Below, piece by piece: positions 1 to 64,000 of a stretch of 64,000 nucleotides of DNA. The number at the start of each line of letters is the position of its first letter. Position 1 is the first letter of the stretch. The translations under genes were made by a program, and so were the position numbers. Source of the stretch: Escherichia phage NHEP1; sequence record PQ511146.1. One strand, given 5' to 3'. The notes beneath the pieces were generated by a model, which saw only the letters and a list, made by a program, of their open reading frames with translations, did not search any database and had not been told where the DNA came from.

Positions 1-85
1 CTCATCTTAAAGCCCCCTTTTTCGCTTAGTTGAGACTAGTTTACTTTATTGATGGCCCTGGAGTCAAGGCCATCTAAAAATAAAC

Positions 86-490
86 TTAATAAGTTTTCAG
101 TACTTTACCGTCCAACCTGTCAAGCTGGATCTCAATAGCTGCAGAAAACCTATTGTACACCACGTCGCCCATGGAATCCAACCAGTCTATGACGTTATAC
201 ACCTGCTCTTTGTTCTTGCAGGTCCGGATCCGTTTCATGATGTAAGCCGGATCAATATTGGTACTTTCGTTGGTGTTCCCCTGTACCTGATTTGCCGTAT
301 TAGTTACATCTTTAATGGCCTTTACCACCACCTGGAAGGGCTTTAAGGTGCCTTTTGCGTTCATCTCACGCACTTTTGCGGCGCGGTTGTTATAGGTTAC
401 ACAACGGCGGCAAATGTTCACTAAGTGCATGTCAATAATTTTTTCATCGTTTGCCAGTTCGTTCATGATGCGGCGTACGTTCTTATTCAT
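86..490 (-). CDS. hypothetical protein (134 aa)
   Basis: ATG with AAGGA SD about 8 nt upstream; no recognisable motif. Confidence 0.6.
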   Translation of the reverse strand: MNKNVRRIMNELANDEKIIDMHLVNICRRCVTYNNRAAKVREMNAKGTLKPFQVVVKAIKDVTNTANQVQGNTNESTNIDPAYIMKRIRTCKNKEQVYNVIDWLDSMGDVVYNRFSAAIEIQLDRLDGKVLKTY

Positions 491-510
491 GATCTTTTTC
501 CTTTGTGTTG

Positions 511-533
511 GCGGGAAACATTCCCGCCTTTTG
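511..533. promoter_or_regulatory. GC-rich hairpin GGCGGGAA-aca-TTCCCGCC in 5'UTR of gene 86..490
   Basis: 8-bp inverted repeat seen in sequence; followed by T-rich tract on plus strand. Confidence 0.3.
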
Positions 534-538
534 TGATT

Positions 539-566
539 AGTTTACTTGAATTTTGCAGCGTGTCAA
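539..566 (-). promoter_or_regulatory. sigma70-like promoter (TTGACA-16-TAAACT)
   Basis: -35 consensus hexamer with acceptable -10 upstream of gene 86..490. Confidence 0.3.
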
Positions 567-572
567 CAATTT

Positions 573-971
573 TTATTCGTGGGCGCATGTTACAATGTGC
601 TTTTTATAGCCCAGGTGGTTAGCAAGTGCCGACAAAAACTCTTCTTCATAGATCCAGCCGTTGGCAGTGATCCCCATAGCATTTAATGCGCTCTCAAGTG
701 CTGCATTAGCTTTATCGTAACCGTGACCGCTCGCCTTCCCGCCAGTATAACCGTACTTATTGTTCTTGTTGTCGTGAATCCAAAAAACACAGTATTGAGT
801 GTTCCCGCTGGCGGCGGCATAATACCGGATCTCAGCTACTTCGTGCAAATTATTGTCATCGTCCAGGCCCACCAGATTATAAGCCTTGTAAAATCCACGA
901 TCACGGCGGCAGTTCTTGACATCAGAAAAAGAAAAGTCCGCATTATCAAAATTAAAGGTAGTGGTTTTCAT
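573..971 (-). CDS. hypothetical protein (132 aa)
   Basis: ATG with AAGAGGA SD 7 nt upstream. Confidence 0.6.
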   Translation of the reverse strand: MKTTTFNFDNADFSFSDVKNCRRDRGFYKAYNLVGLDDDNNLHEVAEIRYYAAASGNTQYCVFWIHDNKNNKYGYTGGKASGHGYDKANAALESALNAMGITANGWIYEEEFLSALANHLGYKKHIVTCAHE

Positions 972-1003
972 GATTTTATCCTCTTAGTGTCTTTTGTGCT
1001 TTT

Positions 1004-1032
1004 AGTGTATTTGGTGTCAGAATGTATGTCAA
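1004..1032 (-). promoter_or_regulatory. sigma70-like promoter (TTGACA-17-TACACT)
   Basis: consensus -35 with weak -10 upstream of gene 573..971. Confidence 0.3.
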
Positions 1033-1035
1033 TAC

Positions 1036-1233
1036 TTATTTTTTATTAAACCAGTGGTTGATCTGGCCTTTTGTCAGGGCGCAACGATTAAGCTGTTGCC
1101 GGGTGTAGCTCTGACCGCGACGGAATTTATAAAGGCCTTGCCCGTTGTTGATGGTTACGTCCACCTGGCAAATCATTTGATCGGTGACGGCCTGGCGAGT
1201 GTTGCGACGTACTTTAATTCCGTAGGCGTTCAT
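1036..1233 (-). CDS. hypothetical small basic protein (65 aa)
   Basis: ATG with GAGAGGA SD; R/K/Q-rich. Confidence 0.55.
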   Translation of the reverse strand: MNAYGIKVRRNTRQAVTDQMICQVDVTINNGQGLYKFRRGQSYTRQQLNRCALTKGQINHWFNKK

Positions 1234-1285
1234 GATTTTTATCCTCTCTGTTAATTAGTGTGGTGTTGTTCACCTTGCGAGGATA

Positions 1286-1313
1286 AGAATAACAGAACTA
1301 TCCGAGCTGTCAA
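1286..1313 (-). promoter_or_regulatory. sigma70-like promoter (TTGACA-16-TATTCT)
   Basis: consensus -35 upstream of gene 1036..1233. Confidence 0.3.
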
Positions 1314-1633
1314 CCATTAGTTAGAATTATTTTTTGGGCAGAATTCTCCAGCCGCCGCCACTGCCAGGTTAACCATCATTTTTTCGTACTCTTCTTTATG
1401 TTCCAACGCTCCCGCCATAGCCTTTTCAACCAGGGCGATAGCCTCAGCGTCATTAATCGCTACATTTTCCAGGGGGGATCCTATTACCTTTCATTTTTGT
1501 ACCTCTTCTTCAGTTGTTGCCTACCCTGCATAGGCCCACCAGGTTTGCAAGCCTTCATTCTCCCCTACCTGGTCAGTTAGGTCCTGCCAGGCTGGCCCCG
1601 CCAGGTTGCAACGGTTAGCGCATCAGGTTAGAA

Positions 1634-1647
1634 TTTTTTTTTTTTTT
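1634..1647 (+). repeat. homopolymeric T14 tract
   Basis: 14 consecutive T seen in sequence, immediately upstream of a TTGACA hexamer (possible UP element). Confidence 0.9.
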
Positions 1648-1654
1648 GAAAGTG

Positions 1655-1683
1655 TTGACAGCGGCCCCGCCAGGTGGCACAAT
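1655..1683 (+). promoter_or_regulatory. candidate plus-strand promoter (TTGACA-17-CACAAT) with upstream T-tract
   Basis: consensus -35, weak -10; no downstream ORF, would drive a non-coding transcript. Confidence 0.3.
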
Positions 1684-1754
1684 ATACCTATCGAAAGGAC
1701 GGCAGGCACCGGTGACGGGGGAGACAACCACCGGGGATGGGCGCTGCATAAAAT

Positions 1755-1773
1755 GAGAACGGTTATCATTATC
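1755..1773. promoter_or_regulatory. Fur-box-like site (GATAATGATAACCGTTCTC on minus strand)
   Basis: 11/11 contiguous match to the left half of the E. coli Fur consensus GATAATGATAATCATTATC, 16/19 overall. Confidence 0.35.
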
Positions 1774-1890
1774 ATTTAAAAATTTATGCAAAAAATCCTT
1801 GCTCTCTTTGTCCTGTGTGATACTATAATAACAAGCCGGGGCAACAGGGGCCGGGAGACAATCACCGGGGGTGCCTGTTATTCTGCAAAC

Positions 1891-1907
1891 GAGAATGATT
1901 ATCATTC
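1891..1907. promoter_or_regulatory. Fur-box-like perfect palindrome GAGAATGATTATCATTC
   Basis: 7-bp inverted repeat GAATGAT/ATCATTC; 14/19 to Fur consensus. Confidence 0.35.
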
Positions 1908-2029
1908 AAAATTCTAAATGAGAACTTCTCGCATTTCATAAATTTAATTAGCATGCTAATTACCTACCGTGACAATTCTATATAAAATAATACCTCCTTA
2001 AGTATTTCCATATACAAATTTTAAAAATC

Positions 2030-2210
2030 CATTTCCGAAAACGAAAAATCGCTTTCGTTCCCAAAAATTTCAGGTCGAGCGCCGGAACGATTTCCAGAAA
2101 ATCTGATTCAGAAAACGAAAAACAGATCGAGTACTGAGAAATTTATCGAGAAAAATTTTCAGAAAATTCAATCTTTGAAATGAAAAACAGATCGAGTACT
2201 GAGAGAGATG
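2030..2210. repeat. A-tract rich array with 23-bp perfect direct repeat GAAAAACAGATCGAGTACTGAGA (2117-2139 and 2182-2204)
   Basis: direct repeats 65 bp apart plus repeated GAAAACGAAAAA motifs; iteron-like. Confidence 0.6.
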
Positions 2211-2512
2211 TGCCTAAACTTCCTGATAATGATGGGCTTATTGTTATAAAAGGCCAGAAGTAAGTTGGGAAAGTTCTGGTAGATGGGTGAGAGTGTGTGC
2301 GGAAAATCTGGAACGGTGATTTGAAGTACGGTGCGAATGATAGAATGAGTAGCGCAGCTTATCGTGCCTGTCTTGAAAAAATCCATTTTAGTTTTCGATC
2401 CATTTTCTGATTTTCTAAGAATTTTAAAATATCCGACTAGGTAAAATATCAAAAGGAGGAAATCTATTTTAGAAACCCTCCTTATACTTGATGTGCCAGG
2501 GATTTTCAAGTA

Positions 2513-2842
2513 TCAACTATCTTTGTTTTTAGGCTTGTACATGCGTAGAGGTATAGTTTTTATAACACTCCATCTCCCCAGCCCTTCCCAGTTCCAGTTG
2601 TGGGCATGGTACCCGGTTATGCATGCACTGCTGGCGTGATCATAAGCATAAGAGAACGCTATGCGTAACAAACGAGGCCAGTCTTTCCATGGTTGTGGTC
2701 CGTAAGCTTTTCTCCAACACCGACACAAACTAAATGTCTCAAGAATAGGCAGGATAACAAATCCATACACCGCCACCAGAATGGTCAGCGCAATGATTGT
2801 CAGGAATACATACCCTGCAGTTGAAATAATGATCTCTGTCAT
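2513..2842 (-). CDS. hypothetical membrane protein (109 aa)
   Basis: ATG with AGGGGA SD; hydrophobic N-terminal helix; ATGA overlap with upstream gene. Confidence 0.55.
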   Translation of the reverse strand: MTEIIISTAGYVFLTIIALTILVAVYGFVILPILETFSLCRCWRKAYGPQPWKDWPRLLRIAFSYAYDHASSACITGYHAHNWNWEGLGRWSVIKTIPLRMYKPKNKDS

Positions 2843-3036
2843 TTGTCATCCCCTTTCTTACGGATATAGATGTGAGAGCCTGCTTGTACATAAATTTCCC
2901 GACCATCTTCTGCAAAGATGTGGAATACACGGTCACCTTCGTATTCAATACGAGATATCTTCATAACGGTCTTCCCACCCGGAATGCGGATCTCATCGCC
3001 TACAGCAATGTTCCATGCAGATTTAAGCTTAAACAT
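2839..3036 (-). CDS. hypothetical protein (65 aa)
   Basis: ATG 6 nt after AAGGAGG; track start GTG at 3042 sits directly on the SD. Confidence 0.55.
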   Translation of the reverse strand: MFKLKSAWNIAVGDEIRIPGGKTVMKISRIEYEGDRVFHIFAEDGREIYVQAGSHIYIRKKGDDK

Positions 3037-3274
3037 CGTCACCCTCCTTTGGGAACTTGAACTCTGGCATAGCCATATACGCTACAACAGGGTTGTGATC
3101 AAAGTAGAACTGACCATTAATTATCCCAGTTTTTTGCACATAGTCACCAGATCCTGCAAGAACAACCTCGCAAGCTCCGAAATCTACATTGCCATTCTCG
3201 TCAGCCATGGCTACGATATACTTTCCGAGAGGCATGTTTTTAACGCCGTCTACAAATGTCCACCCTTTGTTCAT
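3029..3274 (-). CDS. hypothetical protein (81 aa)
   Basis: ATG with GGAGA SD. Confidence 0.6.
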   Translation of the reverse strand: MNKGWTFVDGVKNMPLGKYIVAMADENGNVDFGACEVVLAGSGDYVQKTGIINGQFYFDHNPVVAYMAMPEFKFPKEGDDV

Positions 3275-3294
3275 ACTTTATCTCCTGCACTTTC

Positions 3295-3627
3295 TTAAGG
3301 TAACCAGTAAACAATCTCGCCTTTCAGTTCCATACCATTACCTACATAAATTTGCCAGCCATCCATCTTAGCTGCTGCAGGAGTAAAATCTTCAGAGCCT
3401 CTAACCTCTTTCCATGAGCCATAGTCTGGCTGCCAGATATAAAATCCACCTTCTTTGTCCCATGCGCAATACACCACGTTCAACCAGTTACCCATTGCAA
3501 CAATGGTGGGCCGTGGGAATAATACATCTACAGATGCGCAGCAATATCGGGTATCTTTTAAATTGCAATCCCAAAAGATGTCTGCCAGTGTGGCGGCGAT
3601 AGCTTTACGTCTTTCTAATGTTACCAT
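3295..3627 (-). CDS. hypothetical protein (110 aa)
   Basis: ATG start; operon context. Confidence 0.55.
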   Translation of the reverse strand: MVTLERRKAIAATLADIFWDCNLKDTRYCCASVDVLFPRPTIVAMGNWLNVVYCAWDKEGGFYIWQPDYGSWKEVRGSEDFTPAAAKMDGWQIYVGNGMELKGEIVYWLP

Positions 3628-3637
3628 GGTACGATAC

Positions 3638-3829
3638 TCACTTGTTGTTAAGAAGTTCTAAAACTTTCTGTTTTACTTTATCAAGATCTGTTGATTCAAA
3701 AACTGTGCGATATCCCCAACTTTGCCCATAGGAATGACTGCAATCACCGTAACACCATTGCTCAACCTGATAGTATTCAAGGAATGGGTGCTGTCTAACT
3801 ATGATACCGTCTCGATTAAAAATTACCAT
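3638..3829 (-). CDS. hypothetical protein (63 aa)
   Basis: ATG with GAGAGGGA SD. Confidence 0.55.
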   Translation of the reverse strand: MVIFNRDGIIVRQHPFLEYYQVEQWCYGDCSHSYGQSWGYRTVFESTDLDKVKQKVLELLNNK

Positions 3830-3860
3830 AATTTATCCCTCTCTGCTAGTTTATGTTTAT

Positions 3861-3888
3861 ATTATATACCGCAGTTTTCAGATGTCAA
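3861..3888 (-). promoter_or_regulatory. sigma70-like promoter (TTGACA-16-TATAAT)
   Basis: both hexamers consensus; intergenic, upstream of gene 3638..3829. Confidence 0.5.
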
Positions 3889-3892
3889 CCTT

Positions 3893-4087
3893 TTACAGGT
3901 TACTCCAGTATACTCGGCATTTACACTTCGGGCAATGAGGTTCTTTTATGTAATAACCGTCAGTCTTTGGAACACTTTTTGGTGCAGTTTTAAGATTGTA
4001 CCGAGTAAAGCAACGGAAGCAGGTTACCTCTCCTACCTGTTGATCGTTTATCCACTCGCCAGAGTAAAGCTCTTTCTTGTTTCTCAT
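3893..4087 (-). CDS. zinc-ribbon protein (64 aa)
   Basis: ATG with GGGGAGA SD; CxxC...CxxC; track GTG extension to 4144 is less likely. Confidence 0.5.
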   Translation of the reverse strand: MRNKKELYSGEWINDQQVGEVTCFRCFTRYNLKTAPKSVPKTDGYYIKEPHCPKCKCRVYWSNL

Positions 4088-4089
4088 AA

Positions 4090-4284
4090 TTATCTCCCCA
4101 AGCCTCTGCAATCTTCTACCAGAATCTCCAGCCAGAAAGCACACGGGAACACTTTGATGATTGAATCTTCACTCGGCTCGGAAGTTCTTTTTCCGTAGGG
4201 CAGGTAGAAATACCCTCCTGCAGATTCAAACATGGCTCCTTCTGTTGTATCTATCACAGCTAGAATTAAGATTTTAGTCTCCAT
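4090..4284 (-). CDS. hypothetical protein (64 aa)
   Basis: ATG with GGGGAG SD. Confidence 0.5.
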   Translation of the reverse strand: METKILILAVIDTTEGAMFESAGGYFYLPYGKRTSEPSEDSIIKVFPCAFWLEILVEDCRGLGR

Positions 4285-4313
4285 AGTGCTCCCCTGTCTT
4301 AATCGTTGTGGTG

Positions 4314-4342
4314 ACTATACCACCTTAAAATATAGCTGTCAA
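4314..4342 (-). promoter_or_regulatory. sigma70-like promoter (TTGACA-17-TATAGT)
   Basis: consensus -35 and 5/6 -10 upstream of gene 4090..4284. Confidence 0.5.
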
Positions 4343-4797
4343 CACTCTTTGTACTCCACCACGATAATATCTATATCAAAAGTGGCAAGGTTAATAATGT
4401 CCTCTACATGTTCCCACTTCAAACCGCCTATGCCGCACCCGATCTTAGGGATGTAGAATGGTAAAATCGACCCCTCAAATACTTCATTGACTCGCTCAAA
4501 TCCTTTCAGTATTGAGAAATATTCAGCATTAGGCCCTGGGTAGAACTGAGTATACAGATTTATTCCGTAGACAATACCTCTCGGAGATAAGTGCTCCCAG
4601 CGGGAGAACGCGCCCAGTTTACTTAGGCAACCGTGCATAGTCATTTTATCAGCTTCCAATGCTTGAGGGAACTCACGGGCAATCTGTTTTGCTACACCCT
4701 TACCCATTGTGTGGAAGCAGTTACAACCGTGGATCAGGTGACCATCACCGCTCTTAAAAAGGGAGATTAAATCTCCCTCTACAGTATCAATAATCAC
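4339..4797 (-). CDS. macro-domain (ADP-ribose binding/processing) protein
   Basis: IVIIDTVEGDL...HGCNCFHTMGKGVAKQI fits macro-domain N(x5)GxGVAxxI pattern; likely GTG start at 4797 after AGGAG, overlapping upstream stop; track ATG at 4878 lacks an SD. Confidence 0.5.
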   Translation of the reverse strand: MIIDTVEGDLISLFKSGDGHLIHGCNCFHTMGKGVAKQIAREFPQALEADKMTMHGCLSKLGAFSRWEHLSPRGIVYGINLYTQFYPGPNAEYFSILKGFERVNEVFEGSILPFYIPKIGCGIGGLKWEHVEDIINLATFDIDIIVVEYKEC

Positions 4798-5212
4798 GAT
4801 ATTCCAGCTCCTCTTCCACAATTTCAAAAAACTCAGTCCAGCACTGTGGCATATTGGAGTTACCGAAGTGGCTTTCATAGTAAAGGTTTTTACCGCTCGG
4901 AAGATAAAAATCTGTTACCTCATAAAATCCACAATCGTCGCACTCTCCCTCTTCAAACTTGGCCTTAACCTTAATGCCGAGGAAGGTGAAAAGTTTATGG
5001 ATATCTTCGGTCTCGAACTCCCAATTAATGTTGTTTTCCGCATCGGTGTAAAACTGGATCAGTAGGCCATCATCCATTTTTCCAAAATATTCTGTGAAGT
5101 AGCTTCCTTCCCAGAAGTCTTTGTGACAAATAATATCCATGCGCTTGCCCATAATAAAGGTGTGGGCGTTTCGTGCATCGTCACGAATCAGTTTTGGCAT
5201 TTCATAAATCAT
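4787..5212 (-). CDS. hypothetical protein (141 aa)
   Basis: ATG start; operon context. Confidence 0.6.
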   Translation of the reverse strand: MIYEMPKLIRDDARNAHTFIMGKRMDIICHKDFWEGSYFTEYFGKMDDGLLIQFYTDAENNINWEFETEDIHKLFTFLGIKVKAKFEEGECDDCGFYEVTDFYLPSGKNLYYESHFGNSNMPQCWTEFFEIVEEELEYRDY

Positions 5213-5277
5213 CGTAGTTCTCCAGGATCAATAGGTGGTGCTACAGGAAGATCATAAAACATGGCGATCACATTCTC

Positions 5278-5475
5278 TTACGCAGGGATTGCTTCAAACA
5301 GGCCGTTATCGATACCATCCTTCAAGTAAAGATTATACTCTATGTCAGTATCTGTGTAAAGGGCAGCATCTAGCATTCTATCTGTTAGTCCATCCATTGG
5401 GTGGAGAAACCACCACCCACGCCAGTCAAAGTAACAACCTGGTGCATCTTCTCTCACACGGATTCGATAAATCAT
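5278..5475 (-). CDS. hypothetical protein (65 aa)
   Basis: ATG with AGGAGG SD. Confidence 0.45.
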   Translation of the reverse strand: MIYRIRVREDAPGCYFDWRGWWFLHPMDGLTDRMLDAALYTDTDIEYNLYLKDGIDNGLFEAIPA

Positions 5476-5571
5476 GGGCAGTGGCCTCCTGTTAGTTACA
5501 CATCCCAGTTTTCTTCGTTCATTACATCCTCCAGCTCAACAAGGTTATAATTGCACACCTTACAACCCGTG

Positions 5572-5988
5572 TCAACAGAAAACTTCAACAAATTCTTCCA
5601 CAGTTTTAATGTCGTGGGAAAAAGGTTTGCGGCTATAACGGGCAATAGCACTGTCAACCACCGCCCGGTACTCCAAATCTTCAGAATATTTCATGAAGCA
5701 TTGCAACGTCTCTGGACAGATAGCCAGATAGCTCCACCACCCCTCTTCAGATTGGTAGTCAAATCCCATACTCTCTAGCCACGAAGCGTATACACCTGCA
5801 CCTTCCAGCCAGTGAGTATTTTCATCAAGGAACTTGTTCACAGTCATGTGAGCTTCTAAGCATTTATCCAACTCTTTTCCGTTAACCAGCCACGCACTGA
5901 CAGTGGCGCATCCAAGGTCCACAGATTGGGTTGATAGATTGTATTGGTCATAGTTCTCAGGTTTAACAATGATATCTTCTAATGTCAT
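5572..5988 (-). CDS. hypothetical protein (138 aa)
   Basis: ATG with AGAGAGGA SD 7 nt upstream. Confidence 0.6.
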   Translation of the reverse strand: MTLEDIIVKPENYDQYNLSTQSVDLGCATVSAWLVNGKELDKCLEAHMTVNKFLDENTHWLEGAGVYASWLESMGFDYQSEEGWWSYLAICPETLQCFMKYSEDLEYRAVVDSAIARYSRKPFSHDIKTVEEFVEVFC

Positions 5989-6005
5989 TTTTCAGTCCTC
6001 TCTAT

Positions 6006-6035
6006 ACAAAAATGCCCCACCCTTTCGGGCAGGGC
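6006..6035 (-). terminator. rho-independent terminator (GCCCUGCCC-GAAA-GGGUGGGGC + U-run)
   Basis: 9-bp stem with GNRA tetraloop followed by AUUUUUG on minus strand, just downstream of gene 6051..7277. Confidence 0.6.
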
Positions 6036-6050
6036 TATGTTGACTAGATG

Positions 6051-7277
6051 TTAAAAAGGTATGTCATCATCAAAGGCGTACTGTGCCGGATTCTGATCCA
6101 TCGGGTCGTCTTCCGCATCATCTACAGGAGGAGCGTCTACAGTGTTTTGCTGTGGGGCGGCTTCCTGTTTGGCAGCTTGAGGCTCTTGATGGTCAGTGAC
6201 TCCAGCACCGTTCTTGATCCAATCATACAACGGTTCAGCAAGATTAGTCAAGACATCTTTTGCCTCTGCAGTAATTGCTACTGCAAAATCATCAACTTTC
6301 GTTTTCTTGTCAATACGGCGACAAGCGTTCAATACCGCATTACCAACACTGGCACCTACTTCATCTTCAGTTCGGTTAGTGGCTTGAGCGTACTCTTTCT
6401 TAAGCTCGATGGTGACCACGTGCAGTGTTTTAGCCACATCTAAAGGACTGTCAATCTTAAACCCGCGATCCAGGATGATCTGCAATGCATTGATACTGTG
6501 CCCTGTCTCTACACCGATGGGGTCGTAAGAGGATTTACGCTTACCACCAGAACCTTGTGTACCGTTCTCTGCTTTAGGCGGGTAGGCCTTGAAGCCGCTG
6601 ATAATATTCCCGGTGTCTTTGTCAACAATAGCTGCAACACGACCACCTACCACCAGGTCTTTAAGCTGCTCATCAGAGACAACCATAGCACCTTCACCAA
6701 TCTTGTGATCATTGACAGTAACCACGTTGCCAACAATCTGAGTCACATCGCCATAGATGCGTAAAACGTCCTGATTGGCATTCTGCTGAGGTTTCTGCTT
6801 CTGGCCTTGTGATTGTGCACCTTGTTGCTGTTTTTGCTGCTGAGTCGCTGCTGGAGCCTCTCCTGCACCCAGCTTGACCATCTTAGCCAGGGAGCCTTTG
6901 TAATAGATCTTACCGTTATGCTCGTTTGCCTTCAAAGGGATATTTACGATCCATCCTGGCGTTACAGTTTCCCACTTGTCATCAATTTTAACAGAGACAG
7001 AGTCTTGATGACCCGGTTTAAGCAGCTTATCACCCATACTGATCCAAACTTCTTCACCACCTTGAAGCAGGTTATCAGAGGAATCCAGTTCAGAAATCAG
7101 TAAAGAGATGGTGTGGCTGGATTCAATTTTCTTACCTTGCCACACAGTGGTTTTAATACCTGTTGTAGGATCAGCACCTTTGATAGGCTTGATGCTGACA
7201 CGTTTAATCATGCCGTGAGCCAGTAAAACAGTTTCACGCGGATTCATCGGGTTAGCGAATTGTTGAATAACGCTCAT
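6051..7277 (-). CDS. putative ssDNA-binding / replication accessory protein with SSB-type C-terminal tip
   Basis: 408 aa; Q/G-rich low-complexity linker; ends ...QYAFDDDIPF, matching the E. coli SSB tip (DDDIPF); N-terminal fold not identified. Confidence 0.45.
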   Translation of the reverse strand: MSVIQQFANPMNPRETVLLAHGMIKRVSIKPIKGADPTTGIKTTVWQGKKIESSHTISLLISELDSSDNLLQGGEEVWISMGDKLLKPGHQDSVSVKIDDKWETVTPGWIVNIPLKANEHNGKIYYKGSLAKMVKLGAGEAPAATQQQKQQQGAQSQGQKQKPQQNANQDVLRIYGDVTQIVGNVVTVNDHKIGEGAMVVSDEQLKDLVVGGRVAAIVDKDTGNIISGFKAYPPKAENGTQGSGGKRKSSYDPIGVETGHSINALQIILDRGFKIDSPLDVAKTLHVVTIELKKEYAQATNRTEDEVGASVGNAVLNACRRIDKKTKVDDFAVAITAEAKDVLTNLAEPLYDWIKNGAGVTDHQEPQAAKQEAAPQQNTVDAPPVDDAEDDPMDQNPAQYAFDDDIPF

Positions 7278-7642
7278 TATTTATCTCCTTGTTCTTCGTT
7301 AGTGTTTGCCGTGTGTGCAAACCCTGCTTGAATTAATTTGTCCTGAACTTGAGCCAACAGGCCCATTGCAAAACTTGTGGTCCCAGAGAGGGCCATCAGC
7401 ATATCTCGTTGTTGAGCTACCCAACCTAAGGCATAGTCCAAACGACGATATTTTTCTTCTTCACGCAGAGCCTGGAATAATTGTTCAGCCTCTGGCTGTT
7501 GTGTAAGCTCCTGAAGTCTTCCCATGAAAGAAGAAAGCACTAGCAGAAGAGACACTTGATCTTTACTTAACCCTAAGAAAAATTCTTGAGGTTGTTCTTG
7601 CTCGTTCATCGCAACCGACGCTTGATCGTTCATTTGTTCCAT
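7277..7642 (-). CDS. hypothetical protein (121 aa)
   Basis: ATG 8 nt after GGAG; track TTG extension to 7753 covers hairpin and promoter-like sequence. Confidence 0.5.
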   Translation of the reverse strand: MEQMNDQASVAMNEQEQPQEFFLGLSKDQVSLLLVLSSFMGRLQELTQQPEAEQLFQALREEEKYRRLDYALGWVAQQRDMLMALSGTTSFAMGLLAQVQDKLIQAGFAHTANTNEEQGDK

Positions 7643-7686
7643 TATGGAATCTCCGATTTTATTTGAACAACATAGAAGGAGACACC

Positions 7687-7715
7687 ATTTTAGCATCTCC
7701 TTCTGCAAATTACAA
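7687..7715 (-). promoter_or_regulatory. candidate promoter (TTGTAA-17-TAAAAT) overlapping an inverted repeat
   Basis: hexamers derived from minus-strand reading; GAAGGAGA/TCTCCTTC inverted repeat overlaps. Confidence 0.3.
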
Positions 7716-7725
7716 CAGGTATTTG

Positions 7726-7971
7726 TTAGCCAATTACTTCGAAAGTACCCCAACTCCCGTTCAGCAGGCAGGTGATCGGATCACCATCATCGTCAATTAT
7801 TTCAAAGTTTTCAACATCCAGAATATGGTCATCGAACACAATGCTCTTATCGCCACCACCAGAAATAACAGCGTATTCCTTACCTTGTGTTAGGTTCTGG
7901 CAACCTTTGCCGCCGAAACCAACTTCAACACAACGTACTTTCTGTCCTGCGCGAGCAACTACTCCAGCCAT
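7726..7971 (-). CDS. hypothetical protein (81 aa)
   Basis: ATG start; operon context. Confidence 0.55.
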   Translation of the reverse strand: MAGVVARAGQKVRCVEVGFGGKGCQNLTQGKEYAVISGGGDKSIVFDDHILDVENFEIIDDDGDPITCLLNGSWGTFEVIG

Positions 7972-7988
7972 CTTAAGGTCTCCTGATA

Positions 7989-8291
7989 TTAATCGTCAAG
8001 TTCAAAATAGATTTTAACAGCTTCATCAAAGATTGGAATCCCGATGTTGTTGATAAGCTGCCAAACTACCATATCTTTTCCTGGATCTGGGAGAATGTCA
8101 ACCTTTCTCCATGCGCTATATATCCAGTTCGGACCGCCTTCTGCACTAACTGGTAGATTTTCACCAGCTTCTTGTAAATACTTATACAGCAAAAGGTATT
8201 CTGGGTACTCTAGAACACTGTCCTCTGTAGTATATAGCAGTTCACGGTATACTTTCAAGAATCCTGTTGGGTTGATGTTTTCAGTCTTCAT
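7989..8291 (-). CDS. hypothetical protein (100 aa)
   Basis: ATG 8 nt after AGGAGA; track start 8309 lacks an SD. Confidence 0.5.
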   Translation of the reverse strand: MKTENINPTGFLKVYRELLYTTEDSVLEYPEYLLLYKYLQEAGENLPVSAEGGPNWIYSAWRKVDILPDPGKDMVVWQLINNIGIPIFDEAVKIYFELDD

Positions 8292-8682
8292 TTGCTGCTT
8301 CTCCTGCATTCATCAGATCTGCCATAGCGTCACCAACGAAGAGGACAACCACGTCGTTGACAGCGTCAGCATCATCTTTATTGATGTTGCTGAATTTGGG
8401 GCACACTGCAATGACCATATAGACCCCGTTGCCCAACTGAACAGTGCGTGTAGTGCACATTAGTGTGGTGCTTGTGCCTTCTTTAAAGGCAAATCCTTGC
8501 AGACGTTCTTCCAGAGAGTCACCTGTGGATTTCAACAAGGCAAGATCGCCCAATGCGTAGGTAGTGTCCTCATAGGTCAGTCCAGAGGTCAATGTTGCCT
8601 TTCCATCAGAAACTATAATAACCCCATCGGCACCGTCAAGCTCAGAGGCTTCAAAGATATTAATATCCCAAATGTTTTTCAT
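8281..8682 (-). CDS. hypothetical protein (133 aa)
   Basis: ATG after GAGGAA; overlaps upstream stop. Confidence 0.55.
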   Translation of the reverse strand: MKNIWDINIFEASELDGADGVIIVSDGKATLTSGLTYEDTTYALGDLALLKSTGDSLEERLQGFAFKEGTSTTLMCTTRTVQLGNGVYMVIAVCPKFSNINKDDADAVNDVVVLFVGDAMADLMNAGEAANED

Positions 8683-8942
8683 CACGCTTCCTCGTCATCT
8701 AATGGGTTGAAGATTTCACCGAAGTATTCTAAGACTTCCAGCTCACGGGTGGTGCAGAAAACACAGTCCCCGTTGTCATCTTCGATAACGGCCTCTTTAC
8801 CAAGAACATCAACTTCAAATTCGTCGTTTAACAGAACGGAACCTGTGTAAACTTTATCTGCCGTGCAGTCCCGAAAAGCAGAGTCCTTCTCCAAGTAGTC
8901 TGGCTTAACCTTGGCTTTAATTCGTTGATATTGTTTGGTCAT
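8682..8942 (-). CDS. small protein, paralog family A (86 aa)
   Basis: ATG downstream of promoter; shares AF(R/K)DCT...DD(N/E)GD.V(F/W)CT motif with gene 9006..9260. Confidence 0.5.
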   Translation of the reverse strand: MTKQYQRIKAKVKPDYLEKDSAFRDCTADKVYTGSVLLNDEFEVDVLGKEAVIEDDNGDCVFCTTRELEVLEYFGEIFNPLDDEEA

Positions 8943-8973
8943 TGCTGTGGTCCCCTTTCGTTTTGATAGGGCC

Positions 8974-9002
8974 ATTATATTAGGCCCTATCGCTATTGTC
9001 AA
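8974..9002 (-). promoter_or_regulatory. consensus sigma70 promoter (TTGACA-17-TATAAT)
   Basis: verified through translation of the track ORF: its TTG 'start' is the -35 hexamer; spacer and -10 lie within palindrome ATAGGGCC...GGCCCTAT. Confidence 0.6.
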
Positions 9003-9005
9003 GTA

Positions 9006-9260
9006 TTAATGCTCAGGTTTTACAAAAACTACTTCGTTAACAGTGCACCAGACAGAATCCCCTTCATCATCTTTAAAGGTAAGACACTGGGCCGAGTTTT
9101 CCAACTCATCAAGTTCTTCTTGTGATAAATAGGTCCCTTCTTCCAGAAGGGCTTTTACCAGAGGGTTCTCACAAAACTCTGCTTCATAAATTGCACCGAG
9201 TGTGCAATCTTTAAAAGCTCGGTCATTTGCAACGCATTCTGGCTTCAAAGTAATTTTCAT
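9006..9260 (-). CDS. small protein, paralog family A (84 aa)
   Basis: ATG start; paralogous to gene 8682..8942. Confidence 0.55.
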   Translation of the reverse strand: MKITLKPECVANDRAFKDCTLGAIYEAEFCENPLVKALLEEGTYLSQEELDELENSAQCLTFKDDEGDSVWCTVNEVVFVKPEH

Positions 9261-9310
9261 CTTGGCGGTCTCCTTAATTATTTAAAATCAACGCTCTGTC
9301 TGTGTGGGGT

Positions 9311-9339
9311 ATCTTACATCTACCCCAACTTGTTGTCAA
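9311..9339 (-). promoter_or_regulatory. sigma70-like promoter (TTGACA-17-TAAGAT)
   Basis: consensus -35 overlapping stop of upstream gene; same -10 as the plus promoter at 29441. Confidence 0.45.
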
Positions 9340-9707
9340 CGACTATTTTCAATCATCCACCAAGGATCGAGATAAGTTTGTTGACTTTTTGCCCACTGGC
9401 AAACTTCATTGTACATCTGGATCTCTTTGTCCGTCAGTTCACGAATAGGCTCATCTATACCCTCATTTTTGTGGTAATCCCAGTCGGCATCGATTTCCCA
9501 CAACCATGACTTACGATCTTCACGTTTACGCACACAGAAGTCCCCAGGACGGCCTGCCAGTGCATTTAGGAACTCGTTCTCCGCTCGCTCCTGGAGAATA
9601 CTAAGGAGCAAAACGTTGGAGCATGACCGTAAAATATGCTTCAGCTCACAATCATCGATCTCAACTTCAATACGTTGCTTGACTGTGTGGGTACCTTTTA
9701 CTAACAT
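9336..9707 (-). CDS. hypothetical protein (123 aa)
   Basis: ATG 4 nt after GAGGAGG; track TTG start at 9734. Confidence 0.55.
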   Translation of the reverse strand: MLVKGTHTVKQRIEVEIDDCELKHILRSCSNVLLLSILQERAENEFLNALAGRPGDFCVRKREDRKSWLWEIDADWDYHKNEGIDEPIRELTDKEIQMYNEVCQWAKSQQTYLDPWWMIENSR

Positions 9708-9717
9708 TCTACCTCCT

Positions 9718-9912
9718 CTAGACGAACTCTGCAAGGGTTGTGTTGTTCACTGCACCGCAGTAGATGGAGTATCCCAACCCGTTAGGGTGTAGAAACCACG
9801 GCACACCTTGATCATCCTTCACGTATACATCTCCATTTTCCGTAAAGGGCCAATACTCTTCTCCAAGGGTAAAATACCTACTCATACCTTCAGCCAGATA
9901 CTTTACTTTCAT
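9718..9912 (-). CDS. small protein, paralog family B (64 aa)
   Basis: shares G..Y.V...D..G..WF/WY motif with the next two genes. Confidence 0.5.
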   Translation of the reverse strand: MKVKYLAEGMSRYFTLGEEYWPFTENGDVYVKDDQGVPWFLHPNGLGYSIYCGAVNNTTLAEFV

Positions 9913-10136
9913 AGATCCTCTTCAACAGCTACAAACTTGGCAAGTAGGGTGGTTCCATAGATATGATACTCACCGTTTGCCAGATGGGAGATAAACCAGG
10001 CAACACCGTCCTCGTCTTCGATCATATTGTTTCTGCGATCCTCGTCGTAATAAACCTTGTAGACCTTACCTTCTTCAAAGAATGATAGGTCTGTCATCTT
10101 CTCTTCTACAAATGTCGCTTTAACCAAAGTTGTCAT
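9909..10136 (-). CDS. small protein, paralog family B (75 aa)
   Basis: ATGA overlap with neighbours; paralog motif. Confidence 0.5.
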   Translation of the reverse strand: MTTLVKATFVEEKMTDLSFFEEGKVYKVYYDEDRRNNMIEDEDGVAWFISHLANGEYHIYGTTLLAKFVAVEEDL

Positions 10137-10417
10137 TGATCTGCCTCCTTCTTGTTGAGCCGGAACACTGCAATAATAGCATTTCCAAGATGCAGTGTCA
10201 AATCATTTCCCAGATACCATAACATTCCACGGTCATCTTTAATGAAAGGGTAACAATCCGGTGCCTTCCAGACATTATACACTTTGCCGACCTGAAAGAA
10301 ATCAGGCCCTGTTGGAATTTTAGTACCGGGCCATACTTGGGACACCTGAACGCATTCTACCTGCATAATGACAGGGATAGTCATGGAGGTAAATGTTTTT
10401 GTTGGTTCTACTACCAT
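10133..10417 (-). CDS. small protein, paralog family B (94 aa)
   Basis: ATG after GAGAGGAGA; track extension to 10507 would overlap the polymerase 3' end. Confidence 0.5.
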   Translation of the reverse strand: MVVEPTKTFTSMTIPVIMQVECVQVSQVWPGTKIPTGPDFFQVGKVYNVWKAPDCYPFIKDDRGMLWYLGNDLTLHLGNAIIAVFRLNKKEADQ

Positions 10418-10466
10418 AAAAGTCTCCTCTCTGTCTAACAACACTTCCGTGTGTTGATAGTTTACA

Positions 10467-13400
10467 TTAGTGACAATCACCCCAGTTACGACCGCACAAG
10501 TATTCACCTGTGATCTGGAACGGAACGCCCATCATTTTAGAAGCCTGCCAGAAGCAATGCACCACCATTTCGCCCACAGGGCTCCAGATAAGCTCAAGCT
10601 TTCCGTCATCATTCAAGATAGGATCGTATACCGTATTTCCATCCTTGTCAACCACTTCGTTTCCGTCCTCATCTTTGCGTGCCTTTTTGTACTTATGACC
10701 GTCGAACACATGAAGTTTAGCCTCTTGTTGGGCTTTAAATGTTTCCAGCTCTTCAATTGTGTCGAAGGTGTATACGGTTTTATACTTAGGTGTGTCAGGC
10801 ACTTGAAGCTGATATTCGTCATGGTAATAGATAATACGACGAACACCCTCATCATACCATCCACGCTTCACCATCTGGTGGTGCATGAGGATTCCGACCA
10901 AGTCGCACAACGATGCACCGCCATTTTGCTGATATGCATTAAGCAAAGAGTGTTTAGAGCGGGTCCAAATGGCATGCCCGTCAAAAGAGTAGATAAATTT
11001 CTTACCTGTTGCTTCCCAGAATTTCTCCAGATCCTCTTTACGCCCCTTAAGGCCCGGGTTGGCATCCCAGAGAGCATCAATTACTCTCTGTCCAAGTTCT
11101 GGAGAGATATCTAGCATATCTGCAACTTTATCTTTTTGTGCCCCGTACATAACCCCATATGTGACAGGCTTACCATCGTTACGGGAAATCTCCTTGCCTG
11201 CTACAGAAGAGTAAGCTTTGGCGTTATTACAGTTACCGCACACTGCCACTTTACCATTCCTTCTCACAATGATTGCTCCAGAAGGGACGGTAACGCAATA
11301 AACCAAAGAACCGCTCACCTCGACAGACTCTTTAGATAGTGTCAGCAACCCTGCTCTCTGTTTGCTACCAATCGTGATTCTGTGCTGTACGGAACGACCT
11401 TTTTTGTGAATCGCCACCGTATTATTCCGTAAACCACACTGAGTAGCCAGCGCAGACACAACCTCTACAGATTTCTTCCTGCACCCGGCCTGAGAGTAGT
11501 AGGCAACTTTTCCACCTTCGGAAGATACCCACCCGTCCCAGTTAGATAAAGAAGCTATAAACAGGTTTTTAGATTCTTTATCAAGGTCCATCAGGTTGTA
11601 GGTGAAATCCTTATTGCTGTCCAAAAACTCAAATACCCAGGACGGAACGTGGAATTGGAACCTTCTCGCCAGTAAGCCCCCTTTTGTGGTTTTCCCGCTC
11701 TGCTCTACATAACTAAGGCTTAGAGCAGAAAAAGTATCTAAAAGCGTTGCAACTTTTCTGCCCTTCCCGACCTGAATCCTGCACACGATGCTGCCGTCCT
11801 TATTTGTATGCAAGTGCCCATCATCGTGAATAGCAATAAGCAAATTAACCTGGGCAGGAGATAAGGTTGTATTCCCATAAAACTCTGCCGCATGGATAAA
11901 CCTTCTTCCTGAATTAGACCCTTTACCTGCTTTCAGGTCTTTTGCCAAATCTTCAAACAATTTATTGCTTCTGTGATCCACGGTCAGCATCCTGTGTTGA
12001 TCTGTAACCATAAAATCCACACTGCTGTTGTGGAAATGATACATATCCCCACAATAACTACGCTTAACGTAATTTAATGGAGTAACAAGGTTCATCGACG
12101 AGGTGTTGTGATCGTACTGGAACACCTGTGTTCCCGGATCAAGATCTTCAAACCTCACCCACCCTTTCTCCGTGAGAATTTGTGTATCTCCTGAATAACA
12201 GTGTGCATCGCCGTTACTTACAACATCATAATACAGACCGTTGTCAAACTCAAAGGCACCCCAGGCCCCGATGAGCTGCTCTAAGTTGGACCCGTCAATA
12301 CCGATCTCAAAGTATCCTGGAGGAACACCCCACAGACTACGCATCTCTTTACCCATAACCACTTTAGGAGATGGTTTAGGCATGTTTGCACAAATACTAT
12401 GTTTCTGTCTGGAAGTGTTTGTTAATCCAGAACTTTTAGCAGGAAGCTTGTGGTCAATCTTCAAACGTGGATGATTAAGAAGACCAGTATCAACCTTATC
12501 TTCCTTGATTGGATCAAGGACCGATCTGCGGTTTCGCAATGATAACCACAAAACGATATCTTTAGCCATCTCTCCGTTCAATTTTTCAAGATTCGGGCAC
12601 AGGTGTCCAAACGTATCTTTCAGTTGCGGAGAAGTAATAAGCGCTCTGGCTTTTCTACGTATCTTCCCAAACACTTCCTTTTTAATCCTTTCTGAGTTAG
12701 GGAAGCTTCGGAACTTATGCACAGTTGTCTGGAACTTGGCATCAGTTTTGTTCCAGAAGTTGATAATTAGATCACAATACTCTGACTCCAAAAGCTCGTC
12801 CATATATGCATATACTCGTGCATCAACATCTGCATCAGGTAAAGCTTTCTTCTTGCTGTCTTTAGTTACATCTTTAGTTCTCCACATTGTTGGGAGCCAA
12901 CCAGCACTGATCAGGTATCGCTTGATGTCGTCCTGATTGCTGATTTTCATAGGTATCTTGCAGTCAGGCATTCGCTTCTGCTGTAGGTCACTTATCGCCT
13001 GATCCATCAGCTCTTTAGGTAAAGGGTGTGGTGTAGAAGTTCCTTTGATATACCCCCTCAAGAAATCAGCCATCTTATCGGGGTCTTTACAGCCCATCTC
13101 TTCACACCATTTTATCCCCATCTTACTTACATCCCCTGTGGAGGTAAATGCTCGCTTAGGAGGAGCTTTGAACTCTAAAGCACTCATGTCCACAGGGTAG
13201 CCAAGCTTGTCTTTTAACCATTTCCAACCATTATTGGAGATTGTCCCATCTTGGTTAAACGGCTTTTCAGGGAACTTAGGCCGCTGAGACATTGATAACT
13301 CTTTTAAAGGAAGTTGTGGTTCAACACGATCAGCGATCTCTTTCATCCACGCATCGCAACGGTCACGTAAAGCAATAGCCCCATCTATGTCGAAATACAC

Positions 13401-14213
13401 CCCCTGTCGAGCCTGCAGCTCCATCAGGAAGTGCTGTAACATGCCTCGGCGTAATGCGTTCTTCCAGGTGATCTTCTTGAAGCCTTTCGGCTTCTCTTTG
13501 GCAGGATCGTACATAAAGTTCTGCATGTCAGATTTGCCGTAGAATACACCTTTTGATTCCGCTACCAACTCCTTCCAGAGCAACTCCTGGATGATAACGT
13601 CCTCGAACACACGATCCACATACTTCCACAGTGGAAGCTCACGCCAGTCATCGATTTGAACTTTCTGGTTACCAAGGGCATAGCCCCATGCCATAAGGCC
13701 ATGAGGCCCAACAGGCTGCATTTTCTTGGTAACTGGATTGAATACTGCGTCCGGACAACCTTTTGGCAAAGGGCGGTCAGGCCACAAGATTCGGCTCATC
13801 GCTAACGTATCAAACAGATTAACCGGGTGGTCGTTGATAGTCCCCATGCATTTAGGATCACGGAACATATCAAAATGAATACCGGATAATCTTTCCATCA
13901 GCATAAAGTCGTAACTGTAGCAGTTATGACAGTTCAAAGCCGTAGGTGACCAGTCTGAATTGCCTGTAAGCCAACCTTCCAACTCTGAAAAATCTGCTAT
14001 GCGAGCCTCAAAATCTGTATAAAGGGTCTTCTTTGCCAGAATGAAGTTCTTAGCTTTCTCCACATCCTCTTCAGAGTAGTGTGTGCGGTCATTTAGAGGA
14101 AGGAACAGCATAAAACGGTTCTTATTCAGCTCTTTAAACAAACCGCAGTGATAATAAAGATCTGGGTCTTCCAGCAGGCCAGAGGCCTCAAAATCGAACG
14201 ACCACATGCTCAT
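10467..14213 (-). CDS. family A DNA polymerase (3'-5' exo + pol) interrupted by an intein
   Basis: Exo I FDFEASGL; motif A IGIDGSNLEQL; motif B KPVTYGVMYG; motif C YYHDEY; AAGGAG SD; 1248-aa precursor. Confidence 0.9.
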   Translation of the reverse strand: MSMWSFDFEASGLLEDPDLYYHCGLFKELNKNRFMLFLPLNDRTHYSEEDVEKAKNFILAKKTLYTDFEARIADFSELEGWLTGNSDWSPTALNCHNCYSYDFMLMERLSGIHFDMFRDPKCMGTINDHPVNLFDTLAMSRILWPDRPLPKGCPDAVFNPVTKKMQPVGPHGLMAWGYALGNQKVQIDDWRELPLWKYVDRVFEDVIIQELLWKELVAESKGVFYGKSDMQNFMYDPAKEKPKGFKKITWKNALRRGMLQHFLMELQARQGVYFDIDGAIALRDRCDAWMKEIADRVEPQLPLKELSMSQRPKFPEKPFNQDGTISNNGWKWLKDKLGYPVDMSALEFKAPPKRAFTSTGDVSKMGIKWCEEMGCKDPDKMADFLRGYIKGTSTPHPLPKELMDQAISDLQQKRMPDCKIPMKISNQDDIKRYLISAGWLPTMWRTKDVTKDSKKKALPDADVDARVYAYMDELLESEYCDLIINFWNKTDAKFQTTVHKFRSFPNSERIKKEVFGKIRRKARALITSPQLKDTFGHLCPNLEKLNGEMAKDIVLWLSLRNRRSVLDPIKEDKVDTGLLNHPRLKIDHKLPAKSSGLTNTSRQKHSICANMPKPSPKVVMGKEMRSLWGVPPGYFEIGIDGSNLEQLIGAWGAFEFDNGLYYDVVSNGDAHCYSGDTQILTEKGWVRFEDLDPGTQVFQYDHNTSSMNLVTPLNYVKRSYCGDMYHFHNSSVDFMVTDQHRMLTVDHRSNKLFEDLAKDLKAGKGSNSGRRFIHAAEFYGNTTLSPAQVNLLIAIHDDGHLHTNKDGSIVCRIQVGKGRKVATLLDTFSALSLSYVEQSGKTTKGGLLARRFQFHVPSWVFEFLDSNKDFTYNLMDLDKESKNLFIASLSNWDGWVSSEGGKVAYYSQAGCRKKSVEVVSALATQCGLRNNTVAIHKKGRSVQHRITIGSKQRAGLLTLSKESVEVSGSLVYCVTVPSGAIIVRRNGKVAVCGNCNNAKAYSSVAGKEISRNDGKPVTYGVMYGAQKDKVADMLDISPELGQRVIDALWDANPGLKGRKEDLEKFWEATGKKFIYSFDGHAIWTRSKHSLLNAYQQNGGASLCDLVGILMHHQMVKRGWYDEGVRRIIYYHDEYQLQVPDTPKYKTVYTFDTIEELETFKAQQEAKLHVFDGHKYKKARKDEDGNEVVDKDGNTVYDPILNDDGKLELIWSPVGEMVVHCFWQASKMMGVPFQITGEYLCGRNWGDCH
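11232..12200 (-). other. intein (about 323 aa) within DNA polymerase, with LAGLIDADG-like endonuclease insert
   Basis: N-terminal CYSGDTQIL after extein ...GDAH; block B TDQH; block F VYCVTV; C-terminal ...VCGN followed by +1 Cys; LLIAIHDDGH and LFIASLSNWDGW resemble LAGLIDADG motifs. Confidence 0.7.
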
Positions 14214-14271
14214 ATACAGTTCTCCTTAAAGGGGAGGCGGTTGTACTACCCCTCCCACTCTTGGTTAAACA

Positions 14272-16350
14272 TTAAAAAGGTGTTTCGTCGTCTTCAAAAC
14301 CAGGAACGTGGTTAGAGGACGGATCATCATACTGAAGGTCTTCCTGTGTGTCAACAGGGTTAACAGCAGGGGTTATAACCTTATCAGCCACAACCTTGCC
14401 CACAGGTGTTTCTACAACTGCATGCTCCTGATCCTCAAACATAGCCTGAGGTCTCCAAACAACCTCCCCACCTTCCCCGTCTGTAAACATCTGCATTTCT
14501 TTGTCCCAGTACCAGTTGCTGGCATCATAGAACTTGCCTGTGTGGGGATCCATAACTAGAGTGTCCGCAATACCTAAGGTTTTTGCTGGGCGGTTTTTAA
14601 GACCTACCAGTCGGACACGTCCACGGGAACGATCCACCATCTCCTCTGCCTCTACCCCGACAACCACCCAGCTAAGTTGCTCCAATCCGGCACTACCGCG
14701 AAGGTTCTCTTTTCGTACAGGGTACCAGAAAGGTAACGGATTTCCATCCTTATCCTTCGGAGGTACAATCTCTGTGCGCTTCAGGTGAGCAATCACCAAG
14801 ATAAACACATTAAACTGCTTACAGAACGCGGCTAGTTGAGTCATAGCCATGTCAAGCTCTTTACGCTCATCCTTAACATTAAGCCCTGAAATCACCATAG
14901 ACAGGTGATCCAGCACAATGTAACGGCAGTGATACAGGCACACCATTTGTTTAAGCTTAGTGATCAGCTCATCTACAGGGATGGAGCCGAAATGCTTGAA
15001 CACTTTGATTTTTCCGGCCTTGGCCCAAGATTGATGAATCTCAGCGTGCTCCTGATCGGTCAGGAACTGACTGGGGTCTTCAACAAACTCTTTAACATCA
15101 AACCCCAGCTGGTTAGCGTACAGAGAGTTGATTGCTTCCTCAGGATCCTCTTCAAGGTGAATCAGGCACAGGCGATCATCCTCTTCATAATCATCAGCTT
15201 TAGGGCATGTTGGATCCATCAAGTATCTTGCAATGCAATGTTCCAGCTTCTTGGCTACAGTTGTTTTACCACCGCCAGACGGGCCTGTCAGCATCATCAA
15301 GGTGCCTTTGTGGAGTCCTTTCAGCATCTTCTGCAGTTTAGGGAACTCTGCACTGATATCTACGCCATTGGAAGTCTTCTTACGAAGAGATTCAATGGAG
15401 AAGTCTTCTAAATCAGATACAGCATCAGGCACATATTTGACTGGGTGACGGAACATGTTGACAATATCTTCCAGCTTTTTAGCCTTCAGCATGTCACGAA
15501 TATCTTTTACACCATCAGGGTCGTTTACCTCACCCGGGTATTCCACGTGGTAAACGTTATCAGCCATCAAAAATGCTGCGATATTATGTGTGGCTTCAAC
15601 ACCTTTAATAACGTGTTTTTGCTTCTCTACCTCGTTAGCTGCATCGTTGTCCATTGCAAGGACCACTGTTCCGTAGCTACGGATAAATTTCTCATTGTTC
15701 GCAAAAGTGTCTACGGCGTTTGCACACCCACAGTTAATTCCAACAAAAGGCAGGCATGGTTTTCCTGCCAGATCCCCGCCGTTGATAACTGCATCAATCC
15801 CATCCTGGACTTCTTTAGCCCACTGCTTCACCTTCGCTGGGGCTTTAGCATTGGTGAGAATTCCTTTTACTTGTATCTGATATGCAGCCTGCCACGCTGC
15901 AATAACATCTCCTTCTCCCTCACAAACGTTAATCTGCTTACGGTTGTTGGAGGATGCACACAGCTTTTGACCAAACATCTGGGAGTTGGCCTTTACTATG
16001 CCAACAACCGAGAAATGGCCCCTTTGCTCTTTAGGGATTGTCCAGTCACGCTTTTTAAAGCCAGATAGATTACCGTAGCGGTCATAATACGGAAAGTAGG
16101 TGGCAGTAACAGTTACACCATCCTCTTGGGATAGCGATGATCGTACACCAAAATATTGTGCAGCCATCAGTCCAATATTTTGTTGTGGAACAGGGACAAT
16201 TTTAGTGTTTTCTAAAACAGTCTCCACAGTTTCAACTTCTTTTTCATCACGATAGTCTCGTTTCACACTCCCCCCACTTTTATACTTAGTTGCTTTCGGG
16301 TTTGGCTCACCGAAACGGTTGTATGCAGATGCCATGAATTTACTGCCCAT
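14272..16350 (-). CDS. T7 gp4-like DNA primase-helicase
   Basis: TOPRIM-like VCEGEGDVIAAW; DnaB-type Walker A GPSGGGKTT and Walker B IVLDHL; acidic C-terminus ending DDETPF; AAGGAGAAG SD; no Cys4 zinc-binding domain seen. Confidence 0.85.
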   Translation of the reverse strand: MGSKFMASAYNRFGEPNPKATKYKSGGSVKRDYRDEKEVETVETVLENTKIVPVPQQNIGLMAAQYFGVRSSLSQEDGVTVTATYFPYYDRYGNLSGFKKRDWTIPKEQRGHFSVVGIVKANSQMFGQKLCASSNNRKQINVCEGEGDVIAAWQAAYQIQVKGILTNAKAPAKVKQWAKEVQDGIDAVINGGDLAGKPCLPFVGINCGCANAVDTFANNEKFIRSYGTVVLAMDNDAANEVEKQKHVIKGVEATHNIAAFLMADNVYHVEYPGEVNDPDGVKDIRDMLKAKKLEDIVNMFRHPVKYVPDAVSDLEDFSIESLRKKTSNGVDISAEFPKLQKMLKGLHKGTLMMLTGPSGGGKTTVAKKLEHCIARYLMDPTCPKADDYEEDDRLCLIHLEEDPEEAINSLYANQLGFDVKEFVEDPSQFLTDQEHAEIHQSWAKAGKIKVFKHFGSIPVDELITKLKQMVCLYHCRYIVLDHLSMVISGLNVKDERKELDMAMTQLAAFCKQFNVFILVIAHLKRTEIVPPKDKDGNPLPFWYPVRKENLRGSAGLEQLSWVVVGVEAEEMVDRSRGRVRLVGLKNRPAKTLGIADTLVMDPHTGKFYDASNWYWDKEMQMFTDGEGGEVVWRPQAMFEDQEHAVVETPVGKVVADKVITPAVNPVDTQEDLQYDDPSSNHVPGFEDDETPF

Positions 16351-17104
16351 TAATTCTTCTCCTTACTGCAGGCTCGTTTGCTAAGAATACAGCTCTTGCC
16401 CAGCCACGTGGTGTAAGGCTTCGAATCATCTTCGTCCTTGCACTCTTTCCACCTAGCTTAGCGTGTTGCATGGAATAACCACTAACCGCATCAACTATTT
16501 GCGGGACAGGTTTTGTGGCGGGGATTATAAATCCATTGCCTATCCAACCGCAAGTTATTTTTGGGTAGGCATCACGTGGAGCTATAAATTCAGGAAACCA
16601 TGGGTTTACATCATCCTCTGGTAAATACCCACCATAATCCGAAGGATGAAAACGGTAATCAGGTTTTCGCCACAGTGTTGACATAACTCCTACAGGGTTC
16701 TCTACATGCCACGGGCAATCGTAAATCTCTCCCAACTCTTCTGCAACCCGAGCATCTTTCACAGCATTAATTTGGATCAGAGGATCCTTAGCCAGCTTTT
16801 TCTTAAAGTGTGCAGCTCCGGATACTGCTAAATGCGTGCACGGAGGAAATGCAAGAATAAAGTCTGGAGCCGGATACATGCAAAAAGTTTCTTGAGGGAA
16901 CCATGGATCAATCCAATAATCCACATAGTGAATGTTAGGATGATCGGTTATCACCTCTACATAACTACCGTGGTCAGCACCTTCTGCATTAAAGCACAGG
17001 CACAGGTACCCAGCTTTTGCCCAGTCAATAACTGCACCACCGGACCCGTCAAATAGACTCCACACGACACCTTTGTGGTAGTGTTCTTTGTAGATAAATT
17101 TCAA
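16340..17104 (-). CDS. DNA (cytosine-5)-methyltransferase-like protein
   Basis: motif I FDGSGG, motif IV FPPC, motif VI HVENPVG; TTG start 7 nt after AGGAGA; track GTG at 17134 lies inside the terminator hairpin. Confidence 0.5.
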   Translation of the reverse strand: MKFIYKEHYHKGVVWSLFDGSGGAVIDWAKAGYLCLCFNAEGADHGSYVEVITDHPNIHYVDYWIDPWFPQETFCMYPAPDFILAFPPCTHLAVSGAAHFKKKLAKDPLIQINAVKDARVAEELGEIYDCPWHVENPVGVMSTLWRKPDYRFHPSDYGGYLPEDDVNPWFPEFIAPRDAYPKITCGWIGNGFIIPATKPVPQIVDAVSGYSMQHAKLGGKSARTKMIRSLTPRGWARAVFLANEPAVRRRINGQ

Positions 17105-17120
17105 TTTGCTGTCTCCTAAT

Positions 17121-17149
17121 GCAAAAAGCCCCACCCTTTCGGGCAGGGC
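17121..17149 (-). terminator. rho-independent terminator (same GAAA-loop hairpin as at 6014)
   Basis: GCCCUGCCC-GAAA-GGGUGGGGC + UUUUUG on minus strand downstream of gene 17156..17638. Confidence 0.55.
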
Positions 17150-17155
17150 ATAGTG

Positions 17156-17638
17156 TTAAACCCGGATACCTATTGTATACTCGGTGGATACCAATGTCAA
17201 ATCTAAATTTAAAATTTCTTGCATCTCATAGTATGCGTCCAGGGTGAGATACATTTCACCATCCTTTTCTACATACTTGTCAAGGTGTTTTAGGCACTTT
17301 GGATAGCTATCAAGGGCAGCCTTTAGGCACTCAAACTCCGTGCTGTTGATGAATCCTTCCATCTTGGCTACCCGTTCCGGAGTAACGATAGCACTGTAGT
17401 GAGATTTAGCTTCCTGAATGCAATGGGTCCAAGCATCAACTTTCTCTTCGAAAAGTCCGAAGAACTTCTTCTTGGTGAGCTTCAGATTCTTTAAGTGCTT
17501 AAGAACTCGGTTGCCGATTACAGACACATCACGAAACTTAAGGATCACTTTGTCAATATCCTCGCGGCCTATTTTCACAAAGCAGGCCTCACACATTTCA
17601 GGAGAGGCATAGCCTACTTTCCACATAAAATCTGACAT
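17156..17638 (-). CDS. hypothetical protein (160 aa)
   Basis: ATG start; operon context. Confidence 0.6.
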   Translation of the reverse strand: MSDFMWKVGYASPEMCEACFVKIGREDIDKVILKFRDVSVIGNRVLKHLKNLKLTKKKFFGLFEEKVDAWTHCIQEAKSHYSAIVTPERVAKMEGFINSTEFECLKAALDSYPKCLKHLDKYVEKDGEMYLTLDAYYEMQEILNLDLTLVSTEYTIGIRV

Positions 17639-17650
17639 AGCACTCCCTCC

Positions 17651-18049
17651 TTATTCCTGAAAAGCAACGATATCGTATGAGCTTGCAGACGAGCCGGGGG
17701 AAGAGTGACTCCAGTCTAGATCATCAGAGAAGTCAGCATACTGTGCACCACTCCGCAGTTTATATTTTACCCACTTACCTGGTGCAGGGTTTTCACCACC
17801 CTCCCATACTTCCCAACCTTCTGGCAAGCCGTTATCTTGGGAGTAACCATCAACTTCACTAGTGATCTCTGGGTTTGGCACCAAGATCCATGCAGGCTCT
17901 TCCTTCTTAGCAAGTGTCCACACAATGTATGTGTCTGAGCAGGAGCATGTCAGTAAAGTATACCCACTGTTCAGAACTTCTGCAAGCTCTTTTTCAGCAT
18001 CTTCTAATTTGGTTAGGTGGTATTGGATAATCTTCACATCTGTAATCAT
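17651..18049 (-). CDS. hypothetical protein (132 aa)
   Basis: ATG start; operon context. Confidence 0.6.
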   Translation of the reverse strand: MITDVKIIQYHLTKLEDAEKELAEVLNSGYTLLTCSCSDTYIVWTLAKKEEPAWILVPNPEITSEVDGYSQDNGLPEGWEVWEGGENPAPGKWVKYKLRSGAQYADFSDDLDWSHSSPGSSASSYDIVAFQE

Positions 18050-18351
18050 TAGAAGCCTCCTACTTCTTCAGCAAATGCTGCCGCTGTCGTCGCTGCATCC
18101 AGATAGGACTCTAGTTCACGTGCTGCACGTTTGTAAATCGAGTGGCGCAGATCGTTTGGTAACTGGTGAAAATCCACCTCTTCTCCGTTGTGGTAAACAT
18201 GCACATCAGTAATCTGTCTAAATCCATAATAATCAACATCAGAATCACGGCACTCCAGATCTGGCAACTGGACAACTGCCTGAGCCTCTACAGTGAGCAT
18301 ATCGTCAAGTTCGAAATCGATTTCAAAAGTGTATGGTTTATAACGCTTCAT
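18049..18351 (-). CDS. hypothetical protein (100 aa)
   Basis: ATG with AAGGAGAA SD. Confidence 0.55.
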   Translation of the reverse strand: MKRYKPYTFEIDFELDDMLTVEAQAVVQLPDLECRDSDVDYYGFRQITDVHVYHNGEEVDFHQLPNDLRHSIYKRAARELESYLDAATTAAAFAEEVGGF

Positions 18352-18410
18352 TATTCGGTGTTCTCCTTATCTTGTGTGAAGAGTAGACCTCTCCTTCGAT
18401 ATTTTAAATA

Positions 18411-19754
18411 TTACTCTAAATCTTCTTCTGAGTCAAGCTTATCTTTCACAGCTAAATTAGGGGCAAGTTTGTAATAGCGAAAGCCCCCACCGCCTTGCCA
18501 GTTTACAGATTTAGAAATACCACTTTGATCTTCACCATCGATCACTTTTTGCAAGCGTGGAATAATATGGGTATGACAATGATCTCCTAGCTCAACCGAG
18601 ATCCAACGTCTTTTCATCTTGTGAGCTACAGCAGCAGTAGTTCCAGAACCACCAAATGAATCCAATACTAAATCTCCTTCTCGCGTACACATTTCTAAAA
18701 TCCGCTTCAAAAGCGCTTCAGGTTTTTTTCCATTTTTGAAACTAACGCCCCCTTCATTTGCTATTCCATTCCAACTAATGTCAGTCCAAACATCAGTTAT
18801 TAGTTCAGCAGGCTGCATCTCACCGTCAATTTCCAAAAGCCTGTTGGAATAAAAGACCATTTGCCTACCATTTGCGATATAAAAGCCTTCGACATCCTCA
18901 TTTGGATGTACATAAACCTTATCCCTATCTTTCTTTGACTTCTCGATAGTTTCTTTTCTCTTTATTTTGGCACCACCGCCAATTGCAACGGATTGAAATA
19001 CACGTTCTGCATTATCAATTGCAAATTGTGCTAATTCATCATCAAATGTATCAGGCAGTTTTTTCTTGGCTTCTTTTGTATCTTTATAGCCATTGGCCTT
19101 TGCAAACGCATCGGCAATACCGCACCACGTCCAACTTTTATAATGGTCATCTGGGTTTAATAGATATTTGTTATATCCCGTATCATACTCTTTAGGTATA
19201 TAGATTTTGTTAAGTGGTTTCTTGGTACGATCTTTTGCATATACAAGCAAAAAGTTTGCTGTGGAGAAAACTGTAGTTCCTGTTGCCTTAAAGCCTGAAG
19301 GGCAATTTGTAGTCATCGATATGGTATTTAACTGATTTGCACGACCAAAAATCTCGTCCATCAAGACTTTTAAATAAGCCATTTCGCAGTCATCTAAGTG
19401 AACGAATATCACTCCATCATCGCTTAGCAGATTACGAATTATTTCTAATCTGTCCCGCATTAAGCCCAGCCAAAGGGAGTGCTCCAGGCTATCATCGTAG
19501 TGCTCAAAATCCCTTCCGGTATTGAATGGCGGGTCTATGTAAACACACTTCACTTTGCCTGCATACTCTTGCTCTAGTGCCTTCAATGCCAGTAAGTTAT
19601 CTCCAAAAATCAGTTTATTATCAAAAATATCGTTTTCGGTCACCTTTTTACTGGCGTGATAAGACTTGCTCGAATCTTCTAACAAAATGTGAGGCTCTAG
19701 CTTTTTGCGCTCGTTCTTACCTATCCAGGTAAGTTCTAATTTGGTTTTACTCAT
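18411..19754 (-). CDS. DNA N6-adenine/N4-cytosine methyltransferase (beta class)
   Basis: motif IV CVYIDPPF precedes motif I VLDSFGGSGTT; AAGGAGAG SD. Confidence 0.75.
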   Translation of the reverse strand: MSKTKLELTWIGKNERKKLEPHILLEDSSKSYHASKKVTENDIFDNKLIFGDNLLALKALEQEYAGKVKCVYIDPPFNTGRDFEHYDDSLEHSLWLGLMRDRLEIIRNLLSDDGVIFVHLDDCEMAYLKVLMDEIFGRANQLNTISMTTNCPSGFKATGTTVFSTANFLLVYAKDRTKKPLNKIYIPKEYDTGYNKYLLNPDDHYKSWTWCGIADAFAKANGYKDTKEAKKKLPDTFDDELAQFAIDNAERVFQSVAIGGGAKIKRKETIEKSKKDRDKVYVHPNEDVEGFYIANGRQMVFYSNRLLEIDGEMQPAELITDVWTDISWNGIANEGGVSFKNGKKPEALLKRILEMCTREGDLVLDSFGGSGTTAAVAHKMKRRWISVELGDHCHTHIIPRLQKVIDGEDQSGISKSVNWQGGGGFRYYKLAPNLAVKDKLDSEEDLE

Positions 19755-19780
19755 CGTTTGGTGCTCTCCTTAGTTTTTGT

Positions 19781-19798
19781 GGGGAGGAGTGCCTCCCC
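19781..19798. promoter_or_regulatory. GC hairpin GGGGAGG-AGUG-CCUCCCC in 5'UTR of methyltransferase gene
   Basis: 7-bp stem; T-run follows on the plus strand only. Confidence 0.3.
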
Positions 19799-19815
19799 TT
19801 TATACTCACATCTTA

Positions 19816-20157
19816 CTACTCAAGGTCTTCAGAGTCAAGCTCAAAAAGAATCAAACTGTGCATGCCTGCAGAGAGATCAACACACCCTGCAACAATAAGG
19901 GTTTGATAGTAAGGTTCAGCACCCTCAATATCTTCGTTAAAATCCACAACAAGGTAGTCACCTTTGTTAAAGGTGTATTTGTCCGATGTAAACGCAAAAC
20001 CTGCCCAGTCCCCTACTGCAGGATCTTTATCAGTCACCTTTGTTAGCAGTAGATCTTTTTCACGAGATCTTTTAGTAAAATCGTGAATCACAACATCCTT
20101 CTCTTCAGGAGTCGGATTGCCACACACGTAGTTAACGATATTTCTCCACAAACTCAT
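19816..20157 (-). CDS. hypothetical protein (113 aa)
   Basis: ATGA overlap with helicase gene. Confidence 0.55.
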   Translation of the reverse strand: MSLWRNIVNYVCGNPTPEEKDVVIHDFTKRSREKDLLLTKVTDKDPAVGDWAGFAFTSDKYTFNKGDYLVVDFNEDIEGAEPYYQTLIVAGCVDLSAGMHSLILFELDSEDLE

Positions 20158-21524
20158 ACGTCCCCCTTTTCTGCTCTAGTTTCAAAATCTTTCCTGACTT
20201 TCTCGTCTAAGCCAGGGAAAGTTGTATTATAAAACTCTACGACTCTCGGGTCAACAATAATATCCACCTCTCTTAATGGACGCAACAAGTTTATTCCTTG
20301 TATCGTCTTAACCCGACTCAAGGCAACATACGTCATTCCGGGAGAGAAAGCTCCGTTCTTTCCGAGGTCTAGGTTGTAACAATCTAACGTAAGTCCTTGA
20401 CTTTTATGCGATGTTACTGCGTACCCAGATTTCAAAGGAAGTTGCTCATAAGACCCGATCACAACCCTCTCTATGAACTTCTCCATCTTCCTTTCGGCAA
20501 TATTGTACCTCTGGGAAGGTTTGTACTCGTTATTCTCCCACAATCTCGGCTCAATTTCAACCTGTGTCCCGTCTTCCAGCTCAACCACCACAGACTTGGT
20601 CTTGAATTTTACCACTGTGGCGCGTGTCCCGTTGACATAGTACGGAACTTTATGTGTCGGGTCAACATCGTTTGAGGTTATCATAACCTTCATCCCTATC
20701 TTCAGCCTCATTTCCTGCTCCACAGGCAGTGTGGAGGGGAACTTACCTTTCATTTTACCAATGTAGGTCTTCTCTGGGGCCTTGATGGCATCATAGAAAC
20801 GTCTGTTCACCTCCTCTGCTTGCTTATTGGTGGCACAGATGGTCAAGGCATCTGTTGGGACACCACCATGATAGCAACGAGTGTTAAGCTCTGCTACAAC
20901 CTCTTTTATGCGACGACCTTCACGAACACAGTTCAACATTGTGGCGAAGCGAACAGATTCCTGACGGAACTGGTCTACTAATGCTATATTGTGAAGATTA
21001 AGATCCTCCCAAGATTTTGTATAGCAACACAGGTCTGTGTGGTAGAAGTTGAAGTAGGCTTCTTTCTCCATAGAAGAGACAACTGGGGGTGCTTGGTAGA
21101 AATCTCCAAACAATAGCACCTGAATGCCTCCGAAAGGTTTGTCATTTTTCCGAAGAAAGCGGAGTTTTCTATCCATCTCTATGAACTTGTCAGCACGGAT
21201 CATAGAGATTTCATCGATAATTAGGATGGTAAATGCCTTGCTTTTCAGAGGCTTTGCTGTTTTTGCCCTTATTGCTGTCCAGTCTGACTCCATGCTCACA
21301 CCTGCGGCAAGATCGAAAGTTCGGTGCGCTGTTGCTCCATTAACGTTTAAAGCGGCTACCCCTGTCGGGGCAACCGTTATGCAAGAGTCTCCATACATGG
21401 ACTGGATCATGTTGATAAGATATGTCTTCCCGGTTCCACCGGGTCCACTTACGAAGACATTCTCACCACTCATGATTGCAACAAGGGCAGCATCTGTGCC
21501 TACATCGTACTGCCCTTTTTCCAT
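20154..21524 (-). CDS. SF1B DNA helicase (Dda/RecD/Pif1-like)
   Basis: Walker A GPGGTGKT, Walker B IIDEISM, C-terminal TSHKSQGLTLD and YVALSRVK motifs. Confidence 0.85.
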   Translation of the reverse strand: MEKGQYDVGTDAALVAIMSGENVFVSGPGGTGKTYLINMIQSMYGDSCITVAPTGVAALNVNGATAHRTFDLAAGVSMESDWTAIRAKTAKPLKSKAFTILIIDEISMIRADKFIEMDRKLRFLRKNDKPFGGIQVLLFGDFYQAPPVVSSMEKEAYFNFYHTDLCCYTKSWEDLNLHNIALVDQFRQESVRFATMLNCVREGRRIKEVVAELNTRCYHGGVPTDALTICATNKQAEEVNRRFYDAIKAPEKTYIGKMKGKFPSTLPVEQEMRLKIGMKVMITSNDVDPTHKVPYYVNGTRATVVKFKTKSVVVELEDGTQVEIEPRLWENNEYKPSQRYNIAERKMEKFIERVVIGSYEQLPLKSGYAVTSHKSQGLTLDCYNLDLGKNGAFSPGMTYVALSRVKTIQGINLLRPLREVDIIVDPRVVEFYNTTFPGLDEKVRKDFETRAEKGDV

Positions 21525-22729
21525 TACGCCTCCTCGTAGATAATGTCGATAGTATTACCGTCGCGGTCAACCACGTACTCAATTGGGTCGCCATCTTTGC
21601 GTGATTCTGGAGCTACTACGATTTCGTAGCGGCATGCACGGCACTTGGCGCTGTTGTGTTGGTAAGGTACACTAACTACATCAGCAGGGTCAACCATGAC
21701 CGTCATCACAGTTCCGTAGCTCTTTGCATACTCTTTGCTGGCACAGTGCAGGCCATAAGAGCATGCAGCTTCCGGATCATCCTCTACAAAGTTACGGGGC
21801 ATGGATACAAAAGCTCCCTGGTATTGTGGGACTTTACCACTGTGCCAATCCACCCACTTGTCGCCGTTAAACTGAACCCCTTTGTAGCAAATGATTCGAC
21901 CATCTTCTGCAATCTGAATGTCGTTTGCCTGCATAAAATCGTAGAGCATGTTTACAGATTTTGCAGAAGGATTGCGTAGCAGGCGAACGAGGAATTTCAC
22001 ATAGCGGTCATCCAGTGTTCCGTCTGCATAATCTTTCTCAATTTTCTTTGCAATGGTGGATCGCATCTCTACACCGTAGTAGTAGAGCTTACCATCTTTC
22101 ATGATCAGGTTGTCTGCAAGTGTGGTGAACTCATTCTTGCGTTCCAGCCAGACAAGGATTTCACCAATTGCCTCGTCATATTCCTGAACAGAGATATGGT
22201 CGAAGACTTTCTGGTAAACTTCCTCACTTTCACTGCGGCGAATTTCAAAAATACCTTCGTTGCAGGTGATCTGGAGGAGTTCCCCGCAAATAACCACCAA
22301 AGGCTCGATGCTTCGGGTCTGTTGCTGAGACACACTGCTCACCACCTCCAGCACCGGGTCTTTTACTTCTACTAAAGGTTCTTCTGACTTGATTGCTACC
22401 CCAGTGAACCCTACACCGTGAACAACACACAGTGGATATACCACACCCCAACGTTTAACGGAACCTTCTCCTGAATCTAAGATCATGGCGTACTTACCGT
22501 TATCTTCCAGCCCATATCGAAATAAACGGGCCTCTTCACGGGTTTCAAAATCCTCACGGGTGTAGCAGACGCTGTCACGGTCAGGATCGAACAACTCTGG
22601 GGCACCTACTGCCAGTGTCCAGGTTGTGTTACCTTTCTCAATAGCGCATGTGAAACCCTTCTTCTCAAGCTCTGCACGGCGGTCACGTGCTTCTTTACGA
22701 GTTTTGAAATGTTCGTAGATGAAAATCAT
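21524..22729 (-). CDS. rIIB-like partner protein (putative) with tandem N-terminal repeats
   Basis: immediately follows the GHKL ATPase; ATG 5 nt after AGGAGA (track TTG at 22765); two about 45-aa repeats at N-terminus; assignment by synteny only. Confidence 0.4.
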   Translation of the reverse strand: MIFIYEHFKTRKEARDRRAELEKKGFTCAIEKGNTTWTLAVGAPELFDPDRDSVCYTREDFETREEARLFRYGLEDNGKYAMILDSGEGSVKRWGVVYPLCVVHGVGFTGVAIKSEEPLVEVKDPVLEVVSSVSQQQTRSIEPLVVICGELLQITCNEGIFEIRRSESEEVYQKVFDHISVQEYDEAIGEILVWLERKNEFTTLADNLIMKDGKLYYYGVEMRSTIAKKIEKDYADGTLDDRYVKFLVRLLRNPSAKSVNMLYDFMQANDIQIAEDGRIICYKGVQFNGDKWVDWHSGKVPQYQGAFVSMPRNFVEDDPEAACSYGLHCASKEYAKSYGTVMTVMVDPADVVSVPYQHNSAKCRACRYEIVVAPESRKDGDPIEYVVDRDGNTIDIIYEEA

Positions 22730-22739
22730 CTTGGTCTCC

Positions 22740-24722
22740 TTATTTGATGTTATTCTTTGTATCAATCAGTTCACGGTATTCAATCATAGCAGGAGTGTCC
22801 CAATATTTCAAGCCTACATGCTTCAAAAGTGGATATTTCTTTTCCAATCTTGCAATATAGGCCTTCCCGCACTTAACCCGGTTGGCGATTAAGATTTTGG
22901 CACGATGATTTAGCTCACCGTACTTCCACGTGGTGCTACCTTCCCACTTGTGGAAATGTGGCCGATAACTTCCAAAATCCTGCATGGGGATAATTTTACC
23001 TAACTGTCTGTACAGGCTGTCATATGAAGTTTCATTTGCTGCGCGAGTTAGTAAGAATTTCCAAGCATCCTCTTTCAACAAATGTTCCACATTCTTCTCT
23101 GTAACATATTGGCAATCAGGATCAGTCCAAAGCAGACGAGATTCCGACACCAGGTACAGATCTTCCCCTTCAGGAATCTGGAGTGCCGCACGCACACGGT
23201 CATAATCTTGCTGGTAGATGTTGCTCATCTGCCCTAGCCAACAACTTCCGCGTTGGATATCCCCCTCATACGGTATGCAGTGCTTAATCTTCCTGAACTC
23301 TGCCTTAGTAATACGCTCACGCCGGAAGTAACCATCCTTCTCAAGTTTTTTAACCCAATAGCCTGGTTCGTAACGGGTTTTGGTTTCACCTTTCTTCGTA
23401 GGTCGGCGTGGAAGCTCCGATAACAATTTGACCGTATCTGCAAAAAACGGATGGTGTGCCGCCTCTTTAAACTCTTTCACCAGATCCGTGTTACGGCAAT
23501 AGAAAACGTTGCGTCCGGTAATCTCGCTTAAGTAGTTACACTTATTCCGGTTATATTTGCCGTCTCCGTCGTTAAATACTAAATAAACTCCCCGTAAGAA
23601 TTCTACCTTTCCGTAGCAGGCGTAACCTATGCGGCCTTTATTTAAGCCGCCAGCGAAGATCTCGCAGTCCCCCAAATTTCCTAGCCCTGTTTCTTCCCAG
23701 CGGTCATACATAAAATTCTTACCGAAGATGTGCCCGAACACTCCACTGTTCTTCATCATCTCGCGTGCTTCTGAGGATGTTTTTGCTGTCTCCAGTTCTG
23801 CAACAACTTCTGCTCCACGAAGGCGAATGCCTTCTTTGACAAAAGCTTCCAAACGCTCTTGGAATCCACCATCGTCGTGACCTTCTATGGTCCATTCACG
23901 CCCTGGGTTAATATTGCAATCTCCGATAGGGATCTCTACACAAATTGCAGGATAATCTATTAGTGTCTCCAGGAACTTAGAACGGTAAGGTTGGTGACCC
24001 ATTACCACACGACTCTCGTCAGAGCTGGTATAACCCTTCAGGATGGTCATCTTCCAACCATCTTTTTCATAATAATACTGCGCCTCTACTTTGTCTCCCT
24101 CCAGCATCTTGCTCGTCATCGGGTCGGTGACAGTGAACGGAAATTTTGCATAGCGCAGGCATGATGCAATAGCGGTGCGATATTTCAGAACATGCTCTTT
24201 CTTAACATGAAACTGAACTTTTACCCCGTTGTGCTCTTCAGTCTTCCGCTCACGGATCTTGGTGACATTTGGGATACCCTGGTCCAAGAACAATAGGTAT
24301 GTGCTTTCCACACCGTTGTGCACACTGATTACATCGAAAGTGTCCACCATACTGAACGGGGCCTTTGAACCAACACCTTTATTGCCTACCAGAGCGTTGC
24401 TGTTGCGCTTGGTTGACTCTCCGAGGTTCATGAAGGTGTTGCGGACCATCTCTTCTGACATGCCTAATCCAACGTCCTGCACAAAGAAGTATGGTTCAAG
24501 GTCTGTAGGAGAGTGAATGATGATCGGAACATCACCCCGTCCAGACTCAACATGGGAGTCCACAGCATTGAAGATCGGTTCACGGCAGCTTGCCAGCACC
24601 TTATCTTCATAAATCCCTTTGATGATTAGCCCAAAAGTCTCTTTGTTCAGAGAAATTGATCCCCTGGTTACCTCCATATTCCCAGTTAGCACCGCTTTAG
24701 TTTCACTGCTGTTTACAATCAT
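22740..24722 (-). CDS. GHKL-family ATPase, rIIA-like
   Basis: Bergerat-fold motifs: N-box EPIFNAVDS, G1 VQDVGLGM, G2 NKGVGSKAP; 660 aa. Confidence 0.6.
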   Translation of the reverse strand: MIVNSSETKAVLTGNMEVTRGSISLNKETFGLIIKGIYEDKVLASCREPIFNAVDSHVESGRGDVPIIIHSPTDLEPYFFVQDVGLGMSEEMVRNTFMNLGESTKRNSNALVGNKGVGSKAPFSMVDTFDVISVHNGVESTYLLFLDQGIPNVTKIRERKTEEHNGVKVQFHVKKEHVLKYRTAIASCLRYAKFPFTVTDPMTSKMLEGDKVEAQYYYEKDGWKMTILKGYTSSDESRVVMGHQPYRSKFLETLIDYPAICVEIPIGDCNINPGREWTIEGHDDGGFQERLEAFVKEGIRLRGAEVVAELETAKTSSEAREMMKNSGVFGHIFGKNFMYDRWEETGLGNLGDCEIFAGGLNKGRIGYACYGKVEFLRGVYLVFNDGDGKYNRNKCNYLSEITGRNVFYCRNTDLVKEFKEAAHHPFFADTVKLLSELPRRPTKKGETKTRYEPGYWVKKLEKDGYFRRERITKAEFRKIKHCIPYEGDIQRGSCWLGQMSNIYQQDYDRVRAALQIPEGEDLYLVSESRLLWTDPDCQYVTEKNVEHLLKEDAWKFLLTRAANETSYDSLYRQLGKIIPMQDFGSYRPHFHKWEGSTTWKYGELNHRAKILIANRVKCGKAYIARLEKKYPLLKHVGLKYWDTPAMIEYRELIDTKNNIK

Positions 24723-25219
24723 TTATTGCGCTCCTTGTAGTAGATATGACTCCCGAATTGAGCTGTCCTCTGCATCTTTTTTGCCCATTTCGGTCGTACT
24801 TTTGTTGTATGGTAGTGTGTTGCTCCGCCTGTTATATCCATAGCCATGTATGCAACATGGTTGTTATTATAGACCTTTAGAAGCATCTTTGCAAGACTTT
24901 TAGCGTGATCCCATGAATCTTTTTCTGTCACCTTAAAAGTTTTGCCGTGGTTTGTCCACGAAAACTGGTTAGGTTGGTAGACAATCTTTCTTATAGTGTC
25001 TGGGTATTTGGGGTGAGATTTCCTGTTTAGTGTGGCAAACCCAGATGCCAGCATACCCATCGTGCCATCCCCTCTAGCCTCCCTGTAGATATTGCATGCC
25101 AGAATGTTTTCCTTAGTATCCGACGGCTTGCAGGTGTGATATACTTTTTGTTTTGGTGCTGCAACAACAGGCAGCGATAAAAATGCGCTCAAAATAATAG
25201 CAAAGATCTTAGTTTTCAC
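24719..25219 (-). CDS. secreted cell-wall hydrolase (SleB/CwlJ-like, Hydrolase_2 family)
   Basis: signal peptide MKTKIFAIILSAFLSLPVVAAP; NIYREARGDG...ATLNR...IVYQPNQFSW motif; GTG start after GGAG. Confidence 0.65.
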   Translation of the reverse strand: MKTKIFAIILSAFLSLPVVAAPKQKVYHTCKPSDTKENILACNIYREARGDGTMGMLASGFATLNRKSHPKYPDTIRKIVYQPNQFSWTNHGKTFKVTEKDSWDHAKSLAKMLLKVYNNNHVAYMAMDITGGATHYHTTKVRPKWAKKMQRTAQFGSHIYYKERNK

Positions 25220-25230
25220 AATAGCTCCAA

Positions 25231-25256
25231 ATAGAAAATCCCCGCCGAAGCGGGGT
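25231..25256 (-). terminator. rho-independent terminator (CCCCGC-UUCG-GCGGGG + U-run)
   Basis: 6-bp GC stem with UUCG loop followed by AUUUUCUAUUU on minus strand. Confidence 0.55.
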
Positions 25257-25268
25257 GTGTCTTAGAAA

Positions 25269-25649
25269 TTAATCGTAGTGTGCCAAAATCTCTCCATCGT
25301 TGCAAGTCCCCTCTACGAAGTTGTGAAGATTCATGCATTCATCTTGATAGAAGAATTTACCGCTTTTCAGCCGTAGACCAAACAACTCCGCATCTCCACG
25401 ATGGCAAGCCTCTACAAGTTCATAGATTTCATACGGTAACTCTCCATCGTCATGGAAGAACCCCGCTTTATCGTTGACATAGATGAAGAAATAGTCACTG
25501 CTGTCGCAAGCGTCCAGTATTTTAAACCAGATTTCATCCACATCTTTTTCTCGGATATCGATCACACAAGTGGAGCTGCATTCGTACTCCTTCTCCGGCT
25601 CCTCGGTCAATACCACCAAGTAGTTTCCCCGCTTACCTACTTTAGCCAT
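25269..25649 (-). CDS. hypothetical protein (126 aa)
   Basis: ATG start; operon context. Confidence 0.6.
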   Translation of the reverse strand: MAKVGKRGNYLVVLTEEPEKEYECSSTCVIDIREKDVDEIWFKILDACDSSDYFFIYVNDKAGFFHDDGELPYEIYELVEACHRGDAELFGLRLKSGKFFYQDECMNLHNFVEGTCNDGEILAHYD

Positions 25650-25658
25650 ACAACCTCC

Positions 25659-26843
25659 TCAAGCTTTAGCTAAAATGGCGCTAAACTCTTCACCAAACTC
25701 TTTTACAATCTTCATCAGGTTTGGGTATGCTTTGATCAGCTGAGCGACGATCTTGTCCCTGCCTTTACCAATAAGTAAGGCATTTCCTAAGGCGTTAGGT
25801 TTCATCATCGCCATAAAGACTGAGAATACAAAGTCTCGGTTCTCATCCTTGAAATTTTCCCAAAGGAAATCAAGGAAGTTTGCCACACAGCTGACAAGAT
25901 CTTCGTCGGAGATACTTGCATTTTCCATCATATTACGAATAGCGATACAACCTTCTGACCCCAGAATCCACAAGATGTCTGGCTGCTTAGGACCTACATA
26001 TTCTTTGCAGCCTCCTGCCATAATCCGACCGATTTCTGGCAAGTTTCGTTTCTTGGTGTGGTAGGTCCAAATTTCTACCGCTGCAGTGTGACCAATTGCA
26101 CCTTGTAGAAGGACACGGGCCATAGCGTCAGAAATAATACCGCTGTCAAAATCGTGCAGGATGTCAGATGCAGCAACCCAAGATCGCGGTGTGGCAAAAG
26201 ATGGACAATTAATCTCAGCCATGGCCTCATAATTATCAATGGCTGATGGGACTCTTTTCAGATATCCAATTACAGAGGAGTGCACCCCATTAAGGAATGC
26301 ATAGTCCTCAATAAACACCTCTGCACTGCTTGTAACTTCTACAATGATAAAGCGGTTAGCTAGAGGAGCTTCGAGCGCCGAAAGAACAGCACCGTCTGTA
26401 GCACGGTTACCTGCAGCTACAAAAACAGAGCCCTTAGGAAATGCATAGGTGCCGCACTTGTGGTCGAGCATAATTTGCATTGCAACCTTCTGCAGGTAGT
26501 TATCTGCATGAGTAAGCTCGTCTAGAAAGATAATTCCGCTCCAGTCCGGATCTGCAGGCCAAAATTCTGGAATTGCAAACACTGTACGTGTAGTCCCATC
26601 CGACTCTACAGGGATAGGTAGCCCAGATAAGTCAGCAGGGTCTTTATCTGACAGTCGCACGTCAACAAGGTTGTCATCTCGCTCACCGAACATATTATCA
26701 GCGATCTGCTTCATCACCTGACTTTTACCCACACCCATTGGTCCCAAAATTAGGACAGATCGGCTATGACGTTGGGCAAACTGAATAATGGCTGGCAACT
26801 CACGGACAGTGATTTGACCACTTTCGAATACGTTTCTTGACAT
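25659..26843 (-). CDS. MoxR-like AAA+ ATPase
   Basis: Walker A GPMGVGKS, Walker B IFLDELTHAD, sensor AAGNRATD; 394 aa. Confidence 0.8.
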   Translation of the reverse strand: MSRNVFESGQITVRELPAIIQFAQRHSRSVLILGPMGVGKSQVMKQIADNMFGERDDNLVDVRLSDKDPADLSGLPIPVESDGTTRTVFAIPEFWPADPDWSGIIFLDELTHADNYLQKVAMQIMLDHKCGTYAFPKGSVFVAAGNRATDGAVLSALEAPLANRFIIVEVTSSAEVFIEDYAFLNGVHSSVIGYLKRVPSAIDNYEAMAEINCPSFATPRSWVAASDILHDFDSGIISDAMARVLLQGAIGHTAAVEIWTYHTKKRNLPEIGRIMAGGCKEYVGPKQPDILWILGSEGCIAIRNMMENASISDEDLVSCVANFLDFLWENFKDENRDFVFSVFMAMMKPNALGNALLIGKGRDKIVAQLIKAYPNLMKIVKEFGEEFSAILAKA

Positions 26844-27112
26844 TAGTAAAAGTCCTCTACTTGTGTGTAAGTGTTTTCAAAGTTTTCCAAAACAGATGTC
26901 ACATCGGATCTGTCAATATCGTACACAACTTCCCAGTTGTATGCAACCCTTTCTGCTGTTGCTTCTTCGGGACTTAACCGCCTACTGGGGTGAAAGAATG
27001 TTGGAGTGCACTTTCTTAGCTGTTTCCCGATTTTCCCATAACAATACCTGTGGATAATTTTGTCAAAATTTAACTCTTTTTCTGCACAAAGTTCATGTTT
27101 CTGGTATAGCAT
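26843..27112 (-). CDS. hypothetical protein (89 aa)
   Basis: ATG after AAAAGAG; track GTG at 27145. Confidence 0.5.
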   Translation of the reverse strand: MLYQKHELCAEKELNFDKIIHRYCYGKIGKQLRKCTPTFFHPSRRLSPEEATAERVAYNWEVVYDIDRSDVTSVLENFENTYTQVEDFY

Positions 27113-27151
27113 GTTTATTACTCTTTTAAGTGGCCTCCTTGCCACTACCTG

Positions 27152-27532
27152 CTAGAATGCAGTTCGAATCCAAACAAGGTTTTTATCTGCCCAATCATAA
27201 AGGCAAGTCATTGCACTGTTGAATTGCTCGCATGGTGGATAATCCTCTTCCATTCGGCGCATACCAGAACCTTGAGGGAAAAGACTCATTGCTGCAAACC
27301 ACGAATCGTAGTCATCCACAGTGTCGAAGTAGTATACAACATCCTCCAATTCAGGGTCGAATTTTAAATTATCAGGATCCAGCAGCTCAGGAAACTTGGC
27401 ACGTAACTTGCCAGCTACGATACTTGCCAGCTCGCTAACATGCTTGTTGTCCCAATCTACCAGTTTCCCGTCTTCATCGATGCGTCCTAGCCACTGTTCA
27501 TGGAGATCAACTGTTGTCTTCCACTGTGCCAT
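27152..27532 (-). CDS. hypothetical acidic protein (126 aa)
   Basis: ATG start; operon context. Confidence 0.6.
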   Translation of the reverse strand: MAQWKTTVDLHEQWLGRIDEDGKLVDWDNKHVSELASIVAGKLRAKFPELLDPDNLKFDPELEDVVYYFDTVDDYDSWFAAMSLFPQGSGMRRMEEDYPPCEQFNSAMTCLYDWADKNLVWIRTAF

Positions 27533-27534
27533 TA

Positions 27535-27792
27535 TCAGTCTACCTCTTCTTCCCGTTGCAGCTCAAGATACCCATAGGTCTGGATATCTTCAAGGGTGTG
27601 AAACTCCCCGTCAGCAGCCAAGGCGCGAACAACTTGGCGCAAAACTTTATGAGGGACTTCATCCAGCCCTAGATTCAGTGCAGGAAACACCTTATCTAAG
27701 TCAACAAAATAAACGAACTGTAGTTCACCAGCTTCAAAAGGTGTATCTTCAATAAACATCTTCTCGGCATTGGTCAAGATCTGCACTTTCAT
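27535..27792 (-). CDS. hypothetical protein (85 aa)
   Basis: tightly packed, 1-nt overlap. Confidence 0.55.
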   Translation of the reverse strand: MKVQILTNAEKMFIEDTPFEAGELQFVYFVDLDKVFPALNLGLDEVPHKVLRQVVRALAADGEFHTLEDIQTYGYLELQREEEVD

Positions 27793-28148
27793 TATTCTAC
27801 CCCCTCTTCTTTTTCTTCAGCATTAGTTTCAGTGCTACCCCACTCTGGAGTTTCCACCTCGATAGTAAACTCACGCACTACACGGTAATTGCCCATGAAG
27901 CGCTCCACTTCTTCAAGGCTTATGGAGAGGCCATTGGCAACCAAGTCTGCAGCACCCTTCTCTACCAGGTAGTCCAGATTGGCTTCCAAGGCTTCAGGCT
28001 CAAACCCTGTCAATGCAATCATATAACCTTCCCCTTCATCAGGGAGGGCAATACAGCCCAACTGATTTTCTTTAAAAAAGCAGTGACCATCATTATTGAT
28101 TGGGTGCTCATTGCAGTAAATAGCTGCACGATAAGTAACTTTAGACAT
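27792..28148 (-). CDS. hypothetical protein (118 aa)
   Basis: operon context. Confidence 0.55.
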   Translation of the reverse strand: MSKVTYRAAIYCNEHPINNDGHCFFKENQLGCIALPDEGEGYMIALTGFEPEALEANLDYLVEKGAADLVANGLSISLEEVERFMGNYRVVREFTIEVETPEWGSTETNAEEKEEGVE

Positions 28149-28160
28149 TGATAGGCCTCC

Positions 28161-28439
28161 TTAGGCAACTGTCATTTTACATTCTTTGAATTTTAGCACA
28201 AGACGGTGATTGTGTCTAGTGTCTAAAAAGATTTTTTCAACCATCAGGCACACGGTGTAACCGTCCATCTTATTGACAACAAAATCTCCAGGGTAAGGGA
28301 GAATGTCACCTGGACTGGGGAAACATAGCCCACTCAAGAAGGCATCGTCGGTGGTGGATTTAATGGATTTCCACACACTGTCTGCCTGAATATTTTCACC
28401 CACATAATATACACTACCACATGCCTTCATCATAGTCAA
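28161..28439 (-). CDS. hypothetical protein (92 aa)
   Basis: ATGA overlap with upstream gene. Confidence 0.55.
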   Translation of the reverse strand: MTMMKACGSVYYVGENIQADSVWKSIKSTTDDAFLSGLCFPSPGDILPYPGDFVVNKMDGYTVCLMVEKIFLDTRHNHRLVLKFKECKMTVA

Positions 28440-29335
28440 ATCTCCGCGTAAATTAAACTGGAATCAGTATACTTCTTTAGTGGGTAAATATCCTGTCCAT
28501 AGATGCCGTCATTAAACACCTCATCTACCCAAAGGCTACACTTATATCCCATCATCTCTAAAACACCCATCTCTTCTTCGGTAAACTTATCACCGCTCTT
28601 GCAAGATGTCAATACCTCATTCTGTACTCTTGCCACCTCGAAGCGGTTATTGGCAATATCGCTATTAGCGATCAAATACTCACCCAAAGGGTGTGCGGCA
28701 TTAAAGATGCACAGTGGACGGTTGACGTAATAGTCTCCAGGTGTATAAAAATTATTGAGGTCTTTCACTAGAACATTCTTATCAGTCACTTCATTCATAA
28801 CATCATGCATATCGCACATCTTTATATGTTTGAGGATTCCATCCCCCATCACAAAATAAAAACTTGCTGAAACACTTTCGGCATAGATCTTACTAGATCC
28901 GTTGTAGTTGTATTTTACTCGGATGCTAACGGGGGTTTTTCCTGTCGCGTTAGCCATCATCCAAAGAAATGGCAGCTCATACTTCTCCTCTGAGGAAACA
29001 AAAGGTGAAGTTGCCAGAGATCGGAAACCTCCAGAGAAGTTGAAAGTTACAGAACCGCTCCGGCGGTATGATACTGCGTATTCCACTTTTATATCAACAT
29101 ATCCGTTGGAGTAAGTATGCCCTCCATTATCAAGGTATGTCCACTTATCGGACCCAGATACCAACCTCCGCTCAATTACCTTCATCACTACAGGGATTAG
29201 CGGATTAGTACAAACCGATTTTGAAGTAGCTTTATCATCCAAAGCCTCGTAAATTGCAGAAAGGATATCACCTGCTGAGAGATTGGTTGTGATATCTTGT
29301 TTCCACCTGGTGCTAAAACTGTTAAGATTTGCCAT
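28436..29335 (-). CDS. hypothetical protein (299 aa), first gene of the long minus-strand operon
   Basis: ATG with AGGAGC SD directly downstream of promoter 29376..29404. Confidence 0.65.
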   Translation of the reverse strand: MANLNSFSTRWKQDITTNLSAGDILSAIYEALDDKATSKSVCTNPLIPVVMKVIERRLVSGSDKWTYLDNGGHTYSNGYVDIKVEYAVSYRRSGSVTFNFSGGFRSLATSPFVSSEEKYELPFLWMMANATGKTPVSIRVKYNYNGSSKIYAESVSASFYFVMGDGILKHIKMCDMHDVMNEVTDKNVLVKDLNNFYTPGDYYVNRPLCIFNAAHPLGEYLIANSDIANNRFEVARVQNEVLTSCKSGDKFTEEEMGVLEMMGYKCSLWVDEVFNDGIYGQDIYPLKKYTDSSLIYAEI

Positions 29336-29375
29336 GAGTAAGTGCTCCTATGTTAGTTTTCTTTTGAATGGGTGC

Positions 29376-29404
29376 ACTATATCGTGGATTTAGAGTAAAG
29401 TCAA
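29376..29404 (-). promoter_or_regulatory. sigma70-like promoter (TTGACT-17-TATAGT), divergent partner
   Basis: hexamers seen in the intergenic strand-switch region. Confidence 0.55.
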
Positions 29405-29417
29405 CACGTTTTTCAGG

Positions 29418-29446
29418 TTGACATCTTCTCAGGCACTTGGTAAGAT
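29418..29446 (+). promoter_or_regulatory. sigma70-like promoter (TTGACA-17-TAAGAT), divergent partner
   Basis: the track TTG 'start' at 29418 is the -35 hexamer; real ATG is at 29478. Confidence 0.55.
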
Positions 29447-29477
29447 TTCTCCACCCACAGAGAACAAGAGACAACTC

Positions 29478-30467
29478 ATGAATCTTGAAAAATATTATAC
29501 ACCAGAAGAGTTAGAGCGCTTGCTCAAAAAATACAGACGCAAACAGAATAACGCACGGAAACGGGATATAGAGTTCAACCTGTCATGGGAAGAATATCTC
29601 CTATTTGGTAAAAAACTTTTAGGAGAGGGAGTATGCGACTATACCCTTATACCTTTCGACATGCACACAGATGAAAACGGACTGGGAAATCCTTTCTACC
29701 CATCTCTGGAGCGGATAGATGATGAAGGTCCTTATGCGGTTGACAATTGTTGTGTGGTGGGATTGAGATGCAACTCCCTAAAGGACTGCCTGGTAGATAA
29801 AAAGACCGCAGTCTTGATTAAAGACAAAACTGATCGAAAAATTGTCCAGCAGATGATGCTCCACCTGAGCGAAGAGCGTATGGAGAAATTGAAAGGTGAT
29901 TACACTTTTGAAGATTTCATCTTGCAATATGGAACGGAAGAGGATAAACTAGCACTCTTTGACGAAGAATGGGAGGAAGATATGTCACCGATGCAGGATT
30001 TTAAAAACTTCATGGCTAATCGTGGAGCCAACAAGCACATTTCTGACATTGTAAACGAGCCTGTAGTAGAGGAGATTGGAGAGATGACGCAACAGGCTTA
30101 CGAAGAGGAAAAAGAGCCTCAAGTGGTCGAAGAAGAGCTTACAGAAGAGGTTCCTGCACTGCCTGACGATGTTGAGATTGCCAAAGCTTACACTTTCTAT
30201 TGCCAGACGTTCTACGATGCAGGTATGAAAGTTGATCTGTCATTCAGCCAGTTTAAGAGCACATACATTCGAAAATGTTGTGCTTTAACTGGTGAACGTC
30301 TCGGTGCCGGACTTAAACCCCTATTAGTTACCGACTGGAACAAAGGTTTCACCAAAGGTAACTTCATGGTAGTATCTCCAATCATGGAGAAGGCTATGAC
30401 AGACCTTATGAAGACCACTCGCATGACAATGACCGAGTTGGCTGGTATTTTCAAGCACGTTAAATAA
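29478..30467 (+). CDS. hypothetical protein, possible HNH-like nuclease (330 aa)
   Basis: ATG 8 nt after AAGAG; F.LSWEEY...C.YT and SLERIDDEG...DNCCVVGLRCNSLK resemble HNH_3 / endonuclease VII-type motifs, with R in place of the catalytic H. Confidence 0.55.
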   Translation: MNLEKYYTPEELERLLKKYRRKQNNARKRDIEFNLSWEEYLLFGKKLLGEGVCDYTLIPFDMHTDENGLGNPFYPSLERIDDEGPYAVDNCCVVGLRCNSLKDCLVDKKTAVLIKDKTDRKIVQQMMLHLSEERMEKLKGDYTFEDFILQYGTEEDKLALFDEEWEEDMSPMQDFKNFMANRGANKHISDIVNEPVVEEIGEMTQQAYEEEKEPQVVEEELTEEVPALPDDVEIAKAYTFYCQTFYDAGMKVDLSFSQFKSTYIRKCCALTGERLGAGLKPLLVTDWNKGFTKGNFMVVSPIMEKAMTDLMKTTRMTMTELAGIFKHVK

Positions 30468-30471
30468 TGAC

Positions 30472-30488
30472 AGGGGCCATTGGCCCCT
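30472..30488 (+). promoter_or_regulatory. intergenic hairpin GGGGCC-ATT-GGCCCC (possible attenuator)
   Basis: near-copy of the bidirectional terminator stem at 36187 but without a clean U-run. Confidence 0.3.
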
Positions 30489-30500
30489 TCTGGAGTTTTA

Positions 30501-31961
30501 ATGGATAGCAGAAGTTCAGAAATCATTACCGCACAAAAAGATGATGCCTTGCGAATGCTGCAGGCCGCTCGCATGTACCTTCTTGAAAAGCTGCCGTTTT
30601 ATGGCACACTGTTGTCAGGGTTGCAGTTCGTAGAAAACCACACATGGTGCTCCACTATGGCAACAGACCATAAACGCATCTACTACAGCCCTGAGTTCAT
30701 TATGGGGTTGGCAGATGAGCGTAAAACCATTCTTAAAGCATCTCTGACTGACAAGCAGTTTGAGATGGCTGAAGTTTTCTATTCCCCAAAATCTGTGAAA
30801 GAGGTGGCCTTTCTTCTGTCACATGAGGTGGGGCATATTATCTGTGATCATCTGGTCCGTGGTAAAAGCTTTGAGCCGGAACTGTTCAATATTGCTTGTG
30901 ATCACGTTATCAACACAGGTCTTGTGGTTGACTTTAGCAAGCCTCCTTGTGTTTTCTTCCCGAAGGGGAAAAGCACTGAGTTCGTAAAAGGTAAGCCTTT
31001 TGGCTTCTTAGCTAATTGCTACTGCGACATGAAGTTTCATGGATGGATTGCGGAGAACGTCTATGCAGTTCTTGATAAACAAAGAGATCAGAATGGCGGT
31101 AAAAGTAAGAACGGTAAAGGTGAGAACTCCCAAGGAGATAAACGACAAACCGATGATCACATGAGCGGGAACGGTGGCACTAGTGATGATCTTGGAAAGG
31201 CTATGGGGTATGATCAGCCGCAACCAGTAATCAGTCAATCGGATAAAGATCAGGCCATGCAGGACTCTGGTGACATGTTGGAAGCAGCAATGCAAGCTTC
31301 AGGAGGTCGTTGCCCCGAGGCGGTGCGCGAGTTTGTCAAAAACAGAGGCAAGCCTGTAATCAATTATATAGATATTATTAAGCAACGTATGTTATCTAAA
31401 AGAAAGGCTGAGTTAACCTACAGAAAACCTGGTCGCCGATCTGGGTCTTTGACCACCACAATGCGAAAAGTTGGAGCTATAAACAAGAATCAACACGTTA
31501 TTGTTCCTGGTCGTAATCCGGAAAACACTATAGATATTGTAGTGGCTTTAGACGTTTCTGGGTCGATCTCACAAAGAACTTTAAAGAAAATGTTCAATGA
31601 GATCACCGGGTTGTGCAATTTGTATAAAGAGTTTAAGGTTACGATGTTCTGTTGGTCAACCGAGGTTGGAGAGGTTAAAGTATACACTCGCGGTAACATC
31701 GATGAGATGATCAACTATGAGGTCCACTCAACATGGGGCACAACAGCCGCCTGCGTGTTCGAGTATCTTGATGCTAACATACCGAATGCAAAAGATGTCA
31801 TCGTCCTTACCGACCTCTACTTTGAGCATAACTTTGAACAAAAGGCTGTTGACAACAAGTGGAAAAAGTACGATACTTTATGGGTTCTCACCGAAGGGTA
31901 TAATAAAAATTATATCCCGAGCTTTGGGAAAACTGTGGAATTAATCGAGTACGCTAAGTAA
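30501..31961 (+). CDS. DUF2201-type putative metallopeptidase + VWA domain protein
   Basis: N-terminal TMATDHKRIYYSPEF, HEVGHIICDH (HExxH) and NIACDHVIN; C-terminal VWA with MIDAS-like DVSGS; ATG after GGAG (track TTG at 30480). Confidence 0.8.
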   Translation: MDSRSSEIITAQKDDALRMLQAARMYLLEKLPFYGTLLSGLQFVENHTWCSTMATDHKRIYYSPEFIMGLADERKTILKASLTDKQFEMAEVFYSPKSVKEVAFLLSHEVGHIICDHLVRGKSFEPELFNIACDHVINTGLVVDFSKPPCVFFPKGKSTEFVKGKPFGFLANCYCDMKFHGWIAENVYAVLDKQRDQNGGKSKNGKGENSQGDKRQTDDHMSGNGGTSDDLGKAMGYDQPQPVISQSDKDQAMQDSGDMLEAAMQASGGRCPEAVREFVKNRGKPVINYIDIIKQRMLSKRKAELTYRKPGRRSGSLTTTMRKVGAINKNQHVIVPGRNPENTIDIVVALDVSGSISQRTLKKMFNEITGLCNLYKEFKVTMFCWSTEVGEVKVYTRGNIDEMINYEVHSTWGTTAACVFEYLDANIPNAKDVIVLTDLYFEHNFEQKAVDNKWKKYDTLWVLTEGYNKNYIPSFGKTVELIEYAK

Positions 31962-31976
31962 GAGAGGATGGTATTT

Positions 31977-32234
31977 ATGGCAACAGAGGTAGTAATTAAA
32001 GCTGAACGCCCAGTTAAAAAAGCTATCAACACGTTCCCTGTAGGAACCATTGTGAGCATGATTACAGAGTCAGGCCGTGTATCTACACTGCTAATCGTGA
32101 AATCTGCATGCTCATCTTGTGTGTGGGCATACGATCTTGACGAGAAAGAACTGAAAGATTTTGTCGGGGAGCTGAAAGCAACAGAGCTTGACGCTCGTAT
32201 CGAAGTATTTGGTGAAACTATGAAGGAAGAGTAA
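31977..32234 (+). CDS. hypothetical protein (85 aa)
   Basis: second ATG, 9 nt after GAGAGG; first ATG at 31968 abuts the SD. Confidence 0.5.
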   Translation: MATEVVIKAERPVKKAINTFPVGTIVSMITESGRVSTLLIVKSACSSCVWAYDLDEKELKDFVGELKATELDARIEVFGETMKEE

Positions 32235-32497
32235 TGACTACAAAAATCACTATTGCAGAACCGAAAGCTAACACGCAACCTATCGAAAAGTTTAAATGCG
32301 GCGAGGTGGTAACATTTACACCAGATAATGAAGATGCTAAGATTTTTGCCATGGTAACAGCCGAGTGGATGTGTGACAATACCACACAGGTGCTGCGTTT
32401 TGACACCTATCTTACAGATGAAATCAGGAACGACAAGATCGTGACTGGTGTGGATACTGAGATCATTTTCTACAAGAGCTTTTTAGAGGGTTTCTGA
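32234..32497 (+). CDS. hypothetical protein (87 aa)
   Basis: TAATG overlap with upstream gene. Confidence 0.55.
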   Translation: MTTKITIAEPKANTQPIEKFKCGEVVTFTPDNEDAKIFAMVTAEWMCDNTTQVLRFDTYLTDEIRNDKIVTGVDTEIIFYKSFLEGF

Positions 32498-32498
32498 T

Positions 32499-32732
32499 AT
32501 GGCAAAAATTCGTAAATTATCCAGCAATCAGGTTGTGAAAGACTTTGAATCTGGAGAGATTCTGTATGTTCGTGATGCAGATGATGAAGGTGAAGATCTT
32601 GTTATGCTGGTAGGGCACGCTGAAGACGGATGCATCCAGGCTGTTTTTCTTGAAACAGCTGTGGTACACTGGATAGAGCTGGACCTGAAAGCACGAAAAC
32701 CTAAAGCAGAAATCATTATTTACGAAGATTGA
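32499..32732 (+). CDS. hypothetical protein (77 aa)
   Basis: ATG 8 nt after GAGGG. Confidence 0.55.
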   Translation: MAKIRKLSSNQVVKDFESGEILYVRDADDEGEDLVMLVGHAEDGCIQAVFLETAVVHWIELDLKARKPKAEIIIYED

Positions 32733-32748
32733 CAAAAAGGAGAGAGCC

Positions 32749-33198
32749 GTGTTGAGCAAACGTGAATGCGACAGCATTAGTCTGAATTCCTATAAGAAAC
32801 AATGGTTTGGGGTAGAAGTTTGCCGACTGCGGCTAGGCTCCTACTTGAACTTCGTCTATTATGAGAGTGACAGCCGTATCGTCTCTTATGAAGTGTTCTA
32901 CACTAAGAATACATTCGAGCTGAGACGTAAGGTGGATGGCGGGAGATCTACCGCCCAGAATAATTGGGAAACTATTCTACCTCCAGATGTTATAGGAAGC
33001 CCCCTGAATGTATCTGAAGATGAAAATCTTATGGTTCATGCTATGATGGGACTTGACAGCTTAGAGCTGGCGATCTATGATATGTCTATCGAAGCAGTTA
33101 AGCTGGACTACATCGAAAACACTTTAGAGGAAGGTATCAAGAAGTTTCTCGGTGAGAAATTGAAAGCCCACTTTCATAAGGAGCTATATCTGTTATGA
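32749..33198 (+). CDS. hypothetical protein (149 aa)
   Basis: GTG after AAAGGAGAGAG. Confidence 0.55.
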   Translation: MLSKRECDSISLNSYKKQWFGVEVCRLRLGSYLNFVYYESDSRIVSYEVFYTKNTFELRRKVDGGRSTAQNNWETILPPDVIGSPLNVSEDENLMVHAMMGLDSLELAIYDMSIEAVKLDYIENTLEEGIKKFLGEKLKAHFHKELYLL

Positions 33199-33440
33199 AG
33201 ACCCGTAAAGAACGTAACAAGATTTTACCTGGCGCTCTCGAACACATGATGAAGTGCAGATCTATCTGGCACTCTGCCAAGGAGGGGCAGCATGTGGTCG
33301 TGGTTAGTGATAATGCCAACCCATTCGGTGATTATGTCACCATGATGACTCCATACATCCGCGACGGTGTTGTGGAAGTGGTTCCTTATAACGGTCTGCA
33401 TGAGAGGCATTTTGAGAGCACTTTGCTAGTGGAGCTATAA
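33195..33440 (+). CDS. hypothetical protein (81 aa)
   Basis: ATGA overlap with upstream gene. Confidence 0.5.
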   Translation: MKTRKERNKILPGALEHMMKCRSIWHSAKEGQHVVVVSDNANPFGDYVTMMTPYIRDGVVEVVPYNGLHERHFESTLLVEL

Positions 33441-33442
33441 TC

Positions 33443-34009
33443 ATGGCGGTCAATGTGGCTTACAACACAGGAAAGCTTGACAGAGACATTGGGTGTCTTG
33501 TCCTTTCAGATACAGAGGAGTATTGGGGTTATGGGTTGCTGTCAGACCCACACCCGAGCAACCTTGTATCAACAGTGCTATATCGCTACGACCCTGTACC
33601 AACGGTACACGACAAAGACATTCACGACCTTCGGATCAAGTGTCTGGAAGATCTTCTGAACAATGGCTGCAACGATCTGCGGGTAGCCAAGGAGAAGCTT
33701 ACAAACATTCACAAAGAGGAAGTGATGAGCACCCTCAGTAAGAGATCAGTGCACAAAAAGATGATGCTGAACTTTGCAATGGGTATCTACATGGATGGGT
33801 ATAAGGGAGGGGATCCGATCCTCAAGCTTCGCTGCCCAACACTGTGGGAAAGAGTGGTTGACAGTAAGGACGGTACTGCCCTGCTAGAACTCCACACTGC
33901 AGGTTGGATTTGGCGGTATGTAGACGGATACCCTCTGTGGGCATGTGGGCCCGGTGAGTTTGTTGACAGACCTAGCGCGGTAGTGGATTTGCTATTGCAG
34001 TTTGAATAA
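33443..34009 (+). CDS. hypothetical protein (188 aa)
   Basis: ATG 8 nt after GGAG. Confidence 0.55.
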   Translation: MAVNVAYNTGKLDRDIGCLVLSDTEEYWGYGLLSDPHPSNLVSTVLYRYDPVPTVHDKDIHDLRIKCLEDLLNNGCNDLRVAKEKLTNIHKEEVMSTLSKRSVHKKMMLNFAMGIYMDGYKGGDPILKLRCPTLWERVVDSKDGTALLELHTAGWIWRYVDGYPLWACGPGEFVDRPSAVVDLLLQFE

Positions 34010-34065
34010 AAGGTGAGTTATAAAGCATTCATACACCTATCAACAATACAACAAGAGAGACTGAG

Positions 34066-34341
34066 ATGACGAAAGAAGAAGCTGACGTATTAGACTTTGC
34101 ACTAGAGGCTACGCAAGAGGCTCTAGTGTTAGCTTGGAAAATGAACCAACGTGCTGCAGAATGCAACCGCCGAATCAATGAGATCCTGGGTATGTCTATG
34201 TATGATTTCACCATGCATGCTGGAGAGATTCCTGAATTAACTGCTGAGATGAATGATCTTGACAATAAAATTAATATCATTCTGAAGACAGCAGAAACAA
34301 CTCACCAAACCGCCCGTAAATTTATCAACGAGAAGGTGTGA
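34066..34341 (+). CDS. hypothetical protein (91 aa)
   Basis: ATG after AAGAGAGA. Confidence 0.5.
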   Translation: MTKEEADVLDFALEATQEALVLAWKMNQRAAECNRRINEILGMSMYDFTMHAGEIPELTAEMNDLDNKINIILKTAETTHQTARKFINEKV

Positions 34342-34343
34342 AT

Positions 34344-34817
34344 ATGGACTACAGCTACTGCGGAGAAGAAGTACCTTTTAACTACAGCAATCTCGCCACG
34401 AGTAATCCATATGAGACTCGTCACGGCACACACATCATTGCTATTGACTTTGATGGAACGTTTAATGCGAGCCCTTTCATCTTCTCCCGCCTTATTAAGG
34501 ACCTGAAGAAGGAAGGGTGGACAGTCTATCTTGTGACTTTCCGATTCATCACTCAAGACAACGTGGACATCGAATACTGGCGCAAGGAGTTAGATGTTGG
34601 AGTGTTTTATACTGGAGGCGTTCAGAAGGCCGCTTATCTGGCGCAGTTTGATATCTACCCAGACATCTGGGTTGATGATTCTCCAGCTTGCATTCCGGCT
34701 AAGAATCAGTTAGAGTTTGCAATGAAGGAGATTGAGTATAAGTCTGACGCTAAGCGTAACGGATGGCCCTTTATTATTGAAGATTACCCAGATCCTGAAC
34801 CGGAGAAAGAACCATGA
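34344..34817 (+). CDS. HAD-superfamily phosphatase (putative nucleotidase)
   Basis: motif I IAIDFDGT, motif II LVTFR, motif IV IWVDDSP; ATG 7 nt after GAGAAGG. Confidence 0.55.
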   Translation: MDYSYCGEEVPFNYSNLATSNPYETRHGTHIIAIDFDGTFNASPFIFSRLIKDLKKEGWTVYLVTFRFITQDNVDIEYWRKELDVGVFYTGGVQKAAYLAQFDIYPDIWVDDSPACIPAKNQLEFAMKEIEYKSDAKRNGWPFIIEDYPDPEPEKEP

Positions 34818-34984
34818 AACGAAGATACCATTACGTGATGTGGAAGTTATATCATGGTGCTGCTAAGGCTTATCGAGCCGTGTTTGGTAATGACAATCAC
34901 TGCATTATGTTACACCTTACATCCATTGAGCATCACAATGAGTGGATTCGTGCAATCGTAATAGGTGACAAAGACTTTAAGTAA
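34814..34984 (+). CDS. small hypothetical protein (56 aa, not in ORF track)
   Basis: ATGA overlap with upstream stop suggests translational coupling; below the track length cutoff. Confidence 0.35.
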   Translation: MKRRYHYVMWKLYHGAAKAYRAVFGNDNHCIMLHLTSIEHHNEWIRAIVIGDKDFK

Positions 34985-35014
34985 AGTATGGCTTTCGAGA
35001 TGGAGACTGACTAA

Positions 35015-35398
35015 ATGTGCAAGTGTAAATCTTATAATTGGAAAGTGAAAGGTGCCAAGCATCCAAATGTTATCGTTGATGTGCCTAAAAAGCTCCGTGA
35101 CGGCAAAAAACGTGTGTGCCTTGATAAGTGCATGGCTAAACCTATCATGAGCCTATGGGCGGCAGGATTGAAGACCTTAAACTGCTGCTGTGGTCATAAC
35201 AAACGCCCACCAAGCATTATCATACCGGAGAATGCAGATCCTAAAGCATATGCCAAGATACTGACCCGCTACTACAGCACCTTCTTGATTGGAAAATGGT
35301 GCCACGATGAACTCCAGTGGTGGATAGCGTATGGCGGTCTTGGTGCTGCTTTAGGTTTCCCAGCTTTATCAGATAAATCTGTCAAGGTATCGTCGTAA
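35015..35398 (+). CDS. Cys-rich hypothetical protein (127 aa)
   Basis: ATG 8 nt after GGAGA; CxCx...CLDKC...CCCGH. Confidence 0.5.
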   Translation: MCKCKSYNWKVKGAKHPNVIVDVPKKLRDGKKRVCLDKCMAKPIMSLWAAGLKTLNCCCGHNKRPPSIIIPENADPKAYAKILTRYYSTFLIGKWCHDELQWWIAYGGLGAALGFPALSDKSVKVSS

Positions 35399-35502
35399 CC
35401 TATTTTAAGGCCTCAAACGAGGCCTATGCCTTCATAAACTACCTGCCTCTGTGTGATTACCCTTCTAAATAAAATACCCTCTCAAATTGCTTAAAATTAA
35501 GC

Positions 35503-35531
35503 TTGACATCAACACCAGATTTATATATGAT
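35503..35531 (+). promoter_or_regulatory. sigma70-like promoter (TTGACA-17-TATGAT)
   Basis: intergenic; consensus -35, 5/6 -10; the track TTG start at 35487 lies upstream of it. Confidence 0.55.
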
Positions 35532-35561
35532 TATCTCATCAACCAAGCAGAGGAGATTGTC

Positions 35562-35969
35562 ATGGATAATCTTGCGAGTGTGAACGTCGAAATTGTTAAA
35601 CTAAAGTTCTTGGGCTTTCGAGACCCTAATTCTCTAACAGCTATACTGATGGATACCCACTTCACACCTGGGAAAGAGTACACTGCCTTCCGTTATATTT
35701 GTGGAGATCACGAATCGGCCTATAGTGTGAATACAAACCTCGGCGAGGGATATTTCATCAAAGATATCACAGATCACTTGTGGGGTATGTGGGAATTGGT
35801 GGAAGAAGAGAATAAATCCCTTCCCAAAGAGATTTGGGTGCACACCTTCCACACAGGTAAGTTCGGAGGTACGGAACATAAGTCTATCCACTATGAAGAA
35901 GAAAGTGCCATCAAACAACAAGCTGTGCTTGGTGGATCTGTAGAAAAATTTGTTAAATGCGAGGACTGA
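35562..35969 (+). CDS. hypothetical protein (135 aa)
   Basis: ATG 5 nt after AGGAGA. Confidence 0.55.
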   Translation: MDNLASVNVEIVKLKFLGFRDPNSLTAILMDTHFTPGKEYTAFRYICGDHESAYSVNTNLGEGYFIKDITDHLWGMWELVEEENKSLPKEIWVHTFHTGKFGGTEHKSIHYEEESAIKQQAVLGGSVEKFVKCED

Positions 35970-35972
35970 GAA

Positions 35973-36173
35973 ATGGCTGATTTTTGTAAAGATTGCTCTG
36001 AAGAGTTGTTTGGCTTTGACTGCAAAGATTTGGAAGGTCTGATCACTGAGGATCAGTGGAAGGAAGGCTATGCAGCACCTGTTATTTGTGAAGGTTGTGG
36101 CTATACCTATGTTGACCATAAAGGTAAGCGCGTCAAGCCGTCTGAAGATGGGGCATGTTGGGAGTATTACTAA
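35973..36173 (+). CDS. zinc-ribbon protein (66 aa)
   Basis: ATG 7 nt after GAGGA; CKDC...CEGC. Confidence 0.5.
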   Translation: MADFCKDCSEELFGFDCKDLEGLITEDQWKEGYAAPVICEGCGYTYVDHKGKRVKPSEDGACWEYY

Positions 36174-36176
36174 CTA

Positions 36177-36210
36177 TAAAAAGAAAGGGGCCATTTGGCC
36201 CCTTTTTTAT
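36177..36210. terminator. bidirectional rho-independent terminator (GGGGCC-AUUU-GGCCCC flanked by A-run and U-run)
   Basis: lies between the convergent plus module (ends 36173) and minus structural operon (ends 36221). Confidence 0.7.
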
Positions 36211-36220
36211 CTACTACTTG

Positions 36221-39200
36221 TTAAAGAGAGAAAGTCGCGTAGGCTCCCAGACGATACTGCTGATCACCAGGGAACATAACACCTATAGAGGCTGTCCCTA
36301 GAATCCTGCCTTCCTTTCCAGACTCCATTCTGAACCCTACCCATCCGGAACTCCTTGCAGCCTCGATGTTGTCGCTATACCCAAAAGTGGCAAGCTCGTC
36401 AACACCAGCTCCAAACAGCAACTGAAGCTGACTTCTCGGAAGCCCTATAATTTCAGGAATATATGCACCAAAGTACACCATCTGCCCTACCTTAGGACCG
36501 CTGCCGTACTCCATCGGCTTGCTTGTAGAGAAAGTCTTCATACCAGAAGTCCCTGCCGGATTAGGGTATGCCCCGTTTGTTGCTGTGCCTATCCACATTC
36601 TCCACTGAGGTGCCATCTGTCTGACAGTGAAAGATGTTGAAGACGTTTTGCGGCCTGCATCATCCGTAACTACAAACTTTATAGTGACATTACCAGGGGC
36701 TTTAAATGTTACCAATCCTGTGGTAGCATCCACTGTTGCAATGTTAGTATTACTACTTTCCCAAGTCTTTCTAATCCCTGGCACATTGGAAGGGGTAATA
36801 GAAGGTTCCTGCATCTGCAGTTTACCGCCCACAATCCCTATGCCGTTACCTGGATTATACAACGCACCAACTTCATCTACAATGTTACCTGCCTTGAGGC
36901 TGTACTTTTTAGAGAAGTTGTAAGTGCCGTTATATGCGTGTGTCCCTGAGAAGGTTACATCTGCCTTGCCGTTGGAGATGCAAACCAAAGCATACTTCCT
37001 GTCAGGCAACTGTGCCCCAGTTTCTGGGTGAGTTTTACCCACCTGGAACACGCTCGGGTCAGTAGAGTCGTGGCTATCACTAACAGAGCTTGGACCACCC
37101 ATCAACTGTGACAAGCAATTCCTTACCCATGTCCAGTTATTGTCACTGGAGAAGTCTACAGTCAAATCAAACACAACCCACTCATTTGGCTTCCACACAG
37201 GTGTTGTGATCAACTTACCAACACCCCCACCCTGAAGAGTAGGAGATTGTTCAGTGATCAGGGCAGAGTATGCCAGAGTGCCCAACTGCATAGTCTGGCT
37301 TGCTGTCCTCACTACCTTAGAATCAGCATCTGTGAAGTTGTTGATGATCTGGAATGTGCCATAAGTGTTTTTACAGGTAATTCTGGCGTTCAGTGTGTCA
37401 ATCTTCCTCACATCTGCCATAGCAGTGTTAGACACAGAGAAGTCAGAAGCTTTAGCTGAGTTTGCTGCAACAGCCGGATCAACGTTGAGGGTTGCGTTGA
37501 ACTGGCAGGCAGGAGTAACCAGCAGCTTGTTATCACCTATTTGCTTCCATGAAACACTTTGAACAGGGAGATTCCATTTAATACCTGAGAAAACTTTAGC
37601 AACCCTTGGTCCCAGAGCTCCCGTCCTGTTGTCTTTACAGCACATGGACATAGTGATCGTTGACGGGGTGGCCTGACCAAACAATTGTTGTGCTTTTGCA
37701 GAGGACATGGTGTAGAAATTGTCCTTAACAAACTCATCAGCCGCTAACGATCCGTCAGATCTCCACCATTGCACCTGGTACCCAGTCTTATCCCAGCCAC
37801 CGACCTGCTTTAAGTCCTCCCAAGAGATTTCCAAATCTCCGGTGGTAGGGTTAATTGCCGCAGTTCCTGGTGTTCCAGATGACCATATTGGGATATCGAA
37901 CCACGCTGGTTTAACAGACTGCACTGCGTTAGGTCCTATTGCAGCAGCAAGTTGTTGACCCATCAATACGCGAGCATCTTTCACCAGACCCCACTCAATC
38001 ATAGACCCAGAGTAACCCTCTTTCTTATATGCGGATGACCCATTCAAGTGAATAAGTCTACTTGTGCCGAAGTTATGTGCTCCACCGCCGTTGTCGTCTG
38101 CAAAATTGGTTATGATTCTATCCCTGATGTTTTTCCATGCCCTGCCCCCAATCTCGTAGTCATGGTCATAACATCTTTGCAGCGTTGTCCAGCAAATGAT
38201 CGCCATCCTTCTGCCGTTACTGAAGCCAAAAGCCTGATCGTTAAGCTCTCTCCACAAATAGCAGTTAGTGGTCCACATAGCTCTGTGAATGTTGAACCAG
38301 TTTATAGACTTGGCTGAGTTATCCCACTGAGTCCCAGGTAATTCAGGCCACACTGCATTAACCAGCATGTCTTCTGTTCCTGCATCAACCAAGAACCCTC
38401 TTACCTTTTTACCCATGCCTACCCTGTCTTTTGCAATCCAACTGCCAAACAATCTCAGTTTTGGACCGTAAACAACATCTTCCGGATGCTCAAAAGAGAC
38501 ATACTTCAGATATACTGTAGGGTCACCATAGGTGCCATCACAAACAGCTTTGTGCATGTTCTCGCCAAGGTCTAGACGAAGTCCTGTTACAACTTTTGAC
38601 GTGTCGGTGAATTTGTCTGTTAAATCAAATTCATACCACCACCAACCTGCACCCAACAATACCTTCTTACAACGCTGCGCATCTGTATCAGATATTCTCT
38701 TATCTCCTGAAAAAGGTGAGTCAGCAAACTGATAGTGCAGAGCAATTTCAAAAGGATGTGTGGAGGTCCCGTTTTCTGCAAGGACTTGTTTACCTATTAA
38801 GTCACACTTAATAATCATCACAACACGTTTGTACCCATTTGTTACTGGGATCTGCATAGACATAGATGTCCCGTCCATGTTTGATCTCAGCGCAGTCATG
38901 ATGATATAAGGATCAACGGCATTACCAAGAGTTTCAGGCCCTGGAATTATCTTATACTTCTTAACCTGCCCCATGATGTAATCACTGGCGTAAGTTGCAG
39001 CCTCGAAGCAAGATCCCCCGTTAGGCAGTTCCCCTGGCCCCCAGAAAAATGCGCCATAACAGTTATAAAACCACTTGTTAGGGTCGTATTTGTTCTTGAA
39101 GGTCTGAACCTCGTTGGCCTGTTTTGTCAAGAAAACCTGCGTATCTGTAAAGATTGCAGGGTTTACTCTTGACTGTCGATTAGCATACCCGGTTTGGTTA

Positions 39201-41854
39201 AACCATTGATTGCAAGAGTAATCCCTCATATAATCGTAATCAGAGTATTTGTTTGCATCCTCGTTCCAACACATGTTGAGGTTGGTGCCGCCCATGCATA
39301 CAATATATTCTTCAACGTATTTATCACTTCGAGTGGGAATTCCTATGAACCATCTGTTAACAGGCTCGTCCCAAGCGGTACGTTCATCTTTAACGCAGAT
39401 TGCAATCCAGTCATGTGTCCCTGTTTTCTTGCACACATCCCGTTTCATACCGTAGTAGAATTCTTTGGTATTTGGCTCAGGTGCGCTTATCAGGTAGCTC
39501 CACGCTTGGTCTGCATAGGTTCCGTCAGTGCGTGGGTCGTGATCAAAGGCGTACATGATGATCCTTTCCCCGCCAAGATGTTCACCAAGAGTAACTTTGA
39601 TGTTCACATCTCCGTAACCGTTGCGAACAACATCCATATTGTCAATAGAGATGCCTCTAGGGGTGTAGGCAATTTTCAGTGAGTTATCCTCACTGGTGCC
39701 CCCAAGTGTAATCCCTATGTTGTTTGTTGTCCCGTCGGCATATCTTACTGTGGCTTCCCAGCGTATTCCGAAATATCCTGCATCATGGCTGACAATTTTC
39801 AGTGTACGAGCACCTGGGTGAGGTTTTCCAGGATCAGGCCAAGGGTCTGGGTGTTCGTGGACAGTCAACGACGTTCCGTTTTGCTCGTTAACCTGCAACA
39901 TTTTACCACCTCTGCCGTTAGGGTTGAACTCCCATACGGCCTGTGTCTGCACTAAGTTGTTGTAGGTATTTCGTCTCTGATCATAAATCTCTTGGGTAAC
40001 ATCATAAGTGACTGATCCAGCATCCATTCTGTGGAGTCGGACCATATACGATGTATCTCCTTCTACCGCAGGCTGAGTCCCATTCAGCCCGAAGTATACA
40101 GTGTCATTAACATGGAACTGTTTGTTTCTACCGACAGTATGCCACTTACCGTCAGAAGGATACGCAGGAACTATGGTGTTCCAGTTCAAGGTCCTTGTCG
40201 TGTGCGTTCTGCCTGTGCCATGCTTGTCATGATAGGTTATTTTTACAGAGTACAGGCCACGTCTGTTCACATTCCTGTTATACTGAGTAACAACAACTTC
40301 GTTGGCCCCGCCGTGGTTCCAGTTGGTGGAGAATTGGTAATTTGCATCTGTAACAACCGTACCTGCAGCATTTACCAGTTCAATCTTGTCAATAATGAAC
40401 GTAGCTCCCTCTGGCTGAGGCTTCAATTTCATCTTGACCGTGTCACCAATGTAGATATTGCTAACGCTGCTAACACCGTTAACGTCAAAAATATCATCAA
40501 CACCCCAACTATCTACTGGGACATTTTTATACCAATTCTCAGGAACCTCTGTGAACCCTTGACTATTAAGTCTGCCACCAAACAGGTTATTAGAACCTGC
40601 AAAACTTCCCCTTGGGATGCCTGACCACCAAAGTTTACCATTAACAACAGTAAAGGTCCCTAAGAAACCTTCTCTGTGAATGCCTTGGAAATAAACACTC
40701 TCTGTCCAGCTAACTGGGAGGCGTTGCTCAACGTATTTAGCCGTAGCAAGGGCCTGGTAATGAACAAAATCGGCACGGGGGTTATTGTTTGCAGATTGTG
40801 CGCCAATATCGTTGCACAGGTTTCGAGAGAAGCCACGATACTGCTTAGTACCATTGTTGAAGAAAATGCCACTTGTGCCGTACCCACGAGCCATTATCAC
40901 CTCATGGGTGTAGGTTATATTCAAAGCACGCCAGGCATCATCCCCCCAAACGTTTTGACCATAAAATACGTTAACAAGTTGTTGGTCATCAGGTCTGTGC
41001 ATTCTTTGTGTTGCAACCACTGCCCCGTTCGGACCACACATGAATCCTTTCCACTCCTCATCTGCAGGAATGCCTTTCAAATCGTTGCGAGTAATCTGAG
41101 CAGGGGGCCAAACAAGGTCGTTTCTACTGTTGTTTCTCAGAAAGTCGTATCCAGCAATCCAAAAACCTCTAGGCCCACCGAAAATAACAGAGTTGTCATG
41201 CACCTCGCAGTTGATACTTGGGTTTTTCCAAGGGCCTGTTTCAGGATTTTCTGATGTTTCACCAATCTTTACAGGAGTTGCATGCTGGTTCTTATCTACA
41301 TGTAAAGATCCGTAGGTGTTGTTACCAGACCCGTACAGGTGTAAAATGCCGTCACCCTCAGCCTCTGCCATAACCCAAACAGTGTTGTTAATACCACCCA
41401 TTACCTCGATAAGGCGCTCTGGGTGGGTGTCAAGGTGCAATCCTTGAACAATCTGTTCCGGAAGAGGTGTCCACTCGTTTACGCAAACATCGTTACCACC
41501 TGCCGCAGTGGATCCGATAAGACCTGCAGTGCAACCGATGTAGAAAAACTGGTTATCAAAAGTCCGGATCACAAACGCACGGTCTGCTCTCCACACATGA
41601 TCAACATTCCAGGCCGTCTCGCTCGGGTAGTTTATAGGGTTACGATCCCCAGTGCGACACTCCCCGAACTTGTTATAGCCAGTAATATTAAGCTGACCGT
41701 CGTCAAAAAGTATAGCTAAGCTATTTACATAAGCTACTGTAGTGCTTGTACCGTCACTGTTGTCTATTGGGTATGACAGAACAGCAAGTTCCTTAACTCC
41801 ACCCCTCTTATCGAGGAAATGACGACCAAGTTTTAGCAAAGGGATTGGAAGCAT
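36221..41854 (-). CDS. giant tail fibre / adhesin-like structural protein (1877 aa)
   Basis: ATG 6 nt after GGAG; Big_2-like Ig segment near C-terminus; RCC1-like glycine-rich repeats near N-terminus; last gene of structural operon. Confidence 0.7.
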   Translation of the reverse strand: MLPIPLLKLGRHFLDKRGGVKELAVLSYPIDNSDGTSTTVAYVNSLAILFDDGQLNITGYNKFGECRTGDRNPINYPSETAWNVDHVWRADRAFVIRTFDNQFFYIGCTAGLIGSTAAGGNDVCVNEWTPLPEQIVQGLHLDTHPERLIEVMGGINNTVWVMAEAEGDGILHLYGSGNNTYGSLHVDKNQHATPVKIGETSENPETGPWKNPSINCEVHDNSVIFGGPRGFWIAGYDFLRNNSRNDLVWPPAQITRNDLKGIPADEEWKGFMCGPNGAVVATQRMHRPDDQQLVNVFYGQNVWGDDAWRALNITYTHEVIMARGYGTSGIFFNNGTKQYRGFSRNLCNDIGAQSANNNPRADFVHYQALATAKYVEQRLPVSWTESVYFQGIHREGFLGTFTVVNGKLWWSGIPRGSFAGSNNLFGGRLNSQGFTEVPENWYKNVPVDSWGVDDIFDVNGVSSVSNIYIGDTVKMKLKPQPEGATFIIDKIELVNAAGTVVTDANYQFSTNWNHGGANEVVVTQYNRNVNRRGLYSVKITYHDKHGTGRTHTTRTLNWNTIVPAYPSDGKWHTVGRNKQFHVNDTVYFGLNGTQPAVEGDTSYMVRLHRMDAGSVTYDVTQEIYDQRRNTYNNLVQTQAVWEFNPNGRGGKMLQVNEQNGTSLTVHEHPDPWPDPGKPHPGARTLKIVSHDAGYFGIRWEATVRYADGTTNNIGITLGGTSEDNSLKIAYTPRGISIDNMDVVRNGYGDVNIKVTLGEHLGGERIIMYAFDHDPRTDGTYADQAWSYLISAPEPNTKEFYYGMKRDVCKKTGTHDWIAICVKDERTAWDEPVNRWFIGIPTRSDKYVEEYIVCMGGTNLNMCWNEDANKYSDYDYMRDYSCNQWFNQTGYANRQSRVNPAIFTDTQVFLTKQANEVQTFKNKYDPNKWFYNCYGAFFWGPGELPNGGSCFEAATYASDYIMGQVKKYKIIPGPETLGNAVDPYIIMTALRSNMDGTSMSMQIPVTNGYKRVVMIIKCDLIGKQVLAENGTSTHPFEIALHYQFADSPFSGDKRISDTDAQRCKKVLLGAGWWWYEFDLTDKFTDTSKVVTGLRLDLGENMHKAVCDGTYGDPTVYLKYVSFEHPEDVVYGPKLRLFGSWIAKDRVGMGKKVRGFLVDAGTEDMLVNAVWPELPGTQWDNSAKSINWFNIHRAMWTTNCYLWRELNDQAFGFSNGRRMAIICWTTLQRCYDHDYEIGGRAWKNIRDRIITNFADDNGGGAHNFGTSRLIHLNGSSAYKKEGYSGSMIEWGLVKDARVLMGQQLAAAIGPNAVQSVKPAWFDIPIWSSGTPGTAAINPTTGDLEISWEDLKQVGGWDKTGYQVQWWRSDGSLAADEFVKDNFYTMSSAKAQQLFGQATPSTITMSMCCKDNRTGALGPRVAKVFSGIKWNLPVQSVSWKQIGDNKLLVTPACQFNATLNVDPAVAANSAKASDFSVSNTAMADVRKIDTLNARITCKNTYGTFQIINNFTDADSKVVRTASQTMQLGTLAYSALITEQSPTLQGGGVGKLITTPVWKPNEWVVFDLTVDFSSDNNWTWVRNCLSQLMGGPSSVSDSHDSTDPSVFQVGKTHPETGAQLPDRKYALVCISNGKADVTFSGTHAYNGTYNFSKKYSLKAGNIVDEVGALYNPGNGIGIVGGKLQMQEPSITPSNVPGIRKTWESSNTNIATVDATTGLVTFKAPGNVTIKFVVTDDAGRKTSSTSFTVRQMAPQWRMWIGTATNGAYPNPAGTSGMKTFSTSKPMEYGSGPKVGQMVYFGAYIPEIIGLPRSQLQLLFGAGVDELATFGYSDNIEAARSSGWVGFRMESGKEGRILGTASIGVMFPGDQQYRLGAYATFSL

Positions 41855-41902
41855 TGTGTTCTCCAGATAAGAAAACCGCCCCGTCAGGAGCGGTCAGATA
41901 TA

Positions 41903-43648
41903 TTAACGTTGTGCAATAACCACATCCACAATATCACCAACACCACAATATGTCAATTGTAGCAAGGTGACACTGTTGGCTTTGTTGTTAATAACAGGAG
42001 TAGCCGACAGTATGGCATATTTATCGTGTAAGGTCACGTTGTGGCCTACAGCATCCTGAATGACATAGATGATTGCAGTGAACGGGTAAGGTTTATCTTC
42101 AGCCGATGTTCCAGGCCATTGCCCTATTGTAAAATCCCCTTTCGCGTGGACAACATACATATTGGCCTGCCCGTTAGGTGTCCATGTCCCACTAGATGCG
42201 TCAGCCTCCTCTAAGTCAAACTCCACCTTCCCTGCATGGAAAGCAGGGGCAGTAATAGTTTTACCAGCTTCAATTTCTTGAGAGGTGGTTATCTTGCCAC
42301 TGGAGTTAATGCCATTACAGACAAAGTTGACATTAGAGAAGTCTGGCAGCCACCCAGTCACTGTACCTGATATTTCAAGGTTGTGAAGGTAGGTGGTGCC
42401 CGTCCCTGCTGCGTTTAAACTAACATCTCCATTTACCTGCAAGTTTCTGGTAACGTTGCAGTTTTCAGAGTTTGCAGTTGTTGCAGTTAGAGTGGTGGTT
42501 GTCAGCTCGGTAATTGCACCTTTGTTGGCTGTAAGCCCTTCTCCTTCAAAAGTGGCACGCTCATTCACCCTCAGAGTATTTAAAGATATGTTCTGGACAG
42601 ATGCTGTGCCACGAATGACTATAGATCCGCCAACCTCTAAATCTCCATTGATCAGTGCATCTCCCGTGCTTTCAATATAGCTAGGGTAGATCATGGTGCC
42701 ATCTACAGAGTAGGTTATCCCTGTAACGGTGCCTGTCACCTCAAGGTTCTTAACCCTGGTGGTCCCATCAACCTGCAATGTCGGTTCGGTGGCTGCCTTC
42801 ATGGCATTACCGCGAATGTACACGTAGTCAAAAAAGTTATTACCTAGACCATCAAAATGCACATCGTTGTTATTAGCCACTGGTTTCCCAGAAGTTATAG
42901 TGTCAGCTATAGCTCTGTGAGTTGATACTTCATGAGGTTGCAGCTCTGTGCTTCTCCAGTCTGCATGCTTAGGATCGCTCCACGCAAAGGTTAGTGTAGA
43001 AGTATTTGCAGTAAGGATTAGGTTCCTGAAGCGTGCAGTAGAATCTGCTCCATTAACAGGCCCGTGTAAGGTAAGGGTGCCCCCAACTATGGTGTTGGCA
43101 AGTTCTGTAAGACCTTTTACCACCAAAGATCCTACAGTAACTTTCATCCCCTCCATGGCTTTAAATATGCTATCCACATAGTCAACAACAAACTCTGTGT
43201 TTGCTATAGATTCGGACTTATCGTCCATTGGAGGTGTAGGTACTCTCGGGTCACCTTCGAACCTTGGACTGTTAAGTTTTGCGTAGTATTTTGCCATTAC
43301 TGCAGAATCGGTATATAATCTCCAGTTCGGAGATCGTGAAGGATCTGCTGGCATCCTAACCGGGTTAGATTTTGATGCTGCTGGGGCGTACCACCACTGA
43401 GTGCCTGTATCCCCTTTAAACTCATACAACTGGTTAAAAACTGTTGTGGATGCACCATACGCCCAAGGGATTGGTGGCGTTTTAAAATAAAGGGTGTCAA
43501 GCATGGCTTTTCGTACCGTAGGGATGGTGGTCCCATCCTCTACGACAACTTCATCCACAGCGTTACCGTTGACAATCAAGTGCAAACGTTCAGAATCAAC
43601 AATTACTTGATCTACCGCCTGCTCAAAGCTTGTCATGTCTTGCGCCAT
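41903..43648 (-). CDS. tail fibre/spike protein (581 aa)
   Basis: beta-rich repetitive sequence typical of fibre shafts; position in tail module. Confidence 0.6.
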   Translation of the reverse strand: MAQDMTSFEQAVDQVIVDSERLHLIVNGNAVDEVVVEDGTTIPTVRKAMLDTLYFKTPPIPWAYGASTTVFNQLYEFKGDTGTQWWYAPAASKSNPVRMPADPSRSPNWRLYTDSAVMAKYYAKLNSPRFEGDPRVPTPPMDDKSESIANTEFVVDYVDSIFKAMEGMKVTVGSLVVKGLTELANTIVGGTLTLHGPVNGADSTARFRNLILTANTSTLTFAWSDPKHADWRSTELQPHEVSTHRAIADTITSGKPVANNNDVHFDGLGNNFFDYVYIRGNAMKAATEPTLQVDGTTRVKNLEVTGTVTGITYSVDGTMIYPSYIESTGDALINGDLEVGGSIVIRGTASVQNISLNTLRVNERATFEGEGLTANKGAITELTTTTLTATTANSENCNVTRNLQVNGDVSLNAAGTGTTYLHNLEISGTVTGWLPDFSNVNFVCNGINSSGKITTSQEIEAGKTITAPAFHAGKVEFDLEEADASSGTWTPNGQANMYVVHAKGDFTIGQWPGTSAEDKPYPFTAIIYVIQDAVGHNVTLHDKYAILSATPVINNKANSVTLLQLTYCGVGDIVDVVIAQR

Positions 43649-43657
43649 GATTTCTCC

Positions 43658-43924
43658 TTAAGCTTTTTGCTCTTCGTTTTTAACGTGGTCAGGGTGCTGG
43701 CAACCCCACCGGAGCGAGATGAATTTGCTAATAAGCTGGGGGCAAGCTACCGAAGGTGCGTATATCCACGCATACCATTCAGGAAGCGTATCATTGTACC
43801 CCATATGAATAAACACCCCAGTCATCACTGCCATGCCTATGTTTGACCATAGCTTAGATTGGGACACTTTCGTAGGGTCATCAGATGCCGCAACCAACCC
43901 CCATAAAAACTGAGTTAATTTCAT
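43658..43924 (-). CDS. small membrane protein (88 aa)
   Basis: hydrophobic segments; function not assigned. Confidence 0.45.
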   Translation of the reverse strand: MKLTQFLWGLVAASDDPTKVSQSKLWSNIGMAVMTGVFIHMGYNDTLPEWYAWIYAPSVACPQLISKFISLRWGCQHPDHVKNEEQKA

Positions 43925-43933
43925 TTACCCTCT

Positions 43934-44977
43934 TTAAGCATAAGATATGGTGATCCATTGACCGTTTACAAATTTTTGAATAGCACCAGTCCAATAGTCA
44001 CCTTGATACGGGTGTTTATAGGCGTAATTGCCGGAGCACATTACATGCCCAGGGTATACTCTTGATTCTCTGTAGGTGGTTCTGAAACGGTTTGCTATCC
44101 TTACATCTTCAACACCCCTACTAGGCATAGGGATAGTAAGGTTACCACTGCTATCTGCGCTACTACCATTTACCCTGCGGACCACGTTTCTCCCACCAAC
44201 TGTTGCATATTGACCCCTGGCGGTTTTATCGTTACAATCTACTCTTCCACCTATTTGAGCGCTGCCGCAGGATTGTTGTCCATTAACAGTGGCTCTTGGT
44301 ATCGTTACCGCATTGGCATTTGCAGAGGAGCTTTTTGCATCATTGCATTCAAGATTTCCTTGGATAGCCAGTCTTGCACGGTTGGCAGTTATAGCATTGA
44401 GCTTCATAGCCGAAAACACAGGCTGCCCACCAGAAGGTTGAAATCTCCAACGGAAACCGTCTATTTGGTGAGAAGGATCATCAAGGTCTGTGCCGTCAGC
44501 GCCACCGATGTTGTCCATAATCCAGAAATCCATCATCGTCTTGTCTGGAGTTATGGTGGTGTATATCGCCGCATTGTCTGTTGACGCAGATGCAAACTCA
44601 ATTCTTTGAAGACCTAAAGTTTGAGTCTGGATCATTGTGTCTCCAGTCTTGTCAACATAAAGGTCATCCATTTCTTCAGGCGAGTATACATTGAGAACTT
44701 GACGTGCAGCAGCTTTGTCTGGAACGTCTGCCAGATTATTAGTGACCCTTAAGAATCTATTATCCCATCCAGGGACAACATCTTCTGTTAAATGCTTTAG
44801 CCACGCAGAGAGCATGTGGAGTTCAAAGTTAACAACTTCACATGCTATCCTTTGTGTCACATCCCAACCTTTCAATCTCTCTTCTTTGTTCGGTTGAGAT
44901 TTGTTCAACTCTCCTGTATTTTCAAGCACAACATCCTGATTGGCCCAAATATCGAGAGGGATAACTGGTTTAGTCAT
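43934..44977 (-). CDS. tail fibre protein, paralog 1
   Basis: ATG 5 nt after AGGAGA; N- and C-terminal similarity (...VNGQWIT.SYA) to gene 45993..47033. Confidence 0.65.
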   Translation of the reverse strand: MTKPVIPLDIWANQDVVLENTGELNKSQPNKEERLKGWDVTQRIACEVVNFELHMLSAWLKHLTEDVVPGWDNRFLRVTNNLADVPDKAAARQVLNVYSPEEMDDLYVDKTGDTMIQTQTLGLQRIEFASASTDNAAIYTTITPDKTMMDFWIMDNIGGADGTDLDDPSHQIDGFRWRFQPSGGQPVFSAMKLNAITANRARLAIQGNLECNDAKSSSANANAVTIPRATVNGQQSCGSAQIGGRVDCNDKTARGQYATVGGRNVVRRVNGSSADSSGNLTIPMPSRGVEDVRIANRFRTTYRESRVYPGHVMCSGNYAYKHPYQGDYWTGAIQKFVNGQWITISYA

Positions 44978-45036
44978 CACGTTCTCCTGAGAAAATTCCT
45001 TAAGGACTATTTTAACACTTTAGAGAACAAAATGCA

Positions 45037-45058
45037 AGAACGGCATCCTTGCCGTTCT
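45037..45058 (-). terminator. putative terminator hairpin (9-bp stem, AGGA loop, U-rich tail)
   Basis: AGAACGGCA-ucc-UGCCGUUCU followed by UGCAUUUUGUUCUCU on minus strand. Confidence 0.45.
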
Positions 45059-45067
45059 GACCTTTGT

Positions 45068-45382
45068 TTACCTTTTACTATGCTCTACAAGCATGTGTAA
45101 AATCTTTTGTACATCAGCTCTGATACCGGAGACATCTGTCCTGACATCTTGCTTAAGGTCGTTAATATCGGCCTCTAGCTTACTTAGCCGGGTCTCAATA
45201 ATGGAATCAAGTCTATCTTTTGTAACCATGCTATTTTTCACTAAAATGAGGTCTTTCTCCAGCTCATCCAGCCTCTTGGAAATGCCTTTCCATTTGGTGT
45301 GCCACTGGTTGAAAGCCCATACACAGATCGGGACAACGGTACCCATGCAGATACCGTACAGTGCCGCCAAATCCAACTCCAC
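45068..45382 (-). CDS. small membrane protein (104 aa)
   Basis: GTG 4 nt after AAGAGGAGG; N-terminal TM helix then coiled coil. Confidence 0.5.
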   Translation of the reverse strand: MELDLAALYGICMGTVVPICVWAFNQWHTKWKGISKRLDELEKDLILVKNSMVTKDRLDSIIETRLSKLEADINDLKQDVRTDVSGIRADVQKILHMLVEHSKR

Positions 45383-45393
45383 AACACCTCCTC

Positions 45394-45978
45394 TTAGAGG
45401 GTAGGTCGTTCCGGGAAGAAAATGTCAGGGGCTTTAGATGTATCTATTTCAAGAAGTTTTACCCTGTACATTTTCAAATCTCTGATGTTGCGTTTTTGGT
45501 CATCAGTGAGATCGTATTCAAGGTCAATCATGTCTTGATAGGCACCAATTCTAGCAGTAGCCCAAGCAAGTTCTGTCTCTATGACACCCTCTGCCTGTTG
45601 AACAAAGAATTCATTGTCTGTGACAAATTCATCACCAACTAAACGCAAAGCGTCGTGGTGGAGCATAATGTTTTCTGGTACCTCTTCTTTTTTGGCGATA
45701 ACCACACGAAGACCTGGAGCAGGCCACAAGGCATCGGGTTCTTCTGTAGATGTCTTAAGAATACCCTTCTCGTCAACAAGTAGGAAGATACAACCCGGAT
45801 TTTCTTGTCGTAATGCTCGTGATTGCACATACCAATCGCCATCATCATTACGTAAAAAATATCCAGTGTATGCCGTGTAATCCTCAACCTCCTGAGGAGT
45901 CAACTCCTTGGTCTCCTTGTTGGTGTAGTATTCGCCAGATCCCGGCTGGTAAAGCTTAAACTCTTGAAGTATTTTCAT
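45394..45978 (-). CDS. tail fibre assembly (chaperone) protein
   Basis: about 190 aa directly downstream of a fibre gene; C-terminal pattern ...W...YR..L..ID..APDIFFPERP typical of Tfa proteins. Confidence 0.55.
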   Translation of the reverse strand: MKILQEFKLYQPGSGEYYTNKETKELTPQEVEDYTAYTGYFLRNDDGDWYVQSRALRQENPGCIFLLVDEKGILKTSTEEPDALWPAPGLRVVIAKKEEVPENIMLHHDALRLVGDEFVTDNEFFVQQAEGVIETELAWATARIGAYQDMIDLEYDLTDDQKRNIRDLKMYRVKLLEIDTSKAPDIFFPERPTL

Positions 45979-45992
45979 GCTAGTCCTCCGAT

Positions 45993-47033
45993 CTACGCAT
46001 AATTAACAGTGATCCATTGACCATTTACAAGTTTTTGTAAAGGACCTGCCCAGTAGGTTGAACCACGCATCTCTTTTTTATCACCAAAATGCCAACCTGT
46101 GACAACGTAGCCGTTGCGAACTGGAGATTCAGAAACACCATCAACAAGTCTTGCACCGATTCTGATATCCTGTACCCCTGTCTGCGGGATGGTGATCGTT
46201 ACATCGCCGTTACCGTTAGCCGTCACTCCATTCACAGAGCGCACCACATTTCTGTTACCGACAACACAGTGCTGGCTTCTTACAACCATACTGTCACAAC
46301 TTGCGCCGCCATTAACATATACTGACCCAGCCGTCAACTGACTAGCTACATTGCAGTTGGTGAATGTTGCTGTGCTGCTAATGGTGAGGTTATTACATCG
46401 CATGTTATCAACAACTTCAACATTGCCCACCACTTTCAACAACGCACGATTAGCCGTGATCGCGTTCAGGTACATCAGAGTGAACTCTGGGTTAATGTCC
46501 GGCTGAGTTGGCTGGAATCTCCAACGGAACGCATCTACTGTAGATGTACCACCATCATCGAACGCCCCAATATTATCACTTAACCCAAAGTCAAGAGTTG
46601 TCTTATCTGGGCCAATAGTTGTCTCTATCCAAGCCTTATCTGTCTCGGCAGCTTTAAAGTTGATACGTTGCAAACCCAATGGGCCTGTCATTGTATCACC
46701 TGTAACTTTTACATACCTGGCGTCTGCCTCTTCCTTAGTAATAATCCCAAGGTTTCTACGGGCAACAGGGATGTTTAAAAGATCACTCAAGTTATTATCA
46801 CGTACCAGATAACGCCCTTCTTGAGCGGGGATCTGCTCGTCAGCAATGTATTTTGCCCAAGTTCCGAGCATATTGAAAATATAGTTAAGTTCTTCACAGG
46901 ATGGCTTTTGACCAAGATCCCAACCTTTTCTCCACAAATCATCAATCGGGCGTAGCCTGTTCTGTCTGTGGGTGTTAGGCAGAACCTGATCCTCCTCTGC
47001 CCAAATCTCTAATGGAAAACTAGGTTTTGACAT
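45993..47033 (-). CDS. tail fibre protein, paralog 2
   Basis: paralog of gene 43934..44977; AGGAGA SD. Confidence 0.65.
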   Translation of the reverse strand: MSKPSFPLEIWAEEDQVLPNTHRQNRLRPIDDLWRKGWDLGQKPSCEELNYIFNMLGTWAKYIADEQIPAQEGRYLVRDNNLSDLLNIPVARRNLGIITKEEADARYVKVTGDTMTGPLGLQRINFKAAETDKAWIETTIGPDKTTLDFGLSDNIGAFDDGGTSTVDAFRWRFQPTQPDINPEFTLMYLNAITANRALLKVVGNVEVVDNMRCNNLTISSTATFTNCNVASQLTAGSVYVNGGASCDSMVVRSQHCVVGNRNVVRSVNGVTANGNGDVTITIPQTGVQDIRIGARLVDGVSESPVRNGYVVTGWHFGDKKEMRGSTYWAGPLQKLVNGQWITVNYA

Positions 47034-47045
47034 TTTATCTCCTGA

Positions 47046-49118
47046 TTATGAGAAGTCTGGCGGAACAACATCTTCTACATACCCTTTCAGAGCAACCTGT
47101 CCCATATGCAGAACAGTAGAATCTCTGGCGGTAACAGTGATGCTGTCAGACATTACTTGCGGGTATGCCCACACATACTGTTTTACCTCAGGGTATCTAT
47201 ACTCTATGGTTGCCATGTTTCCGCAGATACATCTCCATAAAAATTCTTGGTAATTCCTGGTTGGGTCGTAGCCATATACCGGAGCAAGCTCTTTGCTAGG
47301 AACGAACCCTGCAAGGTATTGTATTTCAGACGGTTGCCAACCTAACTTAACGATAGGTATGTTTACAGACTCTTTTGCCTTTTCAATACCGCCCTGCATC
47401 ACCCAATCGTAGCACTCGGTGCAGAAGAAATCAAGAGCGCCTGCTTCCTTTTTATATTGGTCGGCAAGGTTCAGTTTTTGCGTAAGCTCGGTTTCCATAA
47501 TGGTCGGGAAAAACAGCAAAGCTGTCATCTGAGCCGATGCAGCATGTGCTTTTATTGCCTTTGAAATAGCTGCAATACGAGCTCCAAGCTTACCACGACA
47601 AAATGCTACATACTTGTCATAAACACCGCCAGTTTTAGGATCGTCAATAGTCCCAATGTCTAGTGCATATTCACCAGTCTCATCATAAAACGCCTGCTTT
47701 GTAGGGTAGTCATAAATACAAGGCTTACGAGTATCGGTATTGAACCACCACCACGGTTCACCAATCTGCATAATCACTGGCAGGTTGTTTCTCATAGCGG
47801 CTGATGCAAAATTCTTAAATACTGCAGTAAGGAAATTCATACCCTCTTCAATGGTTGGAGACAGGAGGTAACTACAAGGCGTATAGCCTGTTTTAGCATA
47901 GTTATCGTTCCAGTCTCTCTGGGTCCATTCCAACGGACAGGCATCGCTATAAAGCTCAAAGCTTACAGACTGCATAACGTCGAAGTCATGTCGTTTGGCA
48001 TTGTACATAAAATCATCATGCCATTTATAAGCTGCAGCGTTTAGAGCTCCTGTTTTGTTTATAGACCATTGGGTTCCTGACCATGTGTAGTCATAATAAT
48101 GGCTCATACCAACATAATGGTTTATGGTTCCTGTATAGCCCAGACGCTTGATATTACTCAACACCCTTAAAGGGGATACGTTCCACATATCGTCATATGC
48201 TGTGCAGATCCCAACATCGTGTTCTTTCACCTGAATATTGTTAAGTTGCATCATTTTCCAGCCTGTGTCCGGCTGAAGAAGATCTAGACGCAACTCACAC
48301 TCTACATTTTCCGTTCTCGGGTCTGTGCTATTACCTACCCAATCTTTAGGCATAAGTGGTATTAGAATCCTTCTCACCTGCCGGGGATCAACACCCATCA
48401 TGTTGTTGTTCTGGTCCATCCCGACGCAGTCCTCGAAATCAATATGAATTTCTGCAACATTCTTATCCTCTGAGATGCTGACAGCATATTGAGCTAAAGG
48501 AACATAGATGATTGTACCATCAACAAGGTCTACAGTCATAATCATCTTTTCAGGGGTGGAGAAGTTGCTGGCATTGGTTATTGACATTCTGAACCAAAGC
48601 TTGGTGTTTCTCATCTCGTAGTGATCATCAAATCCAATGCCGAAATGGTCATACTTGTCAACTGTTTCCCAAATGCACCCAGCCATGCCCCCATATGTTC
48701 TTGACACTAAACGATTAATACAGCAGTTATTATCCGCAACAATACAGGTGCTTTCAGTCTGCTGTGTGGTTGTAACCCAGTATCTTGGGTGAAACATTCT
48801 CTCCTCAACGGTATCCCAAGATATTCTGTCAAGATTTTCATCTGAAACTATTGTACATTTCGCTCTTTGTGTTCCAATCATAACCCCTTGGGAGTTTGAT
48901 GAAAACTCCATAAAGAAGCTCCTTGGCAACCTGTTTGGCAATTTGTCAACAATTTCTACAGGGATCTCGATACTGGTTGCCCCAACCGGGATAGTTACAT
49001 CGCCCTCAACATGATCATAATCCCTACCCGGAACTGCAGTATCCTGAACTGTGCGGTAATGAAACCGTGCAGCCATTGTAGAGTAATCACGGTAAGGTTT
49101 AAAAACAGCTGTTGCCAT
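47046..49118 (-). CDS. tail/baseplate-associated structural protein (690 aa)
   Basis: large ORF inside the structural operon; no diagnostic motif. Confidence 0.6.
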   Translation of the reverse strand: MATAVFKPYRDYSTMAARFHYRTVQDTAVPGRDYDHVEGDVTIPVGATSIEIPVEIVDKLPNRLPRSFFMEFSSNSQGVMIGTQRAKCTIVSDENLDRISWDTVEERMFHPRYWVTTTQQTESTCIVADNNCCINRLVSRTYGGMAGCIWETVDKYDHFGIGFDDHYEMRNTKLWFRMSITNASNFSTPEKMIMTVDLVDGTIIYVPLAQYAVSISEDKNVAEIHIDFEDCVGMDQNNNMMGVDPRQVRRILIPLMPKDWVGNSTDPRTENVECELRLDLLQPDTGWKMMQLNNIQVKEHDVGICTAYDDMWNVSPLRVLSNIKRLGYTGTINHYVGMSHYYDYTWSGTQWSINKTGALNAAAYKWHDDFMYNAKRHDFDVMQSVSFELYSDACPLEWTQRDWNDNYAKTGYTPCSYLLSPTIEEGMNFLTAVFKNFASAAMRNNLPVIMQIGEPWWWFNTDTRKPCIYDYPTKQAFYDETGEYALDIGTIDDPKTGGVYDKYVAFCRGKLGARIAAISKAIKAHAASAQMTALLFFPTIMETELTQKLNLADQYKKEAGALDFFCTECYDWVMQGGIEKAKESVNIPIVKLGWQPSEIQYLAGFVPSKELAPVYGYDPTRNYQEFLWRCICGNMATIEYRYPEVKQYVWAYPQVMSDSITVTARDSTVLHMGQVALKGYVEDVVPPDFS

Positions 49119-49804
49119 TAACCCTCCTGTCTAGTTGCGTTTACTGTAATACTTTCACAATAAATGGTTGTAGTGTCCCAATCAGGTCTTACGTCAGGAA
49201 CATATAACAAAGTAGCCAGCCCACCAACCCCGAACTGATTTTCTTCCCACACTGATCCAAAGCCGAGAGCTGTAGAGTCCCCTTCAAAACCAAAAGCTTG
49301 CCCTTGCGACTCCGTAAGACGCAAATGACAAGGCAATGGCAGCATATCCAAGATCTGGTCGATAGACTGCAATATGTCAAAGCAAGTTTTTCTAATGTTT
49401 ATGTCAAACCTGAAATTGTCACCTTTCCACGTATCGAAATTATCTCTTCCGAACAACTGTCGTAAGGTGGAGATGACATCTTCGCGAGTACCACCTCTTG
49501 ATGATGCTGCCTGCTGAATAATCAGTGTAGCACGAAAATCCGCATCTGAAAGCCCATTCCGAAGAATACCAAGTTGATTACCAACTTCGTCAAGGTATCT
49601 TCCGCTGGCATTGTTAAGCAGTCTTCCTTCAGCCAAACCTACCAGCATCTTATCAACATTCTCCAACCTTTTAAGGTACACGGTTAAGAATGTGACTAAA
49701 TTAACCTTCTCAGCCAGAAAATCTCCAGGTAGGTAGTCAAGACCCCCCTGAACAAAATCTGGCAGAGTGTGGATGTGGTTGACATCCGACTTAATCTCTG
49801 CCAT
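49118..49804 (-). CDS. structural protein, possibly baseplate gpI-like (228 aa)
   Basis: size and position after a J-type baseplate-like gene; tentative. Confidence 0.45.
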   Translation of the reverse strand: MAEIKSDVNHIHTLPDFVQGGLDYLPGDFLAEKVNLVTFLTVYLKRLENVDKMLVGLAEGRLLNNASGRYLDEVGNQLGILRNGLSDADFRATLIIQQAASSRGGTREDVISTLRQLFGRDNFDTWKGDNFRFDINIRKTCFDILQSIDQILDMLPLPCHLRLTESQGQAFGFEGDSTALGFGSVWEENQFGVGGLATLLYVPDVRPDWDTTTIYCESITVNATRQEG

Positions 49805-49815
49805 ATCTCGCCGCC

Positions 49816-51306
49816 TTAAATAGTTTGTTGGAAAGTTATATTACTTTCGTCGAGGTCAAACACCTCGGTCATGTTTGCAACAATATCGTTTGTAGTGTAA
49901 GCTTCGTCAGAGGCTCCTACAGGTTTAACTTGAATTACCAATCTGTTAAATCTGCCTATCGACACAGCAGCGGATGCAGCACCTACCAATTGGATATTGT
50001 ACAACGTATCGGCGACATCCAAGCCGTTAACAACCTGTAAAAGAGCCTCTACAATGGCATCTTTTTCGGTTGTGGAAAGCGCAGCACCTGAGTAGGTAAT
50101 TCTTACATCTAGGCGGTAGGTATTTGCCTTGGAGTAATAAATCCTTTCAGTCTGACCGTCTGATGTGGTAATATCGTAGAAGATATTCCCATAAGTTCTG
50201 TTTGTGCAAGCTATGGTTTGATACAGTGCCTGACAGATATCCTCTGTTGCACCACCAAACACCACCACTTGAAACTTATAAGGTGGTATACCTTTCGCAT
50301 CCGTTTTATCGGTGTTGTTGGAGAACACTCTTACTTTCTCAACACCTTTCACCTCGCTTACAGCGCTAAGGATTGCAGGACGGGTAGCTTTAGATGTCAG
50401 CTGTTTAGTGCTGGAAGCTCTTAAGCGATACTCAGAGTCTTTCTCAACATCCCTACCCTCATTGAATCTTTCTCGGTTGGTAAGCTTGATAAATCCACTG
50501 GGAGTAGGTGACATTGTTGTCACGGTTTCTGCCTCTCTTGACAGCTCACCAGCCTCGTTAGCGATAACATCTAGGGTGATAGTTCTTTCCCCTACAATCG
50601 GGGATACTCTGAAATCTACCCTGCTATTAAGTCCAACTTGATCAAGATTCGAATTGTACCCTATCCACAACGTCCCTGTCAACATATCTATCTGAATTAG
50701 ATCATCATTCAGCAGGGTTGTATTATCGACAATGAATTGCTTAATCTCGCCGTAAAAGCTTGGCAAATCAGAAGAGTCCAGAGCCTTATCTGTTAAAACC
50801 AGACTTTTTGTTTTGATACTTCCGTCTGTCTGGTTGGTAATTTGAAAGTTGTATTTCCCAATTCTTAGGTCTGGAGCGTTTATTCTGTGAGCAATAAGAT
50901 TTCCCGCCACCTGCACATCGTTGCTAAGAACAAAGTTGCCACTGTCCAGCGTATAAGTTTTGGAATCATAAATCATATTGTACGGCACAGTTGTGTTGAT
51001 TGTCAACTGGCAGGTACCTGATGATTTAGAACGGCCTCTTCGGTAAATACCCTGTCTTCCAAGAAGCTCATCCAGGTAAATACCTTCTGCCCCATATAGC
51101 GTCTGTGATGCGTATACAGATGCTGCCATAAGAATAAGTTGATATTCTCGCTCGTTGAAAATAGTGGTCAGCTTATCTGCAACTGAGTTACTTTGTACGT
51201 TGAAGTTTTCGCCAAAAGCACGGATCAGGCTTTGCTTAGTTTCAACGATTAGGTCATTTAGGGTTGGTATAACGAAACCAGCCTCTGTCAATCCATACTT
51301 AGCCAC
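49816..51306 (-). CDS. structural protein, possibly baseplate J-like (496 aa)
   Basis: GTG 4 nt after GGAGGAG; first gene after internal promoter; tentative family call. Confidence 0.5.
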   Translation of the reverse strand: MAKYGLTEAGFVIPTLNDLIVETKQSLIRAFGENFNVQSNSVADKLTTIFNEREYQLILMAASVYASQTLYGAEGIYLDELLGRQGIYRRGRSKSSGTCQLTINTTVPYNMIYDSKTYTLDSGNFVLSNDVQVAGNLIAHRINAPDLRIGKYNFQITNQTDGSIKTKSLVLTDKALDSSDLPSFYGEIKQFIVDNTTLLNDDLIQIDMLTGTLWIGYNSNLDQVGLNSRVDFRVSPIVGERTITLDVIANEAGELSREAETVTTMSPTPSGFIKLTNRERFNEGRDVEKDSEYRLRASSTKQLTSKATRPAILSAVSEVKGVEKVRVFSNNTDKTDAKGIPPYKFQVVVFGGATEDICQALYQTIACTNRTYGNIFYDITTSDGQTERIYYSKANTYRLDVRITYSGAALSTTEKDAIVEALLQVVNGLDVADTLYNIQLVGAASAAVSIGRFNRLVIQVKPVGASDEAYTTNDIVANMTEVFDLDESNITFQQTI

Positions 51307-51339
51307 GTCACTCCTCCGGTATGAAAATCTCTACAAGGT

Positions 51340-51368
51340 ATTTTACCAAATTTTGTAACAATAGTCAA
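51340..51368 (-). promoter_or_regulatory. sigma70-like promoter (TTGACT-17-TAAAAT) inside the structural module
   Basis: hexamers between terminator 51376..51404 and gene start 51306. Confidence 0.55.
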
Positions 51369-51375
51369 TCTGAGC

Positions 51376-51404
51376 ATAAAAATAAACCCCGCCGAAGCGG
51401 GGCT
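51376..51404 (-). terminator. rho-independent terminator (CCCCGC-UUCG-GCGGGG + U-run)
   Basis: same hairpin as at 25240 and 57198; follows the J-like gene. Confidence 0.6.
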
Positions 51405-51411
51405 TTAAAGG

Positions 51412-54400
51412 TTAGTCGTGAGACTCGTTCCAAGGTCCCTGGAAGCTTGAGTTAGAACGACTAACGATCACAGTGGGACAGGAGATTGTGACACCTGTCA
51501 CGCTAGACGTTGACCACGGTGTGTAAATCTCGATAACAATGTCTATAGTTTGTTCACCCAGACCTGTTATCCCTACCGCACACATGCCGTTGTTGTCGTT
51601 AAAATACTTCTTGCCAGCAAGGATCTGATGACCAGCTATCCATGCATTCAGCTGGGAGCTGGCAAGAGTACCATTCAGTTTAAAGAAGAATGTTACGTTC
51701 TTACCCTGACCTGAAACGTTATCTACGTATCTCCACCTCCAACGGCAAACCCTTTGCCGGGAGTTGTATACTGGAGCACAATCTCCGTAAGTCCTGTGTG
51801 CAACAATCGCACCTTCGAACTGGTTAGCACGGATAACGGAAGCTTCTACACGTCCACGGAATGTACCTCCTGTTGCATCTATGGTTCCTCTAAAGCTACC
51901 GTTGTTGGCATAAACATCCCCACGGAAGGTGCCACTGGTAGCGTTAACTGCCCCTGTGAAGTTACCTGCACTAGCGTTGATGTTACCTTTCACCCACACA
52001 TCCATAAACTGGGCGTGCCCGTTCTTGTTAATATACCAACCGTATTTGTGGTACCCGTTGCCATCGTAGTTGTTTGACGAAATTTCTTGCGCGATCTTGG
52101 CAGAAGAGATCGTGCCGTTCTCTATAAAAGCGTCTTTCAAGAACGCTTGGTTGTTCTTGATTGCGAAAGCAAGGGTTGCTGTTCCATTGCCTGGGTTGTA
52201 TACCGCAAAGTTGTTTGCGCTAACCATGAAATATGACTGAACTTGGCCTCCAGAGCCTTCCATGCCTAACTGGATACCTGCCACATACTTATTCCCTGCG
52301 GAGTCTACCTGTATTTTTGTGCCCCATTGAGCATTTACTTTGCCCTCTAAGTCGGTCACAGCCTTAGATGTTGTAGCCACTGCAGCTCTGAGTTCGGTCA
52401 CATCTCCAACATCATCAATAATCTCCTGCTTAGCAACAGCAAGTTCTTGACGAATAGCTGACGCTGTGCCATTAATAAGGTCAACAGTAGACTTATTAGT
52501 TTCAGAAATATTCGCAGACAATTCTTTCTTAGTCTGAGTCAGCTTATTATCCAACCCGTTAATGTTATTGGTGTTGGTTGTAATCTGCCCTTTAGCAGTG
52601 GTTAACTGCTCAGTCAAAGCTGCCGTTTTCTGATTCAATAGGTCAGTTGTGGCCTTGTTGGTGGTAGAAATCAACGTATTAAGATCAGACTTGGCGGTGT
52701 TTATCTTACCATCAAGCGTGGTGTAGTTTTTGGACACTGTGGCGTTGGTCTGGCTAATCTTCTGGTCAAGAGTCTCAGAAGTTCTGTTCAGCAAGTCCAC
52801 AGTGGCCTGGTTAGTGCTCAGAATGCTCGCATCCAACTCAGATCTTTGAGTATTCAACTTGCCCTCTAGGCTCTTATCACCAGCCAGATAGCCTTTTTCA
52901 ACATCTCCGATCTGCTCAGTCAACTCTCCCTGTGCAGCAACCAGTTTTTCATCCAACGCCTCTGTTTTCTTATTAAGAAGATCAGTGGTGGATTTGTTGG
53001 TTGACTCAATCAAGGATGATAGTTTAGCACTCTCATTTTGCAGGTTGTTGGTCAACTCACCTTTCGTTGCTGTCAGCTTGTTATCTAAAGCCTCAGTTTT
53101 CCGATTAAGGAGATCTGTAGTCGTTTTATTGGTTGAAACAATTAGAGAGTTCAGCTCAGAGCTTTCCTGTGCCAAAGCATCTTCCAATTCACCCCTTGTT
53201 GAAACAATCTTCTCGTCCAAAGCTTCAGTTTTCTGATTTAACAGATCGGTTGTAGCTTTGTTAGTGGTCTGTATTAGAGAAGTCAGCTTACCACTTTCTT
53301 TAGAAAGATCATCTGCAAACTTGTTCTGAGTGGCTACCAGTTTCTGGTCTAGAGTGGTAAGCGTTCCATTAACGTCCTGGAAGTTGTCGTGGGTTTCTTG
53401 GATGAATATTCCAACCCTATTCCCCAACTGAGCATACAGCTTGTCTACTCTAGAGAACTCACCTTCCATGTGGTCAAAAGCCTCGTCAACTCTACCATCC
53501 ATGTACCTGTTAAGTTCTGTGACACGATTTTCAACCTCTTCAATAGAGGAATCTAAAGTGCTCATCAACTCTTTATAAGTTTCTGTCTTTTTAAATTCAG
53601 CATCTATCTGAGGCATCAAATCTTCAATAGAGGTGTAGCAGCGTGCAGCGCATTCTATAAACTGAGAACTACCAAAAGCGTTTGTGGTTCGAATATACCA
53701 ATAATAGATCTTATCGTTCTGCAGACCTTCAGATGTCCAAGTTGAACCAACACCCATACGAGTGGCTTTTGAAGTAACGGTTGCATCACTTGTGTCTGGC
53801 AACCTTGTCATACCAGATGTCCAAAAGTCATACTGGGTGCTTACACTTGCTAAGTCCCTGCTGTGCGGAATCAAGGTGATAGCAAAGTATCCCTGCTTAA
53901 CTTCTACAGAAACCGGAGCTTCAGGTGCCTGAATGTTAAACTCGCAGTACGCTTCTGGAGATACACCACCTTTATAAGATGTTGCAACCACGGTTGCTGT
54001 GTATGACCCTTTGGTCAATCCTTCTACACGGACAAACTGCTCTACTGTTTGTGCTGTCCAAATAATTTCTCCGTTCTTTCTTACCTGCACAATATTTTGA
54101 GCATAAGTTCCAACGTTGTCCCAAGCCAAAACACCATGAGTTACTTCCCCAGCTTGAAGAACAGAGTATCTGAAGTTTTGCGGTTGAGCTACGCCGGACG
54201 GGGATATCGGAATATCCACATCGCCAGAATCCGGAAGTTGCCCTGTGGCATCATTCCACTCTTTAGCATCTTGACGGAGTTTTACCTTGACACCGCCCTT
54301 TTTGGTGAACTCCCACTCAAGAACCCTCATTTCTTGGCCCACTATACCAATACTTGGAAGGTCCATCGTAACGTAACGCCCAGGCTTAAATTTAAAACCC

Positions 54401-55557
54401 CGCATATTGCAGGTTACTTCAATAATCCTACCAGCTCTGGCACGTCTTAAGAAGATTGCAGAAACACGCTGAGCTTGATAAGGACTGGTAACAAAGCGAT
54501 AATCTATATCGATTATCTTTCTTTCTCCATCCTTCTCTATCCACTCTGGGACAAACACTGATGGAAAATCTGTTTCAGAATATCCTTTAGCCGGACTAGT
54601 GAATCTGCCAGTTATTGTGTTGGATCTTTTGTCGAAGGAGGCTTCAGGATAGATCTTAACCTCACCGCAAACACAGTCCTCACTCAGTGTCATTGTTGCC
54701 GGGCCATAGTATGCACCTACCAGCAGACCATATTTGCCAGCTACATAGCTAAGGTCTGCACCACAAGCTTTCAGCATCTCTGCCATAATGCTTGCTGGTG
54801 CTTCATCCATGTCGAACTCGCCATTAATGGTGTAACGGCGCTCACTGGTTCCGTCCGCGTTTTTTACAGCCTCGTCGCATATGTTGGCAGCTTCCTTGAA
54901 GGACTCCCAGTTGATGGTTTCGTCAGGACATTTAAGGTACGTTCTTAGATAGTCCAGAATCACCAAGGCAGCGTTGTTGGTATACACCTCTTTACTGATA
55001 CGAGGATCATAACATTTTTTACCAACCTTGACGAGTGTAACGTTTGGCAACCCAAAAGGAAACTTGTTAGGGTCAAACTTAAAGCTGGCACGTAGCCAAC
55101 TGATCCCTCTACCTATCATGTCTGGTGACCACGAAGGGCAGTGTGTGCCCATGAAAGGATCAGAGGTTTTCCTGTCGTTATGCAACTCCCACGATACCAA
55201 ATCCCCATACGAGGAAATAGGATTACCGTCGATAAGTATATCTTCTATACCTTCCAAGGGATGATTGGCAAGAACAATAGCACAATGAAGGGTTCTGTCC
55301 CTGTCCTGCTCTAAAAACGCAAGCAATCCAGATGTGCGTGTCTTCCCATATACTACAGAGCAAGGTGCAGCAGAAGATCTGAGAAGTTTTTGTCTATCTT
55401 GTTGACTTCTGTAAGATTTGTTGCCTTCGAAAATCTTATCAAGGGTTCTGGTGGTAACAGTGTTCAGGCTGTCAGCCAGAGCTGCCTTGGATGCGTTCCA
55501 GTCATAGCTCGAAGATCTTGCAGAAGCAACGATGTTATCAATCATTGCAATTGGCAT
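51412..55557 (-). CDS. lambda J-like tail tip / host-specificity protein (1381 aa)
   Basis: segments APEAPVSVEVKQGYFAITLIPH, DFWTS, YYWYIRTTNAFGSSQFIE parallel lambda gpJ as recalled from memory; GGAGG SD; internal coiled-coil repeat array. Confidence 0.65.
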   Translation of the reverse strand: MPIAMIDNIVASARSSSYDWNASKAALADSLNTVTTRTLDKIFEGNKSYRSQQDRQKLLRSSAAPCSVVYGKTRTSGLLAFLEQDRDRTLHCAIVLANHPLEGIEDILIDGNPISSYGDLVSWELHNDRKTSDPFMGTHCPSWSPDMIGRGISWLRASFKFDPNKFPFGLPNVTLVKVGKKCYDPRISKEVYTNNAALVILDYLRTYLKCPDETINWESFKEAANICDEAVKNADGTSERRYTINGEFDMDEAPASIMAEMLKACGADLSYVAGKYGLLVGAYYGPATMTLSEDCVCGEVKIYPEASFDKRSNTITGRFTSPAKGYSETDFPSVFVPEWIEKDGERKIIDIDYRFVTSPYQAQRVSAIFLRRARAGRIIEVTCNMRGFKFKPGRYVTMDLPSIGIVGQEMRVLEWEFTKKGGVKVKLRQDAKEWNDATGQLPDSGDVDIPISPSGVAQPQNFRYSVLQAGEVTHGVLAWDNVGTYAQNIVQVRKNGEIIWTAQTVEQFVRVEGLTKGSYTATVVATSYKGGVSPEAYCEFNIQAPEAPVSVEVKQGYFAITLIPHSRDLASVSTQYDFWTSGMTRLPDTSDATVTSKATRMGVGSTWTSEGLQNDKIYYWYIRTTNAFGSSQFIECAARCYTSIEDLMPQIDAEFKKTETYKELMSTLDSSIEEVENRVTELNRYMDGRVDEAFDHMEGEFSRVDKLYAQLGNRVGIFIQETHDNFQDVNGTLTTLDQKLVATQNKFADDLSKESGKLTSLIQTTNKATTDLLNQKTEALDEKIVSTRGELEDALAQESSELNSLIVSTNKTTTDLLNRKTEALDNKLTATKGELTNNLQNESAKLSSLIESTNKSTTDLLNKKTEALDEKLVAAQGELTEQIGDVEKGYLAGDKSLEGKLNTQRSELDASILSTNQATVDLLNRTSETLDQKISQTNATVSKNYTTLDGKINTAKSDLNTLISTTNKATTDLLNQKTAALTEQLTTAKGQITTNTNNINGLDNKLTQTKKELSANISETNKSTVDLINGTASAIRQELAVAKQEIIDDVGDVTELRAAVATTSKAVTDLEGKVNAQWGTKIQVDSAGNKYVAGIQLGMEGSGGQVQSYFMVSANNFAVYNPGNGTATLAFAIKNNQAFLKDAFIENGTISSAKIAQEISSNNYDGNGYHKYGWYINKNGHAQFMDVWVKGNINASAGNFTGAVNATSGTFRGDVYANNGSFRGTIDATGGTFRGRVEASVIRANQFEGAIVAHRTYGDCAPVYNSRQRVCRWRWRYVDNVSGQGKNVTFFFKLNGTLASSQLNAWIAGHQILAGKKYFNDNNGMCAVGITGLGEQTIDIVIEIYTPWSTSSVTGVTISCPTVIVSRSNSSFQGPWNESHD
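52400..53300 (-). repeat. intragenic tandem repeats encoding about 33-aa coiled-coil units (S.L.SLI..TNK.TTDLLN.KTEALD.KL)
   Basis: at least six repeat units in the translated J-like protein; bounds approximate. Confidence 0.5.
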
Positions 55558-55982
55558 TAATACCTCCAGACATCAACAACGATAGAATCTTTCATGTCGA
55601 ACATAAAGATCCCTTTATCACCTTTCGCCCAAATCTGGTTGTTCCAGAACACACCAGCGGTGAGCCCGTTCAGACCTTCGAAAATAACAATATCACCACG
55701 CTGAACCTGTTTAGGAGTATCCAGTCGAGTCAAAAAGAGATCAAAAATAGTAGGCAGATGTGTGGTTTTGAAACGAAGCATGCACCATCTCTTGCTTTCC
55801 AACTCTGTTTTATACGTTCCTTCAAAGTTAGAAAGAAAATCTGTTCCGTATTGGGCATCAACACACTTAGCCGCAAAAGTGCAGCAATCGTGGAATCCCC
55901 ATTCAAACGGGATGGTGGCTTCTTCGTCAAACACTTTCCACAATCTTTCTTGCCAGTCCACTAAACGAGGGTGTGTGCTCAT
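55557..55982 (-). CDS. tail tip-associated protein (141 aa)
   Basis: ATG 4 nt after GGGAGG (track TTG at 55994); FHDCC segment, peptidase assignment not supportable. Confidence 0.5.
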   Translation of the reverse strand: MSTHPRLVDWQERLWKVFDEEATIPFEWGFHDCCTFAAKCVDAQYGTDFLSNFEGTYKTELESKRWCMLRFKTTHLPTIFDLFLTRLDTPKQVQRGDIVIFEGLNGLTAGVFWNNQIWAKGDKGIFMFDMKDSIVVDVWRY

Positions 55983-56533
55983 TAAACCTCCCAAATGATC
56001 GGGCGGCTTGCCACCTGATCCACATATTTAAAAAATCTGTCATTATCGTTTCTTGAGCTATGGCTCTCCTCTGTGTACCGATAAGGAAAACCTCTTAACC
56101 AGCTGTTGAAGATGGAAGATATGGATATGGACAAAGCACTATTCTCCCCTGTCTGAATAGCCATGTCTGTTATAAGGCCGTCAAACAAGCCATTGGTTGT
56201 AACAGGTAAACCATTCTCCATAGCTGTGATATACAACGTGGCACGACAACCCGAATACTCCGTCTTCAGCAGATCACCTACATACTTGGGATCAAACCCG
56301 TTCAATGTTGCTACCACAGATCCGAAGTTGGTGGCATCTTTCTCAGACACAGCAGTCAATGTTGCTGATCCACCTATCCCTATAAAATGTTGCCCCTCAA
56401 TCACCACAACACCAGTTCCTGAGCACACCCTGACAGTCCCTGTTGGTAGCTCTAGCTTTGCAGCAATTAAGATCTCAACACTATCAAGCTCCAGCTTTTC
56501 AAGAAATAAATTATCTAATGGCGCTCTAATCAT
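55982..56533 (-). CDS. tail tip-associated protein (183 aa)
   Basis: ATG 8 nt after GAGGA (track TTG at 56548). Confidence 0.5.
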   Translation of the reverse strand: MIRAPLDNLFLEKLELDSVEILIAAKLELPTGTVRVCSGTGVVVIEGQHFIGIGGSATLTAVSEKDATNFGSVVATLNGFDPKYVGDLLKTEYSGCRATLYITAMENGLPVTTNGLFDGLITDMAIQTGENSALSISISSIFNSWLRGFPYRYTEESHSSRNDNDRFFKYVDQVASRPIIWEV

Positions 56534-56534
56534 C

Positions 56535-57125
56535 TTAGAAATCCTCAAAGAAGTTGATAACTATATTATCACCTTTTTGCATAGCATCGACTTTTTGCTT
56601 AATTTTATAAATATCTCTGATATGAAACCTACCCTTTGGGGATTGAGTTATTATCTTCATAGTGTCCCCTGCGGCAATAGGTTTTCTAAGTCTTGGAGAT
56701 ATGCTTATAACAGCAGACCCAACACCATCGCTGCGCACTGGAGCTGTTACCACTTTCAATTCATCGTTAACAGATATTTTATCCCCAGCTCTGGCTATGT
56801 CTCTGTTTGGCTCCCATCCGACCGTCTTCAAAAAATCGTCGTTACCAGTAGGCCCAAGGGCGATTGGCTCATTAGCTGTTACTGAGTGACCGTACGTTTT
56901 AATAAGAAAAATGTTCCCATCTTTATACACCTGATCAACAAAGCTCTTAAGCTCTAGCAGTTGTGACTCGCTGATATTGGAAACCGTCAAAGTGCCTTTC
57001 CAGTTAGGTGTGGCATAGGTCACTTTTTGCGTTTTACCTGTAAACGGACTTTTAAACGTAACAATATCTGCCAGCAGCTCCAATCTGATGTCTGGAAGGT
57101 ATCTAGGCCTTTCCCATAAAAACAT
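56535..57125 (-). CDS. tail tip-associated protein (196 aa)
   Basis: ATG 4 nt after GGAGG; first gene after terminator 57187..57217. Confidence 0.55.
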   Translation of the reverse strand: MFLWERPRYLPDIRLELLADIVTFKSPFTGKTQKVTYATPNWKGTLTVSNISESQLLELKSFVDQVYKDGNIFLIKTYGHSVTANEPIALGPTGNDDFLKTVGWEPNRDIARAGDKISVNDELKVVTAPVRSDGVGSAVISISPRLRKPIAAGDTMKIITQSPKGRFHIRDIYKIKQKVDAMQKGDNIVINFFEDF

Positions 57126-57186
57126 TGTGCCTCCAGGTTAAACAATCATGATAGTTATTTTACCAGATTTTGAGTTAATACGCAAT

Positions 57187-57217
57187 ACAAACAAAAAGCC
57201 CCCGCCGAAGCGAGGGC
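57187..57217 (-). terminator. rho-independent terminator (GCCCUCGC-UUCG-GCGGGGGC + U-run)
   Basis: hairpin and UUUUUGUUUG on minus strand after the 1272-aa fibre gene. Confidence 0.6.
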
Positions 57218-57224
57218 AAAACAG

Positions 57225-60200
57225 TTACTTCAGTTTCTCTTGCAGCCCAGTAACAACCTCTGTCAATTTTTTAACCTGTTCCTCAAGGGCGGTTATTTTA
57301 TCATCCTGTTCCCTACAAACTTGGACAAGCAAGCCTGTCACAGCTGCGTAATCCACGCTGTAGAATCTTTCCTCTGTTATCAAAGGAGTTCCATCTTGCG
57401 TGGGATCAGGAGCCTCTTTCCTTTGCACGAAAGATCCAACCGCTTCAGGTAATGCTTCCATAACCTCTTGAGCAATTACCCCTGCGTAAGGCATACCATT
57501 CTCTTTTAAAGTGTAGGTATAGCCATTCATCTTCCGGATAGCTTCTAACGCGTTAGGAATAACTTCTATGTTATCCTTCAGGTCGCGGTCAGAGTTTTGG
57601 TTCACGGATACACAGTTTACTGCACCGTTTACAGAAAGATATCTTGATTTATCCGGCAAGGTACCACAATGCCATACCCAATTTGCTTGAGAATCGTCAA
57701 GAACCTTAAACTCCAACACGTTTGGACGATTTCCTGTGCTGCCGTTGCCCCAATAGTGCATATGAGCGCTATTCGCAGGCATGTTGCCACCGTTATTAGT
57801 GACATGGCTTCCAGAAATATATACCTTTAACTCTGGGGTCGGTATTTCCCCTTCTGGGGTTGTTCCTCCATACCTGAAGCTAACACCGTTACCGCCTGTT
57901 TGGGTCCACGGTCCCCAAGTAAAGACCTGCTTCACCATATTCCCATAACGTATAAATCTATCGCCGTGATAGGTAATATACTCTTGAACACACCCATTAC
58001 CGTTATTGGCGTTATTTTGTAACACAATGAGTGTCCCGGCCTCATTTACGGGATAATGACGATCATTTGTTGCATCATTATTTGCAGGCTGATGGTAAAT
58101 ACCCTCCCACAATCCGTGATAGGTATTAAGGTCTGAAGTACCAAGGCCTTGACCCCTGTGCTGCATGGCCTTATTCCAGGGGTGATGATTACCACCTTCT
58201 ATAGACCTGGTGTATAAGTTACTTTGTCTGCCAGCAATCTGGAAAGCGTAGTTTCCTGAGAATCCTACAGATAAGCCACCTACAACCATGGTGTCTTGTG
58301 GACCGTTAACATTACCAGCTATTATTTTTGACGGGTTGTTAGGCCCGAACTGGTTGTTCCAGTCTGCACCAGTATGACATACAAAACCACCAGGAGCTGA
58401 GAAAGTACCGTCCTTGTTGAAGTTGTAGAATCTATGAGCTGTGCCTACCACATCACGAACAATAACTTGACCAGCCTCTGGGGTGGATCTGAACTCTGCC
58501 TGTCCTTGCAGTCTTGCACCATTACCACATTTAGAGGTAAAGGTGTTGTTGATCAGATCCTCTGTTCCTTCCGATGCAGCTTGGAACCCTGCGTTAGAGA
58601 ACAGTGCTTTCCTGGTGGTTTGGCTACCTGGACAAATGTAGTTAAGACCATTATACCACATCTCTACAGGAGGCATCTCTGTCTTACTCATCAGAACCAT
58701 TCTGTCAGGTGTGCCTATATAGTGCCAGCCTGCGCCACCCCCAGTATAGAACCCTGATGTTCCCTTGAACTCAGCAAGAGGTCTGGTGTTTGTTACATCA
58801 TCACCTTTAATTGCAAGACTTAAATTATCTGATGCAAGAGGGGCGCAAAACTTGACACCATCTTGGTTGTTAGTTACATTCCCTACCTGCCAGTCATTTT
58901 CTCTGGTAAATACCTCAAGAACGTTTCTGCTTGCGTAGATACTAACAGGGAAAGCACGCGCCTCAACATAGAATGCAACATACTCCTGCTTTCCTCTGGT
59001 TGGAGCTATGCACCCAAGAATTGCTTTCTCGTTTTGGTAGAAATTAATAACACCTTGGAAAGAATCCCCCCTATCCGTCCAGCCACCAGTTCTGTAGTGA
59101 CACTGCAAGGTAGCACAGTTCATAGGGTCATTTCCAGATGAAGATCTGGTGACTATAGTAATATCCGTACCTGTCGAAGGGGCGTAATACGGATCTGTTC
59201 TAACGATGATTGGGTAGTATTTCCCATCTTCCATCCCTGCGGTTCTTGGCAGTGTTAAGAAATCTTTTACACCTGCTGCTACAGGAACTCTAAACATATT
59301 CTGAGCTTCTGCCAGAGTTGTAACCCCAGTACCACCTGCTGCCTGAGGTAAAGGTTCCCACTTGGCCTTCCGGTTGTTATAAACACCCCATTCCAGAGTA
59401 CCATTACCGGATTCATCCATCCCTCCATCCCAGATTACCATTTTTGCGGCTTTCTTGGATCCCCAGAACCCTCTTTCTGCTCCTGAACTACGGATCCATT
59501 CTCCGAGTCCCCAGTTTGTCAGCTGACCAGTAAGATCCCCAACCTGCATGTATTTAGGACAGTCTAATACGCCGTCTTCGCGGAAACCTAAATATCTATG
59601 GGTTTCAGATCCTTTTGCACCTTTGTGTAGGTGGATTGTTAACCACGCCTTATTGTCGTTTCTTACCTCGGAATAGATCCTATACCCATGCTCAAGGACA
59701 CCGTCAGCACTGTATTTGTCCCCGTGAACAATGCCAGATGCCGACTTGACATCAGCAGAGCTTTGAGACAGGTAAAGGTGCCCGAAGGTAGGAGAATTCC
59801 TAGACCCAAGACCTATGTGCGATCTAAAGGTCTCATCGTTACGAGGTCTGACCATCGGCTGCCATGCAGTCCACTGGTTTGTGTTGGCCTGATAAGTTCT
59901 CAAATACCAAACATCTACGTTAGAGAATGGGTAGTATTCCTGACGACAGCCTGTGCCGCCGTTAGCATTGTTCTGCCAAACAATTAGGTGACCCGCACCA
60001 GAACCTGCAGGGTAACCATTTGCCTCAGTTGCATTAGCAGTCATCGGCTGGTAGTATACACCATCCTGATTACCAGTCAAGTTATTGATATTGAAATTTG
60101 CCTCAAGGGCTGCACGTTGCTTATAGAAAGCCCCTAAGTTAATGCGTGCACCTGCGGCATCTTTGGCCCCTGTACCACCCTGCTCTATAGCAAGAGGTTG

Positions 60201-61043
60201 CCACGAAGCTGTTTGTTGGTTCCACATACCCCAACGGCCTGTTGCATCAAGCTGCAAGTACCCTGCCGTGTTTAAATCATCTCCGGCACGGATAACTGTT
60301 CTTGTTGGGTTGTTTGCCTCCAGGCGTTTAAATTCGTCACGAAGTGCTATTCTTTTTGTTGTTGCTACACCGTTGGTTACTGCAATGGTATACATGGCTC
60401 CAGAGGTAGCGCCACGGAAAATGCCATCAACAGTTGTAGTATCACGACGAGATACCACACCGTTCAGAAATTTTTCACCAGCTGCTTCAGAAGGGTAGTT
60501 AGTAGTTCTTCCCTCTTCAATAACTGCAGGACCAACAAAGTTGACAAGGTGAATAACATCACCTACAGTATGCACTGTACCAAAATCTACCCGCTGTGCA
60601 AGTGCTTTAGCATCGTTGGCTGTCTGAACAGTAACATCCATTACATCCTGGACAGACTGCCCTTCGGCTGTCATGATCATAGATGCGCCAATGGTAGATT
60701 CTAGCTCCTCCCTTAGGGACGGGTCAGTATATACCATCCACGCAGCGTCAGTAATCCCACCGTCAGAATATGGTGAAGACAGTGCAGGGACAGTGTGTGG
60801 AAATTCGCCTTTCCAACGCAGGTATAGATCTTCCTCTTCGAAGTAGGCAAAATCCATTGGGCCGTTTAACTTACCACCTTCCTTAAAGGAGATTACATGA
60901 GAAACAGTCCCATCCACATGGACAACATCGCCAATTTTTACACGACGGGTCAGGTCTGGTTGTTGAACAACCAGGTAATCATCCTCTGTCACTGCGGTAG
61001 TGGCAGGAAGAGATTCAATTCTGACAACTTTAATATCAGCCAT
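57225..61043 (-). CDS. long tail fibre with C-terminal intramolecular chaperone (peptidase S74-like) domain
   Basis: C-terminal ...NSDRDLKDNIEVIPNALEAIRKMNGYTYTLK...AGVIAQEV...PEAV signature (about 57228-57650); AGGAGA SD. Confidence 0.7.
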   Translation of the reverse strand: MADIKVVRIESLPATTAVTEDDYLVVQQPDLTRRVKIGDVVHVDGTVSHVISFKEGGKLNGPMDFAYFEEEDLYLRWKGEFPHTVPALSSPYSDGGITDAAWMVYTDPSLREELESTIGASMIMTAEGQSVQDVMDVTVQTANDAKALAQRVDFGTVHTVGDVIHLVNFVGPAVIEEGRTTNYPSEAAGEKFLNGVVSRRDTTTVDGIFRGATSGAMYTIAVTNGVATTKRIALRDEFKRLEANNPTRTVIRAGDDLNTAGYLQLDATGRWGMWNQQTASWQPLAIEQGGTGAKDAAGARINLGAFYKQRAALEANFNINNLTGNQDGVYYQPMTANATEANGYPAGSGAGHLIVWQNNANGGTGCRQEYYPFSNVDVWYLRTYQANTNQWTAWQPMVRPRNDETFRSHIGLGSRNSPTFGHLYLSQSSADVKSASGIVHGDKYSADGVLEHGYRIYSEVRNDNKAWLTIHLHKGAKGSETHRYLGFREDGVLDCPKYMQVGDLTGQLTNWGLGEWIRSSGAERGFWGSKKAAKMVIWDGGMDESGNGTLEWGVYNNRKAKWEPLPQAAGGTGVTTLAEAQNMFRVPVAAGVKDFLTLPRTAGMEDGKYYPIIVRTDPYYAPSTGTDITIVTRSSSGNDPMNCATLQCHYRTGGWTDRGDSFQGVINFYQNEKAILGCIAPTRGKQEYVAFYVEARAFPVSIYASRNVLEVFTRENDWQVGNVTNNQDGVKFCAPLASDNLSLAIKGDDVTNTRPLAEFKGTSGFYTGGGAGWHYIGTPDRMVLMSKTEMPPVEMWYNGLNYICPGSQTTRKALFSNAGFQAASEGTEDLINNTFTSKCGNGARLQGQAEFRSTPEAGQVIVRDVVGTAHRFYNFNKDGTFSAPGGFVCHTGADWNNQFGPNNPSKIIAGNVNGPQDTMVVGGLSVGFSGNYAFQIAGRQSNLYTRSIEGGNHHPWNKAMQHRGQGLGTSDLNTYHGLWEGIYHQPANNDATNDRHYPVNEAGTLIVLQNNANNGNGCVQEYITYHGDRFIRYGNMVKQVFTWGPWTQTGGNGVSFRYGGTTPEGEIPTPELKVYISGSHVTNNGGNMPANSAHMHYWGNGSTGNRPNVLEFKVLDDSQANWVWHCGTLPDKSRYLSVNGAVNCVSVNQNSDRDLKDNIEVIPNALEAIRKMNGYTYTLKENGMPYAGVIAQEVMEALPEAVGSFVQRKEAPDPTQDGTPLITEERFYSVDYAAVTGLLVQVCREQDDKITALEEQVKKLTEVVTGLQEKLK

Positions 61044-61078
61044 TCTTTCTCCTGAAAGGGGGCAAACAGCCCCCTATG

Positions 61079-63676
61079 TTAAAGGTACAATCCACGGTAT
61101 TGAGCATAAAGTCCCAGACCGCGAAGGATTTCGCCAGAGTGATAGCCTACCGGATCAGAAACTGCCCAGCAGCCGTTTAAAACATTATCCCCGTTAATGA
61201 AGTGGTGCTTTTGCAGTAACTTCATACAGGCTTCTACAACAATATCTATTTGAGGTATTGTCTCTGAATACCCGCAAAGACCTAGCCAGCAGCAACCTGC
61301 AAGCCATTCACCTACCACCCACATCCTGTCTCCTCTGTCCTGATAAGAGTATCCTCCAGAGGTGTTAAAGTCTGTAGGTAGATTTCCTGAATGAGATGAC
61401 TGGAATCTGTTGAGGAACCATGCCCATTTCTGGCAGAACAGGAACAGTCTTTCATCAACAGGTTCTTTATGTTTCTTGAGCTCATATATTGTGCGGCACG
61501 CAGCAACAAAAGATCTTGACTGGAGCTTAGAGTTATCTACCATCTCCCACCAACCAGTCAACCCTTCATTACCTCTTTGCCATACATAACGTGAGGCAAC
61601 TGGACCCTCTGTCTTAAATGTATTATTATACCAGACTTGAGAGTCGTACAGAAAGCCTATTGTATTTGACAATCTATGGCGATCTATGTTTTCTGCACCC
61701 ATGCAGTAGACTGCTGGGTATTGCATGCCAGGGTAGGGCCAATTTGGCTTTTCCTCTAAGAGATAGTTTTCCTTATCTATCACCTTCCCAGCAGGGAACA
61801 CACCAGGAGTGTGTCTGTATGCTCCTTGCTTGTAGTTTCTGACATAGCAATCACCAACCTTGGCGGTTGATTCTGTCTTGCTTGCCATCCATACACTAAA
61901 CCAGATCAGATAAGCATCCCTATCTGCAACATAAAATTGCGGCAGCGTGTTGACGCAATACAGATCGAACAAGCCATTGCCTATCTGCCTGTCGCTCAGA
62001 CTGAAATCTACAGAGGTAATTCCTTTAGGGTTAGCAAAGAAAGGTTTAATCTCATCTTCTGTGTGATGAGGTTGTGTTGGGTCTAGTTTAAAATCGCCCA
62101 GGGTAAGAGTTTCTGTTATCCATTGCCCGTTAGTAGCATATAGATCAGCATACCATAACCAACGGTCTTTGTCAAGAAATTTGACCCTTACCATCTCATC
62201 ATCTGACCGATAAGTCACTGAGTTTAAAGAAATCTCTCTTCCAAAATTGAAAGTTACCTTGCCTCTTACTATGTTGCAACGGGTGAAGTTGTCAGAGTGG
62301 TTGTAAATGTCGGTATCATACTGCATACTGACACTCGCGCCACCGCTTACGGTAATGTTTTCCTCTTTTGGCAAGAGATACGGGTTACCGTCTTTACCAA
62401 CCACCTCCACGAAATCGGTGACCTTGGCAACTGTCTCTGTTACCTCTGACCCTCCAAAAGGGACCCCTATCCTATACTGTTTTTTGTTATTGTTGCCATC
62501 ATTAAGGATGAAATGTGGCTGAAACAGAACCCCTTCTCCTCCGAAATTCATAACAATTTCAGCATCTCTGCCTATTTTGTATGTAATCCCTTTTTGGATT
62601 ATTTCGCAAGGCTGGCGTGCGTTCATTCTAAAATTGATATATCCGTCACTATCCCTACTCATGACAGGTACTGTTCCTGCAACTAGACAGGTGCCATCTG
62701 TGAACGGAGCCTTAATCAACGTGGTCTTTCTAAACAGTTTGTCGTAGGCATTTATATCACTGAAATTAAGCAGCTTGTTGTAAGATTGCTTAAACGCTGT
62801 GTAATACTTTTCCTCACCTGTCAAGGTATAGAGTTGATAACAAGCGTCACACCACATTTCTTCCCCGTCCAACTCTGGGGCTTGATTGTCTGCAACCACG
62901 TTTATAGGATTTACAATTACAGGGGATCCAGCAGGTATCACCGATCCACCCTGCTCTTGTGGCAATCTCACACAGTAGGTTACCTTGTGGCTGCCTGTAA
63001 CACCCTTATCCTGCAGTTGGATTGTGCCGAACTCTGCAGACGTATGACCACTATCGGCTATGCTACCATTGGCCCAATAGCGGTTACCATCCCATGCTAT
63101 ATACCACTCAACCCACCAACTTAATCCAGATGTTGTCCAATTTGGGTTAGCATCTGTGCCGCCGTAAACATCAGAGTCTACAGTGTTTCTTCCTAGCACA
63201 CCGTTATACGCTTGGAATGCCTTGTCTAAGTATTCTCCCCATGTCGGGGATCCAGCTGGGATTTTTCCTCTACCATTGGTGAAAGACACCACTACATCTT
63301 TAAACCCACCATGTGATGGAACCCCATCTGTGGATAACGGGTAGTGGGACAATCTTTGCATTTTACTTTCTACTGCATATACGCCCAGAAGATGACTGTT
63401 GTAGGCTTCCCAAGCCTCTTTGGCCCTATCTAGATAAAAATCGCTTTTTGATGCCCTGTATGCCTCAATGTACCCCAGAATCAACACAGCCTGAGCTTCA
63501 TGCATTGCCCAATCATTATTTATCTTACTCCCTGACCAACCTGACGCTATAAGTCCATCCTGGTTTACCAGTTTGTTCTGCGTGGGGAGATTGGTAATGC
63601 CTGTGTTGTTATCGAGGCACTTCCTGTGCCCCTCAATCATCTGAAATACGTTATCAATGTTGTGTTGAATACGCAT
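61079..63676 (-). CDS. large tail-associated protein (865 aa), possibly a glycan-binding/degrading spike
   Basis: AGGAGC SD; aromatic/Trp-rich; no diagnostic catalytic motif. Confidence 0.55.
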   Translation of the reverse strand: MRIQHNIDNVFQMIEGHRKCLDNNTGITNLPTQNKLVNQDGLIASGWSGSKINNDWAMHEAQAVLILGYIEAYRASKSDFYLDRAKEAWEAYNSHLLGVYAVESKMQRLSHYPLSTDGVPSHGGFKDVVVSFTNGRGKIPAGSPTWGEYLDKAFQAYNGVLGRNTVDSDVYGGTDANPNWTTSGLSWWVEWYIAWDGNRYWANGSIADSGHTSAEFGTIQLQDKGVTGSHKVTYCVRLPQEQGGSVIPAGSPVIVNPINVVADNQAPELDGEEMWCDACYQLYTLTGEEKYYTAFKQSYNKLLNFSDINAYDKLFRKTTLIKAPFTDGTCLVAGTVPVMSRDSDGYINFRMNARQPCEIIQKGITYKIGRDAEIVMNFGGEGVLFQPHFILNDGNNNKKQYRIGVPFGGSEVTETVAKVTDFVEVVGKDGNPYLLPKEENITVSGGASVSMQYDTDIYNHSDNFTRCNIVRGKVTFNFGREISLNSVTYRSDDEMVRVKFLDKDRWLWYADLYATNGQWITETLTLGDFKLDPTQPHHTEDEIKPFFANPKGITSVDFSLSDRQIGNGLFDLYCVNTLPQFYVADRDAYLIWFSVWMASKTESTAKVGDCYVRNYKQGAYRHTPGVFPAGKVIDKENYLLEEKPNWPYPGMQYPAVYCMGAENIDRHRLSNTIGFLYDSQVWYNNTFKTEGPVASRYVWQRGNEGLTGWWEMVDNSKLQSRSFVAACRTIYELKKHKEPVDERLFLFCQKWAWFLNRFQSSHSGNLPTDFNTSGGYSYQDRGDRMWVVGEWLAGCCWLGLCGYSETIPQIDIVVEACMKLLQKHHFINGDNVLNGCWAVSDPVGYHSGEILRGLGLYAQYRGLYL

Positions 63677-63677
63677 C

Positions 63678-63965
63678 TTAGATAGCTCCTGCTATAATCA
63701 GTGCCCCGTACCAAGTTAGCCCGTTGTCGTAGGTTTCTAACTTGAAAATATCTGTTGCACCAGCTGTAAATGTTAGGATAGGATCTCTTCCGTATGCCCA
63801 TTTAACATTATCAGGCCAATAGACTTTGTTACCGCCAGAGGTCTGAGTAATGCATACGGTTATAGTTCTCGCTACCCCTTCAAGACCTTCTGTCTGATTT
63901 TCAAAAGAGATTGTGGTATTTGAAGTTAGTCGAACTTTAAAAGTGTCCGCAACTTCAAGATCCAT
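63678..63965 (-). CDS. hypothetical structural protein, possibly 5'-truncated by window edge
   Basis: no SD before the ATG at 63965 and the frame stays open upstream to 64000. Confidence 0.4.
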   Translation of the reverse strand: MDLEVADTFKVRLTSNTTISFENQTEGLEGVARTITVCITQTSGGNKVYWPDNVKWAYGRDPILTFTAGATDIFKLETYDNGLTWYGALIIAGAI

Positions 63966-64000
63966 ATCAAGCTGACCACCAATAGATCCGTAATCAACTA

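Follow-up and report, generated by a model that had tools for sequence, protein, structure and literature searches.

A predicted Sec-exported SleB/Hydrolase_2-type cell wall hydrolase encoded next to rIIA in Escherichia phage NHEP1

Why do big virulent phages keep a secreted cell wall hydrolase beside a normal lysis system, apparently under tight control? The question is raised by a locus of Escherichia phage NHEP1 (PQ511146.1), which we analyzed within a window of 64,000 nucleotides (the whole stretch of DNA under analysis). The genes and signals considered are as follows.

24719..25219, minus strand: SleB/Hydrolase_2-type cell wall hydrolase coding sequence, 166-aa precursor, GTG start, TGA stop (open reading frame list and sequence)
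25225..25228, minus strand: Shine-Dalgarno GGAG, read from the sequence, 5 nt ahead of the hydrolase GTG start
25230..25255, minus strand: hairpin resembling an intrinsic terminator, CCCCGC-UUCG-GCGGGG plus AUUUUCUAUU, separating gp003 from the hydrolase gene and lying 5' of the latter
25269..25649, minus strand: gp003, acidic 126-aa protein upstream of the hairpin, matching PHROG 12370 only
24719..24722, minus strand: ATGA overlap of the hydrolase stop TGA (24719..24721) with the rIIA start ATG (24720..24722), from the sequence
22740..24722, minus strand: rIIA, 660 aa (PHROG 612, E 4.5e-123; Pfam HATPase_c_3, E 1.8e-8; rIIA in the annotation of relatives)
21524..22729, minus strand: rIIB, 401 aa from the annotated ATG (PHROG 609, E 1.6e-61; annotation of relatives)

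By its 98–99% identity to gp002 of rV5 and ECP26, the hydrolase gene is the ortholog of Escherichia phage rV5 gp002 (Vequintavirus), and its product also matched PHROG 938 (E 1.7e-27). The rV5 protein (YP_002003504) likewise has 166 aa, a GTG start, an upstream hairpin and an ATGA overlap with rIIA, behind which lies rIIB; the difference amounts to one residue, T3 against I3 in the n-region of the signal peptide, plus a few silent changes. Comparison with gp002 of rV5 and ECP26 gave 13 and 8 synonymous codon differences, respectively, and 1 non-synonymous, and the count of 13 to 1 against rV5 places the gene, at the codon level, under strong purifying selection. The hydrolase is already known: rV5-like coliphages have it annotated as 'cell wall hydrolase' gp002, and over 100 Vequintavirus-type genomes containing it have been deposited. 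The annotation is a routine, already-described one, and the signal peptide too has been published, SleB-like proteins having been described in all Vequintavirinae genera as signal-peptide-bearing and toxic on expression (PMC7344957). The original prediction had placed the upper boundary of the gene at 25256, which needs correction, as the coding sequence extends only to 25219, its GTG end, and the longer interval takes in the hairpin stem-loop at 25240..25255. Within the precursor, four segments bear on function.

25160..25219, minus strand (codons 1–20): predicted cleavable Sec signal peptide MKTKIFAIILSAFLSLPVVA, cleavage VVA/AP, by sequence rules
25094..25132, minus strand (codons 30–42): Cys30-Cys42 segment, predicted periplasmic disulfide beside the active-site helix, from cysteine covariation
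25064..25093, minus strand (codons 43–52): NIYREARGDG active-site motif with putative catalytic Glu47, from alignment A1 and the structure model
24956..24976, minus strand (codons 82–88): QPNQFSW, second conserved Hydrolase_2 motif, with Q85, F86, S87 and W88 invariant in alignment A1

The Pfam family Hydrolase_2 (PF07486) matched with 70.4 bits, where the gathering threshold is 27 (E 2.1e-19), over profile positions 2–100 of 100, and the motif initially proposed for the protein was borne out, with NIYREARGDG (43–52), LNR (64–66) and QPNQFSW (82–88) all present. Homologs were collected by an exhaustive HMMER search, used in place of a word-indexed search that had returned 10 matches. E47 was nearly invariant in alignment A1 (conserved at 90% or more), and the catalytic Glu and the QFSW motif were kept across genera at 33–52% identity. 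Glu47 aligned with the Glu of VYGE (Y-G-E) in Bacillus cereus SleB (4f55), and the SleB structure papers of 2012 reportedly identify the Y-x-E glutamate as the catalytic one. The AF2 model of the hydrolase (pLDDT 88.1) found 4f55, 4fet_B and 4fet_A as its top three Foldseek matches in the PDB (E 1e-5 to 7e-5, TM-target 0.75–0.79), with no other match below E 1 besides these SleB catalytic domains, and the modeled protein adopts the SleB catalytic fold. Bacillus SleB (4f55, 4fet) shares this fold and the Y-x-E ... QFS motifs but stands at only ~22–24% identity, and the phage protein is without its YpeB partner and without its N-terminal PG_binding_1: no second Pfam domain was found in the hydrolase, in which residues 1–20 form the leader and the catalytic domain begins at about residue 30. 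The SleB equivalog TIGR02869 scored 48.3 bits against a cut-off of 236.5, the match covering only model positions 83–201, its C-terminal, catalytic half. SleB is a lytic transglycosylase; SleB proper requires muramic-delta-lactam, which is absent from E. coli murein, and the substrate specificity of the phage enzyme must therefore differ.

The leader, judged by sequence rules and not by a trained predictor, combines a K2/K4 n-region, a 17-residue Gly-free hydrophobic core (IFAIILSAFLSLPVVAA, mean Kyte-Doolittle 2.5) and a cleavage region with small residues at -3/-1 and Pro at +2, whereas neither a lipobox nor a twin-arginine motif was present by the same rules. These features agree with the Sec signal peptide claimed at the outset. 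Comparable hydrophobic leaders are present in 130 of the 147 full-length top relatives and also occur in the orthologs of CR8, T5, muut, Mydovirus, Seunavirus and TH18. A Cys at -1 of the N-I-Y-x-E motif was accompanied by a partner Cys 8–19 residues upstream in all 34 family representatives that carry it, and the alternative Cys at -4 by a partner 25–45 residues downstream in 120 of 120; this family-wide co-variation points to a periplasmic disulfide. Because the predicted signal peptide, the SleB fold with its conserved Glu and the paired-cysteine covariation coincide, the product is very probably a peptidoglycan hydrolase that is exported by Sec and works from the periplasm.

How the gene might be expressed is suggested by its 5' region. 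The gene had been described as followed by a terminator; the hairpin lies instead 5' of the reading frame, after gp003, the orientation having been misread. Its stem-loop (25240..25255, minus strand), CCCCGCTTCGGCGGGG, is followed by ATTTTCTATT, and the RNA is predicted to fold at -18.9 kcal/mol (z -2.2), with the lower stem pairing the Shine-Dalgarno and GUG region. Terminator-like matches in the region were only about twice the shuffled expectation in the terminator scan (12 vs 6.8). Equivalent hairpins with a U-tract and different stem sequences were predicted in rV5, Mydovirus, TH18, Seunavirus, Certrevirus CR8 and PAK_P2; in the sister genera a GC hairpin with U-tract lies ~20 nt ahead of a GTG or TTG start, and such non-AUG starts occur in five lineages. 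An alignment of six 5' regions by MAFFT/RNAalifold misaligned the stems and yielded 3 pairs only, and each sequence was then folded separately. A TTTGGAG/TAGGAG element also precedes the ortholog start in Mydo-, Seuna- and Certrevirus and in TH18, and sequestration of the Shine-Dalgarno by the lower stem, found in Vequintavirus and Certrevirus only, is not claimed as general. The recurrence of the hairpin and U-tract before GTG/TTG starts in sister genera suggests that expression is deliberately low. A literature search found no transcriptome of any Vequintavirus.

On the downstream side, the proposed coupling to a GHKL ATPase stood as far as the ATGA stop/start overlap is concerned, which is annotated likewise in rV5 and ECP26, but the PHROG 612 match identifies the ATPase as rIIA. 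A TTGCAA-17-TATAAT site at 24866..24894, inside the hydrolase gene, is a candidate promoter for rIIA. The rIIA/rIIB pair follows the hydrolase in Vequinta-, Seuna- and Mydovirus and probably in TH18, and a small membrane protein is encoded downstream in Seuna-, Mydo- and Certrevirus; both features make for a lysis-related neighborhood. In Vequintavirus, where the neighbors are gp003 and rIIA, no membrane protein adjoins the hydrolase, in accordance with the earlier remark that no holin is adjacent. The small membrane proteins of Seunavirus and CR8 had no homolog anywhere in rV5 and no detectable relatedness to each other. The single-sequence structure model of rIIB (pLDDT 37) was unusable. As for gp003, its tblastn matches comprised 115 records, all of Vequintavirus type, marking it as Vequintavirus-specific. 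A conserved gp003-hydrolase module, prompted by rV5 Table S3, where gp3 is given as similar to T5.083, was rejected; gp003 had no BLASTP match to the gene that precedes the hydrolase gene in T5, and the entry in the table was probably shifted by a row and belongs to gp2.

Orthologs in other phages extend this picture. Pectobacterium CB7_83, Cronobacter CR3_087 and CR8 gp090 are alike in signal peptide, C-x11-C pair, catalytic motif and position upstream of a helicase block, but differ in their ~46% identity, their ATG start and a two-TMD membrane protein downstream instead of rIIA/rIIB. T5p081 of T5 ('cell wall hydrolase homolog') and gp154 of PAK_P2 (Pakpunavirus) are small Hydrolase_2 proteins with N-terminal leaders, likewise situated among early or nucleotide-metabolism genes; they differ in their 35–40% identity, the alternative cysteine pairing and the lack of rII neighbors, and the N-terminal anchor of PAK_P2 gp154 looks uncleaved. 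T5 has a known endolysin of another kind, an L-alanyl-D-glutamate peptidase. The literature search turned up no experimental work on Hydrolase_2 proteins of phages that infect Gram-negative hosts.

Besides the hydrolase, no endolysin, holin candidate or spanin was found in the 64-kb window. Among the closest relatives, phage S127 BCL3, which is 99.1% identical over window positions 22000–27000, and rV5 both carry a lambda-R-like (GH104) endolysin together with Rz/Rz1 spanins next to the terminase, and rV5 has a separate two-TMD holin candidate. These assignments were made by PHROGs, a Pfam search of the GH104 endolysin, its neighbor and the spanins having returned nothing. As the rest of the NHEP1 genome lies outside the window, a GH104 endolysin in this phage is predicted from its relatives. 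The original prediction had offered an exported endolysin or a secreted enzyme working on the wall from the periplasm; its periplasmic part is supported. The role of main endolysin is not, since separate lysis genes, named there as grounds for refutation, occur in S127 BCL3 and rV5. The type of endolysin varies while the SleB-like gene is kept: GH104 in the relatives considered here, GH24 in Phapecoctavirus and M15 in CB7 and Septuagintavirus. LNA4 encodes a class I chitinase-domain endolysin alongside a PF07486 protein. Both the GH104 gene and the hydrolase gene lie in non-late units, and genome position therefore does not separate their roles.

We favor, at about even odds (roughly 0.5), a reading in which the hydrolase is an accessory, pre-positioned, Sec-exported muralytic enzyme that weakens the wall and assists the canonical lysis set without replacing it, because a GH104 endolysin and Rz/Rz1 are encoded at other sites in the S127 BCL3 and rV5 genomes. 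The precursor would be made in the cytoplasm from a long leftward early/middle transcription unit that also covers replication genes and rIIA/rIIB, and would probably be scarce, since read-through of the strong hairpin terminator before the ribosome-binding site would be needed and the start is GUG. Sec would export it, signal peptidase I would cut after Ala20, and the Cys30-Cys42 disulfide would form in the periplasm beside catalytic Glu47. The mature enzyme, predicted to be small and basic (~146 aa beginning with A21, ~16.9 kDa, pI ~10), could then cleave glycan strands of the sacculus without need of a holin, next to the canonical set, which in the relatives' genomes would consist of a cytoplasmic lambda-R-type GH104 endolysin, a holin and Rz/Rz1.

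Holin-independent export of a muralytic enzyme before lysis is known from fOg44 Lys44, P1 Lyz and phage 21 R21. The NHEP1 protein would likewise be exported without a holin, here as predicted from sequence, but these Sec-exported and SAR endolysins belong to unrelated catalytic families. SAR domains are weakly hydrophobic, rich in Gly, Ala and Ser and devoid of a cleavage site, unlike the NHEP1 leader, whose core is strongly hydrophobic with 0 Gly and is followed by an A-x-A-type site with small residues at -3/-1. A canonical cytoplasmic endolysin is also a poor match, given the secretion leader, the lack of clustering with a holin or spanin and, in relatives, a second muralytic gene. What the leader does resemble, by sequence rules and with support from the cysteine covariation, is the cleavable type I signal peptide of Lys44-type endolysins, and the hydrolase could accordingly be imagined as the principal endolysin, exported early and activated once a holin or pinholin has dissipated the membrane potential, like Lys44 of the Oenococcus phage fOg44. 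The 'endolysin' label in PHROG 938 and many records, the association of the CR3 and CB7 orthologs with lysis and, in Certrevirus, a downstream class II holin candidate speak for it. We nevertheless consider it improbable: the closest relatives have retained a lambda-R-like endolysin that is intact and highly conserved, with rV5 gp085 matched at 95% identity or more in at least 80 phage records, Vequintavirus has no adjacent membrane protein, and the rV5 authors designated gp89 as the lysin without placing ORF2 among their lysis genes. A role as a virion-associated lysin piercing the wall at infection, for which one could cite the Hydrolase_2 domain that forms part of ~1100-aa internal proteins in the virions of Rhizobium and Agrobacterium podophages, is very improbable indeed, as the hydrolase is free-standing, with 166 aa and a leader for secretion, its gene lies ~11 kb from the tail genes, gp002 peptides are missing from the rV5 virion mass spectrometry table S5 in which a control peptide was found, and the PA5oct homolog is absent from virions.

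The misfit between the muramic-delta-lactam specificity of SleB and E. coli murein, together with a score far under the equivalog cut-off, would also accommodate a protein that is catalytically dead or irrelevant on this murein, that is, a peptidoglycan-binding or relic protein carried with the rII genes. Strong purifying selection and the retention of the catalytic Glu and QFSW across genera make this quite unlikely, as does the CB7 ortholog, reported as toxic when expressed in E. coli (data not shown; PMC7344957). An active enzyme with a periplasmic job other than lysis deserves more weight, although we still rate it as unlikely; this job could be latent-period remodeling or thinning of the sacculus, superinfection interference, or conditioning of the envelope with the rII proteins. 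The gene belongs to the core of the Vequintavirinae genera, Stephanstirmvirinae, T5-like phages and Pakpunavirus whichever endolysin they use, always in early, replication or nucleotide-metabolism neighborhoods, and is coupled here to rIIA; the muut and phiWec190 copies come with a sigma70-like promoter of their own (TTGCAA-17-TACAAT/TATACT), which suggests early expression by host RNA polymerase. Against such a job, no function of this kind is known for any Hydrolase_2 protein, and in Seuna-, Mydo- and Certrevirus the gene is followed by a holin-like small membrane protein, an arrangement that resembles a lysis pair.

A broader proposition can be put forward tentatively, as a possibility somewhat removed from likelihood: a conserved early/middle core gene of these four groups, unrelated lineages of large virulent phages infecting Gram-negative hosts, whatever endolysin each uses, would have its expression held low by a terminator before the ribosome-binding site and by non-AUG starts, and would serve a distinct envelope job, either as a membrane-potential-gated second lysin with rII or small membrane proteins or in latent-period conditioning of the sacculus. 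For lysin mining, the 'endolysin' label in many records is probably misleading, because the relatives carry a separate lambda-type endolysin. Several records also have wrong starts, by which the signal peptide is removed or buried.

The SleB/Hydrolase_2-type hydrolase is a real, ordinary and previously described finding, and its locus is organized as follows.

24719..25219, minus strand: hydrolase ORF, 166 aa, with a GTG start five bases past GGAG
24719..24722, minus strand: ATGA overlap of the hydrolase stop with the next gene's ATG
25240..25255, minus strand: terminator-like hairpin CCCCGC-UUCG-GCGGGG, then AUUUUCUAUU, in the gap that separates the hydrolase start from gp003, the gene upstream

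The 5-kb stretch around the hydrolase matched 121 phage records by megablast, with Escherichia phage S127 BCL3 as the best match (99.1%) and rV5-like coliphages (genus Vequintavirus) making up most of the others. Local alignment of the window with rV5 115157..137947 and then 1..40974 placed the hydrolase at rV5 1980..2480, which corresponds to gp002, annotated as 'cell wall hydrolase'. Thirteen codon differences from rV5 were synonymous and one was non-synonymous, indicating a constrained gene. The motifs quoted in the original prediction were found (NIYREARGDG, residues 43-52; LNR, residues 64-66; QPNQFSW, residues 82-88), and the ATGA stop/start overlap agrees with the translational coupling claimed there. 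The neighbor reported as a GHKL ATPase is also in place, not as a generic member but as rIIA (PHROG 612, E 4.5e-123), followed by rIIB. The terminator had been said to follow the gene; the hairpin instead comes after gp003 and precedes the hydrolase, making it a terminator-like site before this gene, and the upper coordinate of 25256 had taken it in.

The protein exceeded the Pfam Hydrolase_2 threshold of 27 bits with a score of 70.4, and PHROG 938 was matched at E 1.7e-27; the family is very large, and an exhaustive HMMER search with a limit of E < 1e-3 recovered 27,900 cluster representatives. For an AlphaFold2 model built from 11 sequences (mean pLDDT 88), the only significant matches among solved structures were the Bacillus SleB catalytic domains 4f55 and 4fet (TM-score 0.75-0.79 on target), which were recovered again in a PDB sequence search with Glu47 aligned to the SleB Y-G-E glutamate. 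SleB proper was ruled out by a score of 48 bits where the equivalog cut-off is 236.5, and the hydrolase also lacks its N-terminal peptidoglycan-binding domain. The substrate of SleB is muramic-delta-lactam cortex, whereas muramic-delta-lactam is absent from E. coli.

The predicted signal peptide proved to be of the classic type: residues 1-20 (MKTKIFAIILSAFLSLPVVA) comprise two lysines and a 17-residue Gly-free hydrophobic core, ending in a V-V-A|A-P site. Sequence inspection of the leader revealed neither a lipobox nor a twin arginine, and no other hydrophobic stretch occurs beyond these residues. On these features, the leader is a cleavable type I signal peptide and not a Gly/Ala-rich SAR anchor. 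A comparable leader was present in 130 of 147 full-length top relatives, as well as in Certrevirus, Mydovirus, Seunavirus, TH18, phi92-like and T5 orthologues. Additionally, where a Cys directly precedes N-I-Y-x-E (cf. Cys42), a second Cys was found 8-19 residues upstream (cf. Cys30) in 34/34 representatives, and where the Cys instead lies four residues before the motif, a partner occurs 25-45 residues downstream in 120/120. Such strict pairing suggests disulfides and hence an extracytoplasmic protein, which gives independent support for export.

We favor, with a probability of about 0.5 for the mechanism as a whole, a hydrolase that would be made at low level with rIIA/rIIB in a leftward early/middle unit, exported by Sec, processed by signal peptidase and stabilized by a disulfide in the periplasm. 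There, the SleB-fold protein would act as a muralytic enzyme, probably a lytic transglycosylase, and would weaken the wall as an accessory to a canonical endolysin/holin/spanin system. That it is exported and muralytic is, taken by itself, very probable. SleB-like homologues are present in all Vequintavirinae genera and bear a signal peptide, and expression of the CB7 protein in E. coli was toxic, as reported with data not shown (Buttimer et al. 2020, PMC7344957). The remaining papers list the domain only, and no functional study was found in the literature.

The original prediction had raised the idea of an exported endolysin, and comparison with rV5 revealed no relative of the rV5 lysin, spanins or proposed holin in the window. 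Among the relatives, a canonical lysis set lies separate from the hydrolase: rV5 encodes a lambda-R-like lysozyme, gp085, with Rz/Rz1 adjoining the terminase, and S127 BCL3 carries rV5's GH104 gene (PHROG 90, E 5e-55) and spanins. This argues against the hydrolase being the principal endolysin, which we consider very unlikely. The rV5 lysin recurs at 95% identity or more in at least 80 phage records; in the rV5 paper, gp89 is called 'the obvious lysin', the holin candidate is a different protein with two TMDs, and ORF2 is absent from the section on lysis. Endolysin type varies among related genera: rV5 and S127 BCL3 have GH104, Phapecoctavirus has GH24, and CB7 and Septuagintavirus have M15 peptidases. 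The SleB-like gene is kept alongside each of these types, and in LNA4, too, a PF07486 protein accompanies an endolysin with a class I chitinase domain. The hydrolase was not detected in the rV5 virion protein table, nor was its PA5oct homologue identified as a virion component. A periplasmic role other than lysis would likewise suit an exported protein kept beside a separate endolysin; we regard it as rather doubtful.

Directly after the GH104 endolysin, rV5 gp086 (68 aa; 22109..22315 in rV5, 15773..15979 in L005, a further record with this endolysin gene) carries the annotation note 'contains transmembrane domain'. It consists of one N-terminal leader (MKDFLLAILFMAACLACGVVFAG) followed by a tail that is soluble, and by sequence looks secreted or lipid-anchored, not of the two-TMD holin type.

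GC-rich hairpins with a U-tract approximately 20 nt before the start codon recur in Vequintavirus, Mydovirus, TH18, Seunavirus, Certrevirus and PAK_P2, with stems unrelated in sequence and predicted energies of -14 to -22 kcal/mol. The hydrolase starts with GTG in Vequintavirus and with TTG in Mydovirus, Seunavirus, TH18, muut and phiWec190. In Vequintavirus and CR8, the lower stem is predicted to pair the Shine-Dalgarno region too, which was not seen in the remaining lineages with the hairpin. From these predicted structures, we infer that the layout may hold a potentially lethal secreted enzyme at low level. New here are the recurrent terminator and weak-start layout, the corrected terminator orientation, the identification of the neighbor as rIIA and the cysteine-pair evidence for export. 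In the phi92-like muut (2914..2950) and phiWec190 (2402..2432), the terminator hairpin is followed by a promoter-like TTGCAA-17-TACAAT or TATACT and then by the hydrolase. Within the muut promoter spacer, GCCUCUU is a predicted pairing partner of the Shine-Dalgarno AGGAGGC (z -4.2), so that the ribosome-binding site would be masked in read-through and open in promoter-initiated transcripts. Within the hydrolase ORF of the window, a sigma70-like site TTGCAA-17-TATAAT (24866..24894, minus strand; 10/12 matches) lies 144 nt upstream of the rIIA ATG, with both hexamers the same in rV5 and ECP26; it could yield an rIIA/rIIB transcript without the hydrolase or reflect mere coding constraint.

The gene order in Seunavirus and Mydovirus is hydrolase, small membrane protein, rIIA and rIIB, and TH18 has an unannotated ORF of roughly 2 kb after the hydrolase, at rIIA's usual place. 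Certrevirus lacks rII, and the gene after the hydrolase encodes a two-TMD membrane protein; a holin candidate downstream of the SleB-like gene has been proposed there (PMC7344957). Phi92-like phages carry the gene by itself, with a sigma70-like promoter; in T5 and PAK_P2 its surroundings are early or nucleotide-metabolism genes, and in Rhizobium and Agrobacterium podophages the Hydrolase_2 domain lies within a large internal virion protein. In the Mydovirus VLCpiM5b, an unannotated 51-aa ORF between hydrolase and rIIA (3036..3191, plus strand) resembles in sequence (common W-E-Q-x-x-G-A-Y) and position the 57-aa small membrane protein of the Seunavirus SG_WM_SEW_6S (4033..4206, plus strand), which resembles a holin and whose C-terminal tail is basic; neither rV5 nor the window has a counterpart. 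The annotated hydrolase starts in both phages (VLCpiM5b 2501..3031; SG_WM_SEW_6S 3456..4028) appear to be misassigned: the signal peptide is lost from the Mydovirus CDS (2648..3031, 127 aa), and the Seunavirus CDS (190 aa, TTG) extends back across the upstream hairpin. A TTG start gives MKLKNLIL.../MKIKAIIL..., in line with the Vequintavirus N-terminus.

The rIIB of the window (21524..22729, minus strand) has an N-terminal extension of ~100 aa beyond the RIIB PHROG match. SPOR domains bind glycan strands, and the isolated N-terminus gave a marginal Pfam SPOR match (22.2 bits versus a gathering score of 21), with a second similar repeat apparently present, a curious feature beside a wall hydrolase. 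RIIB itself is without an export signal, and the structure predicted from its sequence alone was too poor to use (pLDDT 37).

Among the search matches, 16 to 23 records are titled 'Campylobacter phage' with C. jejuni as stated host. In MG065635, MG065646, MG065659, MG065666, MG065672, MG065674 and MG065690, protein identity to rV5-like coliphages in the gp003 region is 98-100%, and the host attribution looks doubtful. In the gene 2 and gene 3 rows of Additional file 3 (Table S3) of the rV5 paper, the homologue 'T5.083, 6e-22' stands on the gp3 row. No T5 relative of gp3 was detectable, gp2 does match the T5 cell wall hydrolase homologue, and the entry is probably a shifted row.

Follow-up and report, generated by a model that had tools for sequence, protein, structure and literature searches.

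Recurrent GC-rich hairpins in an rV5-like coliphage: probable intrinsic terminators whose likeness points to convergence and copying

What does it mean when the same short hairpin recurs at distant sites of one phage genome? The question is raised by a stretch of 64,000 nucleotides (the window) from Escherichia phage NHEP1 (record PQ511146.1), a Vequintavirus, i.e. an rV5-like E. coli myophage, with 97.5% identity to phage S127 BCL3. An original prediction had recognized in it seven terminator hairpins belonging to three families of near-identical members (here A, B and C), and had read their reuse as a sign of duplicated regulatory cassettes or of recognition by a common factor. All seven hairpins are present, and their sequences and coordinates are correct. 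In our opinion they are very probably intrinsic (factor-independent) terminators, C1 being at most a weak one, and their likeness very probably reflects a combination of convergence and copying.

The seven hairpins and their conservation

6014..6035, minus strand: B1, predicted terminator hairpin GCCCUGCCC-GAAA-GGGUGGGGC followed by AUUUUUGUAU, between a 408-aa gene (6051..7277) and a 138-aa gene (5572..5988)
17128..17149, minus strand: B2, predicted terminator hairpin identical to B1, followed by UUUUUGCAUU, with a 160-aa gene (17156..17638) on one side and cytosine methyltransferase/primase-helicase/polymerase genes on the other
25240..25255, minus strand: A1, hairpin CCCCGC-UUCG-GCGGGG, predicted as an intrinsic terminator from fold, U-tract and position; the stem is followed by AUUUUCUAUUU (25229-25239), between a 126-aa gene (25269..25649) and a cell-wall hydrolase gene (24719..25219)
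30472..30488, plus strand: C1, intercistronic hairpin A-GGGGCC-AUU-GGCCCC-U, directly before the Shine-Dalgarno (SD) sequence of a DUF2201 metallopeptidase/VWA gene
36184..36205, both strands: C2, predicted bidirectional terminator AAAGGGGCC-AUUU-GGCCCCUUU between convergent genes, i.e. the end of a plus-strand unit (~36169) and a 1877-aa Ig-like fibre gene (36221..41854, minus strand)
51384..51405, minus strand: A2, predicted terminator hairpin AAGCCCCGC-UUCG-GCGGGGUUU with U-tract, after a 1381-aa tail-fibre gene (51412..55557)
57198..57217, minus strand: A3, predicted terminator hairpin GCCCUCGC-UUCG-GCGGGGGC with one U.G pair, followed by UUUUUGUUUG, after a 1272-aa tail-fibre gene (57225..61043)

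The likeness within the three families is of unequal degree. The A core CCCCGCTTCGGCGGGG occurs exactly at 25240-25255 and 51387-51402 (minus strand), whereas the third copy (57200-57215) reads CCTCGCTTCGGCGGGG, with a mismatch that pairs as G·U; thus, the common stem-loop attributed to three terminators is exact in A1 and A2 only. The claim of a common GAAA hairpin holds fully, GCCCTGCCCGAAAGGGTGGGGC being identical in B1 and B2 (22/22, 6014-6035 and 17128-17149, minus strand); since it contains two G.U wobbles in tandem, only the minus-strand transcript can fold. The C cores, GGGGCC-ATT-GGCCCC (30473-30487) and GGGGCC-ATTT-GGCCCC (36187-36202), do have the same 6-bp palindromic all-GC stem, as predicted, with loops of different length and nothing else in common. 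The hairpins are real, but the observation is borne out only in part: A3 has a mismatch and C1 lacks a good U-tract. A genome-wide search for further copies of the A, B or C core revealed none in the complete genome of the 97.5% relative.

The interpretation of the hairpins as terminators stands for six of the seven sites. The stop codon of a same-strand gene lies 5-17 nt ahead of each hairpin start, and all the hairpins are on the transcribed strand in sense orientation, C2 lying between convergent genes. All seven folds are stable, from -13.7 to -19.7 kcal/mol (A1 -13.7, z -4.2; A2 -16.5; A3 -16.9, z -4.3; B1 -19.1; B2 -18.8; C1 -14.0; C2 -19.7 and -17.0, one per strand), with z-scores of -3.2 to -4.9 at six sites. 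A U-tract (5-7 U in 8 nt 3' of the stem) is present at A1, A2, A3, B1, B2 and, on both strands, C2. The exception is C1, which has the weakest z-score of the seven (-1.8) and, in place of a canonical U-tract, UUCU followed by GGAG, the SD sequence of the next gene; its role as a terminator is therefore doubtful, and with so weak a U-tract it probably serves as a leaky terminator or as a barrier to decay.

As for the loops, A1-A3 (C-UUCG-G) and B1/B2 (C-GAAA-G) carry extra-stable tetraloops, and those of C1 and C2 (AUU and AUUU) are not special tetraloops. C(UUCG)G and GNRA hairpins were reportedly first noticed in phage T4 mRNA by Tuerk et al. in 1988; the A and B hairpins, in phage intergenic regions, match them with no difference of substance. 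Similarly, C2 does not differ from known bidirectional intrinsic terminators: it sits between convergent genes, and its stem is a perfect palindrome with an A-tract at one end and a T-tract at the other. An additional observation is that the C2 loop has undergone inversions among relatives.

The comparison with relatives, in which an 80% relative served as outgroup, revealed that pairing rather than sequence is kept, via compensatory changes, at A1, A2, A3, B2, C1 and C2. The A2 site is maintained across the Vequintavirinae with stem turnover and covariation: over 11 lineages, double-sided changes affect six of the seven pairs, pairing is retained in 97% of cells and the closing C-G never varies. 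Stems at this site turn over between genera and UUCG-type loops recur on unrelated stems; the exact A core is also found here in the outgroup. The wobble position of A3 forms a compensatory series, i.e. C-G in phage BP9 (whose A3 equals the A core exactly), U.G in the window and U-A in S127. In the place of A1 the outgroup harbors CCCCUC-UUAUA-GAGGGG, with a compensatory stem change, another loop and no U-tract; in that of C1, GGGGGC-UUUG-GCCCCC, with a C-G to G-C flip; and in that of C2, GGGGGCC-AUUAA-GGCCCCC. Among close relatives the C1 loop switches between ATT and AAT. These comparisons indicate that A1, C1 and C2 each evolved in place from an ancestral hairpin of their own, all three being already represented in the outgroup.

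Five of the seven hairpins are contained in the published table of rho-independent terminators predicted for rV5, after which the group is typed (Kropinski et al. 2013, Virol J 10:76, Table S4; rV5 is the type phage of its genus), where they are already called terminators at orthologous places: A1 is t003, C2 is t026/t027 (described there as a bidirectional terminator between genes 26 and 27), A3 is t041, B1 is t213 and B2 is t232. C1 and A2 do not appear in that table. The same source reports the late-gene motif TggTAaAAtA along with the adjoining promoters P036, P040 and P231; in the passages and table consulted, the identity between some hairpins is neither noted nor explained, and there is no comparative or covariation analysis, nor a tie to the module indel described below.

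On this basis, a GC-rich stem closed at its tip by C-UUCG-G or C-GAAA-G, both extra-stable tetraloops, would form in the nascent RNA beside the U-tract, and the two together are predicted to cause transcript release in vivo by the host RNA polymerase, with no additional factor. C2 would stop transcription both ways between the convergent units. The hairpin remaining at the mRNA 3' end probably shields it against 3' exonucleases.

Cassettes around the tail-fibre module and the B hairpins

17172..17200, minus strand: predicted sigma-70-type promoter TTGACA-17-TACAAT, in the 3' end of the gene upstream of B2 and 22 nt before it
51340..51368, minus strand: predicted promoter of the A2 cassette, TTGACT-17-(TG)G-TAAAAT, extended -10, before the baseplate-wedge gene (49816..51306)
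51412..57125, minus strand: four-gene module, tail-fibre related (196, 188, 145 and 1381 aa), with the A3 and A2 cassettes on either side
57157..57185, minus strand: predicted promoter of the A3 cassette, TTGCGT-17-(TG)G-TAAAAT, before the 196-aa gene (56535..57125)

A3 and A2 resemble each other well beyond the hairpin. Both belong to a unit of ~100 nt with the same layout (stop codon, hairpin, U-tract, -35, extended -10 TGGTAAAAT and SD), and the two cassettes align end to end; the similarity of their flanks is significant (none of 500 shuffles was as good), and the 15-mer AAAATNTGGTAAAAT occurs in the whole genome only twice, in these two cassettes. The A2-cassette promoter corresponds to rV5 P036, listed there as a putative late promoter with the motif TggTAaAAtA, and that of A3 to P040. 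The order in the window is fibre gene, A3, four genes, A2 and wedge gene, the bracketed module measuring 5.7 kb; in the outgroup it is the 1272-aa fibre homologue, one cassette and the wedge gene, the four-gene module being absent. Hena1 and a Mydovirus also harbor a single cassette, with no module upstream of it, and two distant contigs (L027 and L028) contain same-strand homologues of the 196-aa and 1381-aa genes, separated by ~1.2 kb. This organization supports the idea that A3 and A2 are two copies of one ~100-nt unit; the rV5 lineage probably gained the module, with the two copies at its ends.

The B hairpins may tell a similar story. In the same place as B2 the outgroup harbors an orthologous hairpin, CCCUGCCC-GAAA-GGGCGGGG, so that B2 must be ancient. 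At the position of B1, instead, it carries a strong promoter joined directly to a UUCG hairpin unrelated to B1, with other genes downstream, which makes the B1 site a synteny breakpoint. B1, which no promoter adjoins, is thus probably an exact 22-nt copy of a derived form of the much older B2 hairpin, set at a rearrangement junction. The promoter upstream of B2 (rV5 P231) is kept as DNA in the outgroup, while the ORF hosting it is only ~44% identical in protein; transcripts starting from it would have B2 in their 5' leader. B2 lies only ~15 nt downstream of the likely start, an unusual place for a hairpin that does nothing but terminate; it may thus have a further function, as leader attenuator or 5' stabilizer.

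Hence, the duplication of regulatory cassettes suggested at the outset holds for A2/A3, as a terminator plus promoter around the module indel, and probably for B1/B2, but not for A1, C1 and C2; each of these comes from a hairpin present in the outgroup and has only the stem-loop in common with its family, and promoters are absent after A1 and next to C1 and C2. Copying of regulatory DNA during genome rearrangement, with a direction and mechanism that we infer, probably produced the likeness of both A3/A2 and B1/B2.

Convergence, descent and other readings of the likeness

How much likeness should be expected by chance? Dinucleotide shuffles yielded no A, B or C family (0 in 100), but they are the wrong null for terminators, and nulls built from terminators (56 and 20 of them, positions being assumed independent) were used as well. 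Against these, the likeness of the hairpins is only partly beyond chance. For two hairpins identical in a 9-bp stem and the loop (B1=B2), the pan-phage null predicts ~1e-4 occurrences per genome and a phage-specific null, generously set and built on the rV5 list, 0.012, which puts this pair far outside chance; for an identical 6-bp stem plus loop (A1=A2) the values are 0.007-0.03 and ~0.09, so that this match is not compelling alone. Moreover, the A core was found in at least 120 unrelated viral contigs (IMG/VR stretches), with at least five T in the following 9 nt in 68 of 83 copies inspected (82%); the B core occurs in several unrelated contexts, and UUCG is the commonest loop in the rV5 list. 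There are few ways to build a short, strong all-GC stem with a UUCG or GNRA loop, and these few are used over and over; A1 therefore probably resembles A2/A3, and C1 resembles C2, without common descent, through biophysical convergence.

According to a different model, all the members of each family would be copies by descent, including A1 with A2/A3 and C1 with C2; duplication, or short-patch gene conversion acting repeatedly, would have made them, the phage homogenizing its terminators by recombination. A2/A3 and B1/B2 indeed have the appearance of copies, the A3 of BP9 equals the A core exactly, A1 and A2 are identical over 16 nt where 0.007-0.09 such pairs are expected, and repeated cassettes containing the A core occur in two unrelated phages (L097 and L118). 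However, A1, C1 and C2 have positional orthologues in the outgroup, each with its own stem variant, and hence predate the resemblance; their flanks show no similarity to those of family members. C1 and C2 differ in loop length, their outgroup counterparts (GGGGGC and GGGGGCC) depart from the window's in different ways, and loop changes are not concerted within one genome. We thus regard general descent as improbable; for the A1/A2 pair alone, short-patch gene conversion is a possible source, since the pan-phage null makes so exact an agreement somewhat improbable (0.007-0.03). It is also possible to imagine that the palindromes act mainly as DNA (recombination hot spots, protein-binding sites, replication or packaging signals), the RNA hairpin being incidental. 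This would fit the location of A2, A3 and B1 at mosaic or synteny boundaries, the loop inversions of C1 and C2, which reveal intrastrand events at DNA palindromes, and the proposal that the PeSL stem-loops of T4-like phages are recombination points. Yet with tail-fibre genes as variable as these, boundaries would fall at gene ends in any case, and all the sites go together with a stop codon and a coding-strand U-tract, apart from the weak UUCU of C1. In addition, the two G.U wobbles of B, and the one of A3 in the window and most relatives, make an imperfect DNA palindrome that folds well only in transcribed-strand RNA, and covariation, G.U intermediates included, keeps RNA pairing; we consider a primary DNA role very unlikely.

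The recognition of each family by one trans-acting factor (an antiterminator, an RNase or an RNA-binding regulator controlling read-through or processing), as the original prediction had it, receives no support and appears extremely unlikely. The exact 22/22 reuse of B is striking, B2 lies within the leader of a conserved promoter, a typical spot for regulated attenuation, and the gene adjoining C1 is named “anti-sigma” or “anti-termination” in some records; this protein, however, has no Pfam match at E<=0.01. Outside the hairpins, no sequence is common to family members except the A2/A3 promoter, and at all sites the features of nut/put-like or RNase III sites were lacking (common boxes, a duplex of ~20 bp or more, an RNA family): the 6-9 bp stems are too short for RNase III, and Rfam gave no match at gathering thresholds. 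The putative targets are also variable, since in one genome (IMG_10279) the A2 loop is UUAG and that of A3 UCCG, A1 still being UUCG, C loops invert freely between close relatives and orthologous stems are altered by compensatory substitution. Finally, many unrelated phages without these genes use the same hairpins, and the UUCG tetraloop is described as devoid of protein binding (PMC4371310).

Related systems and implications

The closest analogue of the A2/A3 cassettes is represented by the promoter-early stem-loop (PeSL) elements described in T4-like phages (Arbiol et al. 2010, PMC2839356; Comeau et al. 2014, PMC4122927). Each PeSL is a composite unit placed between genes and embedding a stop codon, a GC-rich stem-loop terminator (often GGGG...CCCC, with G.U pairs), a sigma-70-like promoter and an SD; experiments in T4-type phages have shown that PeSL hairpins, which are similarly designed, terminate effectively (PMC2839356). 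Moreover, pairs of PeSL units flank genes where a relative has a single unit, which is exactly the pattern of A3/module/A2 versus the single cassette. Composite units of this type are found at A2 and A3; at B2 the promoter lies upstream of the hairpin. PeSLs, however, are numerous, conserved over ~100 bp, provided with early promoters and clustered in hyperplastic regions of small ORFans, whereas here only the two A2/A3 units are alike beyond the hairpin, with promoters belonging to the putative late extended -10 class, and what they enclose is a structural module of 5.7 kb; recombination or mini-circles would apply here by analogy. The module also resembles phage “morons” (a gene with its own promoter and terminator between conserved genes), having the A3-cassette promoter and the A2 hairpin and lying between conserved fibre and baseplate genes. 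Unlike morons, it comprises four genes, co-oriented with their neighbors, and is flanked by homologous cassettes, which points to homologous rather than illegitimate recombination.

Some caution is suggested by these data: identical short GC-rich UUCG or GAAA hairpins do not alone prove a shared regulator or a duplication, since at least 120 unrelated viral contigs contain the same 16-nt hairpin, which is predicted to end transcripts there. The positive result is modest, i.e. that rV5-like phages, candidates for E. coli O157 biocontrol, have a terminator/promoter cassette in duplicate, one at either end of a four-gene tail-fibre module. Together with the second terminator copy (B1), located where synteny breaks, this suggests a role for regulatory cassettes as markers, and perhaps mediators, of module exchange, as PeSLs may be in T4-like phages. 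Extending this idea, we can tentatively speculate that the terminator plus promoter cassettes of Vequintavirinae are portable homology linkers, PeSL-like but outside T4-like phages, through which tail-fibre modules might be inserted, deleted or exchanged; A3/A2 would be both a scar and a live substrate for host-range change, and the B hairpin might have been moved to a new junction likewise. If true, cassette-mediated exchange would bear on host-range evolution and on the choice of cut sites for engineering rV5-like phages.

Hairpins of the window as predicted terminators

All three hairpin motifs described in the original prediction were found at their positions in the window, A3 alone deviating in its core.

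Hairpins of the window
25240-25255, - strand: A1, UUCG-loop hairpin, CCCCGCTTCGGCGGGG, exact
51387-51402, - strand: A2, UUCG-loop hairpin, CCCCGCTTCGGCGGGG, exact
57200-57215, - strand: A3, UUCG-loop hairpin, core CCTCGC...GCGGGG, not exact; true stem GCCCUCGC-UUCG-GCGGGGGC, 57198-57217, including one U.G pair
6014-6035, - strand: B1, GAAA-loop hairpin, GCCCTGCCCGAAAGGGTGGGGC, 22/22 identical to B2
17128-17149, - strand: B2, GAAA-loop hairpin, GCCCTGCCCGAAAGGGTGGGGC, 22/22 identical to B1
30473-30487, + strand: C1, GGGGCC-ATT-GGCCCC
36187-36202, between convergent genes: C2, GGGGCC-ATTT-GGCCCC

C1 and C2 have a 6-bp palindromic stem in common, and the two tandem G.U wobbles of B imply folding only in the - strand transcript. 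The description of the hairpins as terminators fits their position after a stop codon and, C1 excepted, their U-tract and fold. At every site a same-strand gene ends shortly before the hairpin, with 5-17 nt between its stop codon and the stem, and 5-7 U occur in the 8 nt directly 3' of A1, A2, A3, B1, B2 and C2 (both strands). Folding energies range from -13.7 to -19.7 kcal/mol; relative to dinucleotide shuffles the z-scores are -3.2 to -4.9, except for C1 (z = -1.8). Since C1 is followed by UUCU alone and then by the GGAG of the next gene, it would not be more than a leaky terminator or a barrier to decay.

The genome paper of rV5, the type phage of Vequintavirus, gives 20 predicted rho-independent terminators (PMC3606486), among which A1 corresponds to t003, A3 to t041, B1 to t213, B2 to t232 and C2 to t026/t027, there a "bidirectional terminator between genes 26 and 27". 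In the same paper, the promoters after A2 and A3 are P036 and P040, putative late promoters with the motif TggTAaAAtA, and P231 is placed just upstream of B2 (PMC3606486). A literature search for transcript-end mapping in Vequintavirus found none. Judged from sequence, the hairpins are ordinary predicted intrinsic terminators, largely in the rV5 catalogue already.

A 20-kb piece of the window matched 135 phage records, nearly all of them Vequintavirus (rV5-like E. coli myophages of ~136 kb), the best being Escherichia phage S127 BCL3 (S127; 97.5% identity), whose complete genome, pieced together from three regions, served as a stand-in for the remainder of the genome. The gene layout of the window is dense, on the - strand apart from a + strand block at ~29.4-36.2 kb. 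The hairpin sites were compared over ten Vequintavirus genomes, an outgroup, Henunavirus, Mydovirus and 36 loci over the subfamily, their positional orthology being verified via the flanking proteins. Single-protein searches (496-aa, 865-aa and 1381-aa proteins) yielded only close relatives or non-syntenic distant contigs and were insufficient to reach the outgroup, which was obtained by an alignment query; its members are uncultivated phages, all from a single metagenome, with 64-71% identity in the primase-helicase and 79-80% in the baseplate wedge. Four contigs of ~120-140 kb in IMG/VR sample 3300045988 (L005, L006, L008, L009, L017-L020, L181-L184) belong to one lineage, whose proteins are 64-80% identical to those of rV5-like phages. 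With the primase-helicase, no GenBank phage was found in the 60-80% identity range, so that this lineage may be an undescribed genus of Vequintavirinae.

Two records were used in part. That of BP9 (L178, PP488543.1, locus 1-13000) carries lambdoid genes (integrase, exonuclease VIII, IS2 InsA, replication proteins) in place of the Vequintavirus replication genes and is probably a chimeric assembly; its hairpin sites alone entered the comparison. The annotation table of Klebsiella phage K23PH08C2 (L179, OY757067.1) is mismatched to the proteins encoded at its coordinates, and only its DNA was used. The DNA polymerase ORF of the window (10467..14213, - strand) encodes 1248 aa, vs. 925 aa in S127. 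It is the S127 polymerase interrupted by an in-frame insert of 324 aa, the two parts around the insert being 99.6% and 97.6% identical to S127:

11229-12200, - strand: polymerase insert, starting CYSGDTQILTEKGW and ending ...VAVCGN, then Cys

This insert, with a weak Hint-domain match below the Pfam cut-off, is a probable intein; in EmilHeitz the annotation instead joins the polymerase gene from two pieces, and a homing endonuclease gene lies within the span.

Copy or convergence

Duplicated regulatory cassettes had been suggested as one reason for the reuse of hairpins, an idea that is supported for A3/A2, probably true for B1 as a copy of B2, and not supported for A1, C1 and C2, which point to convergence. 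No further copies of any core turned up when the complete S127 genome was searched with mismatches allowed. Dinucleotide shuffles, under which zero matches are expected for A, B and C, are misleading because terminators are not random sequence. The A core is generic: at least 120 stretches from unrelated IMG/VR contigs contain it, with at least 5 T in the following 9 nt in 68 of the 83 copies inspected, and the B core (20 nt) is present in 24 IMG/VR stretches, nine rV5-like and the rest from several unrelated contexts, as expected if a strong stem with a GAAA loop arises repeatedly among millions of viral terminators. An empirical null, for which 768 kb of unrelated IMG/VR loci supplied 56 strict terminators, gave 0 identical pairs, too few for an estimate, and was replaced by parametric nulls, which are position-independent and rough.

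Expected identical pairs per genome (parametric nulls)
6 bp + loop, 56 unrelated-phage terminators, per 20-40 terminators: 0.007-0.03
9 bp + loop, 56 unrelated-phage terminators, per 20-40 terminators: 1e-4 to 5e-4
6 bp + loop, rV5's published terminator list: about 0.09
9 bp + loop, rV5's published terminator list: about 0.012

In the rV5 list UUCG makes up 5 of the 20 loops (PMC3606486). Based on these nulls, we take the identity of B1 and B2 as a copy, whereas that of A1 and A2 is not compelling alone and that of C1 and C2 even less so. When the 80-nt flanks of every within-family pair were locally aligned and compared with shuffles, the downstream flanks of A2 and A3 were the only significant pair (0/500 shuffles); those of B1 and B2 were marginal (p=0.014, U-tract and SD only), and none of the other within-family comparisons over these 80 nt was significant. 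The resemblance of A1 to A2/A3, and of C1 to C2, thus appears to be convergence. Two unrelated IMG/VR contigs also carry the exact CCCCGC-TTCG-GCGGGG in repeated intergenic cassettes, each around a small gene, with three copies in L097 (10360-11384) and two in L118 (4585 and 4971, reverse strand, each followed by the same TTGACA-containing block), so that such reuse is widespread.

The history of each site was followed in the outgroup. The B2 hairpin is ancient, being followed back as far as the 71-80% outgroup, where its place is taken by CCCUGCCC-GAAA-GGGCGGGG, with one G.U of the window being G-C, and where the upstream TTGACA-17-TACAAT promoter, the stop codon, the U-tract and the SD are kept; in KP12 (Mydovirus) the annotated genes upstream of the primase-helicase are tightly packed, without an intergenic gap. 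B1 has no orthologue in the outgroup, in which the homologue of the 408-aa gene is followed by a short ORF and then by AAGGCCACC-UUCG-GGUGGCCUU, a hairpin not related to B1 and joined directly to a strong promoter, TTGACA-17-TATAAT. The next outgroup genes are homologues of window genes 31977-32231 and 35003-35281 of the + strand block, and this match to genes at 32.0 and 35.0 kb places B1 at a synteny breakpoint. B1 is probably a copy of B2, tied to a genome rearrangement. The small early genes are ordered differently in the rV5 genus (window 1-10500) and in outgroup contigs L005, L006 and L008 (after ~20000).

At the A1 site the outgroup has CCCCUC-UUAUA-GAGGGG, with a compensatory G-C to U-A change, a different loop and no U-tract; its C1 is GGGGGC-UUUG-GCCCCC (a C-G to G-C flip) and its C2 GGGGGCC-AUUAA-GGCCCCC. 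One A3 position presents a full compensatory series (C-G in BP9, U.G in the window, U-A in S127). Loops also drift: one relative has UUAG in A2 and UCCG in A3, its A1 still being UUCG, and one outgroup member has GGAA in B2. C1 and C2 are perfectly palindromic, and their loops alternate between reverse-complement states among close relatives (L001, L015, L016, L173-L178), the C1 loop being ATT or AAT and the C2 loop ATTT in the window and S127, AAAT in EmilHeitz, GTTT in slur16, ECP2309 and IMG_10279, and AAAC in naam, BP9, A142 and IMG_173923. GTTT and AAAC differ at 4/4 positions, and naam and slur16 are the same species. These flips look like recurrent loop inversions by intrastrand template switching at the palindrome; loop inversions are known from chloroplast hairpins.

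The suggested common factor and a possible leader role of B2

Recognition by a common factor, such as an antiterminator or RNase, is without support. No boxes outside the hairpins are common to the 80-nt flanks, loop changes within one genome are not concerted, stem changes are compensatory, and identical A and B hairpins recur in unrelated phages. RNase III would need longer stems than these, and the UUCG tetraloop has been described as binding no proteins (PMC4371310). The hairpins had no match in Rfam at gathering thresholds, nor did Pfam (E<=0.01) match the "anti-sigma/anti-termination" gene near C1 or the genes adjoining B1 and B2.

In the window at 17118-17200 (- strand), the conserved sigma-70-type promoter P231 (TTGACA-17-TACAAT) lies 22 nt upstream of B2, with the likely transcript start ~15 nt before the hairpin, an arrangement kept whole in the outgroup. 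Besides terminating the upstream unit, B2 could act as a leader attenuator or 5' stabiliser of the replication-gene mRNA. A second promoter followed by a hairpin is the rV5 late promoter P064 with t064ABC directly after it (S127 record 30847-30948, L002), as labelled in the rV5 lists; in both cases the hairpin may attenuate transcription in the leader or stabilise the 5' end.

The A3/A2 cassettes and the tail-fibre module

A3 and A2, each a terminator hairpin with an extended -10 promoter, are alignable end to end over ~100 nt, in the order stop codon, hairpin, U-tract, -35, spacer, TGGTAAAAT, leader and SD. The 15-mer AAAATNTGGTAAAAT occurs across the genome in A2 and A3 only, which rules it out as a genome-wide motif; the TGnTAAAAT core is the general promoter type of the late region. 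In the window, the 1272-aa fibre gene is followed by A3, four genes, A2 and the baseplate-wedge gene.

51412-57125: four-gene module (196, 188, 145 and 1381 aa)

In the outgroup, the 1272-aa fibre homologue is followed by a single cassette and the wedge gene; Hena1 and Mydovirus also have a single cassette, the module genes not being present upstream. Based on this distribution, parsimony favours the view that the rV5 lineage gained the module and, with it, a second cassette. The outgroup cassette is A3-like in its U-tract part and A2-like in its -35 part, as would be expected if A2 and A3 both descend from it. Distant contigs carry homologues of the 196-aa and 1381-aa genes on one strand, with ~1.2 kb between them. 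A comparison of close relatives gives 70-81% identity for the fibre genes directly upstream of A2 and A3 and 98-100% for the downstream genes, the break falling at the 5' edge of the hairpin; this is expected for variable fibre genes and by itself not special. The A3/A2 pair is a true copy event, linked to genome rearrangement.

A terminator and an extended -10 promoter (TTGACT or TTGCAA, 17 nt, TGnTAAAAT) precede the wedge gene in nearly every lineage, at 50 to 100% protein identity, the hairpin turning over between lineages at a constant position.

Hairpins at the A2 site
Vequintavirus and 80% outgroup: CCCCGC-UUCG-GCGGGG
Henunavirus: CCCGC-UUCG-GCGGG
Mydovirus: CCACCC-UCCG-GGGUGG
L190, L203: GGGGC-UUCG-GCCCC (loop UUAG in L186)
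L213: GGGGC-AUAA-GCCCC
L195-L202: GGGAGCC-UCUG-GCUCCC
L198: GGGACCC-UUCG-GGGUCCC
L204: GAGGCCC-GCAA-GGGCCUU

Over 11 distinct versions, 97% of the alignment cells are paired, partly by construction because the sequences were chosen as hairpins; two-sided changes affect 6/7 pairs and the loop-closing C-G is invariant. What carries meaning is that the position is constant and that UUCG returns on stems unrelated to one another. Tuerk et al. in 1988 is reportedly the original paper on the extra-stable UUCG hairpin.

By analogy, the closest concept for these copied units is that of the PeSLs of T4-like phages, composite promoter/stem-loop cassettes that are experimentally effective terminators, form mini-circles by recombination, and flank genes in whose place a relative has one chimeric cassette (PMC2839356, PMC4122927). 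A3/A2 resemble them in architecture and indel pattern; however, we do not class them as PeSLs because the many copies, early promoters and hyperplastic ORFan regions of PeSLs are not found here. We regard a single point as mildly new, namely that in Vequintavirinae a tail-fibre module is bracketed in a PeSL-like manner.

Follow-up and report, generated by a model that had tools for sequence, protein, structure and literature searches.

The locus and its two principal genes

The window, as the whole 64,000-nucleotide stretch from Escherichia phage NHEP1 (PQ511146.1) is called here, is a Vequintavirus (rV5-like) genome sequence. It encodes a MoxR-class AAA+ ATPase and, on the opposite strand and 3,657 bp away, a VWA protein in which a zincin-like DUF2201_N domain precedes a DUF2201 VWA domain (Table 1); the two genes are thus not co-directional. 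Both open reading frames lie at the coordinates and on the strands given in an earlier, first-pass annotation made from the letters of the sequence, and the motifs named there (Walker A and B, sensors, TMATD, HEVGH, NIACDHVIN and DVSGS) were all verified. The rV5 orthologues, gp4 ("MoxR-ATPase") and gp12 (DUF2201_N), were published in 2013 (rV5 paper), and a description of the MoxR/vWA-peptidase pair of jumbo phages followed in 2021 (Iyer et al., Viruses 13:63). In effect, the sequence finding adds little, as earlier publications and GenBank annotation already cover both genes with their domains, as well as the bidirectional promoter.

Table 1. Features of the locus, in window coordinates
Feature	Position	Strand	Remarks
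GC hairpin then AUUUUCUA, terminator-like end of minus-arm unit	25240..25255	-	-14 kcal/mol, z -3.75
T5.083-like gene, 126 aa, last of minus-arm unit, downstream of ATPase	25269..25649	-	
MoxR-class AAA+ ATPase gene, 394 aa	25659..26843	-	orthologue of rV5 gp4, bas54_0063, N4 gp24
ATPRS, putative sensor 2 (R220)	26181..26195	-	invariant; role by analogy
PLANRF, putative arginine finger (R164)	26349..26366	-	invariant; role by analogy
AGNR, sensor-1 region (N146, R147)	26403..26414	-	invariant; role by analogy
Walker B IIFLDE (D108, E109)	26517..26534	-	invariant
Walker A GPMGVGKS	26721..26744	-	G37, G39, K40, S41 invariant
Six small genes, no assigned function, between minus promoter and ATPase gene (rV5 genes 10-5)	26843..29335	-	
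Sigma70-like minus-arm promoter TTGACT-17-TATAGT	29376..29404	-	10/12 consensus positions
Sigma70-like plus-arm promoter TTGACA-17-TAAGAT, extended -10 TG	29418..29446	+	10/12 consensus positions
Srd-like "anti-sigma" gene (rV5 gp11), first of plus arm	29478..30467	+	PHROG 3118, 4592, 1400; rV5 paper
GC hairpin between Srd-like gene and VWA gene	30472..30488	+	-14 kcal/mol, z -1.33
DUF2201_N zincin-like + DUF2201 VWA gene, 486 aa	30501..31961	+	Pfam; PHROG 1314; orthologue of rV5 gp12, bas54_0055, N4 gp25
HEVGH, metal-binding/catalytic motif (H108, E109, H112)	30822..30836	+	sequence conservation
NIACDHVIN	30888..30914	+	N130, A132, D134, N138 invariant
Low-complexity disordered linker, residues 199-229	31095..31187	+	AF2 pLDDT < 50
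VWA domain, residues ~340-486	31518..31958	+	
MIDAS motif DVSGS (D351, S353, S355)	31551..31565	+	invariant
MIDAS threonine T414	31740..31742	+	invariant
MIDAS aspartate D438	31812..31814	+	invariant
Strong bidirectional intrinsic terminator ending plus arm	36184..36205	.	-19.7 kcal/mol, z -4.05

The family assignments made in the first-pass annotation, a MoxR-lineage ATPase and a DUF2201_N plus DUF2201 VWA protein, are right, although Pfam profiles bear them out directly for the VWA protein only. The ATPase carries both a Walker A (GxxGxGK[ST]) and a Walker B (hhhhDE) motif, and the invariance of its motifs was observed in an alignment of 29 homologues with identities as low as 29%. Its scores against AAA_5 (16.9; threshold 22) and bpMoxR (15.5; threshold 27) are nevertheless below the curated cut-offs. 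By contrast, AAA_5 and AAA_3 do recognise 11 homologues at ~31-32% identity, with best E-values of 2.4e-09 and 1.2e-08, respectively, and membership of the AAA_3/AAA_5 lineage is transitive because these homologues, linked to the ATPase at E ~1e-44, match. The fold has a helix-2 insert and pre-sensor-1 beta-hairpins and is closest to MoxR, dynein and midasin modules, with CbbQ and NorQ as the nearest solved structural relatives; a search of solved structures with the sequence gave P-loop-level Clp and p97 matches only. The AF2 monomer models of the two proteins are usable (pLDDT 83.6 and 81.5). Comparison with PADLOC defence-system proteins and NCBIfam curated names returned nothing meaningful.

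The VWA protein contains both of its Pfam domains above gathering scores and in the expected N-to-C order: PF13203 with 101.1 bits (cut-off 23.2; residues 88-314) and PF09967 with 43.8 bits (cut-off 26.4; residues 346-481). In sets of 27 and 13 diverse sequences, with homologues from N4-like phages, RaK2, Thermus and cyanophages among them, the residues of the HExxH and MIDAS motifs align with conserved positions, as the earlier assignment implied; both histidines (H108, H112) never vary, and E109 is kept in 90% or more. D134 is a candidate for the third metal ligand. The top 11 PDB matches of an N-terminal-domain profile are all peptidases (M48, minigluzincin, HtpX, Ste24 and BepA), at weak E-values of 0.04-0.5, and the profile aligns its HExxH with that of M48 peptidases, HtpX and minigluzincin MJ1213 (weak E of 0.04). 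The C-terminal domain has the VWA fold and bears on it a complete MIDAS (DxSxS ... T ... D). A sequence search of solved structures with the VWA protein gave no match, and no zinc-binding or peptidase assay was found in the literature for any protein with DUF2201_N and DUF2201.

The divergent control region

The divergent layout is real: the minus arm ends at 29335, the plus arm starts at 29478, and between them lies the divergent promoter pair that the first-pass annotation had supposed. These back-to-back promoters (29376-29446), called as consensus matches, have -35 hexamers 13 bp apart and are conserved among Vequintavirus phages (Bas49, Bas54 and Bas55); a bidirectional promoter was also reported for rV5 genes 10/11 (rV5 paper, 2013). 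On the minus arm, the stop codon of the last of the six small genes overlaps the start codon of the ATPase gene (TAATG). Orthologues of these six genes are non-essential and show no phenotype in strain CFE311, and bas54_0056, the orthologue of the Srd-like gene, is likewise without phenotype (HIDEN-SEQ preprint, 10.1101/2025.11.20.689424).

On the plus arm, the hairpin before the VWA gene was considered as a terminator that could uncouple this gene from its promoter. It was rejected, as its stability cannot be told from that of shuffled sequence (z -1.33) and it has no clean U-tract; a Shine-Dalgarno GGAG is found just downstream of it. The arm ends at the strong terminator in Table 1, and a bidirectional terminator has been reported between rV5 genes 26 and 27 (rV5 paper, 2013). 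A convincing terminator is absent between either promoter and its ATPase or VWA gene. Transcriptome data for Vequintavirus phages were not found in the literature. With two back-to-back sigma70-consensus promoters and no convincing terminator before either gene, co-expression is the simpler reading, and the ATPase and VWA genes are probably expressed together, early, from a common control region of ~140 bp. The same observations lend no support to the suggestion in the first-pass annotation that the two units are possibly uncoupled in time.

Gene pairing and the origin of the split

In IMG/VR, the VWA gene lies directly after the ATPase gene on the same strand at 68 of 80 loci, with gaps of up to ~520 bp; two of the remaining loci have the genes split and for 10 no arrangement could be assigned, so that 68 of the 70 informative loci are adjacent. 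A scan of GTDB species representatives, for which loci were gathered with the ATPase alignment as query as they were for IMG/VR, returned MAG contigs only, all phage-derived in appearance, with adjacency in nine of 10 (nine of the nine informative). Adjacency is also observed in metagenomic phage contigs, a 578-kb jumbo phage, RaK2 and G7C. Co-occurrence is borne out by nearly equal per-genus tblastn counts of the two proteins across 50,697 phage records. The first-pass annotation had taken adjacency as normal for both families in cellular genomes; at the viral and MAG loci surveyed adjacency is indeed the norm, and the split in the window is therefore unusual. A special "phage-adapted" novelty is, on the other hand, not supported, as the family is overwhelmingly phage-borne (N4 gp24/gp25, RaK2-like jumbo phages and hundreds of IMG/VR contigs) and its genes are normally adjacent there. 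In most phages, the pair occupies the early/middle region. In phages other than that of the window, it often adjoins genes for thymidylate synthase, dCTP deaminase or nucleases.

In the window, the ATPase gene is still linked to a gene for a VWA/MIDAS partner, on the opposite strand. The two proteins have diverged in parallel, with identities of 50% and 46% to 4MG and of 35% and 35% to CB7. Though split here, they are cognate partners, and would be expected to interact physically.

The split was seen only in the window, in 4MG and in a Mydovirus-like contig. In Certrevirus CB7, the order is MoxR-HNH-DUF2201 on one strand, and the genes are adjacent in L012 and Aeromonas 4L372D. Since the split is limited to a Vequintavirus/Seunavirus/Mydovirus-like lineage while Certrevirus and the outgroups have adjacent genes, it is a derived rearrangement, for which an inversion is the probable route. 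The segment inverted would lie between SleB and the VWA gene and include the bidirectional promoter, moving the ATPase gene to the other arm. This model is anchored on SleB and on the genes of the ATPase and the VWA protein; beyond these three, the flanking genes of the window and of CB7 show no similarity, even at E < 5. As a gene-order variant, the split offers no sign of altered function.

Phenotypes of the Bas54 orthologues

The closest experimental information comes from phage Bas54 (MaxBurger), whose bas54_0063 is the same gene as the window ATPase (99.2% protein identity, identical neighbourhood) and whose bas54_0055 is 99.0% identical to the VWA protein. Both genes are dispensable on K-12, where transposon insertions hit 60 of 64 and 81 of 86 TA sites (HIDEN-SEQ preprint, 10.1101/2025.11.20.689424). 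In the UPEC strain CFE311, bas54_0063 is depleted with a log2FC of -7.23 (adjusted p given as 0.00000) and bas54_0055 with a log2FC of -2.20 (q = 0.009; preprint supplement), that is, ~4.6-fold for the VWA gene against complete loss for the ATPase, while the genes flanking the two show no effect (10.1101/2025.11.20.689424). The supplementary sheet with the CFE311 data is headed "CFE303", and the command logged on it uses the 311 library.

A clean deletion of bas54_0063 makes the phage sensitive specifically to cloned DS-28, a defence system of CFE311 (10.1101/2025.11.20.689424) that is known in the literature as a small two-gene plasmid-associated family and called uncharacterised. Thus, counter-defence, one of three candidate roles listed in the first-pass annotation, has experimental backing for the ATPase. 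The DS-28 counter-defence genes named in the preprint are 0063 and 0140, not 0055, the second co-required factor, bas54_0140, being a protein of 99 aa encoded outside the window; the VWA protein is not discussed in its text, and the weaker depletion of its gene appears in a supplementary table only (10.1101/2025.11.20.689424). In Bas54, then, the ATPase has been shown to be needed against DS-28, and support for the VWA protein consists of its weaker Tn-seq depletion in CFE311.

Related systems

Both window proteins are homologous to N4 gp24 (AAA ATPase) and gp25 (vWFA), which are core genes of the Schitoviridae and belong to the early/middle class (middle in N4). Profile HMMs of the window families match G7C gp24 and gp25 with 152 and 160 bits, and N4-like gp25 conserves the HExxH and MIDAS residues as in the window VWA protein. 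In N4-like phages, the two genes follow one another on one strand, in some cases separated by an HNH homing endonuclease, whereas the window pair is on opposite strands and 3.7 kb apart. RaK2 gp24-like and gp25-like proteins match at 276 and 340 bits and have the same domain architecture. The MoxR/vWA-metallopeptidase pair of group 2.2 jumbo phages is also adjacent (Iyer et al. 2021, Viruses 13:63), in contrast to the split window pair. Among cellular MoxR/VWA pairs, CbbQ-CbbO (Rubisco activase) and NorQ-NorD (cNOR iron insertion) differ in that the adaptors lack a peptidase domain, metabolic enzymes are the substrates and sequence identity to the window ATPase is ~18-20%. The eukaryotic Rea1/Midasin, which is among the structural matches of both proteins, likewise joins an AAA_5-type motor to a MIDAS domain, by which a substrate is gripped and then removed at the expense of ATP, but it is one giant polypeptide of ribosome biogenesis without a peptidase domain.

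Function of the pair

The explanation that we favour, with moderate confidence, is that the pair forms one cognate two-component, ATP-driven remodelling or proteolytic machine of counter-defence. The ATPase, of the N4 gp24 family, would be the motor, and the VWA/MIDAS protein, of the N4 gp25 family, an adaptor that also bears a zincin domain with HExxH, similar to M48 peptidases. On the model of CbbQ-CbbO and NorQ-NorD, the ATPase would form a hexamer on which a single VWA protein docks; the MIDAS metal of the latter would then grip an acidic residue of the target, and ATP hydrolysis would drive remodelling of the target. In addition, the zincin domain of the adaptor may cleave the target; both the peptidase activity and the identity of the target are presumed here. 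More tentatively, the gp24/gp25 module may serve phages in general as a protease or disassemblase of counter-defence that runs on ATP, whose MIDAS adaptor seizes bacterial immune proteins (DS-28 in E. coli) to be unfolded or cut. If so, no anti-defence machine driven by an AAA+ protein would have been described in phages before it, and this would account for the pair being core in N4-like phages and present in rV5-like and many jumbo phages. In any case, pairs of the gp24/gp25 type, core in Schitoviridae and found also in rV5-like and RaK2-like phages, are among the most broadly conserved gene pairs of phages that still lack an assigned function, and the combination of cognate split partners, an anti-DS-28 phenotype of the ATPase and a weaker phenotype of its partner offers a cheap experimental entry to this function.

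Alternatively, the partners may have become uncoupled, the ATPase being redeployed against DS-28 with other factors (e.g., bas54_0140) while the VWA protein has a separate or residual role, and the split would mirror this relaxed coupling. The retention of the split layout over ~50% protein divergence, the far stronger depletion of the ATPase gene in CFE311 and the omission of 0055 from the preprint's DS-28 genes are in line with such a scenario. It is nonetheless unlikely: the VWA gene is significantly depleted in CFE311 while its neighbours are unaffected, the split lineage has kept every catalytic and MIDAS residue, divergence of the two proteins runs in parallel, and one promoter region is common to both arms.

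A virion-assembly chaperone and maturation protease acting on structural proteins was proposed for this domain pair, as found in jumbo phages of group 2.2, by Iyer et al. 2021 (Viruses 13:63), who cite the MoxR-vWA system of Acidianus two-tailed virus, reported to be required for ATV tail assembly; a 49.5 kDa "ATPase" in the phAPEC6 virion mass-spectrometry list may also be the MoxR homologue. For the Vequintavirus orthologues this role is very improbable, since on K-12 both genes can be saturated with transposon insertions and, therefore, neither is needed to build infectious virions. Moreover, the genes belong to an early-type unit with sigma70 promoters, well away from the structural genes; gp24/gp25 of N4 are of the middle class and adjoin genes of nucleotide metabolism; and in the rV5 gene table neither gp4 nor gp12 is flagged as having virion mass-spectrometry evidence.

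Finally, a chaperone for cofactor insertion or maturation of a phage or host metalloenzyme, such as ribonucleotide reductase, is likewise very improbable despite the parallels with NorQD (iron), CbbQO (Rubisco), CobST and BchID, the structural proximity of CbbQ and NorQ and the nucleotide-metabolism and nuclease genes that often adjoin the pair elsewhere, as it leaves the invariant HExxH peptidase-like domain unexplained, and genes that are dispensable on K-12 but host-specifically required point instead to a host-variable target such as immunity.

Identity of the two proteins

The ATPase and the VWA-peptidase are members of a known phage module, gp24/gp25. Both open reading frames exist as described in the first-pass annotation, and every motif that it quoted lies at the expected place. 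Its observation is confirmed and its interpretation partly supported. For the VWA-peptidase, membership of the DUF2201/VWA family was borne out by Pfam, where PF13203 (101.1 bits) and PF09967 (43.8 bits) both score well over their cut-offs. Across 27 relatives (to 24% identity) and a set of 13 diverse sequences, which takes in N4-like G7C gp25, RaK2, Thermus phiFa and one cyanophage, H108, H112, R120, N130, A132, D134 and N138 are invariant, as are the complete MIDAS residues (D351, S353, S355, T414 and D438); for E109, conservation is 90% or higher.

The proposed MoxR membership of the ATPase stands with one reservation: the protein itself falls below every Pfam and NCBIfam threshold, whereas its relatives (~360 aa, ~34% identity, E ~1e-44) match AAA_3, AAA_5 and bpMoxR. 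The assignment is made because of these matches and because the AF2 model (pLDDT 83.6) has hairpin inserts ahead of the Walker B strand and ahead of sensor 1. In the homologue alignment, the Walker A, Walker B, AGNR, PLANRF and ATPRS motifs are all invariant.

The 6.3-kb region has matches at 93-96.5% identity in over 110 E. coli phage genomes of the Vequintavirus (rV5/FV3-like) group, and the ATPase gene is already named "MoxR ATPase" in their GenBank records. The 2013 rV5 paper likewise describes gene 4 as "MoxR-ATPase", gene 12 as a DUF2201_N protein and gp11 as an Srd homologue; the components, domains and promoter layout of the divergent unit were already known. Sixteen records titled 'Campylobacter phage' (host C. 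jejuni) are also ~93% identical to 25659-31961, and their host assignment looks doubtful. In many GenBank records the VWA-peptidase gene is named 'HNH endonuclease' or 'anti-sigma factor', and its family, PHROG 1314, carries the label 'HNH endonuclease'; these names are probably annotation errors.

Coordinates and composition of the features discussed
Feature	Position	Strand	Description
DNA helicase gene	20154-21524	-	orthologue of bas54_0068
Divergent unit	25240-36205		
Minus-arm terminator	25240-25255		hairpin
ATPase gene	25659-26843	-	
Stop/start overlap	26841-26845	-	TAATG
299-aa gene	28436-29335	-	
gp11	29478-30467		Srd homologue
VWA-peptidase gene	30501-31961	+	
Plus-arm terminator	36184-36205		strong, bidirectional
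Intergenic control region	between the arms		142 bp, both promoters inside
Plus promoter		+	TTGACA-17-TAAGAT, extended -10 TG; -10 element ends at 29446
Minus promoter		-	TTGACT-17-TATAGT; -10 element ends at 29376
Minus arm		-	six small genes, ATPase, one more gene, then hairpin terminator
Plus arm		+	Srd-like gene, VWA gene, 13 more small ORFs, then terminator
bas54_0140	8211-8510 of MaxBurger (L096)		outside the window

Partnership of the two genes

By comparative genomics, the ATPase and the VWA-peptidase can be taken as cognate partners. The anticipated co-occurrence was found: among 80 IMG/VR loci gathered with the ATPase alignment as query, the VWA gene lies immediately downstream on the same strand in 68, with gaps to ~520 bp, and only two are split. 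The other ten are uninformative, nine of them because their contig stops within 184 nt of the ATPase gene. One IMG/VR contig (L047, 4,004 bp) is the sole ATPase locus with ~1 kb of downstream sequence where the VWA gene is nevertheless undetectable, which could reflect an inserted gene or real partner loss. The two genes are also adjacent in 9 of 10 MAG loci. On phage contigs reaching ~155 kb, and likewise in a jumbo phage of 578 kb, a DUF2201_N + DUF2201 gene lies directly downstream of the nearest ATPase relatives from outside the Vequintavirinae.

In the GenBank phage collection, the VWA protein occurs in 682 records and the ATPase in 821. Counts (VWA vs ATPase) are near-equal for most genera, for instance Escherichia (213/215), Pseudomonas (104/108) and Pectobacterium (26/26), and unequal for Vibrio (56/104) and Salmonella (24/35). 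The same pair constitutes gp24/gp25 of N4, which belong to the set of 14 core genes in N4-like phages and have middle-class transcripts, and a MoxR and vWA-with-metallopeptidase pair of this kind was reported in 2021 in group 2.2 jumbo phages.

Origin of the split arrangement

The opposite-strand arrangement is real, both in the window and in all close Vequintavirus relatives. Seunavirus 4MG (ATPase 50%, VWA protein 46% identical to those of the window) and a Mydovirus-like Klebsiella phage contig (54% and 44%) are also split. In Certrevirus CB7, also of the Vequintavirinae, MoxR, an HNH endonuclease and DUF2201 are all on one strand; the two genes are adjacent in L012, a relative of 146 kb, and in Aeromonas phage 4L372D, and 3-5 genes lie between them, on a shared strand, in phiFa and MinM2. 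Since other lineages keep the genes together, gene order indicates that the split is a derived, lineage-specific variant.

SleB(-) and the VWA gene(+) keep the same relative position and orientation in both arrangements; only the ATPase switches side and strand. The simplest route to the split would be that the segment lying between SleB and the VWA gene was inverted and took the bidirectional promoter with it. The genes of this segment have no detectable similarity to Certrevirus. The gp24/gp25 junction is a plausible break-prone site, because real HNH homing endonucleases sit there in G7C and CB7, and any link to the breakage behind the split is speculative.

Control of the divergent unit

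The first-pass annotation also suggested that the two genes may be temporally uncoupled. Nothing was found in support of this; the early control region is common to both arms, which argues for their co-expression. Both divergent promoters, whose -35 hexamers are 13 bp apart, are conserved across Vequintavirus phages. A literature search found no Vequintavirus transcriptome. By folding, a hairpin between the Srd-like and VWA genes was not convincing as a terminator. The ATPase start codon overlaps the stop codon of the upstream 89/100-aa gene, and this overlap suggests translational coupling of the two. PHROG 13164 gives the upstream protein the putative label 'ATPase'.

The divergent unit is made up almost wholly of small genes of unknown function and bracketed by hairpin terminators, and its orthologues in phage MaxBurger (bas54_0045-0064) are non-essential on K-12 in all available table rows of the HIDEN-SEQ transposon screen (bioRxiv 10.1101/2025.11.20.689424). 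This is in keeping with an accessory early region for host takeover or anti-defence. The 299-aa gene, commonly annotated 'alpha 1-3 fucosyltransferase', gave no match in a Pfam search, and in PHROG it matches just one family, itself of unknown function; its orthologue is non-essential and without CFE311 phenotype in the available part of the same data.

Function of the pair

Among the roles first considered for the pair, counter-defence gained support from the phenotype of the ATPase orthologue against the defence system DS-28, and virion assembly is disfavoured. HIDEN-SEQ uses Bas54 (MaxBurger) as its Vequintavirus model, whose bas54_0063 (99.2% identity to the ATPase) and bas54_0055 (99.0% identity to the VWA-peptidase) lie in the same neighbourhood. 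In K-12, both are non-essential (60/64 and 81/86 TA sites hit), as are all of bas54_0045 to 0068 among the available table rows. In uropathogenic CFE311, the available rows show loss of ATPase mutants (log2FC -7.23, adjusted p given as 0.00000) and a 4.6-fold decrease of VWA-peptidase mutants (log2FC -2.20, p 0.0009, q 0.009), and no effect for the Srd-like gene or any other neighbour. These figures come from a sheet headed 'Data S6 resampling_K-12_vs_CFE303' (Extended Data Table 8), whose logged data are those of the CFE311 library (B54_2_311 wig); label and content disagree. The same header lines recur in a later part of this file. Clean deletions of bas54_0063 and of bas54_0140 each confer specific sensitivity to the cloned two-gene DS-28 (10.1101/2025.11.20.689424).

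These phenotypes, the early-type location and the lack of a virion mass-spectrometry mark for gp4 and gp12 in the rV5 gene table favour counter-defence over virion assembly. In the likeliest mechanism, by analogy with CbbQO and NorQD, complexes of a MoxR protein with a VWA adaptor, a hexamer of the ATPase would bind the VWA-peptidase. The MIDAS ion would then engage an acidic residue of the target, which ATP hydrolysis would remodel and the zincin domain of the adaptor may cleave. Candidate targets are the components of DS-28 itself and any host factor on which its firing depends.

The main rival is that the ATPase and the VWA-peptidase are partly uncoupled in function. The data leave room for this, as the VWA-peptidase phenotype is the weaker one and bas54_0140 is also involved against DS-28. 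The 99-aa bas54_0140, co-required with the MoxR ATPase in HIDEN-SEQ, matched no PADLOC model and gave no tblastn match within the window; it may serve the ATPase as a second adaptor or in recognising substrates. Roles of the pair in virion assembly or cofactor insertion are less likely. Beyond what was known, the analysis adds that the two are cognate partners and that the VWA-peptidase, too, is implicated by published transposon data; between them these points make the long-unassigned gp24/gp25 module testable.

The orthologue of the DNA helicase gene, bas54_0068, which is absent from the discussion in the HIDEN-SEQ main text, is non-essential in K-12 and strongly conditionally essential in CFE311 (log2FC -6.32, adjusted p given as 0.00000), according to the available rows of the tables (10.1101/2025.11.20.689424).
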